From Macrostomum lignano (lineage: Eukaryota): 64,000 bases of DNA. The stretch lies in the NCBI GenBank assembly GCA_002269645.1, contig NIVC01000421.1, positions 1 through 64,000 of the forward strand, written 5' to 3'. The notes under the pieces were generated by a model that was not told where the DNA came from, did no database searches, and was given only the letters and a program-made list of their open reading frames with translations. This document shows positions 1 to 64,000 of this stretch, piece by piece (the stretch's first letter is position 1; each line of letters opens with the position of its first letter). The position numbers were made by a program, and so were the translations under genes.

Positions 1-3000
1 TCACAATTGCCAAGCTGTATTAGAAGACTCAGATATGAGATTCTACAGATCATTAGAGCGTGTCAGTCCCTATCTTCCCCAGAAAGAATCGTGTCTCTAG
101 CTTAATCTGCTTTCCAGATATTCATCAAAACGGCGAATTCCAGAAAATTGCAATGATTCAAATGGTGAAATTCAGCGAAAATCAATCAGCAATTGCCAAG
201 CTGTATTAGAAGACTCAATATGAGATTCTACAGATCATTAGAGCGTGTCAGTCCCTATCTTCCCAGAAAGAATCGTGTCTCTAGCTTAATCTGCTTTCCA
301 GATATTCGAAGGCGGAGATTCCGGAAATTTCTATGTATTTAAATAAGGGAAATCAGGAAAATCAATCACAAATTGCCAAGCTGTATTAGAAGACTCAAAT
401 ATGAGATTCTACAGATCATTAGAGCGTGTCAGTCCCTGTCTTCCCCAGAAAGAATCGTGTCTCTAGCTTAATCTGCTTTCCAGATATTCATCAAAAATGG
501 CGATTCCAGAAAATTGCAATGCATTCAAATGGTGAAATTCGCGAAAATCAATCAGCAATTGCCAAGCTGTATTAGAAGACTCAGATATGAGATTCTACAG
601 ATCATTAGAGCGTGTCAGTCCCTATCTTCCCTAGAAAGAATCGTGTCTCTAGCTTAATCTGCTTTCCAGATATTCGAAGGCGGAGATTCCGGAAAATTTC
701 TATATTTAATGGGAAATCCAGGAAATCAATCACAAATTGCCAAGCTGTATTAGAAGACTCAGATATGAGATTCTACAGATCATTAGAGCGTGTCAGTCCC
801 TATCTTCCCAGAAAGAATCGTGTCTCTAGCTTAATCTGCTTTCCAGATTCATTCAAAAATGGCGATTCCAGAAAATTGCAATGCATTCAAATGGTGAAAT
901 TCGCGAAAATCAATCAGCAATTGCCAAGCTGTATTAGAAGACTCAGATATGAGATTCTACAGATCATTAGAGCGTGTCAGTCCCTGTCTTCCCCAGAAAG
1001 AATCGTGTCTCTAGCTTAATCTGCTTCCAGATATTCATTCAAAAACGGCGATTCCAGAAAATTGCAATGCATTCAAATGGTGAAATTCGCGAAAATCAAT
1101 CATCAGCAATTGCCAAGCTGTATTAGAAGACTCAGATATGAGATTCTACAGATCATTAGAGCGTGTCAGTCCCTATCTTCCCTAGAAAGAATCGTGTCTC
1201 TAGCTTAATCTGCTTTCCAGATATTCATTCGAAGGCGAGATTCCGGAAAATTTCTATGTATTTAAATAAGGGAAATCCAGGAAAATCAATCAGCAATTGC
1301 CAAGCTGTATTAGAAGACTCAGATATGAGATTCTACAGATCATTAGAGCGTGTCAGTCCCTGTCTTCCCCAGAAAGAATCGTGTCTCTAGCTTAATCTGC
1401 TTCCAGATATTATTCAAAAATGGCGATTCCAGAAAATTGCATGCATTTAAATGGTGAAATCGCGAAAATCAATCAGCAATTGCCAAGCTGTATTAGAAGA
1501 CTCAGATATGAGATTCTACAGATCATTAGAGCGTGTCAGTCCCTGTCTTCCCCAGAAAGAATCGTGTCTCTAGCTTAATCTGCTTTCCAGATATTCATTA
1601 AGGCGGAGATTCCAGAAAATTTCTATGCATTAAATGGGTCCAGGAAAATCAATCAGCAATTGCCAAGCTGTATTAGAAGACTCAGATATGAGATTCTACA
1701 GATCATTAGAGCGTGTCAGTCCCTGTTTCCCAGAAAGAATCGTGTCTCTAGCTTAATCTGCTTTCCAGATATTCATTCGAAGGAGATTCCGGAAAATTTC
1801 ATGTATTTAAATGGGAAATCAGGAAAATCAATCACAATTGCCAAGCTGTATTAGAAGACTCAGATATGAGATTCTACAGATCATTAGAGCGTGTCAGTCC
1901 CTGTCTTCCCAGAAAGAATCGTGTCTCTAGCTTAATCTGCTTCCAGATCATTGAAGGCGGAGATTCCGGAAAATTTCTATGTATTTAAATAAGGGAAATC
2001 CAGGAAAATCAATCAGCAATTGCCAAGCTGTATTAGAAGACTCAATATGAGATTCTACAGATCATTAGAGCGTGTCAGTCCCTCTTCCCAGAAAGAATCG
2101 TGTCTCTAGCTTAATCTGCTTTCCAGATATTCATTCAAAATGGCGATTCCAGAAAATTGCAATGCATTCAAATAAGTGAAATTCGCGAAAATCAATCAGC
2201 AATTGCCAAGCTGTATTAGAAGACTCAGATATGAGATTCTACAGATCATAGAGCGTGTCAGTCCCTTCCCCATCAGTCTTCTCTAGCTGCTTTCCAGATA
2301 TTCGAAGGCGGAGATTCCGGAAAATTTCTATGTATTTAAATAAGGGAAATCCAGGAAAATCAATCAGCAATTGCCAAGCTGTATTAGAAGACTCAGATAT
2401 GAGATTCTACAGATCATTAGAGCGTGTCAGTCCCTGTCTTCCCAGAAAGAATCGTGTCTCTAGCTTAATCTGCTTTCCAGATATTCGAAGGCGGAGATTC
2501 CGGAAAATTTCTATGTATTTAAATAAGGGAAATTCCAGGAAAATCAATCAGCAATTGCCAAGCTGTATTAGAAGACTCAGATATGAGATTCTACAGATCA
2601 TTAGAGCGTGTCAGTCCCTGTCTTCCCCAGAAAGAATCGTGTCTCTAGCTTAATCTGCTTTCCAGATATTCATTAAAATGGCGATTCCAGAAAATTGCAA
2701 TGCATTCAAATGGTGAAATTCGCGAAAATCAATCAGCAATTGCCAAGCTGTATTAGAAGACTCAATATGAGATTCTACAGATCATTAGAGCGTGTCAGTC
2801 CCTGTCTTCCCAGAAAGAATCGTGTCTCTAGCTTAATCTGCTTTCCAGATATTCGAAGGCGGAGATTCCGGAAAATTTCTATGTATTTAAATAAGGGAAA
2901 TCCAGGAAAATCAATCAGCAATTGCCAAGCTGTATTAGAAGACTCAGATATGAGATTCTACAGATCATTAGAGCGTGTCAGTCCCTGTCTTCCCAGAAAG

Positions 3001-4980
3001 AATCGTGTCTCTAGCTTAATCTGCTTTCCAGATATTTCGAAGGCGATTCCGAAAATTTCTGCAATGCATTAAATGGGAAATCCAGGAAAATCAATCACAA
3101 TTGCCAAGCTGTATTAGAAGACTCAGATATGAGATTCTACAGATCATTAGAGCGTGTCAGTCCCTGTCTTCCCAGAAAGAATCGTGTCTCTAGCTTAATC
3201 TGCTTCCAGATATTCGAAGGCGGAGATTCCAGAAAATTGCAATGCATTCAAATGGTGAAATTCGCGAAAATCAATCAGCAATTGCCAAGCTGTATTAGAA
3301 GACTCAGATATGAGATTCTACAGATCATTAGAGCGTGTCAGTCCCTATCTTCCCTAGAAAGAATCATGTCTCTAGCTTAATCTGCTTTCCAGATATTCGA
3401 AGGCGGAGATTCCGGAAAATTTCTATGTATTTAAATAAGGGAAATCCAGGAAAATCAATCACAATTGCCAAGCTGTATTAGAAGACTCAGATATGAGATT
3501 CTACAGATCATTAGAGCGTGTCAGTCCCTGTCTTCCCAGAAAGAATCGTGTCTCTAGCTTAATCTGCTTTCCAGATATTCATTCAAAAAGGCGATTCCAG
3601 AAAATTGCAATGCATTCAAATGGTGAAATTCGCGAAAATCAATCAGCAATTGCCAAGCTGTATTAGAAGACTCAGATATGAGATTCTACAGATCATTAGA
3701 GCGTGTCAGTCCCTGTCTTTCCAGAAAGAATCGTGTCTCTAGCTTAATCTGCTTTCCAGATATTCGAAGGCGGAGATTCCGGAAAATTTCTATGTATTTA
3801 AATAAGGGAAATCCAGGAAAATCAATCACAAATTGCCAAGCTGTATTAGAAGACTCAGATATGAGATTCTACAGATCATTAGAGCGTGTCAGTCCCTGTC
3901 TTCCCAGAAAGAATCGTCTCTAGCTTAATCTGCTTTCCAGATATTCGAAGGCGGAGATTCCGGAAAATTTCAATGTATTTAAATAAGGGAAATCCAGGAA
4001 AATCAATCAGCAATTGCCAAGCTGTATTAGAAGACTCAGATATGAGATTCTACAGATCATTAGAGCGTGTCAGTCCCTGTCTTCCCTAGAAAGAATCGTG
4101 TCTCTAGCTTAATCTGCTTTCCAGATATTCGAAGGCGAGATTCCGGAAAATTTCATGTATTTAAATAAGGGAAATCCAGGAAAATCAATCACAAATTGCC
4201 AAGCTGTATTAGAAGACTCAGATATGAGATTCTACAGATCATTAGAGCGTGTCAGTCCCTGTCTTCCCCAGAAAGAATCGTGTCTCTAGCTTAATCTGCT
4301 TCCAGATATTCATCAAAAACGGCGATTCCAGAAAATTGCAATGCATTCAAATGGTGAAATTCGCGAAAATCAATCAGCAATTGCCAAGCTGTATTAGAAG
4401 ACTCAGATATGAGATTCTACAGATCATTAGAGCGTGTCAGTCCCTATCTTCCCTAGAAAGAATCATGTCTCTAGCTTAATCTGCTTTCCAGATATTCGAA
4501 GGCGGAGATTCCGGAAAATTTCTATGTATTTAAATAAGGGAAATCCAGGAAAATCAATCACAAATTGCCAAGCTGTATTAGAAGACTCAGATATGAGATT
4601 CTACAGATCATTAGAGCGTGTCAGTCCCTGTCTTCCCCAGAAAGAATCGTGTCTCTAGCTTAATCTGCTTTCCAGATATTCACTCAAAAACGGCGATTCC
4701 AGAAAATTGCAATGCATTCAAATGGTGAAATTCGCGAAAATCAATCAGCAATTGCCAAGCTGTATTAGAAGACTCAAATATGAGATTCTACAGATCATTA
4801 GAGCGTGTCAGTCCCTATCTTCCCTAGAAAGAATCGTGTCTCTAGCTTAATCTGCTTTCTAGATATTCCAAGGCGGCGATTCCGGAAAATTTTCTATGCA
4901 TTAAAATACGGGAAATCCAGGATAATCAATCAGCAATTGCCAAGCTGTTTTACTAGAGTCAAATATGAAATTCTACAGAT
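1..4980 (+). repeat. Satellite DNA array, ~183-bp monomer, ~27 copies visible (truncated at window start)
   Basis: A conserved ~115-bp core (ATTGCCAAGCTGTATTAGAAGACTCAGATATGAGATTCTACAGATCATTAGAGCGTGTCAGTCCC...CCAGATATT) recurs every ~180-185 bp. It is followed by one of two ~65-bp variants (A: CGAAGGCGGAGATTCCGG...; B: CATTCAAAAATGGCGATTCCAG...). The ORFs in this interval are repeat artefacts. Confidence 0.97.
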
Positions 4981-5043
4981 GACACCGACTGATACGCTCT
5001 AGTGATCTGTAGAATTTCATGTTTAAGTCTACTAATACAGCTT
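4981..5043 (-). repeat. Inverted partial satellite monomer at the array junction
   Basis: GACACCGACTGATACGCTCTAGTGATCTGTAGAATTTCATGTTTAAGTCTACTAATACAGCTT is the reverse complement of the satellite core, with several substitutions. Confidence 0.9.
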
Positions 5044-7030
5044 CCTTGACCAGGAGAAAGCAGTTTCCTGGACCCAGGGGACCAGGCACAGGAAAAGCAA
5101 TGCTGAGTTTGCTAAAGACAGGGGGCCAAATGCAGATGCTTCACAGATCGCAGACCCACATCTGGCCGCTCTGGAGACAACCGAACCTCTTTGTTCTTAT
5201 TCTTCGAGTCACAGACCAAATCTCGAGGCTTGCCGGGACGAAAAATCAACACAGAAGGTTCTTCCCCCGATATGTATGACTGAGGCCGCAAAAAGTATAG
5301 CATTGGTCCAACAGAGCCGTATCTGTTGGACATATGCTCTGTCCAAGAAAGAGACCCGCTCTGTATCGATCGAGCGGTGAGATAAACCATTTTTATGGTC
5401 CTAGAGGCTTTTTTACTTCACTTTACCTGTCTATATTGTATATGTTTGGAAATGGGCATGAGGATACCCACGGCATTCGGAACCCTTTATCTCTTTTGCT
5501 TCTTCCATTTAGAAGCAAAAATCTAATTTATTAGCCTCTCGAGCTTCTCCTTCCGACATCTTTTTTGCCACGCCACCAGGTTCCTACTGTCTCGTCCGAT
5601 ACTCCCCCGATAAGAAAAAAGTTTTTTTTCCAGCCTCTTTGTTTGATCCAGGCACGATCCATGGACTCCTAGATTCTACTGGACTGAAAGCGAAATTGCC
5701 GCCTGTACAAGATGAGGGCATTCTTTCTTCCCCCAGCCAGTCCGTTCCTCAGCCACCAAAAGAATCAATCATGGAAAATAAGTTTTGAGCGCAAGACAGA
5801 ATCTCATTTATTGATGACATGCCAATGCCAATAACTACTATTTCAGAATTCGGCACTGTTTATTTATGCAGGATTGGCAATTTAAAATAATCAGCAAACA
5901 GTTGGTGAAAAAATGCAGATAAATAACGTTTTAGAGTCACTAAATTATAGTGCAATCGAGGAGAAAAGGCAACAGTTATCCTTATTCAAACCACTTGTCA
6001 ATGTACAACCCCACAGTCTGTGTCACTGTCTTTTCATGCACTTGCTCACTTTGGCTTCAGGCTGGAACGCGATATGTACGCGTTTGCTTGTTTGGGATGC
6101 CGTGAGGGAAAGAGTGTTGCGGAGAAGGGCCCCCACTCCTCTCTTCCTCAGAAAGGAACTTTGCCCCATGTTGTACAGAAAAAAATAATGTATTTTCCGT
6201 TTCCTGTCCGGGTGCTTATATATAGTCGTCCATGCATGATCAGGGTTCTCAGACCATGAATAGAATGGGTTTCCACGATTTTTGTTAGCTATGCAGCTAA
6301 ACAGATATAAATCTTGGTTTTGATACATTAGGAAGGCCTTCAACAAAGCAGAACCAAGAAAGCAAGGCAGAACAAAAAACGGACTTATAGCTAGCGTTCT
6401 CGAGGTTTCAGTCTCTTTGTGTATCGATGATGCCAGTTCACAGTCGCATAAGCTAGTAGTTTTTTCGGCAAATGCATTCGGGGCGGAGTCGAGAAATCAA
6501 AGCAGCTGATTGATGATTCCAAAACAGCTGTGGGAAACGATATACGTTTCAATTAATACCAATATACAATCTAGAAATCTTGACATAAACTTTAGGCTAT
6601 ATACGAGTCGAGCTAATAACAAATCCGTTTGAATCTAATCACTGTCGCCCGTTAGAGGCACAACGCAGAAACGAATTTCTGCTTCAGTTGCTTCGGTTCG
6701 GTATCCCGATTTTTTAAGGCCAAATCCATGCAAATCGTGGCACACCACTCTTAAGGGGAAGAGGGGAGAAGCAGAGCTAGGAAATCTTTGTTTGGTTTGC
6801 TTTGTTCTTTCGTATAGAGCTTTGGTATATATTGGCTTAATTATATACATGTATACCGTATCACAAGTTACGAAAAATAAATGGTATCAGATATTTCAAA
6901 CAGACTCAGAATAACAAGCAGTTGCATTCGCCGTTTCTTAACATCTGTACAAAAACTGCGAAAGCATAAGCGCCCTTCAAAAATCTCGAAGTCGAAAGCT
7001 GATTGAGATAGAGACATTCTTTTTGTGGGT

Positions 7031-7081
7031 GACACCGACTGGCACGCTCTAATAATCGGTTAGAATCTCATATCTGAGTCT
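7031..7081 (-). repeat. Isolated inverted partial satellite monomer
   Basis: GACACCGACTGGCACGCTCTAATAATCGGTTAGAATCTCATATCTGAGTCT matches the reverse complement of the satellite core at about 44 of 51 positions. Confidence 0.85.
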
Positions 7082-8082
7082 CCATTAAAGTTATCTATGT
7101 CCTAACATGTATATACTAAAAACTATAATCTGACAATAATAAAGCAACACAAGTATTAGGTTCCTCATTTTCAAATATAGGTACATGTATATTGATTGCA
7201 AGGAATTGAAAGCAAGACTCAGTTTATTTTACCAGCTAATTCTTACAAAAATGCTCACACAGGATGAATAGAAAAGGCATTTCTTGGAAAATTACTTGAC
7301 CTGGGTGCACAAGTTTACGAGTCATTGAGAAATTTGCCTTTAGATAAAAGCTGCAATACTCTTTACTGAGAATTCGAATACTCAAATGACAAGCCTGCCA
7401 AGCATTGAACTTGAAGATTAACTCTAAAGTAATATTTAGCTTGACACTTAGTAACGCACTCATTTGAATATTTAGCATTCGGATGTAAACATACTGCACA
7501 AGGTCTGCACAAATTTGAAGGCTTTGGGGCCTTAGCTTAGTAATTTTTTGGGAGCAGTGAGAATAATCTCAACTATATAGTTGAAGAATCGATCGCGAAA
7601 AGGGGTTCATAACAATATGGCTTGATTAATAAAGCGGTCTAAAACGCAATTCATACGAGTATTTACGCAACCCTTAGTGCTTACTTTGTTCAGTGACTGT
7701 GATTCCCCTTTGTTAGCTTCCCTTAGGAAATGCAATAAAGAAAGGAGACAGAGAGGTCTCGGATTTTACACAAGCCATATTAAGGACACGGAAACACCAG
7801 GTGTTCTAGGGTAGCGTTTTCGCAAACTATTCTCGAACCAGCCTCGAATTCCTGGAAATCTAGCATAGAATTAGAATACGAGGCTTAAAAATAAAGTCTC
7901 GATAGCTAGTTTGATGCCTCAACAAGAGCTAGTTCCATGGATTTTTCATAGTGGGATATCGTAGAAACCAGCACGACTTGTGTTGTGGCTGGCTCACAAC
8001 ACAAGCACAGGTTAACAAGAATATACACAGTAAGTCGCAAAGGTAATAAAATATTAATGGGGAGCAAGGGAACAACACAAGT

Positions 8083-8200
8083 ATATATATACACACAAAC
8101 ACACACACACATATATATATGTTTTATATATATATATGTACATATATATACACACACATATATATATATATATAATATATATATATGTGTGTGTTTGTGT
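8083..8200. repeat. Compound (TA)n/(CA)n/(TG)n microsatellite, quasi-palindromic
   Basis: Direct reading. The left arm ACACAAACACACACAC(AT)n is mirrored by the right arm (AT)nGTGTGTGTTTGTGT. Confidence 0.9.
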
Positions 8201-8652
8201 TACACTGACAGTGACACAGACTTCTACAAATGATCGAGATGGGGGTTTAAAAATAACATTCATACATACTGTACATACAGACGACTCATTTTGGTATATA
8301 GGATAGGAAGTGAAGGCTTTCACAAGACTCCATGAAAACTTATGGCTCTACTTATTATCAGCCCTCTCCAGTCTTTATGGAATTCCAGCTGTTCTAGCTG
8401 CTTTATGGAATCACAGCTTTACTTCATCTTCTCTGGGACACAGCGCAGGACGAATCGGAAGATGTCGATGACGCTATCGATCCTGTTAACATAATTATTT
8501 TAGAAATGAAAGTCGATAATTGAATCTAATTAAATAATTAAATAATAATTTAGAACTTTTTTAATTTACTGACAGGTGTTTATTTAAATTGATTGATAAA
8601 ACACAGACACAAGTAAGTAGAAAGGCCAATGAACTATATTTACCTGAGAAAT

Positions 8653-10614
8653 CTATTCATCGTGCCCTGCTAGTGGAATTACATAGAATGAGTCCACTGT
8701 CTCGCCCTCAGCTGCTGCCGAAGTCGCATGGGGTAGGAGCCAACATTTGCGGCTTGGTTGTCCAGTCGTGATCTCGGATGTCAGGTGATATACACCAATT
8801 CCAAGAAGCAGCGAAGGGAATGGATACGTATAGAGGCTTTCAGTAGGCCGCAGAATTCTACCTGACACTTTGCCGTTAATAGTCACGTGTTGAATTAGCA
8901 CACACTGCGAACCAACGAAGCAGCAGTTGTCACCCTTCTTTGTGCTGTACTTTAAGGGCGGGAGACAATGATCCTTCAAATTCAAATTTCGAACTTTGAG
9001 CGCTTGAACAACAGCATGTGCAGCTGGATGCCTGGTGACTTTAATTTTCCTCTTTATGGAACCAAGATAGTTCTCAAAGGGAAAAGTCGAAAAGTTGTTC
9101 AGATTACCAAATTTCCTTACAAAGTAGTCGAAATGAAGCAGAGCGTGAATGTTGTAGCTGATAGCTTTTTTGCCAAACATTTTGGACAATTGCTCTACAA
9201 AGACTTCGATACAACTTTTTGCTTGAGACCAAAGTTCAGAGTACTTCTCGGATGAGTAGCAGAACACGGCAAAGTGCAAAAGTAAGAAGTTTTTGTAAAG
9301 TTTTTCTGGTATGTATCTCTTAAAAAGTACAGGACCCAGATACAAAACATACTGTCTGAATTCAGTTGCCTTCAGAAATGACAAGCACTTGTCAATGCGC
9401 CGTGGCCTTCTTTGAAAGTTGCTTGGAGTCCAGCAGGCAATTTCATCAATGTAGTCCGACAGATGTTTAACTGTTTTCCTAGAATGTTTGCAGCCTCCTT
9501 TTCCAAAATAAAAGTTCATAATTTTTCTCACGGCTCCAAGACAGATTGCATGCTGAAAATCGAGTGGGAACCAGTTCGCGAAGTCCATATTCGGCAAGTG
9601 CAGCAGCGGTGACAATATTTTAGATTCAGCTTGATTGCTTTCACCTCCTTCGCGATATATCTGTCCACAACGACTCTCGGCGATGGTTGTTGAAAAGACA
9701 ACTCTGTTGTCGTCACGTGAACCCACGGCTCTACAGTATTGACAACCAACGTAAGATGTGTGACCGGATGTGCACATTAGGAAGTTGCGCGCAGGGGTGT
9801 CGCATATAAAGTAAATAGCGGAGAGCATGATGCTTATCTCATCGGAGATTTTAACGGGTTCAGATAAGAACATCGTCGCCTCCGCGCAGAATTCTTGCAA
9901 ATATTCTTTTAATGGTGGCTTGCCTATACCAGCCCAAATTGCCACCGGAAATGGCTTAGCGAATGCTTTTGGAATTGTCATTAATAATGGCCACAAGCCA
10001 AATTGACTCGCACGGAAAAGAGGACATCCGTCACTATTCAGGTGGGCCTCAAATGTGTACACTTTTGTTGAACCACTTGATTTCTGCAGATTTTCAGGCG
10101 CAAGTTGCAGTAACCCATGACGAGTTAATAGTTGGAGATTATTGAGTATTGAGATGTACTTAAAATGTCCATCCCCCATGGCCAGTAATTCCCCTACAGG
10201 AAATTCTTTCTTCAGAAGCCGTTCCAGTCGGAAAACAGATTTTGGAGCAGGAATGCCGATTTCTCGAAGTCCGGCGAGAAGGAAAGCCATGGCGCTGCGA
10301 GAAATATTGTACGTTGAGAGAAATAGAAGAAGCAATGCTTCTAGCTTTACTTCTAAAGGCCGATTATCTTCCTCTCTCTCCTCTTCTTCGGTGTCATCTT
10401 CGGAGATGTCGTCTGCATCACGATTCCACTCCATCTCATCAAAGTCAACATTACTTAACTCTTCCTGGTCACCTTCATCGACGTCCATCCGTTGTTCTTC
10501 CGCTCCGCTTGATGCCTCTGTGGTGACCTTGTCCTGCTCTCTCTTTTCTTTATCAACAAATGAAGATAGCAAGTGCTTTGTTGCAAGTCGTTGCAAATTT
10601 TTCTTGGAAGACAT
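8653..10614 (-). CDS. CACTA/EnSpm (CMC superfamily) DDE transposase, 653 aa
   Basis: Uninterrupted ORF with the ordered animal EnSpm motifs NSDGCPLF..LWP, CDTPAR, GH..Y.GCQYC, PLDFQHAICLG, KATEFR..LYLGP, YNIHALLH and FPFENYLG. Confidence 0.9.
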   Translation of the reverse strand: MSSKKNLQRLATKHLLSSFVDKEKREQDKVTTEASSGAEEQRMDVDEGDQEELSNVDFDEMEWNRDADDISEDDTEEEEREEDNRPLEVKLEALLLLFLSTYNISRSAMAFLLAGLREIGIPAPKSVFRLERLLKKEFPVGELLAMGDGHFKYISILNNLQLLTRHGLLQLAPENLQKSSGSTKVYTFEAHLNSDGCPLFRASQFGLWPLLMTIPKAFAKPFPVAIWAGIGKPPLKEYLQEFCAEATMFLSEPVKISDEISIMLSAIYFICDTPARNFLMCTSGHTSYVGCQYCRAVGSRDDNRVVFSTTIAESRCGQIYREGGESNQAESKILSPLLHLPNMDFANWFPLDFQHAICLGAVRKIMNFYFGKGGCKHSRKTVKHLSDYIDEIACWTPSNFQRRPRRIDKCLSFLKATEFRQYVLYLGPVLFKRYIPEKLYKNFLLLHFAVFCYSSEKYSELWSQAKSCIEVFVEQLSKMFGKKAISYNIHALLHFDYFVRKFGNLNNFSTFPFENYLGSIKRKIKVTRHPAAHAVVQALKVRNLNLKDHCLPPLKYSTKKGDNCCFVGSQCVLIQHVTINGKVSGRILRPTESLYTYPFPSLLLGIGVYHLTSEITTGQPSRKCWLLPHATSAAAEGETVDSFYVIPLAGHDE

Positions 10615-10965
10615 TTTGTTTGAAAGATGCTTTTACCTGTAGTAGATTATTAATTGTATGTAGGTAAATCAGGTAAAAAGATGGGTAGGAAAGGTTAAGA
10701 TAGGTTATGGTAAGTCGAATGCGATTATGTGTTGAAGATACATGATATTTGGTAAGACCCAATAGAAATTGGTTCCTGAGTTTATCAATGCTCGGAACCA
10801 ATGAGATCGCCCTGTGCCAACCTCTCGAAGCTGAAGCCTTGCTTAAATTTTCTCAAATGAGCTTTTTTCACTTTGCATCAGATCAAATTAGCTAGATGTA
10901 AGAATTCTCATCGAATTCATAAAATATCTATCCATCTATAGCATATAAAAACTATTTTTGTTATC

Positions 10966-13900
10966 ATGAAGTTTATTGTAATTTTCAAAGCTGATAGACA
11001 GGTTGTTGAGGCAAACAAAGAGCATCTGATTCTCCCGGAAGAGTTGGAAAACTTGACAGACTCAGAGTGGCTTGCTTTGAAAGATAGCACTGAGAAATGG
11101 TTCTGCAAGGCACTCTACGAAGGGCAGCACTTTGCTGCAATTATTGTCCAGGTGAGCTTTTTTGTTTATAACTTTATATAGTTACAAGCTTAAGTTATCA
11201 ACGAATTATTGATTTAATTACGACTGCCATTGAGATTAGGGCCGATTTGAAAAAATAAAATTCACCAAATTGCTGCGCGTACAGACATTAACTACTAGCT
11301 GTCGCTGAAGTTCAGTAATTGAGCTCATTTATACACGCATTATAGACCTAATTATATTTCATTTTAGGTTGTGTTAGACGACTCTTTGGATTCACCGGCC
11401 CTTGCATTTGCTCGAGAATTAATCAAGAAAAAAAAGACGCTCAAGGATATTCTAGCTCTCGTGCTTCCACGAGTTTTTTGCAAGAGCGATCAGCGCCAGG
11501 CCCGTCGGTTGTATCAAGGAAGGGTGAGCTTCGTGTTTCTGAATGTCTCAGTGAATAGTGATAAATGAATTCGAGAAGAAGAAGGAGAAATACTATGCTT
11601 ATTCAAATTAGACTAGAAGATTATACACTTTGAATGTACTTAGACCAGAATCCAAATTAAATATTTTCACAGAACCTGTCCAGTGGCTCTGCGTCCGACA
11701 CAGATCACTTCTGGGACGGCCGATCGACTGAGAAGCGGCGCCCGCAACTTCAGCTACCAAATCAACAACTGCCTGAGACATTAGCGACGCTGTGCCCGCT
11801 GCCTGCACACTTGATATCAGGCGGAAATCAGACGGAGCTTTTGGAAAGCGCTGCAGTGCAAGCGGAAGCGAAAGCGGCAGCGGAAGCAAAAGCGGCAGCG
11901 GAAGCGAAAGCGGCAGCGGAAGCGAAAGCGGCAGCGGAAGCGAAAGCGGCAGCGGAAGCGAAAGCGGCAGCGGAAGCGAAAGCGGCAGCGGAAGCAAAAG
12001 CGGCAGCGGAAGCGAAAGCGGCAGCGGAAGCGAAAGCGGCAGCGGAAGCGAAAGCGGCAGCGGAAGCGAAAGCGGCAGCGGAAGCGAAAGCGGCAGCGGA
12101 AGCAAAAGCGGCAGCGGAAGCGAAAGCGGCAGCGGAAGCAAAAGCGGCAGCGGAAGCGAAAGCGGCAGCGGAAGCGAAAGCGGCAGCGGAAGCGAAAGCG
12201 GCAGCGGAAGCAAAAGCGGCAGCGGAAGCGAAAGCGGCAGCGGAAGCGAAAGCGGCAGCGGAAGCGAAAGCGGCAGCGGAAGCGAAAGCGGCAGCGGAAG
12301 TGGAAGCGGATGAGGAAGCAATCACAATAATTGAAGCTGCAGTGATGGCTCCATGGGTCGAAGAGGCAGCAGCCGCAGACATCTCAGCTGTCCCAAAGCC
12401 TTCAGTATTTGGCTTCGGGCCAAGTCCGGTACACGTGCTTCAGCGGCAGATTCAGTCGGTGGTCGACTTTCCTTTAGAAAGTATTCGTGGAATCCTCTTC
12501 GTGCAGCTGTCACTTCTCCGCGAACAAATGGTGAAAAACAGTAAATTGGAAGCCCAACAAAAGCGCTGCCTAGAAGAACTGGCGTCAATTCGCGCAGAGC
12601 TGCACCTGCACCGTCAGTCGACAGCACCGGCTCCACGTTCACCACAGTTCTGGCCCATCAGTAGCTGGCAAGCGTATGTGGAGTTCGTTGAGTTGCAGCC
12701 AACAGAGATGCTTTCAGAAATGGTAAGTTTTGAGCCAGATATTTCAAGCAGATTTTAATCTTAGACTCAAGTTTAGTCCTCAATATTTATATCACCCCTC
12801 TACGAGCGTATTAATTACCTCATTTTAATCTCAACCTCAATTTAGCTAAATTATCGTATTTTTGTCTCATTTTTTTCAATTTCTGCACCCCTCTATGTTA
12901 GACTCGTCTGTTTCATTCTCTTTGCACTCTCCCTGACGACAAGTGACAACACAATCTCAGATAATCACGGATTCAACTATTACTTGTCAACCATATCCGT
13001 TGTTTCTGTCATTATAGAAAACTCTGCTTCTTCTCGCTAAGCGGTCGACAGTGTCAGAGACAGTTCGGACGATGATGGACTCCTGTTTGACTCCCGACCT
13101 ACAGGCAGCTGTCAACTTCAACGGAAGAGATATGCAGAGTCGAGCTCGTCTGGCAGGAGCTAACACAGCTTTGACTGATCAGCATCTGGGCTTTAAAGTA
13201 ATACTCCTGAATTATTTTCAAGGTGAGAATCATTTCATTATGCAATATCATGAGCTTTATGAGACCACTCAAGCGGCATTCAAATAATTCTTAAATAACT
13301 TCGCAGAATTTTCATGCTGCAAATTTTCGTAAATCTGAAAAATAAACTTAAACATGAACTGACTCCTAAATCAGCTACTGTTAGTAGAAATGTAATATTA
13401 TCTAATACCTTAAGAGTTGGAATTTTTCCTAAATCTATCTATAAAACTATAACACACGCAGATGCCATCACGAGCTTATATGCTTTGGACGAAGCCAAGC
13501 CAACACCGGCTAAGGTGCATGATATATGCAAAGACCTGTTGCACCGCGGTACGGACCGTTTAAAAAAGCGGCGTCACCGAGCAAGCCTGGCCAGAGACCC
13601 AGCGGGCACATCTACAGCGGCTGCAGCGGCATATGTCTCTCCAGCTTCAACGGTAATGACACCAGCTGTTGGTGCATTTTCATCGCATCCCGTATCTGCT
13701 ACAGCCACTACACCAGCAACCCCAACTCGACATCGGATCCACGCCACTGCTCACCAGGCGTCCAGCGCAACTGCAGCACCGGTGGACAGCAGAAAGCGTT
13801 CAGCATGTGGTGCAGGTGGGCATGGGTCACAGAAGAATCAGCGTCAGTCGATTGAACGCTTCGCCTATTCCCAGCAGGCCGACAATGTCCCGGACGATGA

Positions 13901-13988
13901 CCAGAATTGCACTAGCTCTAGCGACAGTGATGCAGAAAATTTGATGGATGAATTAAGAGGAAATAGACAGAAATTGTTTCGACTGTGA
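10966..13988 (+). CDS. Spliced transposon accessory gene (ORF2), DUF4806-like C-terminal region, ~707 aa, with (AEAKAA)~24
   Basis: Exons 10966-11151, 11368-11523, 11673-12722, 13018-13222 and 13462-13988 all have GT/AG junctions, and the phases join into one frame (2124 nt). The segment TVSETVRTMMDSCLTPDLQAAVNFNG...ICKDLLHRGTDR resembles DUF4806. The gene is divergent from the transposase across ~350 bp. Confidence 0.75.
11862..12300 (+). repeat. 18-bp coding minisatellite GCGGAAGC(G/A)AAAGCGGCA, ~24 copies
   Basis: Direct reading; translates as AEAKAA in the ORF2 frame. Confidence 0.97.
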
Positions 13989-14031
13989 AAGCAGGGTTAG
14001 ATAATGTTTTGTCCTTAATTTCACTTCGCTT

Positions 14032-14564
14032 CAGGGGCGTAGTCAGAGGGGGGCAAGGGGGCCGTGGCCCCCCCCCAATCACCAACTCTGGCCTTGGCGC
14101 CCCCCCCTAAAAGAAACTGGCGCCCCCCCCCCTAAAAGAAACTGGCGCCCCCCCCCTCTAAAAGAAACTGGCACCCCCCCCCCCTAAAAGAAACTGGCGC
14201 CCCCCTCTAAAAGAAACTGGCGCTCCCCTCTAAAAGAAACTGGCGCCCCCCCTCTAAAAGAAACTGGCGCCCCCCCCTAAAAGAAACTGGCGCCCCCCCT
14301 ATAAGAAACTGGCGCCCCCCTAAAAGAAACTGGCGCCCCCCTAAAAGAAACTGGCGCCCCCCTAAAAGAAACTGGCGCCCCCCTATAAGAAACTGGCGCC
14401 CCCCCCCTATAAGAAACTGGCGCCCCCCTAAAAGAAACTGGCGCCCCCCCCCCCTATAAGAAACTGGCGCTCCCCCCCTAAAAGAAACTGGCGCCCCCCT
14501 ATAAGAAGCTGGCGCCCCCTAACTCACGGCCCCCCCCCAATCAAAATTCCTGGCTACGCCCCTG
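14032..14564. mobile_element. hAT-type MITE with internal ~22-bp minisatellite
   Basis: TIRs CAGGGGCGTAG / CTACGCCCCTG and a perfect 8-bp TSD CTTCGCTT (14024-14031, 14565-14572). The interior is (CTAAAAGAAACTGGCGCCCCCC)~19 with variable C-runs. Confidence 0.9.
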
Positions 14565-15026
14565 CTTCGCTTTGATATGGATTGGTAGATAGTAACATTT
14601 AAATATGCGTTTTTGGCATCTGTGTTCTATTTATATCATTATTCAACATTAAAATCTGATGCTAATCTTAATAATCATTTTAAAATGCGCTACCTTCTTA
14701 GCTTAGCTCCTTGATGTTATTAACGGAGCATAGCCCTTTTCAGTTTTATTAATTATGAACAGTCACTTTAGAAAATGTAACTGTAACTGTAAGATATCAA
14801 AATGATATCAGATTTAAATCGCAAAACTACAATTCCGTTTACAAATTAGGTGAATACAAATTTACGTATTACTTAACCATGAATCGTGGCAGTGTTTCCA
14901 GTATGGAAAATAAAGCGATTGTCCATTTTATATTTCTGATATTATACCTGATTTTCTAATAATGACTATCTTTGAATCTTAGGAAATTGTAGGCTGCAGT
15001 TAACATTAAAATAAAAATTCATTTGA

Positions 15027-15130
15027 AGCAGCAGGGCGGGGGAGCAGCAGGGCGGGGGAGCAGCAGGGCGGGGGAGCAGCAGGGCGGGGGAGCAGCAGGG
15101 CGGGGAGCAGCAGGGCGGGGGAGCAGCAGG
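15027..15130 (+). repeat. 16-bp G-rich minisatellite (AGCAGCAGGGCGGGGG)~6
   Basis: Direct reading. Confidence 0.92.
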
Positions 15131-16451
15131 GTGCAGGCTGGGATCCATTAGTATGGCCCGTGAATACATATACCGGTATTTACTTACTTCCTACTATAAG
15201 TAGAATAAATAGGATATCCCGTTATTATTTATTCGACTGTCGAAAGGGCGCAGGGTAAACGTAGTTGCCCTGACTGGACAAATTGTGCGCCAGGGCGCTA
15301 GACGCGCATCGAAGGGGCGTAGGATAAAATGTATAGTGGGGCGTATATGAATTGCTCCACTGGGAAGGCGACTGTAGGCTACTGTAGGCGAGTTGTAGGC
15401 AAAAGAAATTAAAAAAACAATGGAAAAGACCATGGTTTATTTTCGTTTCTCAAATTCGAATTCAAATCTTAATGAGATAAAAAGTTTTTCAAAGCATTTG
15501 ATTTACTGCAAGTCTGGCTAAGTGATAATAAGTTTATACCGAAACTAACAATCTTATAATATTGTTGAAAAAAACCGCAAACGAAAACAATAAGTTATAG
15601 CTTTAAAAATTAAAAGGCGAACGCTACGCTATCGGGAAAAGCAAGATGCAAAGATAAAACAATAATTTTCTATCGAGTATTGAATACGAGTAGCTCCGAT
15701 TAGCTCGTAGTAAACTTAGCAAATATTAAAATAACGAAGGGAAAAATAAGCTGAAAGCAGAAAAAGCTGTCAAATGGTTTTAATTAAAGCTACTGGCACA
15801 TATTTAAAGTAAAACGCGTTTTTTGACACATTGTAAGGGTTGATAAAATATACATGCACTTTTATTAATAGAGTACTACACTATAAAACACACAATGATT
15901 AATGCAAAAGATAGGGACGAAAAACTAATCTGGACCTTCCAAATCCTACAATGCTTCGAACCCATTCATAATGCTCGTGGCAAATTCAGTTTTCAGACCG
16001 AGAGTTTACGGCGTATAAGACTAATGACACGGGAATTCCACTTTTTGTAATCTCTTTCTCATACTTGCTTTACTTTCCTATGGGAAATTGTAACAGAAAT
16101 GAGGGCAATTTTAAGGACGATTTCAAAAAGATGTGTAAAACACGTGTTAGAAAGAGTAGCTAGCTAATTTGAAGGAATCAGCTGGTATAATTTGTAGCGA
16201 ATGGGGCAGTCAACATTTAAAAATTTAATGAAGAACAGCCAAGTCAAAAGTAAAGAAACTATAACGCAACATAACAATATCAGCAACAAGTCTGCGATTT
16301 TTAGAGTGAGATTAAAAAACGGACGGAACGAAAATTAGCATGCACGATATACCCAACAAGATTCACTAGGCTAGTAAAAACGTTCCATGAAAAAAACTAA
16401 AGCGTCCTTTAAACTCGTAACCTTGCAGTTTATATTGTTTGCGTTCTATCG

Positions 16452-19400
16452 CTAGTAGGTAACGTCGTAATTTTCATGAAATTTGCGCGCTTTCGGGCAA
16501 AGCGTCACCAACGAATTTTGAACCTGCTGCAGCTGCTTGATGATGCTGATCTTAACTGTTGCAGTGCTCTCAGAATAGATGTTCATGCCTCGAAGAAAGT
16601 CATTTCGCTTTACTAGGTTATTTCTCGAGAGATTGTCTAAAGTGCATGGATCTTCCCGTGTCTCCTGTTTGCTTTGTTCAGCTGTTCCAGTACTGCCCTG
16701 TTTGTGCCTTGCCATACGGCAACTGACCAAGTGACGGTCGAACAGCTTCATCAGATATCGAGCGTAGCATCGAACTTCAGTGTCAGAGGGCGGACTATCT
16801 TCGGGAAACTCTCGATCCCACATCATCACAGCGATAGCTTTGAGGCTCCGATTTCGCTTTTCCTCCCATTCGGTTAATGGATCTAGTAAAAAAACAAATA
16901 CGTTGGTAAGATTACTTGCACATTCGTAAAATATAGCAATAGGTTGAAAAAGCACTATACTTGGGATATGTATACTCAATTAGTCAATTTTGAGTATTTT
17001 AAAAAATACAGCATTTTCATTGCATTTTCTCTACTTAAAATTGGAAGGTACAAGTAACCTAGCGTCATTAATCATTGTATTTATTAGGAAAAGCAATGAA
17101 AAAAAGACCAGCGCTTTCAACAGAAAATCTAAAAATACCGAAGGCTCAGACTAAGTTTTAACACAGGGCCCCATACACATAGTAGGACAGTTTCTTTAAA
17201 AAATTATACTAAAAAGCATGGGTTTGCTCACTAGCAAGCAAATTAAATATAATTTTCAAGCACAACAAAGGTGAAAAAACCTACCAGTCAGTACTTCAGT
17301 GAGAAGGTTTGAAGCACCCAAAGGAGAGGAACCGAAGTCTTGCAAGTAAAATAATGGCCTGTCTTTGTACAACGCAGTCTAAAATAGCGTAAAATCAGCA
17401 AATTAACTGAATGCACAAATGCGTGATTAAATAGCATGTAAAATATTACAGCACACATTAATTTAGTCCACAATTAATGTAAAAAATTAAGTAAAACACT
17501 TTTTTAGTATATGGAGATATCTACGAACCTTAAACTTTTGACTCAACTCATTCCATGACTCGAGATCTTCAGAGAATGAAGCACCATCGCGGTAGTTATT
17601 GGAAACTCGGTTTAGAAACTTTTGAAAGAACTGCACAATCTCTAAGCCTTTCCAAAGCCAAGGACTGGGTGATACGCCTTTCACTACCAAGCGCTTTTCC
17701 ACGCTTAAACACTTCTTAAGACAGAGAAGGCACTGCGTCTGTTGATCGTCTAACTGAGCGTGATATCGATACATATAGGCAAGAATTAAGTAGCAAAAAG
17801 CTGTTTTCACGTCGTTTGGACACAGTAGCTCGAGTATTCTGGCAGCCTGCCGAAACTTAAGAATGGCGCCACTTAAAGTGCCGTAGGGTGATTTAGTTGG
17901 GTCTCTAAATGCTTGAATAAATAGTTCAATGCCCACGTGCATGTGAATGAGAGCATAGAGCTCCGTATCAACCAGCTCCGCTCTTTGACACAAATCATAC
18001 GCTTGTTGAAGAATTTTCAGCTTGCCAACGTAATGCGCAACGGTTAAAACAACATCTAAATTGCATTCATCAGCGGGCTTCTCTTCAGTCTTATTAAATT
18101 CATAGGGTAGCACTTCCAGCAGATCCAAAAGTCCAGGGAAATTAACCTGAGCTTTATGCAAGCATAACATCAAGTCCGTAGCGGTCGAATCGACAGTAAC
18201 AATGCTTCGCCCGACGTCTTCTGAATGCTTATCGACGTCTTTCAGCAACAAAGTCACAGAATGAATAAGTTTATAATTAATTTCATAAATACTGTCCACG
18301 GAGAACATTCTATCCAGCTGGTAATAAGCGTTGGATAAATGTTCTTCTAGAAACACGAAAGCAATCCAATCAAGACCTTGTATGCTGGTCTTGTTTTTCT
18401 GGACAATTTCACTAACCCGATTTAAGGACTCAAAAGCCTCGAGCCAGGAGTTTTTCTGCGAAGCCAAGAAGCTCGTTACAACAGAACAAGCTCCTAAAAG
18501 ATACGACACAATCATTTTTCCGATCTGTTCTGACCATGAGTCCCTAAAGTCAGTTTTAACAAATGACGAAGCGTTCTTCTTCTGATGCTCCTCTGAGGCT
18601 TGCAGAATAAAAATAATGCCCTCGTTCACCAACCAAAGTGCAACTAGAAAGACCAGCATTTTGTGATCTTTGGAGAATTGCAACTCGAAGTCTTCATATG
18701 TAATTCTGGCTAAACGACAGAAATCCAGCTTTATACCGAATCCAATATCCAGTAGGTGTGCAGCCTTCTCTTGTTGATGTTTTGCAGAAGACAAAGCTTG
18801 AGTATTCAAATAATGGCGAGTAATGCAGAGAATGCAAAACACCCTGACAGGAATGTCTTCGATGTCCTCATACTTGCGTACTAACTTCTTTAAATATGCA
18901 AGCGATTCTAGTCGGTAGCCATCCAAAAAGTCTTTCGAGTCTTTGATCGTACGTATTATAGTCATCCATGCTGAGCCATCGCTTGAATCAACAGAAGACT
19001 CGAGATTGCTTTTCGGTACCATAGCAGCTTGGATATTTGAAGCGCTACGCACATTGGAGCTCTCATCAGCAGCCTGTGCTCGTACGCTCTTCTCTAAAAA
19101 TCTTCTTTTGATGGCTGAATTCTGAAGAATTTAAGGGAAAATGAAGTAGCATGTTACTAAGCAGGTGAATAAACATGAAGAAATGAAAATAACTATAAAA
19201 AGTATGCAAAACTTACGGCTCTGTCGTACAACTCCTTGCATTTTGCAGAGCTAGTCGAGTCAGAACGCAAATTAGCACCCACGTGAAGAAACTGCAACAA
19301 ATATGTTGCCGTCACTGTTCCCGACTCCAATGCACACTCCAAATCTACAGCTTTCTCAAAGTTCTCAAGAGCCTCTTCCGAAAACATGCCAACACTGTTG

Positions 19401-20706
19401 ACGAGAACTACAGACAGCATTGTGACAGCTGAAGCAGTGAGAGGATCACTTGCGTAGTTACTTCTCAAAACAGACGCGCTTTTCTCTAAGCATGACTTAG
19501 ATAATTCGTACTTCTCTTTCAAAAAATCTCGATTAAGAGCTTTACTGCTGCAATCAAGACCACTCTTCAACGGGCATGTGTCCTCAAAGTGGCTTACTCC
19601 TTCGACATAGTCGGCATAAGCTGTGAAGTAGGAGACAAAATCGACACTATTGTCTTTCAAGCGATTCAGAAGCCGCTTTCCTTGCTCAACCAGCGCCATA
19701 CACTTTTGCGGCAGACGCAACTCTAACAAACAAGCAGCCATGTTCAGAATGGAAGTGATGGACCACCCGTTAGGAATAATGTCTGAATCGATTCGTCGAA
19801 TTAAGCTGGCTTTCTGAGGTCGCCGCTCGATTGCCCCTTCGGAATATTGGAATGCCTTTACGAGGAACTTGTGCTCGTAAATTGTCTTCCTTTTAGCACA
19901 GTTAAACATCAGTCTGCTCATGGTTAGCCTCAAAGAGTTTGCAAGACAAGGGTCGACTGCGACTGCCTTCTGACTGAAGTACTGAGTCGCTAACCAATGG
20001 GCAAATTGGCAATAAGACAACCAATCTGGTTTTTTAGAAGTATCATCGTTCCAGAGTGCGATGTAGCATTTACCTGCAACGTAATGCGCAGTGACAAATG
20101 TTATTGCGCTCTCGAAGCCCTGTTTATCATTGGCTTCCTCTCTTTCTGATTGTCTTTTCTGGCTGGCTTTTGATCAGTGGTTTTTGCCACGCTGGAGTGA
20201 TTGTTCGTTGGTTGTATTTTGTTTTCATTCTCGGTTTCTTGTTTGCTTTGCTCATATTCAAAGTGCTCAGAAGAAATTTTATCAAGGAACTCACTGTACT
20301 GAGAGATCATAACCAATTTATGTTCGCTGGGTGTTTTTAGTTTTGGCTTATTAGCGGGTTGATCCACACTCTCTTGATTTTCGTCGTGTTTTTCTTTCTC
20401 TACTGCTCCAGACTTTGCTTCGTGACCACTGTTTTCCATCGCTGAGTAGAGTAATTTAAACGAGTCACCCAATAAACTCTCGAACTCTTTCAAAAAGCGC
20501 TCTGTTTGAGCATTATTTTGCCGAACTTGATACTCATTTATCAGCATTACAGTGGAAAGAGATTTCTCGAGGAGTCCAGCATCTTTTGAATGATGAACGC
20601 GGTTATACCTGTCTGTCCAGTACTGCAAGTTGAACGCATTCGCAAAATACTGAAGAAACGCAGCCTCTCCATCTTTAATCAATCCTTGATTTAGTTCAGA
20701 AGCCAT
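16452..20706 (-). CDS. TPR-like helical-repeat protein, paralog 1 (~1200 aa if one frameshift is corrected)
   Basis: Exons 20706-19217, 19121-17529, 17378-17285 and 16882-16452, with GT/AG sites and compatible phases. Exon 1 is 1 nt short of frame (shift near 20140-20170). TPR_12/kinesin-light-chain-like motif KFRQAARILELLCPNDVKTAFCYLILAYMY. Confidence 0.75.
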
Positions 20707-21515
20707 CAGCTTTGAAATAAGCTATGAAACCCCAAGTCGCCGATATAATTCTTGATCACGAATTGAACGTCACGAATTAAACGTGAAATCAGTCAGAGAC
20801 TGGTTTCAGAAATTTTTAAATAGAATTTTCATCGATAAACAAAAGCTGAAAGGAATATAAAGAATACGCCAGCTGTATGAAATATAATAAGCATCAAGCA
20901 GTCTCATAGGCAGTAATAAAGTAATTTCCCGTTGCCTATCAAAAAACGCTAGGTATTTCATTTGTAGTGCATCATTATTCATAAAATGCTACTGCATGTA
21001 AGTAGACTAATGCAAACATGCGCAGCAAAACTAAAATTGTGAATCAGGTTACTATTTATAACGAAACTATGAAGCATGTTACTAATTATAATGAGAAGCT
21101 GTATCGTGTTACTATTTATAACGAAAAGAGGAATCATGTTACTATCTACAGTATATCGAAAAGATGAATTATGTTACTAATTTATATTTCGCAAAAGCTG
21201 TGTATAAATACAAGTGAAAAATCCGAGCAAAAATCTCAGACTCAGAGCAACCTTAAAAGGACTTGAGAACATCCAAGAACTGCGAGGCTACATCTCTGTG
21301 AGAAGTAGATACCGTTCGATCGGAAAGCCCTGGTTGGAGCCTTTATTATTTTACTATTGAGAGCCTTGTTATTGCTGGCCGTTACTGATCAGTTGATTTT
21401 AGATTTTTTGAATTGGAGACCCCCTATTCCTAAGGGATTGGTCTACGGACCGATTCCGATACTCTTAGAGGATTATTGATTTGATTCATTTTGGTACCCT
21501 AGAGTAGGGGCACAC

Positions 21516-21518
<3 letters not shown>

Positions 21519-21558
<40 letters not shown>
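21519..21558. repeat. (TC)20 microsatellite flanked by the 8-bp inverted repeat GCACACTA/TAGTGTGC
   Basis: Direct reading. Confidence 0.92.
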
Positions 21559-21560
<2 letters not shown>

Positions 21561-23139
21561 GTGTGCTAAAGCGAACTATTTACATACTAGGAAATAGCGC
21601 ACAGAATATCCTTCGGCAATAAACCTAAAATATACTATTGAAACGTATCAAAAAAATTATAGTGTGCAGGAACTCTAACTGTGTGGGCAAGATTTTGGGA
21701 CCCGATAGAATTTCGGAAGACGCTCCTTGCTAAGTTAAAAACTACAAAAAAACAAACAATTTTTGAGAAGAGTTATGCCAGATATAAACTTTATTCGACG
21801 TTATTACAATTGTTATTGAATTTAAAACAAAATAAAAAATGCTACATTACTGACTTTGGCATTTACACTTCTAACTGTTCAAAATGATAAAAGTTAAAAA
21901 ATCTGCAAAGCCTTAAAATCTTATTCATCATTGCTATCTAGGATTCGAGAAATTCCCGCAGTTTTAGTTCAAGAAAATCGTTATAGTGCAATAAAATTAC
22001 ATGAATATAGTTCGCCTAAGCGTGTTGAAACGATGAAACGCACGGAAGCCCACCCGCTGCAATTGCCTATGGCTGACTTCAATAAATATAACAACTCGTA
22101 CATATATTGGATAAAAATAGCCTGTATTTTGTTAATCGACTAAATGTTCGACTTTAAGAATATTCAATTCTCTGCGAAATGCTTATTTATCAGTTACTGT
22201 TTTTTCGATTCGCAAAATAAGGAGTTTCGACCATAGACAATTTCTTAGATTTCATTCTTTTTTCTTTTTCCAGAGTGCTGATGTGCAAATGGTGTGCAAA
22301 GGCTAAGCTCCCCATGACCCCGCTGTCTTCTGACTGCCATAGACATTTTCAGCGGGCCGTGAAACCGACAGAATGCATTGGAATAAATGGGATTTTACCA
22401 TAGACAGTCTCAGTGGGCTGTGAAACGCGGTTTTTCGTTTATATTGATATATTGTTACTATGGTTTACCATACTAACAACGCTTCAGTCAAAGATTGATT
22501 GTTTAATGATGATTGAAAATTTTGCCATAGACAATTGATTTTATATGTTCCATAGCGCTTCCTATGGCAGTGTCGATGTCGTTGTCGATGTCTATGGCCA
22601 AAAACCTGCGCAGTCTAGGACGTTTCTGATTCGCTGAGACATCGTTAAACAATCGGCGTTAAACAAAGCTTCAGCGTTAAACAATGCTTCTAGTCGAGTA
22701 TGCTAAACGATAGTGACAATAAGTCTATACATACGGTACTATCGTTGTTTACCTCTAGTACCGTATGTATAATCTCCCATTGTTGCCTTACAAAAGTATG
22801 CTTCTGCTAAATATAACTACGCATAGGAACATCTTTACAAGTGCGCAAGTGATTTAATTGAATTGAGAGAAAAAAAGACAAGTAATAAGAAATGAGGAGA
22901 AAACTCAAACATTTTATCACCATACTGTAAAAACACCGCATAAAAGGGTAAATTGTTTAAAAGTAAAGTCAGATTATATTGCACACGAATCGCGATGTTG
23001 GTACATAAAAAGACAAAAGCAAATAAAAGAAAATGTTTCAGCGATTTTTTCTTTGTGACTAAAGGCATTCAGTAGAAATCAAATAAGCATGTCACACAAA
23101 AATGAAGCCAAAAATCAGATAGAATGAATGCAGAGTTTC

Positions 23140-26100
23140 TTAATAACCAACTTCATGATTTTCGTGGTAGTCCCTCGCTGCTGGGCAGTTTGACAACAAT
23201 AAATTATGAACTTCTTGCAGCCGATTAAGAATTTTAATCTTCTCCTGTGCGTTGCTCTGAGAATAAATATTAAGGCCTTGAAGGAAGTCGTTTCGCCTAA
23301 ACTCTCTGCTCTGTCCAAACGAATTTGGAAGCCTGCATTTACCGTATTTAGAGAAAAAGCAACTGTCGGAGTGACTGTTGAATAACTTCGTCAAGTATTG
23401 GGCGTAACAGCGGATCTCTGTGTCAGATGGCGGACTGGCGATAGGAAATTCACGATCCCGCATTATCACTGCGATTGCTTTCAGGTTGCGAGATCGTTTC
23501 TCCTCCCAATCGGTGAGTGGATCTGTGCACAAGTTTAAACAAAAACAACTTATTGTAATATTAGCGTCAGATGCGCACAGAACAGCAGTAAAATAGCAAC
23601 TTTTTACATTGGCTGGTTAGCTGCCTAAAAAGCGTTAATTAAATACTTTTGTTACGAGTTGCCCCGATCCAAGTCGGGGCGATAGATCTTATACACTAGA
23701 TAAGCCACTCCCCATAATGCATAGAAAATGACACCCAAATGACTCGGGGACGAAATGTTCGCTTGCACTGCTGAAAACGAATCGTCATCAGTAGTCTATG
23801 GACAGAAACGAATAAAAGATATATATTTATTCGCAATAAAATAACGCAGCTAAAATTTTTAGCACAGCAGACGCAAGCTACCTTCCCTCGCTTTGACTCT
23901 GTGTATTTTTTGTTGTTTCTGCCCTTTGTGTACTACTACCAGTATGCTTTACACATATTTAACTAACTCGCGGTCTGCATTGTTGCCTTCCGTATTGCTC
24001 ATTATAAGTCACGGGTTTCTTTAACTTTTATACACAGCATCCACATCTTTTCAAGTTCAATTTGCCTTATATCATTTACGTAATCGTTTAAGCCAACTTC
24101 TTTCAGTTTTCTTTAAAAAATACACTGCTGTCCAACAGCCTTCTGACACAAAAAAATGTATAGACGATTGATTTTTCTCAAACCGCACTCTGCTGATTAT
24201 ACGAGCAATATTGCATAGGTCGTGCAAACGCATCTCAAGTCTTACGCTGACACAGCTGAATAAAAAGGAAATTTAATACTCGTTTCAGCTACTGACAAAT
24301 ATACGCACTAACTACTGAAAACTAGCTGAAATCACCGCTTCTGGGAATGCTTGCCATAGACTCAATGATTTGGCTGGGTGCTACTGAGTGGCCTATCTAG
24401 TGTATATAAATCGATCTTAGGCTGGCCAAATCCAAGTCTGGGCTTGCTTTTCAAGGCCAGACTACCCTAGACTCAGCTTTCTACATACGGCCATTGGTGT
24501 TAAAACAAGATTGCATGTGTAATGAGCAGCTTAGCCGCTGATTAGAGCACATCAAAAGCTAAGCGACTATGTTGATTGTAATATTTCCAGACATTCTGTG
24601 CATCAATTAGGTTTGGATTTACAACAACTAAGAAACGGAACGGTTTAAGATCCGTTTAGACCTTTCTGATTCGTACGACTTGCTTGCATTTTTAAAAAGA
24701 TTCTGTTTAAATAAAACCCTAAAATAAACCGACCGATGGTAAACACCAACGCTAACATTTATGATTATGCAATTAGACCTAGGTATTATTTGCACGCTCT
24801 TCCATGTTAAGTAAAACTGATAGCAAGAGCAAATTTATCTATACTCGTCAAAGTTATAGAGGTTATTTCGCTTCGTTTTACTTTTTTCAGCAACAATAAC
24901 AGATAATACAGAATGGTCTTCAGTTATCTAAAATGATAAATTGAAAATTCGTATGTCTTAAAAAAATAAAATGACTGAGAGTCATAAGCTAAACTTACCC
25001 GTTAAAGATTCAACCAAAAGTACATAATTAGTAATAGGGAAGGCGCCAAAGTCACTCAAATAGTATATATTCTTCTTTCTGTTTACGGCAGTCTAAAATT
25101 CAATTTATATTAACAAAGATTCAGCTATTTTACAATGAGTAGAAACATGAAAAAGAAAAGTACGTAGCTTTGAAAATATTAATTACCAAGAACTTTCGAC
25201 TAAGTTCATTCCACGATTCCAGATCATCATAGAATGAATTACCGTCTCCGTAGTCCTCCGAAATTCGGGCGAAGTACTTTTGAAAAAATGAACGATCTGC
25301 AAGCCTTTCCAAAGCCAAGGACTGGGCGATGTGCCCTTCACTACCAAGCGCTTTTCTATGCTTAAACATTTCTCGAGACAGCGAATGCATTGCGTATGCT
25401 GATCATCTAGCTGCGAGTTATAACGATACATAATACTAAGCATTGTGTAGCAATAAGCCGTCTTGACATCGTATAGATCCAGTAGCTCAAAAATTCTGGC
25501 AGCCTGTCGGAATTTCAAAATCGCGCCATTTAAAGTGTTGTAAGGTGGTCTCTTTGGATTCCTGAAAGCTTGCTGATAGAGTTCGATGCCCACGTGCATG
25601 TGAATCAGAGCATAGAGCTGTGTGTCAACCAGCTCCGCTCTTTGGCACAGGTCATATGCTTGTTGAAGAATGCGAAGTTTATTCGGGTGGTCGCTTACTC
25701 CATAAATTACTTTCAAGTTAAATTTTATCTCGGGTTCTTCTTTGCTGGCTTTAAATTCGTAGGGCTGATCTTTCATCAACTGCAACAGATCTGGAAAGTT
25801 TACTTGAGCTTTATGCAGACAAATCATTAGATCCAATGTCGTGCCACTCAATGCAGAAGACTCGCTACTCACAAAAATACTTTCAGTGAAATCTTCAACG
25901 TCTTTTAGCAACTCAGTTACGCAGAACATTAACTTAGGATTAGTAAAAAATCTTTCTTCAACAGACACAATTTGGTCCAGCCGAAAGAATGCATTAGCTA
26001 GAAAATTTTCGATGACTACTAATGCTGTCCGCTCGCAGTCAACTATGTCAGATTTGATTGTTTCAACAAGACCCTTAGCGTGACTTAAACAATCCAGGGA

Positions 26101-28257
26101 TTTCATCCAAGTGGTCTTTTGAAATGTAAAAATTTTGAGCAGAATATTTCCAGTCCAAGATAAAAATGATGAAAGCGTTAAAAACACTTGCTCTGTCCTA
26201 GAAGGAATGTACCTGGCTGGATATAATTCTGAAGCGCGCATTTTCTGATGCTCCTCTGAGGCTTGCAGAATAAAAATAATGCCTTCGTTCACCAACCAAA
26301 GTGCAACTAGGAAGACCAACATTTTGTGATCTTTGGGGAAACTCAACTCGAAGTCTTCATATGTAATTCTGGCTAAACGACAGACATCCAGCTTTATACC
26401 GAATCCAATATCCAGTAGGTGTGCAGCCTTCTCTTGTTGATGTTTTGCAGAAGACAAAGCTTGAGTATTCAAATAATGGCGAGTAATGCAGAGAATGCAA
26501 AACACCCTGACCGGAATATCTTCGATGTCCTCATACTTGCGTACTAACTTCTTTAAATGCGCAAGCGATTCTAGTCGGTAGCCATCCAAAAAGTCTTTAG
26601 AGTCTTTGATTCTACGTATTATAGTCATCCATGCTGAGCCATCGCTTAAATCAACAGAAGACTCGAGATTGCTTTTCGGTACCATAGCAGCTTGGAGACT
26701 TGAAGCGCTACGCACATTCGAGCGCTCAACTTTAGGCTGTGTTCGTACGCTCTTCTCTAAAAATCTTCTTTTGATGGCTGAATTCTGAAGAATTTAATGG
26801 AAAATGAAGTAGCATGTTACTAAGCAGGTGAATAAACACAAAGTAATGAAAATAACTATTAAAAGTTATGCAAAACTTACAGCTCTGTCGTACAACTCCT
26901 TGCACTTTGCAGAGCTAGTCGAGTCAGAACTCGAATTAGCACCAACGTGAAGAATCTGCAACAAATATGTTGCCGTCACTGTTCCCGACTCCAATGCACA
27001 CTCCAAATGTACAGCTTTCTCAAAGTTCTGAAGAGCCTCTTCCGAAAACGCACCAGCACTATTGACGAGAACTACAGACAGCATTGTGACAGCTGAAGCA
27101 GTGAGAGGATCACTTGTGTAGCCACTTATCAGAACAGAAACGCTTTTCTTTAAACATGACTTAGATAATTCGTACTTCTTTTTCAAAAAATCTCGATTAA
27201 GAGCTTTACTGCTGCAATCAAGTCCGCTCTTCAACGGGCATGTGTCCTCAAAGTGGCTTACTCCTTCGACATAGTCGGCGTAAGCTTTGAAGTACTTGTA
27301 GAGCTTGGTTGATTTCGACAAATCAAAGCGCTTCAGTATCTGCTTTCCTTGTTCAATTAGAACGCGACATTTCTGTGGCAAACGCAACTCTAACAAACAA
27401 GCAGCCATGTTCAGAATGGAAGTGATGGACCACCCGTTAGGAATAATGTCTGAATCGATTCGTCGAATTAAGCTTGCCTTCTGAGGTCGCCGCTCGATTG
27501 CTGCCTCAAAGTACTGGAACGCTTTCACAAGGTACTTGTGTTCGTAAATAGTTTTTTTCATAGCGCAGTTGAACATCAGTCTGCTCATGGTTAACCTCAA
27601 AGAGTTTGCAAGACAAGGGTCGACTGCGACTGCCTTCTGACTGAAGTACTGAGTCGCCAACCAATGGGCAAATCGGCAATAAGACATCCAATCTGGTTTC
27701 TCAAAAGTATTATTGCGCCCAAGTGCAATGTAGCATTTTCCCGCAACGTAATGTGCAGTGATGAATGTTATTGCGCTCTCAAAGTCCTGTCTGTCAGTTG
27801 CCTCATGAAGCTTAGGCTGATTAGCCTCTTCAATTGGGTACTTGTCTGTAAGCGCTTCGGTTTTTAGTTTACTTTGCTCATTTCGAAAGTTCCGGGCAAC
27901 GAGTGCATCCAAATACAATTGGTAAATTGCCATCGTTTGGTATTTACTTCGTCCTTCATCCCCATTCTTGCTCCTAGATTCAATAGCCGCTTTAAGTATT
28001 TCAGAAGAATCAGAATCCGCAAAAATGTTTTCCAAAAAATTCACGTAATAGGTTGTTTTGCTAGTATTTTGTCTTATTTGAAATTCATTTAAAAGCATAA
28101 CGGTTGAAAGAGACAAATCCAAGGCCCTGGAATCCAACCGGCTTAGAGCTTGCTTGTGTCTTTCTTCCCAATATTTTAAAGTCCCGTCATTTGCATAAAC
28201 TTGAAGAAATAGTGCGTCGTCGTCGGAAATAAGTCGATTGCTCGACATAGTAGACAT
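23140..28257 (-). CDS. TPR-like helical-repeat protein, paralog 2 (~1150 aa if one frameshift is corrected)
   Basis: Exons 28257-26881, 26784-25187, 25092-24999 and 23522-23140. A 1-nt deficit falls in a T-run near 25280. Clearly homologous to paralog 1. Confidence 0.78.
23694..24402. mobile_element. Non-autonomous TIR element (709 bp) with CACTAG termini in intron 3 of paralog 2
   Basis: TIRs CACTAGATAAGCCACTC / GAGTGGCCTATCTAGTG (16/17 match), TA on both flanks, and internal GTCTATGG/CCATAGAC subterminal motifs. Confidence 0.82.
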
Positions 28258-28785
28258 GTAAAAAAGAATTTAGTAGACTGGTGTGAACAAAGTTCTTTAA
28301 CAGACTGAAAGTGGGTAATATTTTTTACAAACAAATGATTCCAAATAGACAAGTCTACATTAAGTATTTTCACCAAAGCAAGATTAACAGTAATGTTGAG
28401 TACCAACCACAGATACTAGAATAACTACGAGATGGGCCACTCAGGCATATATACTTAGCAAAATAGCTTTTTACTTTCAGTTCAGTAGCAATGAACAATA
28501 CAAACAGTATTTTATACGAATAAAGGCAGCTGCATGAGATGACTTTGATAAGTTTAGAAGCCAAGCTTGCAGACGTAAACAGCTTGCTAATTATAACAGT
28601 TTAGCTATAATGTACATTAGCCACTGAAATTTACAAGGCATATTTAGGCTGGAACAACCGAAGAAGGTATTAAAAATTGGGTGTCGGGGCAGGAGTAGAG
28701 GTTCTGTGAACATGTGTGGAGTCAATAAAGAAGGCATGTATACTTAGCAAAGAGCCAATAAATAAGCATTGTCTTTAAAAATATA

Positions 28786-29877
28786 CTCAGCAACGGGTCC
28801 ATGAGAATTGCCGCAGACGAATTTCCCGCAGTGCATTTTTCCCGCGAGCGAATTGCCCGCCGAGTTTTTCCCGCCGAGGTTTGCCCGCAATGCTTTTTCC
28901 TGCGGCGCATTTCGCAGCTAGATTCTGTCTCCGATGCCCCCCCCCCCAAAAAAAAATGTACATGAGATATGCAGTTACTCTCAAAACGTTACTCTTTATT
29001 GACTTACTAAGCATTGGGGAGGCAATGCAGACAAAATCTGCCGCGTGGCCAAATGCGCTGTAGGAAAAAAGCATTGCGGGCAAGCATCGGCGGGCAATTC
29101 ACTCGCGGGCAATTCACTCGCGGGCAATTCACTCGCGGGCAATTCACTCGCGGGCAATTCACTCGCGGGCAATTCACTCGCGGGCAATTCACTCGCGGGC
29201 AATTCACTCGCGGGAAATTCACTCGCGGGCAATTCACTCGCGGGAAATTCACTCGCGGGCAATTCACTCGCGGGAAATTCACTCGCGGGCAATTCACTCG
29301 CGGGAAATTCACTCGCGGGCAATTCACTCGCGGGAAATTCACTCGCGGGCAATTCACTCGCGGGAAATTCACTCGCGGGAAATTCACTCGCGGGCAATTC
29401 ACTCGCGGGAAATTCACTCGCGGGCAATTCACTCGCGGGAAATTCACTCGCGGGCAAATCTCGGCGGGCAAATCTCGGCGGGCAAATCTCGGCGGGCAAA
29501 TCTCCACAAGCAATTCGCTCACGGGCAAAATGCACTGCGGGCAAATCTCGGCGGGAAAAGCTCGGCGGGCAATTCGTCTGCTGGCATTTCTCGTGCTCCC
29601 CTCAGCAACATCGAAAAGTCGCCATCACAGAAGATTCCGTCTGTGGTCGCCAATTTTGAAAGTGCAGGTCAAGTTTCTCAATCTTTGCGAGTGACGCGAC
29701 TTAGGTACGCCGCGGCAGACTTGGGTTGAGGTTTGAGGAATGAAGTCGGGGGGAGCGGTATGTGAGGATTGGACGGATTAAAGCGACCCCGATCAGTTTT
29801 TAGTTTTTTAATTTCAGAATAGTCCAAGAGAAATTGCTCACTGGCGCATAAAGTGGCGACTTTTCAACGTTGCTGTG
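28786..29877. mobile_element. TA-TSD MITE (Tc1/mariner-like), interrupted by a MULE-like insertion
   Basis: TIR CTCAGCAAC-ATCGAAAAGTCGCCA / TGGCGACTTTTCAACGTTGCTGTG, flanked by TA. A sister copy lies at 30006-30286. Confidence 0.72.
28795..29600. mobile_element. Mutator/MULE-like MITE with a 15-bp minisatellite expansion
   Basis: 9-bp TSD CTCAGCAAC (28786-28794, 29601-29609), GGG...CCC termini and long imperfect TIRs. (CGCGGG(C/A)AATTCACT)~24 lies at ~29090-29457. Confidence 0.85.
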
Positions 29878-30005
29878 TACTCGTATATATTGAAATATTT
29901 CAGTTTAAATTGCTACTGAACTGAAAGAAGCTCGCACATTAATGGGCTGAGTGGCCCATCTAGTATCTAGTTATTCTAGTATCTGAGGTACCAACAATTT
30001 TTATA

Positions 30006-30286
30006 CTCAGCAACATTGAAAAGTCGCCACCCTTTGCCCCAGTGAACAGTGTGTTTTGACCAGCGTCTACACCTGGCCAACCATTTTGACATAAAAATGT
30101 TTGAACAAAAAATGAAAACCAGGCGGAAGCTTCAATCCATCCAATCTTCGCCCTCCGCTCTTTCCAATCCCTCCTCACCCAGCCCAACTCTGCGTCGCGT
30201 GGCGCAAGTTGCGTCACTCAAAAGTCAATACTGAGCTGGAATTTGCTGCGCACTCTCAAAGGTGACGACTTTTTAATGTTGTTGAG
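30006..30286. mobile_element. ~280-bp MITE, second copy of the 28786-29877 family, with the internal region in the opposite orientation
   Basis: TIRs CTCAGCAACATTGAAAAGTCGCCACC / GGTGACGACTTTTTAATGTTGTTGAG. The interior is a reverse-complement homolog of 29690-29790. Confidence 0.7.
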
Positions 30287-31584
30287 TCTGGCTGACATAA
30301 ACTACGGGTACCAGATGAAGTTCGTCAATAATAAATTAATTCTAGTTCTGTCAATAACTCTAAATGCTAAAATTTTTACAATGTAAATAACGTAAAGCCG
30401 AAAAACTAGTGATGCAGTAAATATGTTGGCATTTAAGTTATTTATTTAGTTTTTTGTCAGTGTGGCAGTCTGCAAGTCTTATGGGTAAAATTAATCATAA
30501 GTGTAAAGAATTCACTTTAGATTGAAAACTATAACGCTTTGATACGAAATGGCAAGCGACAATGATTTATATTGCTATTGTTGAGCACGATACACTGAAG
30601 AGTGTTGTGAAGAGACGGCACGGAGACCTAGGGGTGGATGAGTAAGAGCGGTCAGAATGAAATGTATAGCGAAATAGAAGGGCACACGCAGTGATCAGGG
30701 TAAAACACTTTCTATCAAATACTTTGGAAGGAATAAAGAAATTGTTGTAATTAACTATTTACGACATAGAAGTTCATTAACTAACAACAGATATCGATTA
30801 AAAAATGGTCTCTAGCCAAAAGAATCTGATGTTGCAAAAACAGTAAAATTGAGAATAATATCAGGACAGATTGGAATAGTTTTCCTGGCGCTAAAAATAA
30901 CCGAATAACAAAAAAATGTATAAAATTCAATCATGCGGCTGTTGATTGGCCCATTGGTTTAAGGTAAATAGTTTTAAGAATTAGAATTGAACCAGAGAAA
31001 AATTATTGAAACGATGTAGCAGTTCGCAGTCACTTTACAGCGAATGCGTGCAATCTCCCGGAGTCTGGGGCGTCAAAACACACCCACGTAGTCTTCCCAC
31101 GCGTCTGGACATGATGGTGTGAGCTGCAATCAGCAAGGCGACGGGACGCACGGGCTGGCGTATGGAGGATACGGTATAGGCAGGCATACCCGGGTCGGCG
31201 TCAAGACACGGGTCTTACGATCCCACCGACAACCGAAAGCAAGGCCAGAAAAGAGGCAGTAGTGGGCGCACTGGTCTTCGACCCCGACCGGCTGTCATAT
31301 TTACTAGATATGACAGACATATTATTTGCTAATTTCCGGTGTTAAGTTATGGCAATTGTTAGCAATTTTAAGTCCACGCGAGAGCGAGAGAGAGAAAGAG
31401 AGAGAGCGCGACACTGGAATTCACTAAATAAGCCACAGCGCGCAAGGGGGGCAGGCTGAGAGCGTCTGGACCATGGAGGAAAGAATAGAATGGAGTGCCG
31501 ATCTGAGCCAGTTATTTTTATCTCGCTCGATTTTCGCTTTCAACATCCCTCTCCCCCCGTTCCTTCCTATTGGCTGAAAGCATA

Positions 31585-32489
31585 TGTAGTGATCCGCTAG
31601 TTTGGTGTTAGGCGTCGCAATATTGTCAGCAGCTTCCTTCGCCCTCGCCCCCGCCCAGGGTTGCTGTCTGCCGCTGGTCAGCTTCCCGCCCTTCTGTTGC
31701 TGTCCTTCTGCGTCTCTGTTCTCAGCCCTCAGCTTTTCTGCTGTAGGCTGTCTCTGTTTCGTTCCCGTCCCGTTTTCCTCTGTCTTGTGAGCAAGTCACA
31801 TGACAGATCTTGTGTTCTTGGAGTCTTAAAGTGCAGTAAACATGTTTACTGCACTCGTTGGCCCTGTTTACCGGGAGAATCACGTGCTTTCGGACCCCTC
31901 CCTTCTCTAAGGAGAGGAGTGACTCATGTTGCTAAAAATAGCAACTGAGTCACAGCCGCGTGTACTCTGACCGGAAACCTCAAGTGACGTCAGTTCTAAA
32001 AATAGAACAAGTCACGAGGTCTTGTGCGTGGGTGTTTCCCGGCTATAAATAGGACCCCTCTTCCCTTGTTTCCGTCAAGGAGGCTTCTTATCTGCGGAGA
32101 ATCCACTAAGTTCCCGTGTGCGTCAGTGTCTAACTAAGTGCCCTTTGCGCATATTGAATCTGCTTGTACTGGTCTGACTGAGACCCCACTAAAGCCCAAC
32201 CTTAAGCCTACGAGAGGCTAACTCAGCCCTCCCATACCAACCAAGCCCGGCAGGTGCTGCTGACGAGACGCCTTGTACGTTGAACTGCAAATCTGCACCC
32301 GGTGCTGAGTTCGTTGACTTCGTTATTTTGTTCCGACGGGAAGCTCACCTCATCGAAGGCCGAGACCTGAAGGAACTGGTGGCAGCACTACCTACGCTAC
32401 TGAGAGTTGAGAGAACTTCCCACTGAAGAGGCTCGAGTCTTAAGGTAATCTCAAGTGCCTAACCGGGAAGCAAACAGCGTTCTACTTCA
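31585..32489 (+). mobile_element. Solo LTR (905 bp), probably Gypsy-type
   Basis: TG...CA ends, 4-bp TSD CATA (31581-31584, 32490-32493) and TATAAAT at 32044. Homologous to 34427-35463. Confidence 0.85.
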
Positions 32490-33182
32490 CATATTTTGAT
32501 GCGAGCTCATACTATGCTGGGACAGACCAGCAAATGAAAACGTCTGGGACAGACAGAAAATGAAAACGAGACGAAAAATACTTTGTCTATGGCAGTCACG
32601 AGCTAATAGGAAAGAACGGGGGGAAAGGGATGTCAAAAGTTAAGATCGAGCGAGATAAAAACAACTGGCTCAGATCAGCACTCCATTCCATTCCTTCCTC
32701 CATGGTCTGGACATGACATCGCGGCCACGACACCCACCAGCCAATCATAGCACAGAGCCCGAGAATCAGAGGGAACGCCAATCGCAAACCAGACTTGAGC
32801 CAACTGGCTGAGGCAGATACAAAGGGTTGGTTTACATAAAATAGGGGGAATGAGAAGCGTGGGGTGACTCAGAACGTCTGGAGTACGGAGTGCACTTGCA
32901 CTGCAAGAGTGCGCGACACAACACTCATATTTAAAGAAAAAAATAGCTTAGTAGTAGCGAGTATTTGTTTGTATTCAACATTGCCTTGCGGATTACAGGA
33001 CCCTAATTCAGCCTAAATGATTTATCAGAGTAATAATACGAGCGTATATTCCGAAATAGTCGCAAAATAATATAGTTCAGAACGTGTACGTGATTGTGTT
33101 TTTTAAATGGCAAAATATCATGCAGGTCAGTAAAAACTATACGTTTAAATGTGTACGGAATGACGAGAGGCTAAATGGTCAT

Positions 33183-36100
33183 TTAGTAGGCAACCTCGTA
33201 CGTGTCGTGACAGCGAATAGCTTGCTGACATTTAGTCAGCAGCAGATTGTGGTTCCGCTGCAAACGCTTCAGAATTCGACTCTTATCTTCGGCGTTGCTT
33301 GTCGAATACGCGCTCAAGCCTTCCAAAAAATGATTGCGCAGAACTTCGTCGGGACTGCCTTCCAGGTTGTCAAGCGGACAACGTTTCTCGGGCTCTAACT
33401 TCTGCGGCACGGGGCAAAAGTGCCAGTGACGATTAAACAGTTTCGTTAGGTATTGCGCGTAGCAACGGACTTCCGTGTCCGAAGGTGGACTGTCTTTGGG
33501 AAACTCGCGGTCCCACATCATCACGGCGATTGCCTTTAGACTTCGGTTTCGCTTTTCCTCCCATTCTTCAAGTGGATCTGGGCACGAGTACGGATTATAT
33601 TAAGGAGTGATTACTACAATCTGTTTTGAAGAGTTGAAGGTTCGTTTGCACCATCAAACAAGTAAACAAATCACATCCTTGATTTATAACGCAACAAAGA
33701 CACATACAATCCCTGCGGTCAATCCTATTCTGTCATATATGCATACAATACTATTTAATGGTGTGAACAAGCCTCTAGGATGAAAGGTCAATACAAAGAC
33801 CTAAACGCTTGACTCAGTTGTAATAAAAAGCTAACTATAACATATATTAGCATTAATGATGGCATCATGCCTTGTTTTTATCTATAAAAACAAGAGTGTC
33901 GTTTTACTCATCGGTTACTTGTATTTTTCAAGTGCGAGATTTCAGATAAAAATAAATTAATCATCAAAAATCACATTTTTACCTTACAACTTTGCCCCAC
34001 TAAAGTTTTGAAATCTTACCAAAAAGAGAATCGGCCAGCAACGATGGGTCCGGATGGTGTTCATTTGAGGCTGGTAGCATTGCGCAATACGGCACGTCTC
34101 GCTTTACGGCGGTCTGTATTTAGGAATTGTAATTTCCTTTGTTAGCTTTAGAAACGGTTAAAGACCCCAAAAACATGAAAATAATATACACTGAAAGTGC
34201 CTATCGTATTACTTGACCCTAATGGGCCTGAATAATTGGTTCTATTAAAACCTGTGCAAAAACTCCGGGTTTGTATTTCCGCAAGCGGAATCAAACATAC
34301 GGCCTTTCGAGTAGAATTCGACGCATATCGCGTCTATTTCAATTTTTATATTTATTATTTATCAATACATTTAACAGACAATTGTGTACACTAGTGACTC
34401 TATAAATTTAAAGCGAAATTTATGTGTGTAGTGATCCGCTAGTTGGTGTTAGGCGTCGCAATTTGTCAGCAGTCGCCCTTGCCTTCGCCCTCGCCCTGGG
34501 TTGCTGTCTGCCGCTGGTCAGCTTCCCGCCTCCCTCCTTTTGTCTGTCTGTTGCTGCTCCCTTTCCTCGTTTTGCCCGTTTTGCCCCTTCGTTTCTCAGC
34601 CCTCAGCTTCTCTGCTGTGGGCTGTCGCTGTTTCGTCAGTCTTGGTTTCCTGCCATGTGAGCTAGTCACATGACAGATCTCTCGTTCTTGGAGTCCTAAA
34701 GTGCAGTAAACAAGTTTACTGCACTCGCTGGTCCTGTTTACTGAGTGAGTCACGTGCTTTCGGTCCCCTCCCTTCTCTAAGGAGAGGAGTGATTCATGTT
34801 GCTAAAAATAGCAACTGAGTCACAGCCGCGTTTACTTCTGCCCGGAGACCCCAAGTGACGTCAGTTCTAAAAATAGAACGAATCACGAGGTCTTGAGCGC
34901 ATTGGGACTGTGCCCGAAGGCCATGAGTGACGTCAGTTCTAAAAATAGAACGAGTCACGAGATCTTGTGCAATGGGACAGAGGTGAATCCCGCGCTATAA
35001 ATAGGACCCCTCTCCCCCTTGTTTCCGTCAAGGAGTTTTCAGTTATCAGTATTTTTAGCCGAGTTCCTGAGATTCTGACTATTCGTCTTCGGAATCTTCT
35101 TATTGTCTAGTTTTCCGGACTTCGTTCAGTTGCCCATTTAAGCTATCACCAATTGGCCTGACTAAAACTTAGACGCCCAAGCCTAAGGGAGGCTAACACT
35201 GCCTTCCCAGCCACCGCTGAGCCCGGCGGGGATCTGCTGATCAGGACGCCTTGTTCATTAATCTGCAAATCTGCACTCTGTGCTGAGTTCGTTGACTTGT
35301 TTATTTCGTTCCGACGGGAAGCTCACCTCACCGAAGGCCGAGACCTGAAGGAACTGGTGGCAGCACTACCTACGCTACTAAGAGCTAATAGAAGGCTTCC
35401 GGTTGAAAGGACGGAGAGCCCCAAATCACTGTGCTAGACAGCAGGAGAAGCACAGGTACAACATGTGATATACTCGTAGCTTGGTGAAAATAAAACTAAA
35501 TATTCAGTAAAAAATGAAAACGTCAACAAATAAAAATAAAAGCACACAGGAAGCTCTACCTGAATTTTTTTGAAAAGATGCGTCCACTGGTCCGTCTCTG
35601 AGAGAAAGCGGTACTTTTTATCAGCAGACATCGATAACTGCTTGAAATAGGCCTTTCCATCGCGAATGACTTCAAGACACTTCCACACCCACGGGCTGGG
35701 GCCGGAATCTTTCGCAACCAGACGTGTTTCAATATTAGAACACTTCTCAAGACAACTGAGGCATCTCGACTCCTGATCTTCCAACTGAACTTGATGGCAG
35801 TAGAGCAAGCTCAAAATGGCATAGCAACGGACAGTTCTAGCGTCGTCTCCATACAACTGTTCAAAAATCCTGGCAGCCTTTCTAAGTTTTAAAATGGCTG
35901 CATTAAAATTACTGTAATGCGGCTTAAATGGGTCCATGTAAGCTTGCCTCATAAGTTCTACGCCAGCTTCAAAATGCACTTGAGCGTGGAGTTCTGTATC
36001 GAATAGATCAGTCTGATGGCACATGTCATATGCGCGCTGTAGACTTTTAAGCTTTTCTCGCGTATTGCTAACTGTTAAAATGACTTCCAAGTCTTGAAAT

Positions 36101-38449
36101 TTGCCCAGAGTTCTAAGACCAGCTTTGTTCATTGGCAAGCGCTTCATGTATCGGCTAAGAGAAGGCATGTTAATTGCCGTTGAGTGTAAATAGTGAAGCA
36201 AATCTTCAGCTGTTGTCTCTTCTGCTTTGGGCGTCTTTTGTCTCAGGTCGTCGGCGTCTTTAAGAAATCAACGACTGCGAAAACTAGCTGAGGATCATTC
36301 TTGTACCTGTCATCGAAAGCAAGGAAGTCGTTTAAATGAAAGAACGCATCAGCCATATAGCGAGACAAAAATGAAAACGCTGGCTTCTCGTTATCTTCGA
36401 GGCTTAGCTTCAAACTTTGAAAAATGCGCTTCGCGCGCCCAATTGTATTGCGAGAATCTGTCCACTTCACCTTCGCCTTGCTTCTCTTATCGGCGATTTT
36501 CTGACGAACTAGCACAGCGACCTGCGAAATGCTTGTAAGATTGCGATCACGAGGGAAATCGATCATTTTTTTCACCTTCGATGCTGATTCCTTCTGACTA
36601 AGGACCGAAGCCTCACCAAGAATTAGCATACCCTTGTTAATAAGCCAGAAGGAAACAAGAAATGACAATTCCTTGTGATTAAATAGACGCTGCCCATTCA
36701 GTCTGCTGGCATCTAGATCAACCGTGGAATCCAGATCAATGCCAAAAATATTTCGTATCAGCCGAGTAGATTTCTTATGCCTGCTTTCAGCCTTATTCAA
36801 ATACTGCGACTGCCTGTGATGACGACAAATGAAAAGGTTGCAGAGAATTTGAGTTGCGATTTCGGTGTCCTTTGAGCACAATTTTAGGAGCTTCTTGAAG
36901 TGGGCCAAGCTAGCTTGTCTATGGGCATCCAAATAGCGCCTGGATTTATCAATGATGATAAAAATGTCACTCGTATCATTTAGTTCGATGTCAAGTCCGG
37001 AGCTTGGTTCCGTAATCTTACTCGATTCACCTGTATTCGGGTTCGATTCTGCTTTACGATTTTCCTGCTGTACGGCAGTAGCGCTTCGTCGTGCACTAAA
37101 AAGTGCTTCCTGTAATTATAAATATGAGATTTTGGCTACAAGATCATAGAAACCAGGAACTTAAGTAATTAATGTTAGCGTAGGAGCATTTCAAAAAAAC
37201 TCACAGCTCTATTGAACAGCTCTGTACAAATCGATGTGGCCGGTTTCATGGAGACACTGGTACGTAGCATTTGATACAAAAATGTCGCCGTCAGTGTGCG
37301 AGTCTCATGCTTGCTCTCAAAATCCAGAGCTTCTTTAAAACTGACCAAAACTTCTGTTGTGAAATCAGCAGCCTCGTTTGCAGAAACAACAGCCAGCATT
37401 GTCAAAGCAGATGCCGTCAATGGAGCATCTGGGTGACTCTCCCTCAGTACAGAAGCGTTTTGTTTTAGAAGTTTAATAGAAGTTTGGTATTTTTTCTTCA
37501 GGTGAGATGCACTAAAATGATTGTTTGCATTGCTTCCATTTAGCGAGCTTTTGATAGGACTTGTCTCTTCAAAATGGCTTACGCCATCGATGTAGTTAGC
37601 GTAGGCCTCCGAAAAGCTTAAATCTTTTACAGAAGATTTAATCAGTTTTCGTGCTTGCTCAATTAGGGCTCGGCACTTCGTTAAATTGCGCAATTCTAAG
37701 AAGCAAGCCGCCATGTTAAGAATAGCAACAACTGACTGCTCGCTAGGTATAATCTCTGTGTCCATTCGACGAGTCAAACTCTTTTTCTGAATATTTCGCT
37801 CGATCATGCCTTCAAAGTACTGAAAAGACTTTACAAGGAAGTGATATTCAAATATATCCTTTCTCACGGCACAGTTGAACATGAGCCTGGCCATAGTAAT
37901 TCTCATGCAATTAGAAATGCGAGTATCGGATAAGCCTTGACTTCTCAAATGCTGGCCGGCTAACCAGTGAGCCAGCTTGCTCCAGGAGATGCAATCCCAA
38001 CTAGAGGAATCGTCCTGCAACAGTGCAATGTTTCCTTTACCTGCAACATACAATGTAGTGAGAAACAAAAGCGAGTTTTCGTATCCGATCATATCGTCCT
38101 TCATTTGCTGATAATCAATTTTTTTACAGGGAAGATAACGAGAAAACAGCTTCTCCTTGTATTCTTGATAGCCCAGCGATCTGTCGGAAACATCGTTGCC
38201 ATAAATGGCCCGCTGCAATTCATCTAAGGCCTTCTCTCCGACAAGGTCCTCGAAAAAGCTTAGAATATTATTCGACTCGGTGAACTGTTCATGAATCTGG
38301 TACTGGTTGCTTAGCAGAACTAGGGCGAATCCTTGCGCGAGAGCATCGGAATTCTTCGCTACAGAAGTTTTCCAACGTGCATGCCAGTAATCGATCAGCT
38401 TTTGACTGGGAAAAATGCTGATAAATGTGTCGAGCGAGCCAGGATCCAT
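33183..38449 (-). CDS. TPR-like helical-repeat protein, paralog 3 (~1094 aa if one frameshift is corrected)
   Basis: Exons 38449-37205, 37109-35560, 34113-34020 and 33577-33183. A 1-nt deficit falls in an A-run near 36260 (restores LKDADDL, cf. LKDVDKH/LKDVEDF). A solo LTR sits in intron 2. Confidence 0.75.
34427..35463 (+). mobile_element. Solo LTR (1037 bp), same family, in intron 2 of paralog 3
   Basis: TG...CA ends, 4-bp TSD TGTG (34423-34426, 35464-35467), TATAAAT at 34996 and a duplicated TGACGTCA-containing segment. Confidence 0.87.
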
Positions 38450-39625
38450 TGCTGGCTTACTTTGGAAATTGTAGCTTCAATTAGTTACTTGCAACGACGA
38501 ACAAGTGTTTCTGAATGCGGAACTGAAATGAAAAAGAAGTTCTAATTTTTATACTAATGCTAATCTATTTAACGCGAAAATTTACGAAGAGACTCGTATA
38601 ATTTATAAAATTTGCAATGTTTTGGTAGTAATACATTCATAACCTAAAAAGTGCTAATGATATTTAAAACACCCTAAAAGGAATCGGGAAAAGATATAAT
38701 TTTATTTATATTAATTGGTATAGCATATTTAGGTATTGATATAGTCTTAACACCGAAAGCACTCACACTAAGAAAAATTGTGACAAAAGATGTACTTGTT
38801 TAAGACGAAAATTTATTTGTTAAAGCTTTAGAACGGGGAACATAGCAGCTGCATACAAAAAGGCACATCAGCTGATGATTTGAAGAACAAGCTTTTAAAC
38901 GGTAAAAACCGATTAGAGGTTAGTTAAAAATTTAACAACCGTTTAAGTGACAACAAAAATGGAAATAAATTCTATAAGTTTGGAATACATGTCACTAAAT
39001 AAATGATTTAAGCTTATATTTTTTTCAACATTTATTGCTTATAACAATATTTACTATAGATACAATTCCTCCATCTCACTTTGTCAGTTAGGAGCAATAA
39101 GAAACAGAAAAACTCGTAAGAGTATAACCCTTCTAAATCTGATTCCTAAGTACACCAGGACTTCTGTTTAAAATAACTCGTATTTAAAACAGCATTTATT
39201 ACTCAAACCAAGTTTTCAGTAATTAAAAATTTAGTGCATATACCTTCTACTTTAGATATAAATGTTTGATTTTATTCTAGGTCCAGTAACGAAACCTGAC
39301 AAAAATCAAAGAATATATGAGAATCGCTAGAAAAGGAACCTAATAAAATGAGTTTCATTTAAATATCTTTGCGATCAAAATTCGGGAAAAGCAAATATTA
39401 CAAAAGTGGTAATAGAAAACTTTTTTGATTTTTGAATGATTTTACGACAAAAGTTCAACTCAAATAAAACTAAAATGTAAAACAGTATCAAAATAACAGC
39501 AGAGGGATCACAGCTGGCTCAAAAAAGTGTAAATGAGTCGATAAAGTTGGGGGCTTTAGTTTTTTTGGCTAAACAATATAAATTCAATATACACAAAAAG
39601 ATGCGTGGTTTTTATACAAATTGAT

Positions 39626-42600
39626 TTATTCGGACATCGGGGCTAGATTTAATTTACTATCACAAAGAAACTCTTGAATCTTTGCGCAGCACAGCATCCG
39701 CCTGTGATTCTCTTGCAGCATTAGAAACGTAGCCTCCCTTTTCTCTGTCCGTTGAACCGTGTACTCATTTAAGCCGGCAAGAAAGTCTTTCGTTCTCGGA
39801 TGGATCCAGCATTTGAATAGAGGACAGCTATAATCTTGTCCCGGCATTCGAGCCCGAAAAGGAATCAAGGGCTTCTTCATAAAATGAATCAATCGAGAAT
39901 CGTCGCTAGATTCCTTTGGTGCGCACTCTCTTTTGTGATGATTCCACATGAGCTGCAGATAACGCGCGTAGCAGCGAATCTCCGTCTCTGTAGGCAGGCT
40001 GTTGCTGGGATAGACCATGTCGAGCAGCTGCTGCGACGTTTCAGCAAGGTAAGATTCGTCCGCGTCGAAAAGAGGGTCTAAAAGTTTCAATAAAAAATAA
40101 CTTTGTGCAGTATTACCATATTATCTTTTTAAGACTAGCAGGTATTGTTGCGAACGTACGATTGCAATAAAGGTAGCAATAATACAATCTACAGCAAAAT
40201 TATTATAAATGATGCTTTTCTCAAAGCAATCATCGTCATTGCTCCTTAATAGAAAAGCATCTCATTGGCAGGCACCATCAAGGTAAAACACGAGCGCGAA
40301 ACTTAATTCGTATCGTCAATTGGAACTATAATGGGCTAATCATTAGCCAAAAATACCAGTACGAGGACGAAAACTTTTCCAAATAGAACCCCAAGAGATA
40401 CAAAATGAAACATTATGCGAATGGAAGATTTTATTGTTCGTGCGCCATACAAGCACCATGCTAAGTAAAGACAAGATCCATCTTTAGAGAAGTAAAAATG
40501 GGGGCGGTTAAAACAATTTAACTTACTTTGCTGCTAAAGACACTTTTTTGTTGTTAGAACTCCTGTTAAATTAAATAGAAGCAATATTAAGACAGTTTCG
40601 TGTCAAACATCATAGCTAACTTTTACTGTCACATGCAGTATTCAAGAGCTGCTTCGATCTAGTTTAAAACTTACCAGAAATTTCCCAAAATACTGGCGCC
40701 TTCGGTACTAGAGACTCTTTCCAATCATCTTCGGTCAATAAAGTCTGAAGGTTTCGGTCCCTGATCATCTACAAAATGTTTTAACACACATAACTAGTGT
40801 ATTGCTTTTTTTGTTGATAGCTAAATAAATTTGAATAAAAATAATAAACTGTGAATTTTGCACTTCAACTCACCTCGAGGTGCTTCGTGATTACGTCCCA
40901 CTTTGGAAAATGCTTTGAATGGGAACCAAGAAACAAGTAGCGACACTTCCTAACCACTTCGATCGTCTTCCACAACCAAGGACTCGACATACAATCGTTT
41001 TGTAACAAAGACACTTCAAGTCTGAGACACTCAGAAAATGCTTCTAGTGCTCGATGCTCTTGATCTTCAAGCTGCCTTTGGTTAAAGTACAGTACAGCGA
41101 TCATTCCCTGAGCCATAGCTGCACCGACATGGTCACCGCATATTGTGTCAAATATTTGGGCAGCCTGGCGAAACTTGAAAATGGCGGCGTTAAACTCATT
41201 GAACGCAGGCTTACTAACTGTGGCGCAGGCATTCGAATAAAGGAACATTCCCACAGAAATGTGCAGTGACGCGTGTACCTCTGTATCAACGAGGCCGGCG
41301 GCGGCGCACAAATCGTAGGCTAGTTGAAAGCGATGAAGTCGAAAATCTGGCATACCGAATAGAGTCTTGCAATTTCTGGGCGCATCGGAAAAGTTTCCCA
41401 GAGCAGTGAGGCACATAACAGCCAATGAGGAAGGCAGAACATGACCTTCAGGACTTGATAGATTCTGCTGCAACACTCTAAACAACTCGTCGCAAGACCT
41501 TCTCCTGACGGACGCTGAAAAGTCTTGATTGTCCTTAATTTTGTCGCACATGCGATAAGCCAACTCTCCAACGTAGATTCGTAAGAAAGAAACAAACTCA
41601 GACTGTCCCATACTTGGATCCTCGCTCAGTTCAGAGCAAATCAATGTCGCGTGCTCGTTAAGCGCTCTGCACTGGCGCCAGGTTTGGTCTAATAATCGAA
41701 AATGATTTGAAGAAAAGAAAATCTTCAGGAAGGCAACCGTAGTAACCAACTTTGAGGATTTATTATCCTTAGTGTGCAACGTTGGAGAAAAAAGCTTCAA
41801 ATTTCGAGCCACCACTTTCAACAAACACAGTTCCGCTTCGTTAGCAATCCAGAAGCCACAGATCAGAGCGATAGCAGGTCCCATTTCGTGATGATCAGAA
41901 ACCAACCGTTTAAGAGTGATAGATTGGTAGCTTTCTAACGACAGCTCTATTCCAAAGTACATAGACACAAGTCTAGATACCTTAGCCTGGCGACACTCAA
42001 CCTTTCCTTTCGCACAAGCATAGATGTAGTATTTAGCGATGAACAAATGACAGAGCAATCCTGCCACGTAGCTATTAGTTTCTTTGCATCGTCTCAGTCG
42101 ATCTTTAAAATATTCAAGACCTTCTTTTCTGTAGCAGTCGAGGTATTCGCGAACTAAGTCAAGAGGTGTCTCAATCTGTGAAATAACCACATCAGATATT
42201 GTTTTAGGAACCGGTTTATCTGAAAAAAACATTATTGCACAATACGATTTTATAGCTAGAAGTTAAACTACGCTAAGCCATGATTTAGTTACTGAGCAAA
42301 AACCCCACCTTCACAACTCGTATTTCCTTCCTTCGTTTCGCGCTCCCTCGCGCCCGCATACTTTTGACAGTCAACCTTTATAGAAACTTCCAAATGGCAT
42401 TTCTGAAAAAGGGCATTCGGATATTTAGTACACAGGAAAACAACAGCTGAATAAAGCGCAAGGAAACTACTTAAAACCCATATTTAATTTAATTTTAATC
42501 TGTGATTAATGATACTCTGCATGGATGAAAAGCGCGTTGACAATGATCCGATTAAGCTACTACCGGTAAAAGTGTTATATATACGTATTGAAATTATCGC

Positions 42601-44223
42601 ATGGATGCAAACATGACCATAGCTTTTAATTTCTACTTTGAGACGGGATGTCTACAGTATAATTGAAGCCTCAGAAGCAGAATTCACAAACCCAACTTAA
42701 TTGACAAAGGGGTGGAGCGTGAGCTTAGAGTACAGTAGGTTACATAGTGACGACAAAACGAGTTGGCAACATAAAATTCAAAGTTTTTGTTAGCGTTTGT
42801 CTTATTTGCTTTTTAAAAGACGAGCTACACTTCCACTAAAGTCCATAAAGCGTTGGATGGAAACGAACCATATGAAGCAAAGATCACGAGTAAACATAAA
42901 ATCTGAAAGCGTAAGCAAAGCATTGCAAGAGATAATAAAAGAAGCTATATTGCTCACCAAAGCTTGTTGATAAACTTCATTCCATTCATTCTGATCTTGT
43001 TTCGAGCTAACAGAGTCAGCGCCTATTCGCAGAATCTGCAGCAAGCTCCGCATCGAAGCGGTAGGCTGGCGAATTTCGCACTCCAAGTCTGTTGCCTTGC
43101 TTAGATCACACAGAGCATCGCTGCTAAAGTCAGCCAGCATATTGGCGCGAACGATTCCGCGTACAGTGTAGACGGAAGCCAACAACGACGATTTAGGCGC
43201 GCATTCTTCTAACTCGTGGGCACTTTCGTCCAAACTAAGCTTGGCCTCAGTGTATCTGTCTTGAAGAAACTGCTTATAGGCCTCGGGTCTTCGAATTGCT
43301 ATTCGCTGAGGATTAGTGTCTTCAAATAAGCAAACACCTCGTATATAATCAGCGTAGGCTTTCAAGTAGCGTTCATCACTTGTTCTTGCGGCTCTGGGGA
43401 ACAGTTTCTTGCGAAACAAGTCAAGAAGAATATTTGCTCGAACGGTCTGTCGCAGCTCTAGAAGACAAGCAGCCATACTAATTATACCGGTGATTGTAAA
43501 CTCGCTCGCCACAATATCTTTGTCAGTCTTTCGCATCAACAGCTTCCGCGTAGTGACAGGCCGCTTGACTTCCTCTTTGCGCTCGATCATCGCTTCAAAC
43601 CACTTGAATGCTAGGCGAAAATTTTGATAATTACAGACTTCCTTGAGTTTTGCAACATTAAAGAACATTACTCCAGCAGCTTTTCGTAATAACATTTTTA
43701 TCCAATTATCGATTAGATGTTGTCTACTAGGAGACAAGTGCCAAGTGACAACACTTCGAGCAATGGCGCATTTCTTTGGCCATTCATCTGTGGACTGCCT
43801 TAAAGAAACAAGAGCTTCGTTAACACAGAGCAGCCCGCTTAGTATTGCCAAGCACTCGTGCATCAGAACCGAGTCTTCCTGCCCAATAGAAGTCGTAAGC
43901 GATTCAAGTCTTTTGTAAGCAGTCTCGATAGCCGAAACATCACATTCTTCTTTACTGCCTTCACTAATACTTGACAAAAAAGCCTTACTAAACTTTGAGT
44001 CCATGAGCTCGCCATGTGATGTAGTAACCGAGGAAGAAGTTAGCTCTAGGTGAGCTAATATAACTTTTCTTGCAACTTGAACCAACCCCATTGAGCAGTA
44101 GCCATCGCTGCAACTGCTGCACTGGCAGCCGCCAGATTTAGTTTTGTCGACTTTCCAAAAATCGATAGCCTCCTTGGTCGGTTGGAAATGCAGACCGTCT
44201 GAGCCAAGAGCGGATAAAAACAT
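39626..44223 (-). CDS. TPR-like helical-repeat protein, paralog 4 (~1083 aa, intact frame, most diverged)
   Basis: Exons 44223-42958, 42402-42309 (predicted, less certain), 42219-40874, 40768-40675 and 40077-39626 total 3252 nt in frame. Shares the motifs FKWFEAMIER, MAACLLELR, KFRQAAQIFDTICGDH, QLEDQ and TEIRCYARYL with the other paralogs. Confidence 0.78.
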
Positions 44224-44677
44224 GGTTTAACATCAAAACCACGACGAAAAACTGTGTTATTAATATTGACGACTCAATCACTGCTTGCTTTTACCTGACT
44301 GAAACAAGTAAAACAAGAAATTCAAGGTTGAGAATAAATTTCAAGTCGAAACAAAGCAAAGCTACACGCGCGGAACGGTTACCAATTTTTTACTGCAACC
44401 CTTCAACTGTGATTAGGTTTTGCCCTGGTCTTCAGGCTCAATAAATAATAAAAGCCAACATGATAAAAGTTAACTTTTCTATCATTAAACGTTCGCCACA
44501 GCCCTCCCTAAAACGATTCCTTTAAGGAATAACAATTAGAAAGGAAAAACAATTTAGAATAAACAAACGTACTACACAATACATTTAAACCTATGACGCC
44601 AGCCAGATCATTAAAGAGGTGAAAAGCTGTTGTTAGCGCAAACGATGTCTTGAAAGTCCAGTTATTATTAAAGGTTA

Positions 44678-45787
44678 CCCGTTGGAAAAGTTATGCACCT
44701 GCAGAGGCATAAAAGGTGAACGAGGTGCACAAAAGAGGCACTTTGGTGGCCTATTTCGTGTGTGTTTTGGAAATGCACCTGAGTGCACCTTTTATGCCTA
44801 AATGTCACCAATATTTTTAAAAAGAGGCATGAAAGGTGTAAAATAGGTGAAGTGGTCAGGCAGTAGGTGAATTCTCAATTTTGATTGGTTGCGGCGGTAG
44901 GGGCAGTAAAGGTGTATAAGGGGCACTGGAGGTGCGCAAAAGGTGAAGAGTAGGCTCACAAGTGAGGCACATCAGGTGCACGGGAGGTGCTGAAGGGGCG
45001 CAGAAAGCGCATGAAAGGTGAATTAGAGGTGCATAAGGTGTGCATGTGCGGCGTAAATATGTATACAGGTGCATTTCCAAAACACGCTCGAAATTATAGA
45101 CCCCTAAAGTGCCTCTTCTGTGCACCTCGCTCACCTTTCATGCCTATGCACGAATATTAACGCATTAAGAATTCGTAACAAAAAATTAACTGAGAGTTAC
45201 ATATATGCTAATCGCTGTTATCCCCTTCCTAATCCTGACAAACCACGAAAAAACATTTCCAAAACTGATAAGTTTTAATGACTTTCAAATACTCAGGAAA
45301 AGCTCCGAAAAGTGATAAAAAGGTTTGCATTAGTGAGGAAAAGTTTGAATAGTGAGAAAAGGAAGCAAAGAACTTTGCCAGTTGAAAATTTAACGCCCCT
45401 TGCATTGCCTCAACGCCTAAAGTGCCCACTGTGCACCTTTTATTCACCTTTCGTGCCTCCAGTGCACACTGTACACCTTTTCTGCACCTCCACCGCAGCA
45501 CACCTTTTTTTCACCTTTCACTCACCCAATGCCCCCAATTCCTATTTTATTCACCTTTTGTGCCTCAACGCACACTGTCCACCTTTTATGCACCTAACTC
45601 ACCTATGACACCTGTGCCCCTACCGCCTATTTCGTGCCTTAAATTCACCTTCCGCCCCTGCAGAGGCACTCAGGTGAACAAAAGGTGCACAAGTGGCACA
45701 AAAAGGCATAGGAGAGGCGAAAGTGAGGCAGAAGGTGCAAAACTCTTCACCTTTCATGCCTAATTTAAAAACTCAAAATCCAACGGG
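44678..45787. mobile_element. 1.1-kb palindromic MITE with subterminal repeats
   Basis: TIR CCCGTTGGA / TCCAACGGG and 3-bp TSD TTA (44675-44677, 45788-45790). Many inverted AAAAGGTG/CACCTTTT and GGTGCAC motifs. Superfamily ambiguous. Confidence 0.75.
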
Positions 45788-46594
45788 TTAGATAGTTAAG
45801 ACAGAACAAGTTAATAGACGTTAGAAATAAATATCGATAGTTACACTGTTTTACTTAGTAAACTGAAGGCAAACACAATACCGGTGCCTAAATGCAACAA
45901 ACATTTAAGCACCTAAGACGGCGATTTGTAAGCACCAATTTTTGCACAATATAGTAAAAAAGAAGAAACAACTAAACCAACTTGACTAATAAATTTAGGT
46001 CCGAAGAAAGCAAACAAACGAAAAATAGTAATACGAGAAAATGCTTTAACATAACTAAAATGCTATATTGCTGTCAGCTGAAAAAAATTACCATACAAGT
46101 TAACAGAAAACTATGAAGCAAAGACGCGTGCGTATGACTACTGAATATAATAATTTAAGTAGTTTTAATTTTTAAGTATCATTAAGTAGTTATTGTAGTA
46201 AACAACAGTTCATCGCAAAATATTAATGTAATATTAATTGACCAATAAGATTCGATTTGGTCTTTTAAAAATAAATAAAACTGACAAATTTCAGATTATA
46301 ATTTTTAAAGCGCATATAAATGATGATTCAGTGCGTACCGACGTTACATCGGCTGCTGCACACATCAAGCTAAAACAGTGCTGACGAATAAACGAGATAA
46401 CTACTAAACCAGACTTATTTGTTTCAAAGTACTTTTCCACAGATACTACAAGCCAGAATACAGAATAGCAAACAGGTGAAACAAAATTGACTTTCAGGCA
46501 TGCAGGTTCAAGTGCGGATTTTTTGCTTTTATTTTTGTTTTTAATTGCCGTACTCAGTAGTAAAACATAAATAAATTAGCCGACTCAGTGAGTT

Positions 46595-46976
46595 AGGGAG
46601 GTTGCTAAGGGGCAATGCTCAGGGTGGTTGCTAAGGGGCAATGCTCAGGGTGGTTGCTAAGGGGCAATGCTCAGGGTGGTTGCTAAGGGGCAATGCTCAG
46701 GGTGGTTGCTAAGGGACAATGCTCAGGGAGGTTGCTAAGGGACAATGCTCAGGGAGGTTGCTAAGGGACAATGCTCAGGGAGGTTGCTAAGGGGCAATGC
46801 TCAGGGAGGTTGCTAAGGGACAATGCTCAGGGAGGTTGCTAAGGGGCAATGCTCAGGGTGGTTGCTAAGGGGCAATGCTCAGGGTGGTTGCTAAGGGACA
46901 ATGCTCAGGGAGGTTGCTAAGGGACAATGCTCAGGGAGGTTGCTAAGGGACAATGCTCAGGGAGGTTGCTAAGGGG
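46595..46976 (+). repeat. 26-bp minisatellite (GGTTGCTAAGGG(G/A)CAATGCTCAGGG(T/A))~15
   Basis: Direct reading; lies ~300 bp downstream of the TOP1 stop codon. Confidence 0.97.
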
Positions 46977-47278
46977 CGATACCAAGTTTTCTATAAATCG
47001 AGGTTTTAAGAGGCGAGCTTAGACCACACGTTGAAGCGTGACAAAAAGGGAAATTCATAGAAATATGTTAATAAGCATTTAAATTAAAAGTGCGATATAC
47101 TCGTACAAATATTAAAACGCAACAATAGTTTTTTAAAGCCGATAAACAGGGTGCAACTGGCCAACAGACTAAAAAACACGCATTAAAGAGACATTAGAAA
47201 TTATATAAAGAGACTTATATTGTCAGTCGAGCCGACAGCAATCCGCCACAGAGACGTCGATAATCGATTGACCCCCAA

Positions 47279-50200
47279 TCAATCGTCGCCATCGTCTCCG
47301 TCCTCGTCGTCCTCAACCTCGCGCAGCTGATTCGTGGCCTTGTCCGATTCGGTGTCCTGAAATCGGAAACTAGCCGTAGCCATATCGATGGCCCATTGGA
47401 ACTTATCGCGCTGGGTTTTGTTGTACACTTTCTCAACTGGGACGTCGAATCTGCGGCACCAGGCCACAGAGATGCGCGGGTCCAGATAGTTCAGCTTGGA
47501 CGTGCCAAGGGCGATCTCTTTGTTCTCGTCTTTGTCGGTGCGTTGTACGCGCAGCTTCAACAGCTGGTCTTCGAGGCGACGCAGCGCGTTCTTCTTCTTC
47601 TCGTAGGCCTGAAATGGAATCAAGAAGCGGAATGTAGCAACTCAATCAATCACGTAGCTATCGGTTCACCAATCACATAGCTATCGGTTCACTAATCACG
47701 TAGCTATCGGTTCACCAATCACATAGCTATCGGTTCACTAATCACATAGCTATCTGTTCACCAATCACGTAGCTATCTGTTCACCAATCACGTAGCTATC
47801 TGTTCACCAATCACGTAGCTATCTGTTCACCAATCACGTAGCTATCTGTTCACTAATCACGTAGCTATCTGTTCACCAATCGCGTAGCTATCTGTTCACC
47901 AATCACGTAGCTATCTGTTCACCAATCGCGTAGCTATCTGTTCACCAATCACGTAGCTATCTGTTCACCAATCGCGTAGCTATCTGTTCACCAATCGCGT
48001 AGCTATCTGTTCACCAATCAATTAGCTATCAATTCACCAATCGCGTAAGCTACCGGTTCACCAATCACGTAGCTATCACTTCACTTATCACGCAGCTATC
48101 ACTTCACCTATCACGTAGTTATCACTTCACCTATCACGTAGCTATCACTTCACCTATCACGTAGCTATCACTTCACTTATCACGTAGTTATCACTTCACC
48201 TATCACGTAGCCATCACTTCACTAATGACGTAGCTATCACTTCACTAATCACGTAGCTATCACTTCACCTATAACGTAGCTATCACTTCACCTATCACGT
48301 AGCTATCACTTCACCTATCACGTAGCTATCACTTCACCTATCACGTAGCTATCACTTCACCTATCACGTAGCTATCACTTCACCTATCACGCAGCTATCA
48401 ATTCACCTATCACGCAGCTAGCACATCAATAAACTTTTCCTACCCGAGTATATTTAAGGTTTATTAAATATATACAAAAAATAAGTTTTGAGTTTAAAAA
48501 AGCTCAAATATCTCTTTAATAATCTACTGAATAATAATGTTAGTAAAAATTTAACTCAATTACCTGCTTATTCTTCGCCGATTTCTCCTTCTTAGCCAGA
48601 GCCTTCGCTTGTTTAGCCTCGCGCTTAGCGGCTTTCACGGCGGCCTCTTTATCCTCCAGCTTCTTGCTGAGATTCTCCATTGACTTCTCGAAAGTCTTGG
48701 GCACCGCGCGCTGATGGTTGCACAGAATGGCCACCTCGCGATTGGCCCGATTGTAGGCCAGAATCTTGGCGGCCAGCGGCTCGTCAGGATTCGTCAGCTT
48801 CTCCAGCTGATCCTCCAAGGTCTTGCTAGCGTTGTAGGTCCTGAACACCTTGGCTGTTAGGCCGTCCATCAGCTCCTTCAGGTGGGCGTTGAGAATAGAA
48901 GTGTTCAATCGGTCAAACAAATCGTCGCCCTCTTTCTTGCCCTCCATGAATAGGCGAAGGTTTTTAAATACGCGCTTCTCAACCGCCACGGCGTTGTTAT
49001 AGCGAATTGAATCTTTGCCGAGGAAGTCAAATTCGACGACGTATTGGCCGAGCTCCGGGTGCTGCTTGTGCAGCTTGATGTGCTCGTAGCGTAGCGAGCA
49101 GCAGCCCACCGTGTCTGCCTCGTCGTCATCCTTCTCGTTGCCAGCCCTGAAGGGTGAAAAATTTGAGTACTTTTGATCAGGCATCAGATTGATCTCGGGT
49201 GTAAGAGTGATCTCAGGGTGTCAGAGTGATCTCAGGGTGTCAGAGGGATCTCAGGGTCTTAAAGTGATCTCAGGGTGTCAGAGTGATCTCAGGGTGTCAG
49301 AGGGATCTCAAGGTGTCAGAGTGATCTCAGGGTCTTAAAGTGATCTCAGGGTCTTAAAGTGATCTCAGGGTGTCAGAGTGATCTCAGGGTCTTAAAGTGA
49401 TCTCAGGGTGTCAGAGTGATCTCAGGGTCTTAAAGTGATCTCAGGGTCTTAGAGTGATCTCAGGGTGTCAGAGTGATCTCAGGGTGTCAGAGTGATCTAA
49501 GGGTGTCAGAGTGATCTCAGGGTGTCAGAGTGATCTCAGGGTCTTGACGTGATCTCGGGATGTCAGAGTGATCTCAGGGTGTCAGAGTGATCTCAGGGTC
49601 TTGAAGTGATCTCGGGATGTCAGAGTGATCTCAGGGTCTTAGAGTGATCTCAGGGTCTTGAAGTGATCTCGGGATGTCAGAGTGATCTCAGGGTCTTTAA
49701 GTGATCTCAGGGTCTTGAAGTGATCTCGGGATGTCAGAGTGATCTCAGGGTCTTTAAGTGATCTCGGGATGTCAGAGTGATCTAAGGGTGTCAGAGTGAT
49801 CTCAGGGTCTTGAAGTGATCTCGGGATGTCAGAGTGATCTCAGGGTCTTAGAGTGATCTCAGGGTCTTGAAGTGATCTCGGGATGTCAGAGTGATCTCAG
49901 GGTCTTTAAGTGATCTCGGGATGTCAGAGTGATCTCAGGGTCTTAGAGTGATCTCGGGATGTCAGAGTGATCTCAGGGTCTTAGAGTGATCTCAGGGTCT
50001 TAAAGTGATCTCAGGGTGTCAGAGTGATCTCAGGGTCTTAAAGTGATCTCAGGGTGTCAGAGTGATCTCAGGGTCTTAAAGTGATCTCAGGGTCTTAGAG
50101 TGATCTCAGGGTGTCAGAGTGATCTCAGGGTGTCAGAGTGATCTAAGGGTGTCAGAGTGATCTCAGGGTGTCAGAGTGATCTCAGGGTCTTGAAGTGATC

Positions 50201-53200
50201 TCGGGATGTCAGAGTGATCTCAGGGTGTCAGAGTGATCTCAGGGTGTCAGAGTGATCTCAGGGTCTTGAAGTGATCTCGGGATGTCAGAGTGATCTCAGG
50301 GTGTCAGAGTGATCTAAGGGTGTCAGAGTGATCTCAGGGTCTTGAAGTGATCTCGGGATGTCAGAGTGATCTCAGGGTCTTAGAGTGATCTCGGGATGTC
50401 AGAGTGATCTCAGGGTCTTAGAGTGATCTCAGGGTCTTAGAGTGATCTCGGGATGTCAGAGTGATCTCAGGGTCTTAGAGTGATCTCGGGTCGGGATGTC
50501 AGAGAGATCTCAGGATGTCAGAGAGATCTCAGAGTCTGAGAGTGATCTCAGGATGTCAAAGTGATTTCAGGGTGTCACGAGGATTTCAGGACATCAGGGA
50601 GACAGCGGGTTGGCTATGAGACCGCAAATCTCCAAACCAGCAGCTACTCAGGAACGTCAGACAAACAGACACAATAGCAGCCTCACCTGAGCGCCAATTT
50701 GTCAATAAAGTACAGAGCCACCGATCGCTGTCTGAGTCGCATCTCTTTGCTTTTGAAATCGGCCCGGTATTGCGATCGAATCTTGTCCACGACTTTGTGC
50801 AACTGCCTAGCGGTCTCGTACTTCTTCCAATCCTTTTCGCTTTTGAGTCGGCTGGCGGCGTTCAGCATGACGTATTTGAAATTGCCTTGCACATTCTCTA
50901 CCCAGCAGGCTAGCCAGCTCACTGTGTTGTCGTGACGGACCTCCTTCCATTTGTGACCTGGCGGCGGTTTCGGCACGGCCGAATCTTTGCTACAGTTGAT
51001 GATGACGTCCTCCGGTTGGACCCGGCGTTTCAGCTTGCCCATCTTTGGGTGGCTGCCGCGGCCGCGGAACAGGCCGGGCGGTTCGATCTTGAAGTTGCCG
51101 ATTCGTTGCCTGTGACCGTCCAGAGTGCAGTGGCCGAACTCCTGCGCGATGGGAGGCGGTGGTAGGACTGATATCTCCATGTCTACAGATCTGCTAATTA
51201 TTTATGATACTAATATGTAATGTTAATATCATTATTATTATCATAGTATCTGTGGACATAAGGGGGGGGGGCGTAGCACAGCGGTAGCGCAGCTGCTCTG
51301 GTGTGCCAGCGACCCAGGCTCGATTCCAAGTGCAGCCACATTAATTTGGGGCTGGATTGGAATCTTGGCTTGGCTCGCTTGTGCAATTAACGGCCTTGAG
51401 AGCCAACCCCCCAAGGCGCAGTGAAGTGTACATGCCTAACGATAAAATAAAGTTTGGGCCGCTGTACACTCCTGTGTGAGTGTGTGCCTGCGTACGTATC
51501 CGCGCGCTTGTATGCCTGCTCAGGGGAGTCGGCGGAATGGGCAGTAATGCCTCTCGCCGGTTGTGTGGCAATGACGCTTAAATTGCGCCAGGTTGCACAC
51601 AACCCCCCTGCCTCTAATAAAAAAAAATCTGTGGACATAAGTGACTCTCGAGCCACCGCAACCCCTGGTTATCGTGGGATTCACGCCCATCTCCAGGGCA
51701 CCGAGAGTGTACATACCCGACGACTAGAAAGTCAGGGTCGTCGCTGTACACCCTGTGTGATCGTGGTTGTCCATGGCCTTGCCAATTCGCACTCGGAAGC
51801 CCCCCGCCCCTCCGCCAGAAAGTTCAGCGAATCCTTTTTACCCCGAATGGTGGCGTTATTCCCAGTTGCGGTGCGCGCGGCTATCGGATTATGCGCTGAA
51901 TCCGCCCAGCTTATGGCCTGCTATTATCTGACTCTTCCGATCCTGTATTATTAAATTCTGCTCAAGCCACAGCTTATGACTGAAGCTCGGCGCAGGGAAG
52001 ACGACTTGCGCGCAGAAACTTTTTTTTCAATCGATAGGCATAAACAGTCGCGAGTGGCTATTGGAGTCGAACGTAAACGAACAGAAATAGCATAATGAAG
52101 ATACAGCAACTCACATTAATACTCATATTAACTAGTATAAGCAGCAATAAAGCTTTGGCTTTTCTTTGGGACCTTACGCTTTCGGTACCTGCTGACTCTG
52201 CCTCTGCTCTCAGCAACACCCACGCCAAAAAGTCGCAGTCGCTTAAAAGTAAATTCTTCACAGCGAATAACCATTGAACATTTGTTGGGAAAAGTTTCAG
52301 CTAAATCATTTCTGCATATTTTCTCATCCGGAATGCAGTTAATACCCTGCTCTTGTCTGCCAACAAATTTACTCCAAAAATTGGAAAAAAGTAAAACACT
52401 TCCAATTGTTCTCTCATGACCCGAGGTCCTGCGATTCAAACACACGAGGGCCAACCTCAGGCCACCCCGAGTGGTTGCAGGTCGTCTGAGAGTCAATTTG
52501 AGGCGTTTGATTGTCTTCGACTCTAACGACCCCGGGGCGTAGAGTGGTATCTCTACTATCTAATTTAATTACTATGTAATTTAAACAAACATTGCAGCAT
52601 AACAAACCTGCGTCACTCTCTCGTTTGTCTCTTTGAGCTTCTGCTTCTCCTCCTTAGTTCGATTCTTTCTCTCCTCAGCTTGACGCTTGTAAAACTCGTG
52701 AATTTCGGTGAAATTGCACTTGGCCAGAGATTTAATGCGCTTCTGCTCGGCATGCGACATCACGCTGCGCCAGTCCTGCGGGTGGGGAAGGTGCGAACGA
52801 CAGTAGGCTTAAAGTATTACTAATTATGTCATATTTATCTTAAATATGAGAAATTACTCTATTATAATACAATTTGCCAAAGAAATGCTTATTAAATAAG
52901 TCCAAATACCAAAGGGATTTACACGGCTCAAAATCCAAGAACTGAAATTATAAGACTAGAGGTCCATGGCAAAAGAATGAACTACCCTAGAGGCTTATGA
53001 ACAAATCCAGAAAAGACATCCAGTGGTCCATGAACAAATGAAAGACGCCTAGACATAGAAGTCTATGAATCATCAAAGCAAGACGCCTAGAAGTCCATGA
53101 ACAAAAGAAAGACACCAAGAAGTCCACCAATAAAAGGAAAAACAGACTTCCGCCAACAAAGAAGACACCAAGAAGTCCGTGAACAAAAGAGACACACAGA

Positions 53201-54546
53201 AGTCCATGAACAAAAGAGACACACAGAATTCCATGAACAAAAGACACACAGAAGTCCATGAACAAAAGAGACACACAGAAGTCCATGAACAAAAGAGACA
53301 CACAGAAGTCCATGAACAAAAGAGACACACAGAAGTCCATGAACAAAAGAGATACACAGAATTCCATGAACAAAAGACACACAGAAGTCCATGAACAAAG
53401 GAAAAACACAGACTTTCGCCAACAAAGACAACAAGAAGTCCATGAACAAGAGACACCCAAAAGTCCATGAAGAAAAAGAGACACACAGAAGTCCATGAAC
53501 AAAGGAAAGACACACAGACACCCGCCAACAAAGAAGACACCAAGAAGTCAATGAACAAATAAAAGACACCCAGAGGTCCATGAACAAAGAAAAGACACCA
53601 AGAAGTCCATGAACAAAGAAAAGACACCCAGAAGTCCATGAACAAAGACACCCAGAAGTCCATGAAAAAAAGAAACAGACTTCCGCCAACAAAGAAGACA
53701 CCAAGAAGTTCATGAACAAAGAAAAGACACCCAGAAGTCCATGAACAAAGAAAAGACATCCAGAGGTCCATGAACCAAGGGAGTAGCACACCAAGTGAAA
53801 ACACGGGCAAACCATACTAGAAAAGACCAAAAACTAACCTGAAAGAAGTTATTATTGAATGCCTCCTTGCTAGTATAGTCGTGATCCAACATTCTAGCAT
53901 AGAAGCCGGCCACCTCCTCAGCCTCCGGAGTGAGCACCATTTGCTCTCCGTCGTAATAGAATTTCACATTCTTAGGCAGAGGCTCGTAGTCGGGCGCGAA
54001 CACCGGACCTTTGTGCTCGAGAAAGCGCCACTTGCTGCCGTCTGTTGGCTTCTCTTCCTCCCACCAGCGCCAAACTTCGGGGGCTGGTTCCGCAGTTTTG
54101 CGCTCCCGTTTCGGCTTAGCAACTGGCTCAGATTTCCTGCGCTTGCTGTCAGACTCGGCTTTCACTTTTTTCTTGTCCTCTTTTTTAGCCGTAGCTGGCC
54201 TCTTTTGGTCGGCCTCTGTTTTGACTTTCTTCTTCTGCGACGTCGGCTCTTTCTTTGGCGTTTTAATAGGACTCTGAGCAGTCGGAGTGGTCGGCTCAGT
54301 CTTCGGCTTCTTACTGGCAGGAGACGGTGACGAGTCTTCGCCACTGTTGGCTCGCTTTCCGCCATTCTGCTTCTTCTGCGAGACAACGGAGCTAAACTTC
54401 TTCGACAGCGGAACATCGTCGTCGCTGCTACTGCAGCCATCCGGGTCTGGCTTGATGGCGGAGACGGCGGCAGCTGCTGATGCAGTGGCCGATGCCGCGG
54501 TTGTGGCCGGAGAGCCCGAGCCATTAACTGGATCAGCGTTGGTCAT
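47279..54546 (-). CDS. TOP1: DNA topoisomerase I (type IB), 747 aa, 5 coding exons
   Basis: Exons 54546-53839, 52775-52608, 51141-50687, 49146-48564 and 47608-47279 (2244 nt, GT/AG, in frame). Hallmarks: [56 protein letters not shown] and [13 protein letters not shown]. The start codon is the first ATG after an acceptor at 54555-54557, so an additional upstream exon is possible. Confidence 0.97.
47645..48420 (+). repeat. 23-bp minisatellite in TOP1 intron 4
   Basis: CACCAATCACGTAGCTATCTGTT units grade into CACCTATCACGTAGCTATCACTT units; ~33 copies. Confidence 0.96.
49190..50580 (+). repeat. 19-bp minisatellite in TOP1 intron 3
   Basis: AGAGTGATCTCAGGGTGTC with the variants ...GGTCTT and GAAGTGATCTCGGGATGTC; ~70 copies. 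Confidence 0.96.
51263..51626 (+). mobile_element. tRNA-derived SINE in TOP1 intron 2 (antisense to TOP1)
   Basis: The head GGGCGTAGCACAGCGGTAGC...GGCTCGATTCC contains Pol III A- and B-box-like motifs. It ends in an A-rich tail (AATAAAAAAAAA) and has a perfect 15-bp TSD ATCTGTGGACATAAG (51248-51262, 51627-51641). Confidence 0.9.
53010..53780 (+). repeat. ~27-bp degenerate minisatellite in TOP1 intron 1
   Basis: AGAAGTCCATGAACAAAAGAGACACAC units. The long overlapping ORFs here are repeat artefacts. Confidence 0.95.
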
Positions 54547-55779
54547 GCCACTGGCTGAAATATTGGGCAATATGCAAATTGTTTTTATGCCTAGCATTCT
54601 AATACATTATAGAATCAACTTCTAATGACCTAAATCTAAATCTAAAACTAAAACCATTCCTAGCACTTTTTTATTAGACAATCAAAATCTAAATCCCAAG
54701 TCATTTAAATCTATCTTGATTAGCCAATTAGGCTAATCCTATCCTTTTGGTAGCTTTAATACCAAAAATGTTAGCCTATATTTTAGCCTCTCTTTGAGAA
54801 TCTTAACATATACTTGGCATATAGAAATTTTAGTCCCAATCCTATTGCAGTCAATGGCCATTTTTTAGATGGTGTAGGGAGTACTATAGGGAGGACATAA
54901 TAAGGAAAATAATATAGAGATGCAAAGTATACATAGGGGGAGAGGATATTAAGGTATATACAAACAGATGTAAGGTGCATATAAGGGAAGTATGCTAGTG
55001 CAAGATGTTTTTATAGAAGAATAATAGGTATGTAATCTAAGGTAGAAAAAGGTAGGCCCTAGTGTCTATAGTTGTAAAAAATCAATTCACATTACAATAC
55101 AATTAAAATTAGACTTGTTACTCTACTATAGACCTATATTTGCTAGCTTATATGCTTAATAGCTAACACCCAGCTGACCCAGCCAATTCAGCTGGGTGGC
55201 AAGAAGTCTGGCCAAGGTAAGTTGCAAAAATGCCAACCCAGAAAATGTAGACTTATTACTAATTAGATGAGGCAATTAGCCTTAATAATACATACATAGT
55301 TACTACAGCTATTTATCCAAAAATTTATATTTATTTGCTTTAGGGTTTCTTTCGTAGGTAGGTTATATTTTTGGTCAAAAAATAGGTTGCACAGCAAGGT
55401 GAACTTCAAAGTTGGGCATGTATGTTTGCTTGTCTATTTAGTATTAACTGATAACTATGGGCATAGCTATTGCTATTCTATGGTCTAGAATCTATTGGGT
55501 TGTTAAGAAAGTTCTGCCCATTTTTTTTCTATGCAGAGGATCATGAAGCTGTATTGGAAGCAATCCTTATGTTATATAGCCAGAGCTATTATGGTTATTC
55601 ATACATGCGCAACTGCTGGCCGAGCTGGCCGATCCGGCCACCGTAAATTGTGGTGGACCAGGGTAAGTCGCAAAATTGAGTTGACCAAAAACGAAAAAAT
55701 GCAAGAGGAAAGAGCAATATAGGGAAGTAAAATGGTGAAGCAAAAGAAAAACAAGTTGCAGCAGAAGCAAATTAAGTTG

Positions 55780-56625
55780 CACAAATGATTAGGTAAGTCG
55801 CAAAAGGAGCAACTAAGTTGCAAAAAGGATTCGGTCAAGTCGCAAAAAGGATTAGGTAAGTCGCAAAAGGAGCAACTAAGTCGCAAAAAGGATTAGGTCA
55901 AGTCGCAAAAGGATTAGGTAAGTCGCAAAAGGGTTAGGTAAGTCGCAAAAGGAGCAACTAAGTCGCAAAAAGGATTAGGTAAGTCGCAAAAGGAGCAACT
56001 AAGTCGCAAAAGGAGCAACTAAGTCGCAAAAAGGATTAGGTCAAGTCGCAAAAAGGATTAGGTCAAGTCGCAAAAAGGATTAGGTAAGTCGCAAAAGGAT
56101 TAGGTAAGTCGCAAAAAGGATTAGGTCAAGTCGCAAAAAGGATTAGGTAAGTCGCAAAAGGATTAGGTAAGTTGCAAAAGGATTAGGTAAGACGCAAAAG
56201 GAGCAACTAAGTCGCAAAAAAGATTAGGTCAAGTCGCAAAAGGATTAGGTAAGTCGCAAAAAGGATTAGGTAAGTCGCAAAAGGATTAGGTAAGTCGCAA
56301 AAAGGATTAGGTAAGTCGCAAAAGGATTAGGTAAGTCGCAAAAAGGATTAGGTAAGTCGCAAAAGGATTAGGTAAGTCGCAAAAAGGATTAGGTAAGTCG
56401 CAAAAGGATTAGGTAAGTCGCAAAAAGGATTAGGTAAGTCGCAAAAGGGTTAGGTAAGTCGCAAAAAGGATTAGGTAAGTCGCAAAAGGATTAGGTAAGT
56501 CGCAAAAGGATTAGGTAACTCGCAAAAAGGATTAGGTAAGTCGCAAAAAGGATTAGGTAAGTCGCAAAAGGGTTAGGTAAGTCGCAAAAGGAGCAACTAA
56601 GTCGCAATAAGAGGGAAGTAAGTCG
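55780..56625 (+). repeat. 20-22-bp minisatellite GGATTAGGT(C)AAGTCGCAAAA(A), with a GGAGCAACT variant
   Basis: Direct reading; ~40 copies. Confidence 0.95.
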
Positions 56626-56861
56626 CAATCAGAGGCGATCAAGGGGTAGTAGGTGCAAGTGTGGCAGGAGAGCAAAAACAGAATAGAAGCCTTCAACCAC
56701 AGACAAGATCTTTGAAATCAGCAGCCTATGTCAACAGTTTCCCATTGATTTCTTTAACTCCGGAGCAGGGGTCGGCAAAGTCCAGCTCGCGAAGCCCCTC
56801 TATCTGGCCCTCGCCCCTCGGGTTCTTTGAAACTTTCTAACTAGCAAGGTTGGTGTCTCTT

Positions 56862-57548
56862 CAACTCTCATCTCTCTCTTCTTCTCTACCTTGCCTCCCC
56901 TCTTCTCTCTCTCCCCCTTTTCCCTCTTCTCTCTCCTTTCATTTTTACTCTCCTCTCTTCTCCCCTCTCCTTTCTCCCCTTTTCTCTCTACCCTTTCTCC
57001 TCAATGCCCTCTTCTCTCCTCTTATCTTCAGCAAAAATGTGTGCATATTTTCTTACTTCAAAGTAGAGGGAATAGAAGATTGGAGATAAGCAAACAGAGG
57101 AGAGGCGAGCGATGCAATGGGAGAAAAGATAGAAGATGAGAGAAAAGCTGAGGGAGGAGAGAGATGAGAGAGATGAGAGGAAAGAGGAAAGATATGATGA
57201 TGGATGAGATCAGAAAAGAGAGGAAAGAGGAAAGAGGAGAGATGAAAGGAGATAAGAGAGTAGACGAGAGAAGAGAGGATAAGGAGGAGATAAGAGGAGA
57301 GTGAAGAGAGGAGAGATAAGAGAGTAGAGAAGAGAGGAGAGATGAGATGAGAGAGTTGAGTGGAGAGAGACGAGAGGAGAGATAAGATGAGAGAGTAGAG
57401 TGAAGTGGAGAGAGACGAGAGGAGAGATACGAATGTAGACAGGAGACAGAAGAGATAAGAGAGGAGGAAAGAGAGAGAGGAGAGGAAAGAGAGAAGGGAT
57501 GAGGGATGAGAGAGAAAAGAAAAAGAGGATGAGAAGATTGAGGAAAGC
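56862..57548. repeat. Opposed polypyrimidine (56862-57030) and polypurine (57063-57548) low-complexity tracts
   Basis: Direct reading. The Ser/Leu-rich minus-strand ORFs are compositional artefacts. Confidence 0.9.
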
Positions 57549-60500
57549 AGAGAATTTGCAAAGGCCTCAAATCTTAATTTAACATGCATTTACTCCCATC
57601 CTTGTTTGCCTTTTTCCTAACTGTTAACAAGTTTTTGTTTGAGCATGACTTCAAATTTAAGAATCTATGCAAAATAGTTCCGGGAATTGGAATTCAGTGG
57701 TTTCAAAATCTGTGGGTTTTCACAGCTTGTATCTCTACTGGATTTGTATTCTGCATCTGATGAGCCATCTGAATCAGGGCTCTCATCTTCCATGCCAAAT
57801 CGTCTAGCAAGTGAAATTATTCTTGAGCTATAGGCCACACTGTATTCAATTCACTTACTTCTAGACATTCATGAATCATGACTTTTGTCTTTACATGTCT
57901 TTACTCATTGTCATCATTACTAATTGCCTCAGGCCGCCACTATGATATACTGATTAGCTGAAATAAAAACCGCGAAATCTGCACTAATTAGCTGGCGAGG
58001 CATTTAGCCTTTAAAATATGGTCATAGTTACTCCTGCCGTTTACCCACAATTCTTTGTTTAGCTTTCTTACATAGGTAAGTCGCATTTTTGATCGAAAAC
58101 TAAGTCGCACGGCCAGCATAATTTCAGAAGTTGCGCATGTATGATTCTAATCAAGTCATTTGCTTTGTAGCACCCAATTATGGCTAGAAAGTTTGAACTA
58201 AACAGCATGTCTTCATTTGTCCCTGTATCTTTTATTTTCATTATGAGTTTAAACTAACTAAAGCTGGTAGATAGAATTTAGACATGATTTATGTGTTTAT
58301 TGCTTAGCATTTTTTATTAGCTTGTATTACTTGTATTATAATTAATGCAAAGTATAAAGGGTGTTTCAAAAGAAATAAATGAGAATGCAACTCATTCGCC
58401 TTCAAAAGGATGGATTTTTGGTCAAATTTAACCAGATAATAGCTATAAGTATTATACAATCCACACTCCGGATCATTTAGTATATGCCCAAAAATTCAGG
58501 CATGCATTGGCCTTGCATACCAAAATTAGGCGTGCACAGTTGGTGTGCATCACTCCTAAGAAAATAGTATGCACCTAGTGCACCTAGTGTGCACTTTATA
58601 GAATCATGTGTAAGAATTATTGTAAAGTAGAAAAAAATAAAAAAAGTTCGTTTTTAAGCGTAAATTTCAAGCTTTCCGGTTTTTTCCAGCTTGTAAGACT
58701 ATTTAAACAAATTTTTGCATGTATAAACTTTCCGCTGTAAATAGTATTGCCGAAAAAGCTTTAAAAGTAACAAAGTTATCTAATATTAAGGGTCTATTAC
58801 GCAATTTAAAAAAGGTCTTTTATTGTCACAATGTAAAAAAGGTAATTTATTGTTGCAACACTGGCATATTTTTGAGAATGGGTGTGGAACTAAATTTTTT
58901 TTGGTGTGCATTTGTAATTATTCAATTTTTGTTCAGGCGTGCACCCAGCATGATCCGGACTATGGTATACAATAGTTATACAATACTAGGTTACACAAAT
59001 AACAAAGTTTCTATACAGACTGTATAGACTATATAATACAGTCTATTGTAAAACCTCATGGGCCCTAAATAAAAAACATGACTGCTGGTCATGCATTGCA
59101 AACAACTTTTGTGGCAGCTAAAAAATATTCTTATATAGATGGCACCTCCATGAGGGGTGAGGCTATGGCCTAGGATTAGAAACACTTACTTTTAAACTAG
59201 TAGTAAGGCCTATGCTATGCCTATACTTTTTGTTTTTTTCTAATGACAATGACTTGTTTTAGTAATGTAAGACCAAGATGGCCACACACCAAGATGGCCA
59301 CAGCATTGAATCTCTATTATTATAGGCCTATTATTATATTATTATATTATATTAGGGGCGGGGGCTAACTCCATTGACCATTAATTAAAAAATTTACTCG
59401 TCTTCCACAAGAAAACAACAAAAAATCGCTTTCAAGTTTACGATGCAACTGCTTTCGGCAATGTGCATGCCGTATAGCACGTGGTAGCTCCGACGTCAGT
59501 GATCCGACATAAATCGAAGTAGTACCTTGTTTCCTAGTCTTGAATTGCGTCCCGCTGGGAAAAAACTGACTTACTGCGCCAGGTCGAAGAGCCAAGTAAC
59601 CTGGCGCATTTGTCACCAACTTGGGCCATGGGTTGTTCGTATGTAAAAAAACAAAGTTTTAGTGGTATGCTTTTATAAAAGTAATTTAGTGTTCTGTAAC
59701 AGTTATAAGTAAATAAAGATGTTTATTACATTTTACCTTCCAATAGGTAAAATCAAATAATTATCCAGTTACTGAGATCGGTGAATTTTTTAAAAAACTT
59801 AATCGTGCAAGTGATAATTAACGCGCGCGCGCGATTTGCGATCCGAATGATCAATGAATATTTTATAGCTAACTTAAATTAAGCTTTGATTACTTGAAGA
59901 GTGTAATTCCATACATAATTTTGTTGTGAAATACGTAATTTGACAATTCATGAAAACTGAAAAGCACCATTTTTGTCTATACTGTCTACTTTTATATATA
60001 TATAATACATTATTTATTGTTCACATCATTATCTTATTCGCAAAGCTGACTTAAAGACCCTATGCATATAAAATACATCTTAAGTCTGTTAGCTTTGTCT
60101 CAAGATGCAAATATATCATTGCATTTAAGTATAATTGCAAAGCTGATTGTTCCTTATAACCTCTAGACAGAGTAATTTAATTTCATTACTGGGATAGATC
60201 ATTGGAGCTGTTTATTCTATGTCATGTGTGTGAACCTAATGTATTTGATATGCTTTTAAATTTTGAAAATATAAACCAGAGTAGATTTAAAGTGTAGGCC
60301 CCAAATGTTTAGATACTCGAATATAATTCAGTGTTGCAAAAAGATAAAAAGTAATTTGAACCTAAAAAGTGAAAATGAAATGGAAATGAAAAACTATATC
60401 GATGATAATTGTGGTATATATACATATATATGTATTATTAGTACTAATTTACTACTAATATTAAATTGGGGCATATTATCATTAGTATTAGTATTTATAT

Positions 60501-61025
60501 ATTTGGATTTACTATTATGTAGTGTTGCTGAGAAGTTGCTATTAGATATGCAATAATTATGTATTGTATTGCTTATTGTATTGCAAATACTTTAGACACA
60601 TTAGGACACTTTAATTAAAGCTATACTAGTTTGCCTAATCTTGTTCTTTGCTATATGTCGATATTTACAACGAAGTGTTGGTATTTATTGATGAATTCAA
60701 ATTAGCTTTATGAAATTTTTAATACTTTTCTTAATGTATTTTAAATGCTAAAAGTAATGGCTTAACATGTTTAGAAGTTTAACATGTTTCTGTCTGTCTG
60801 ATTATATGTTCATTGTCAAGTTGTGCTTCCTCTTTATTTTTTGCAAAAAATTTTTTGCTAAATATATAATTTAATATAATAAACAAATTCATCAGATGCA
60901 AACATTGTACAACCAATTATTTCCTTTAGATGTATACTATTCATTTGCTATAATTTTATATTGAAACACAAGTTTGATTTATTCACTATATTAATGTATG
61001 AAATGTCACATACTACCGCCAGATA

Positions 61026-64000
61026 ATGTTTCATGGACGGTCAGTTCCAACTGACAAGAGAGTCAGCTACTGGACTCAGCGCCGTCGTCGATTGGCTAGT
61101 CAAGCTGCCTCTGGTGCTGCTCAGCAAGGTGATTCGGCGGCCCCTGACTCCAATGTATTCTCTGAAGCAGCAGGTTCTTCCCGAAAACAATTCCGTAGGA
61201 TGGAGGATAAGCAAAATTGTGGAACACCTATGTGGCCTGAGTTAGAGGATGAGCATGAGTTAGAGCCAGAGCGTGAGCATGGTTTAGAGCCAGAGCGTGA
61301 GCATGGGTTAGAGCCAGAGCGTGAGCATGGTTTAGAGCCAGAGCGTGAGCATGGGTTAGAGCCAGAGCGTGAGCATGGGTTAGAGCCAGAGCGTGAGCAT
61401 GGGTTAGAGCCAGAGCGTGAGCATGGTTTAGAGCCAGAGCGTGAGCATGGGTTAGAGCCAGAGCGTGAGCATGGTTTAGAGCCAGAGCGTGAGCATGGGT
61501 TAGAGCCAGAGCGTGAGCATGGGTTAGAGCCAGAGCGTGAGCATGGTTTAGAGCCAGAGCGTGAGCATGGGTTAGAGCCAGAGCGTGAGCATGGTTTAGA
61601 GCCAGAGCGTGAGCATGGGTTAGAGCCAGAGCGTGAGCATGGGTTAGAGCCAGAGCGTGAGCATGTGTTAGAGCCAGAGCGTGAGCATGGGTTAGAGCCA
61701 GAGCGTGAGCATGGTTTAGAGCCAGAGCGTGAGCATGGGTTAGAGCCAGAGCGTGAGCATGGGTTAGAGCCAGAGCGTGAGCATGGGTTAGAGCCAGAGC
61801 GTGAGCATGGGTTAGAGCCAGAGCGTGAGCATGGGTTAGAGCCAGAGCGTGAGCATGGGTTAGAGCCAGAGCGTGAGCATGAGTTAGATGGGTTGGAGCA
61901 ACCGCAGCAGGAGTCTCATGTGGATGGCGAGCTGGAGCCAGAGGACGTGATGGTTGCAGTTTTTGGCTCGGATGAGTCTTCGACTGCAGACACAGACAGC
62001 TTTGTCGAAGAAATGTCAGAGCCAGAACGGACAAACGAGGAGCCACTTGATGATCCGGCAGATGATCCCGAGCCCGCTGGGATGGGTGCTGCATTGTATC
62101 CCGAGTGCCGATCGACTAAATTACAGTGCGCTATCATCTTGGCCGAGTGTTCAGCGAGGTTGGGACTGTCTCGGGCTGAGACCAGCGATTGGCTCCGAGC
62201 CAGCGAATGTCTGCTTCCACCGGGCACAACATCGTTTAAGAGCAGCTACGACCTCTGGTGGCACTTCCCTCGGCCTCGCATCAGCCAGAAGTTCATTTAC
62301 TGCAGTGAGTGCAGCAATGAGCTGGAAGAAGGATTAGCCTGTCAATCATGTGACGCGACAACAAAGATTGACTTCATGGTCTTTGACATTCGGCAACAAC
62401 TGCGTGCTGTTTTACAATCTAATGTTCATGAGTGCATCACGTTCCCCATTGACTGCACTGCCGATGGCTCCCATAGTTCGATGGCGAACAGTACCATGTA
62501 CCGTTCACTGATTGATCGATTTGGCAGGGAGCGTCTGGAGCGTAAGACTGACCTGACGTATTCTCTGTCTATGGATGCGTTCCCATTGTTTTCAACTAGT
62601 CCCTTCAGCATCACACCTGTGTATCTCACCATAAATGAAATGCCACGTGACTTGCAGCTTACCAATTCAGTACTTGTGGGGCTGTGGTACGGCAACGGCA
62701 AAAAGGCCAATTGCAATTTGTTCCTGCCAAAGGTAATTGATGCACTGAATTCGATTGCAGAAGTTGGCTTCATTGTGGTACGCGAGGGAATTGAGCAACG
62801 TATGTATATGCACCCATTGAAGTTTCTGATGGACGCCCCTCAGCGTGCGGATGCTTTAAAGCTGCAGCAGTTCAATGGGATGCATGGGTGCGACAACTGC
62901 TACCATCAGTCTTTCCCTATTCCAGGACGAGAGGCAGCTCGATATTACCCTGTGCACTGCCCTGTCGAAGCAGAGATTTGCTCAACGCTTCTTGACTATG
63001 GATGCCAACCGCAAAAGAATTTGCTACGCTCTGCATCGGACACCTTCCAGTTGGCCGAGTCTGTGAGTGAGCAGCGCATGCGGCAGCCGCTCCTCGGCGT
63101 GAAGGGATTATCTTGCTTGAGCCAATTACGAGGCTTCGATTTTATTGTACAAACCCCGCCCTGTTCGTTGCACGCGCTTTATCTGGGTCTGCAGCGCTGG
63201 CTCATGCGCGTGCTGTTCCTGCCATCAACAGACAAAGAGCGCCCTAAGTTGCAGCGCTTTGACAGCCCAAATTTGCACCACATCCTCACAGAGGTAGACG
63301 TTGCTGTCAAAGCCGTCGTGCTGCCGAGTGCTGCGGTCCAACGCACCCCGGCGCGTTCGCTGTGTGACCTTGAGCATTTCAGGGGTCACGAGTACCAAGT
63401 CTGGCTGTTAGTTCTTGGACCACTGGTTCTTCGTCTCTATGTTGACGACATTCTGTACGACGCCGTCGTGATGCTCTCCAGTGCCTGTTATTGGCTCACA
63501 CTGCCTGGAGCTCCACAGATGGAAGTGGAACGCGCGCAACATTCCCTAAGTGTTGCACAGGATCTGTTCAAGCGTCACTTCGGCGAGTCGTTTCTCACGT
63601 ACAACTCTCATCAAGTTTTCCACCATCTAGTTGCCGCTGTGATCAACTTCGGGCCACTGGGGGATCTGAGCGCAGGAATTTACGAAACATGCCACCAGAG
63701 GCTGCGATCGATGATTCATGGATGCCAAAAAATGGACGTAGAAATTCGAAACAGAATCAGTCGGCGACTAGGCATGCTGCAGCTGAAAGAGACACTACCT
63801 GCAGAGATGAGGCTGCAAATCCGTGAAGCGCAACGGCGCCCGGTACGGAAGACTGCGGCAGGAATTGAATTTTCCGGTGCGAACCCTGCCAAACTGGTTA
63901 AAGCTATCATTCCAACTTCAATGGGGCGCTTGCAAGTCCAATGCTTCCGTAGGGATCGTAGAATCCGGCCATCAAATGCATTCTTGCAATTCAAACACCC
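61026..64000 (+). CDS. CACTA/EnSpm DDE transposase, 3' truncated by the window end (absent from the ORF track because there is no stop)
   Basis: Hand translation from the ATG at 61026 stays open to the window end. It includes a YCSEC...CQSC zinc ribbon, SMDAFPLF, YLTINEMP, MDAPQRA, QFNGMHGCDNC, LHALYLG, YNSHQVFHH and GIYETCHQ. Confidence 0.88.
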   Translation, partial: MFHGRSVPTDKRVSYWTQRRRRLASQAASGAAQQGDSAAPDSNVFSEAAGSSRKQFRRMEDKQNCGTPMWPELEDEHELEPEREHGLEPEREHGLEPEREHGLEPEREHGLEPEREHGLEPEREHGLEPEREHGLEPEREHGLEPEREHGLEPEREHGLEPEREHGLEPEREHGLEPEREHGLEPEREHGLEPEREHGLEPEREHGLEPEREHVLEPEREHGLEPEREHGLEPEREHGLEPEREHGLEPEREHGLEPEREHGLEPEREHGLEPEREHGLEPEREHELDGLEQPQQESHVDGELEPEDVMVAVFGSDESSTADTDSFVEEMSEPERTNEEPLDDPADDPEPAGMGAALYPECRSTKLQCAIILAECSARLGLSRAETSDWLRASECLLPPGTTSFKSSYDLWWHFPRPRISQKFIYCSECSNELEEGLACQSCDATTKIDFMVFDIRQQLRAVLQSNVHECITFPIDCTADGSHSSMANSTMYRSLIDRFGRERLERKTDLTYSLSMDAFPLFSTSPFSITPVYLTINEMPRDLQLTNSVLVGLWYGNGKKANCNLFLPKVIDALNSIAEVGFIVVREGIEQRMYMHPLKFLMDAPQRADALKLQQFNGMHGCDNCYHQSFPIPGREAARYYPVHCPVEAEICSTLLDYGCQPQKNLLRSASDTFQLAESVSEQRMRQPLLGVKGLSCLSQLRGFDFIVQTPPCSLHALYLGLQRWLMRVLFLPSTDKERPKLQRFDSPNLHHILTEVDVAVKAVVLPSAAVQRTPARSLCDLEHFRGHEYQVWLLVLGPLVLRLYVDDILYDAVVMLSSACYWLTLPGAPQMEVERAQHSLSVAQDLFKRHFGESFLTYNSHQVFHHLVAAVINFGPLGDLSAGIYETCHQRLRSMIHGCQKMDVEIRNRISRRLGMLQLKETLPAEMRLQIREAQRRPVRKTAAGIEFSGANPAKLVKAIIPTSMGRLQVQCFRRDRRIRPSNAFLQFKH
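61260..61880 (+). repeat. 24-bp coding minisatellite TTAGAGCCAGAGCGTGAGCATGG(G/T), ~26 copies
   Basis: Direct reading; translates as LEPEREHG in the transposase frame. Confidence 0.97.

Follow-up and report, generated by a model that had tools for sequence, protein, structure and literature searches.

What kind of proteins are encoded by a block of large paralogous genes at 16452-44223 in the first 64 kb of Macrostomum lignano contig NIVC01000421.1 (hereafter the window, 64,000 nucleotides), and do they form a recognition system? A sequence-only reading had described the block as four same-strand paralogs of an uncharacterised, TPR-like and rapidly evolving family. The four genes are indeed full-length paralogs, all on the minus strand and exactly inside these limits, in the order D, C, B, A downstream of a DNA topoisomerase I gene (Top1). 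GenBank already lists all four as hypothetical proteins.

Organization of the array

On homeologous contigs the array extends with the types E, F and G, in the order Top1-D-C-B-A-E-F-G, and its proteins have about 1050-1200 residues each. The array comprises at least seven paralog types, and the four in the window are a lower bound. The coordinates of the genes and other features are collected in Table 1.

Table 1. Coordinates of the genes, exons, frame breaks and repeated segments in the window
Feature	Position	Strand	Remarks
Gene D (BOX15_Mlig008703g2)	39626..44223	-	1083 aa, intact; spliced translation identical to GenBank P0013
D exons (5)	44223-42958, 42402-42309, 42219-40874, 40768-40675 (94 nt), 40077-39626	-	
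Gene C (BOX15_Mlig017162g1)	33183..38449	-	raw translation = P0002; 1094 aa once one base restored
C exons (4)	38449-37205, 37109-35560, 34113-34020 (94 nt), 33577-33183	-	
Gene B (BOX15_Mlig017162g2)	23140..28257	-	raw translation = P0004; 1150 aa once one base restored
B exons (4)	28257-26881, 26784-25187, 25092-24999 (94 nt), 23522-23140	-	
Gene A (BOX15_Mlig017162g3)	16452..20706	-	contains P0003; ~1202 aa once frame restored
A exons (4)	20706-19217, 19121-17529, 17378-17285 (94 nt), 16882-16452	-	
A/B high-identity tract, A arm	18568..20137	-	90.6% over 1577 bp to B arm, intron 1 included
A/B high-identity tract, B arm	26231..27804	-	
C frame break, exon 2	36259..36261	-	AAA (A3) where other copies have A4
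B frame break, exon 2	25283..25288	-	T6; L002 has T7, L003 one base more at same CDS position
A frame break, exon 1	20154..20162	-	4-nt gap vs L002 copy, A/G-rich low-complexity stretch
Dispersed repeat, ~1 kb	34427..35400	.	inside C intron 2, missing from L003 copy

All splice sites of the four genes are GT-AG, and each gene has a 94-nt exon with start phase 0 and end phase 1, followed by a last exon of 383-452 nt. The common exon and phase plan proposed from the sequence holds, except that D consists of five exons: a further one of 94 nt (42402-42309) lies between its two large ones. A model in which exon 2 of D opens with a +1 frame correction was considered and rejected, as P0013 contains the further exon and the five-exon model reproduces this protein exactly. 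The GenBank model of A begins at an internal methionine and has 940 residues.

The gene annotation is based on transcripts, and its naming rule reflects transcriptional units (PMC5730564). The transcript-cluster prefix Mlig017162 (g1-g3) is common to C, B and A, which suggests that these three genes are co-transcribed as one precursor, resolved by spliced-leader trans-splicing.

A family so far known from one species

When 1.84e9 representative proteins were searched exhaustively with a HMMER profile, eight strong matches emerged, all from M. lignano, along with one spurious repeat protein; no homolog outside M. lignano was found in this set. The spurious match, the metagenome protein P0010 (E 1.8e-6), was rejected as a homolog, being a bacterial repeat protein whose unit matches one stretch of the profile eight times. 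A word-indexed protein search returned 2 proteins only, with a single sequence and with a 9-sequence profile alike, and the exhaustive search is the informative one. The earlier view of a lineage-specific, uncharacterised family agrees with these results. Likewise, the motifs that had been picked out by eye (FN.A, FE..IER, MAAC.LELR, AYA.Y..GV..FE.T.P, K.R.AA.I, QL.DQ and CYA.YL) are invariant columns of the four-way alignment. The locus belongs to a tandem array in which at least seven old paralogs are lined up, and their family is so far known from Macrostomum lignano alone. Literature searches with the locus tags, and with Macrostomum plus tetratricopeptide, returned nothing relevant, and the tags are absent from the supplements of PMC5730564.

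Predicted structure and domain content

AlphaFold2 predicts all-helical proteins, with some 45 helices that are 10-30 residues long; the models are of moderate confidence and the underlying alignments shallow (6-9 paralogs). For full-length C the mean pLDDT is 58.6; most of residues 11-420 lie at 70-90, and roughly one third of the model falls below 50. The C-terminal third is predicted to be purely helical, with a pLDDT of 71.8. The last exon encodes a conserved, predicted helical tail of about 130 residues with conserved Cys and His in the pattern C-x11-H-x3-C ... C ... C. Several variable segments of C (~421-460, 591-630, 701-760 and 905-960) overlap low-confidence, linker-like parts of the model; its variable N-terminus (1-180) is confidently helical.

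The sole TPR match (Pfam clan CL0020) above the cut-off is a borderline TPR_12 (PF13424) on C, which scores 30.7 bits where 30.1 are required. No TPR match reaches the cut-off in A, B, D, E or F, the best being TPR_14 on E (E 0.02). When the full C model was compared by Foldseek, the TPR superhelices of CTR9, SKI3/TTC37 and IFT-A came out best, with E-values of 1.5e-6 to 1e-3 and TM-scores of 0.1-0.2. With the C-terminal third, sNASP, KLC1-TPR (E 0.039) and LGN were among the top matches, all with E >0.01 and TM-scores of at most 0.5. The TPR_12 match, the all-helical models and the Foldseek matches give the proteins a TPR-like look, but the TM-scores are low and the Pfam match is a single, borderline one. 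As had been noted from the sequence, no P-loop, signal peptide or catalytic domain was recognised, and the proteins look cytosolic. Indeed, Pfam searches of the paralogs revealed no TIR, Death, CHAT, protease or other effector or immune-signalling domain, and no NACHT/NB-ARC P-loop module at E up to 1 (A-C) or up to 10 (D-F). D gave a faint match to NCH2 (E 0.05).

A putative family of scaffold proteins

TPR solenoids, right-handed superhelices of tandem antiparallel helix-turn-helix hairpins, generally act as scaffolds of protein-protein interactions, with partners bound along the helical groove. On balance, it is somewhat probable that D, C, B and A belong to a lineage-restricted family of large TPR-like scaffold proteins, as part of the at least seven-member array. 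Each protein would be built almost wholly of TPR-type helix-turn-helix hairpins, followed by the conserved tail; the conserved blocks would make up these hairpins, and several variable segments would be linkers. Judging from the fold class, family members could serve as interaction scaffolds or adaptors, partners would bind along the groove of the predicted solenoid, and partner specificity may have diverged among the paralogs.

In length (~900-1300 residues) and in their all-helical stacking of helix-turn-helix hairpins, predicted for the present family, CTR9 of the PAF1 complex, SKI3/TTC37 and the IFT-A TPR subunits are the nearest likenesses. However, apart from the low TM-scores there is no sequence similarity to them, a sequence and profile search of the PDB returning nothing at E up to 1. 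Moreover, these are single-copy, pan-eukaryotic complex subunits, whereas the M. lignano family is multi-copy and confined to one lineage.

Kinesin light chain has an N-terminal heptad-repeat coiled coil, then six TPR_12 repeats, and its orthology extends across Metazoa. TPR_12-like patterns can be seen in C at residues ~810-900 (A.ILK.R.AA.I.E.. ...Y..L..LY) and 317-355, but in comparison with kinesin light chain, LGN/Pins and NASP the TPR_12 cut-off is reached by one of the four paralogs, by 0.6 bits. The M. lignano proteins are also far longer, carry an unrelated tail domain and have neither the heptad-repeat region of kinesin light chain nor GoLoco motifs. Membership in kinesin light chain is further contradicted by the exhaustive profile search, which found no homolog beyond M. 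lignano.

Frame breaks in A, B and C

What had escaped the sequence-only reading is that A, B and C are each one base out of frame in NIVC01000421.1. D is the only intact gene among the four; the other three cannot be translated full-length as assembled. For C, a single 1-nt difference at CDS position 2087 separates the assembled gene, which stops after 703 residues, from the L003 copy, which is intact with 1094. At this site, the copy in the ML2 assembly (P0001) reads DFLKDADD in frame. Similarly, assembled B stops after 991 residues, the L002 copy is intact (1150 residues), and P0012 reads HFFQKYF in frame across the break. The exons of Top1 contain no frameshift but are too short for calibrating the indel rate of the assembly.

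Such lesions could mean that the window copies are mostly pseudogenes, that is, redundant duplicates decaying after a recent whole-genome duplication and nonfunctional on this chromosome. M. lignano has three subgenomes (PMC10733133), and three of the four genes are affected. The lesion in A, a 4-nt indel, is more than a simple homopolymer slip. Furthermore, on L002 the copy of A has an independent insertion of its own, 7 nt long and about 110 nt further along the CDS, and the copy of E is interrupted by a premature stop; truncated copies of A and B occur on L004 and L003. On the other hand, what B and C lack is one base each, from a T7 and an A4 run, plausibly through residual errors of the assembly, which was made by Canu on PacBio data with Pilon polishing (PMC5730564) and in which reads could be mis-mapped between copies that are 97-99% identical. 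D is intact, all four genes carry RNA-based gene models, and pN/pS between copies is 0.2-0.4, not ~1. We regard general decay as unlikely, though not negligibly so. It is possible that the breaks in B and C are residual PacBio homopolymer errors and that those in A, and in E on L002, mark redundant copies that are beginning to decay in a neopolyploid genome.

Age of the paralogs and selection

The paralogs are old duplicates with conserved intron positions and phases. Their proteins are 24-39% identical and their dS is saturated, except in a 1.6-kb tract shared by A and B. There, dS between A and B is 0.05-0.36 across most of the tract, against 0.5 to saturated elsewhere; at the sequence level the tract points to gene conversion or to a shared segment of younger age. 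Comparison of A with B gives a dN/dS of 0.32 over the whole length and of 0.08-0.3 within the conserved blocks, and between subgenome copies it is 0.28-0.43. Pooled pN/pS between subgenome copies reaches 0.22 for the conserved blocks and 0.38 for the variable segments, values that argue for purifying and not diversifying selection on the family, as far as sequence comparison can tell. The range of 0.2-0.4 exceeds the values of typical housekeeping genes.

The sequence-only reading had envisaged a rapidly evolving family under diversifying selection and had named uniformly low dN/dS as one finding that would speak against it. Since dN/dS is below 1 wherever measurable, the paralogs ancient and their gene structure conserved, and no immune-type signalling domain accompanies them, this part of the claim fails as far as it is testable here.

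The same data bear on the idea of a rapidly diversifying array of cytosolic sensors or effectors (in innate immunity, allorecognition or a toxin-antidote system), in which the variable segments would be recognition surfaces. Repeat-fold proteins in a tandem array confined to one lineage would suit it, as would the structural differences from copy to copy between subgenomes, gene conversion between A and B and the somewhat higher pN/pS of the variable segments. Like the NACHT-TPR proteins of the NLR/STAND class, the family combines a TPR-like region with lineage-specific tandem arrays. Unlike them, it has no NACHT/NB-ARC P-loop or effector domain such as TIR, Death or CHAT, and its evolution is purifying. 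In addition, the age and conserved exon structure of the paralogs, the invariant repeat number and the linker-like, low-pLDDT character of several variable segments all disagree with such an array. We consider it improbable, and the immune or allorecognition reading is unsupported.

A bolder and slightly less probable variant would make the paralogs flatworm-specific adaptors, each solenoid reading different ligands or partners and the Cys/His tail acting as a new metal-binding output module, in a sensing or conflict system complete in itself (immune, germline or allorecognition), perhaps expressed as a trans-spliced polycistronic unit. If this held, the system would be without counterpart in other animals.

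A relationship to separase or CHAT caspase-like proteases, or to the cohesin loader SCC4/MAU2, is very improbable: the automatic UniProt names 'Separase' (P0016/P0017), 'CHAT domain-containing protein' (P0008) and 'Cohesin loading complex subunit SCC4 homolog' (P0009) and a Foldseek match to human separase (E about 2e-3) point to it, but the named entries are simply pieces of type E and type F proteins and contain no added domain, so that we reject these labels, no Pfam Peptidase_C50 or CHAT match appears even when E-values as high as 10 are admitted, the C-terminal part is predicted to be all-helical and not an alpha/beta caspase fold, and the TM-scores to separase (0.10-0.18) are level with those to many other helical solenoids.

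Annotation and repeats

M. lignano serves as a model in studies of regeneration and reproduction, and the present analysis places on record a seven-member lineage-restricted family of very large proteins, which databases list as 'hypothetical' or mislabel as separase, CHAT or SCC4. The corrected gene models are useful for annotation, and the locus shows copy differences among the three subgenomes. It opens no long-standing question.

P0011, which could be taken for a B/A hybrid from unequal crossing-over, is instead a chimeric gene model, since its 11.5-kb range runs from where B starts to where A ends, and the contig carries both genes. The description of the array as rich in transposable elements is weakly borne out: a single dispersed repeat of ~1 kb and a single 15-bp tandem array are present, but no transposase or reverse-transcriptase ORF lies in the array. 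A relative of the dispersed repeat in intron 2 of C is located at 31585-32420, in the spacer between B and C.

Gene models and exon organization

In the eukaryotic window (G+C ~40%), six-frame ORF lists and three-frame reading revealed long open blocks on the minus strand of 16452-44223 that fall into four collinear sets, corresponding to genes A, B, C and D. Every splice junction was read and all are GT-AG. All four genes share a penultimate exon of exactly 94 nt with start phase 0 and end phase 1. Their proteins can be aligned over the full length, with identities of 66% for A/B, 39% for both C/A and C/B and 27% for C/D, and each motif listed by the sequence-only reading is an invariant column of this alignment. 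Given the junctions, the shared exon phases, the end-to-end alignment and the invariant motifs, the observation of four paralogs is real and far beyond chance. The common exon plan claimed for these same-strand genes holds for A, B and C, whereas D has an additional 94-nt exon (42402-42309). This exon accounts for the 31 extra residues of P0013, the GenBank protein of D (1083 aa), which the five-exon model gives exactly; D is thus intact, and a frame break suspected there was ruled out.

Features of the locus; window coordinates unless a contig is named
Feature	Position	Strand	Remark
Gene A	20706-19217, 19121-17529, 17378-17285, 16882-16452	-	four exons
Gene B	28257-26881, 26784-25187, 25092-24999, 23522-23140	-	four exons
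Gene C	38449-37205, 37109-35560, 34113-34020, 33577-33183	-	four exons
Gene D	44223-42958, 42402-42309, 42219-40874, 40768-40675, 40077-39626	-	five exons
Frame break in A	A/G-rich stretch	-	
Frame break in B	T6 run, HFF/QKYF	-	
Frame break in C	AAA run, DFLK/DADD	-	
Top1	47279-54597	-	immediately upstream of D
Top1 intron minisatellites	47647-48420; 49184-50590; 53074-53779		23-bp; 38/57/95-bp; 27-bp units
G exon 1	L004:20279-21688	+	470-aa ORF
653-aa ORF	8653-10614	-	intact
Satellite array	4-4980		183/368-bp unit, ~27 copies, 88-91% identity
B-C spacer tandem repeat	29090-29528		15-bp unit, 29 copies
Dispersed ~1-kb repeat	31585-32420; 34427-35400		B-C spacer; C intron 2
Micro-/minisatellites	11608-12758; 14095-14519; 61250-61888		long, perfect; 18-, 21- and 24-bp units

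A-D are already in GenBank as hypothetical proteins. The models of C (703 aa) and B (991 aa) are the spliced models translated as far as a frame break, and that of A (940 aa) is the part beyond the break. Since the GenBank models come from a genome-guided transcriptome (PMC5730564), all four genes are RNA-supported. That annotation used spliced-leader and poly(A) sites to divide transcriptional units into genes, and a common prefix denotes clustered transcripts (PMC5730564). C, B and A share one prefix (Mlig017162 g1-g3) though they are far under the 95% clustering threshold, and this naming suggests that they were cut from one precursor transcript.

Subgenome copies and frame breaks

The window covers nucleotides 1-64000 of contig NIVC01000421.1 in the M. 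lignano assembly Mlig_3_7 (GCA_002269645.1). Copies of parts of the locus, 95-99.8% identical, occur on four further contigs of this assembly, as expected for a neopolyploid such as M. lignano, whose genome comprises three subgenomes (PMC10733133). Judging by exon length, one base is missing for an open frame in each of three exons of the window: exon 1 of A and exon 2 of both B and C. On contig L002, B is intact (1150 aa), with T7 in place of the window's T6, and its copy on L003 likewise has one base more at this position. C is intact on L003 (1094 aa), and its frame is also open in ML2, an older assembly (P0001). Since the Mlig_3_7 assembly was made by Canu on PacBio reads with Pilon polishing (PMC5730564), the single-base homopolymer lesions of B and C may be assembly errors. 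The lesions of A look more like real mutations. On L002, A has 4 nt more at the window's lesion and is in frame there; it carries its own 7-nt insertion ~110 nt further along the CDS (L002:12105-12166), which breaks AGKCY/IALW. The neighbouring paralog E has a premature stop on L002 (L002:18259-18263, ILFSC*MQQG, with G in P0015) that its L004 copy lacks. Both this stop and the 7-nt insertion in A disable genes of another subgenome copy and are independent lesions.

Extent and relatives of the family

Downstream of A, the array continues on L002 and L004 with paralogs of two other types, E (P0015, 1178 aa) and F. A seventh type, G, is present on L004 downstream of F as its exon 1, which has 32% identity to F and 30% to C. 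G is missing among the annotated proteins from the exhaustive profile search and is therefore probably unannotated. We infer the array order Top1-D-C-B-A-E-F-G. Paralog types are 24-39% identical in pairwise comparison, and the window holds no further family fragments.

The proteins closest to A-D in databases are from M. lignano. An HMMER profile of the four proteins, run against all 1.84 billion representative proteins, gave eight strong matches, all from this species; one weak match to a bacterial repeat protein was spurious. A sequence search of the PDB gave no match. In Pfam, C matches TPR_12 at 30.7 bits (cut-off 30.1); all other matches, including faint NCH2, TPR_8, TPR_10 and TPR_14, are under cut-off, and the last-exon tail has no Pfam match at E up to 10. 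The automatic UniProt names Separase, CHAT domain-containing and SCC4 homolog were rejected, being attached to plain ML2 fragments that belong to types E and F and carry no additional domain.

Predicted structure

The AlphaFold2 model of C, based on nine family sequences, is all-helical with a mean pLDDT of 58.6; residues 11-420 mostly reach 70-90, and long low-confidence stretches occupy 423-520, 582-631, 709-767 and 936-976. The C-terminal third modelled alone is purely helical (mean pLDDT 71.8), with a disordered stretch at 172-208. Foldseek comparison of the full model with the PDB retrieved the TPR superhelical scaffolds CTR9, SKI3 and IFT-A, and separase lower down, with E down to 1.5e-6, yet TM-scores of only 0.1-0.2. 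For the C-terminal part, HAP40, NASP, KLC1-TPR, alpha-SNAP and LGN were found, all at E > 0.01. These matches support a predicted TPR-like helical solenoid as the fold class, nothing more specific. The last-exon tail has invariant C, H, C, C, C positions, suggesting that it may bind metal.

More conserved positions tend to be modelled with higher confidence (Spearman 0.36, p 1e-4). Several of the segments that the sequence-only reading found unalignable look like linkers in the model, although the variable N-terminus is confidently helical.

Selection and likely role

Synonymous sites are saturated between paralogs, save in one 1.6-kb tract of A (18568-20137) and B (26231-27804), intron 1 included, of 90.6% identity. 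Since dS falls there to 0.05-0.36, this tract bears the apparent signature of gene conversion. The overall dN/dS of A versus B is 0.32, with conserved blocks at 0.08-0.3; comparison of subgenome copies gave 0.43 (B), 0.31 (A) and 0.28 (C). With the subgenome copies pooled and their sites split by family conservation, pN/pS was 0.22 for the conserved blocks and 0.38 for the variable segments. Paralog and subgenome-copy comparisons within M. lignano give no sign of diversifying selection, and its postulated action on the variable segments is not supported by these values. An immune or allorecognition system is an unlikely reading, which lacks positive support and does not pass the available dN/dS test. 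A-D form an orphan family that is real but looks ordinary: its members are large helical proteins of TPR-like type, encoded in an old tandem array. Most likely they serve as scaffolds or adaptors for protein interactions, each paralog with partners of its own.

Surroundings of the array

DNA topoisomerase I (Top1), whose introns contain long minisatellites, is wrongly joined to D and C in P0001, the ML2-assembly model. Downstream of A, collinearity of the window with the other copies ends at 15402; between subgenome copies it also breaks inside B intron 2 (L003:13141 onward) and A exon 2 (L004:1-1445). These breaks are rearrangements, large insertions or assembly joins. Below 15402, the window contains low-complexity arrays, the 653-aa ORF and, where the contig begins, a satellite of 5 kb. 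The ORF, with an acidic N-terminus and the Cys-rich motif GHTSYVGCQYC, has no Pfam match and may be a transposase-like gene. Within the array, the B-C spacer contains a 15-bp tandem repeat and a ~1-kb dispersed repeat found again in C intron 2; the latter copy is missing from the L003 subgenome copy and is therefore a copy-specific insertion or deletion. The perfect micro- and minisatellite arrays produce long spurious low-complexity ORFs on both strands.
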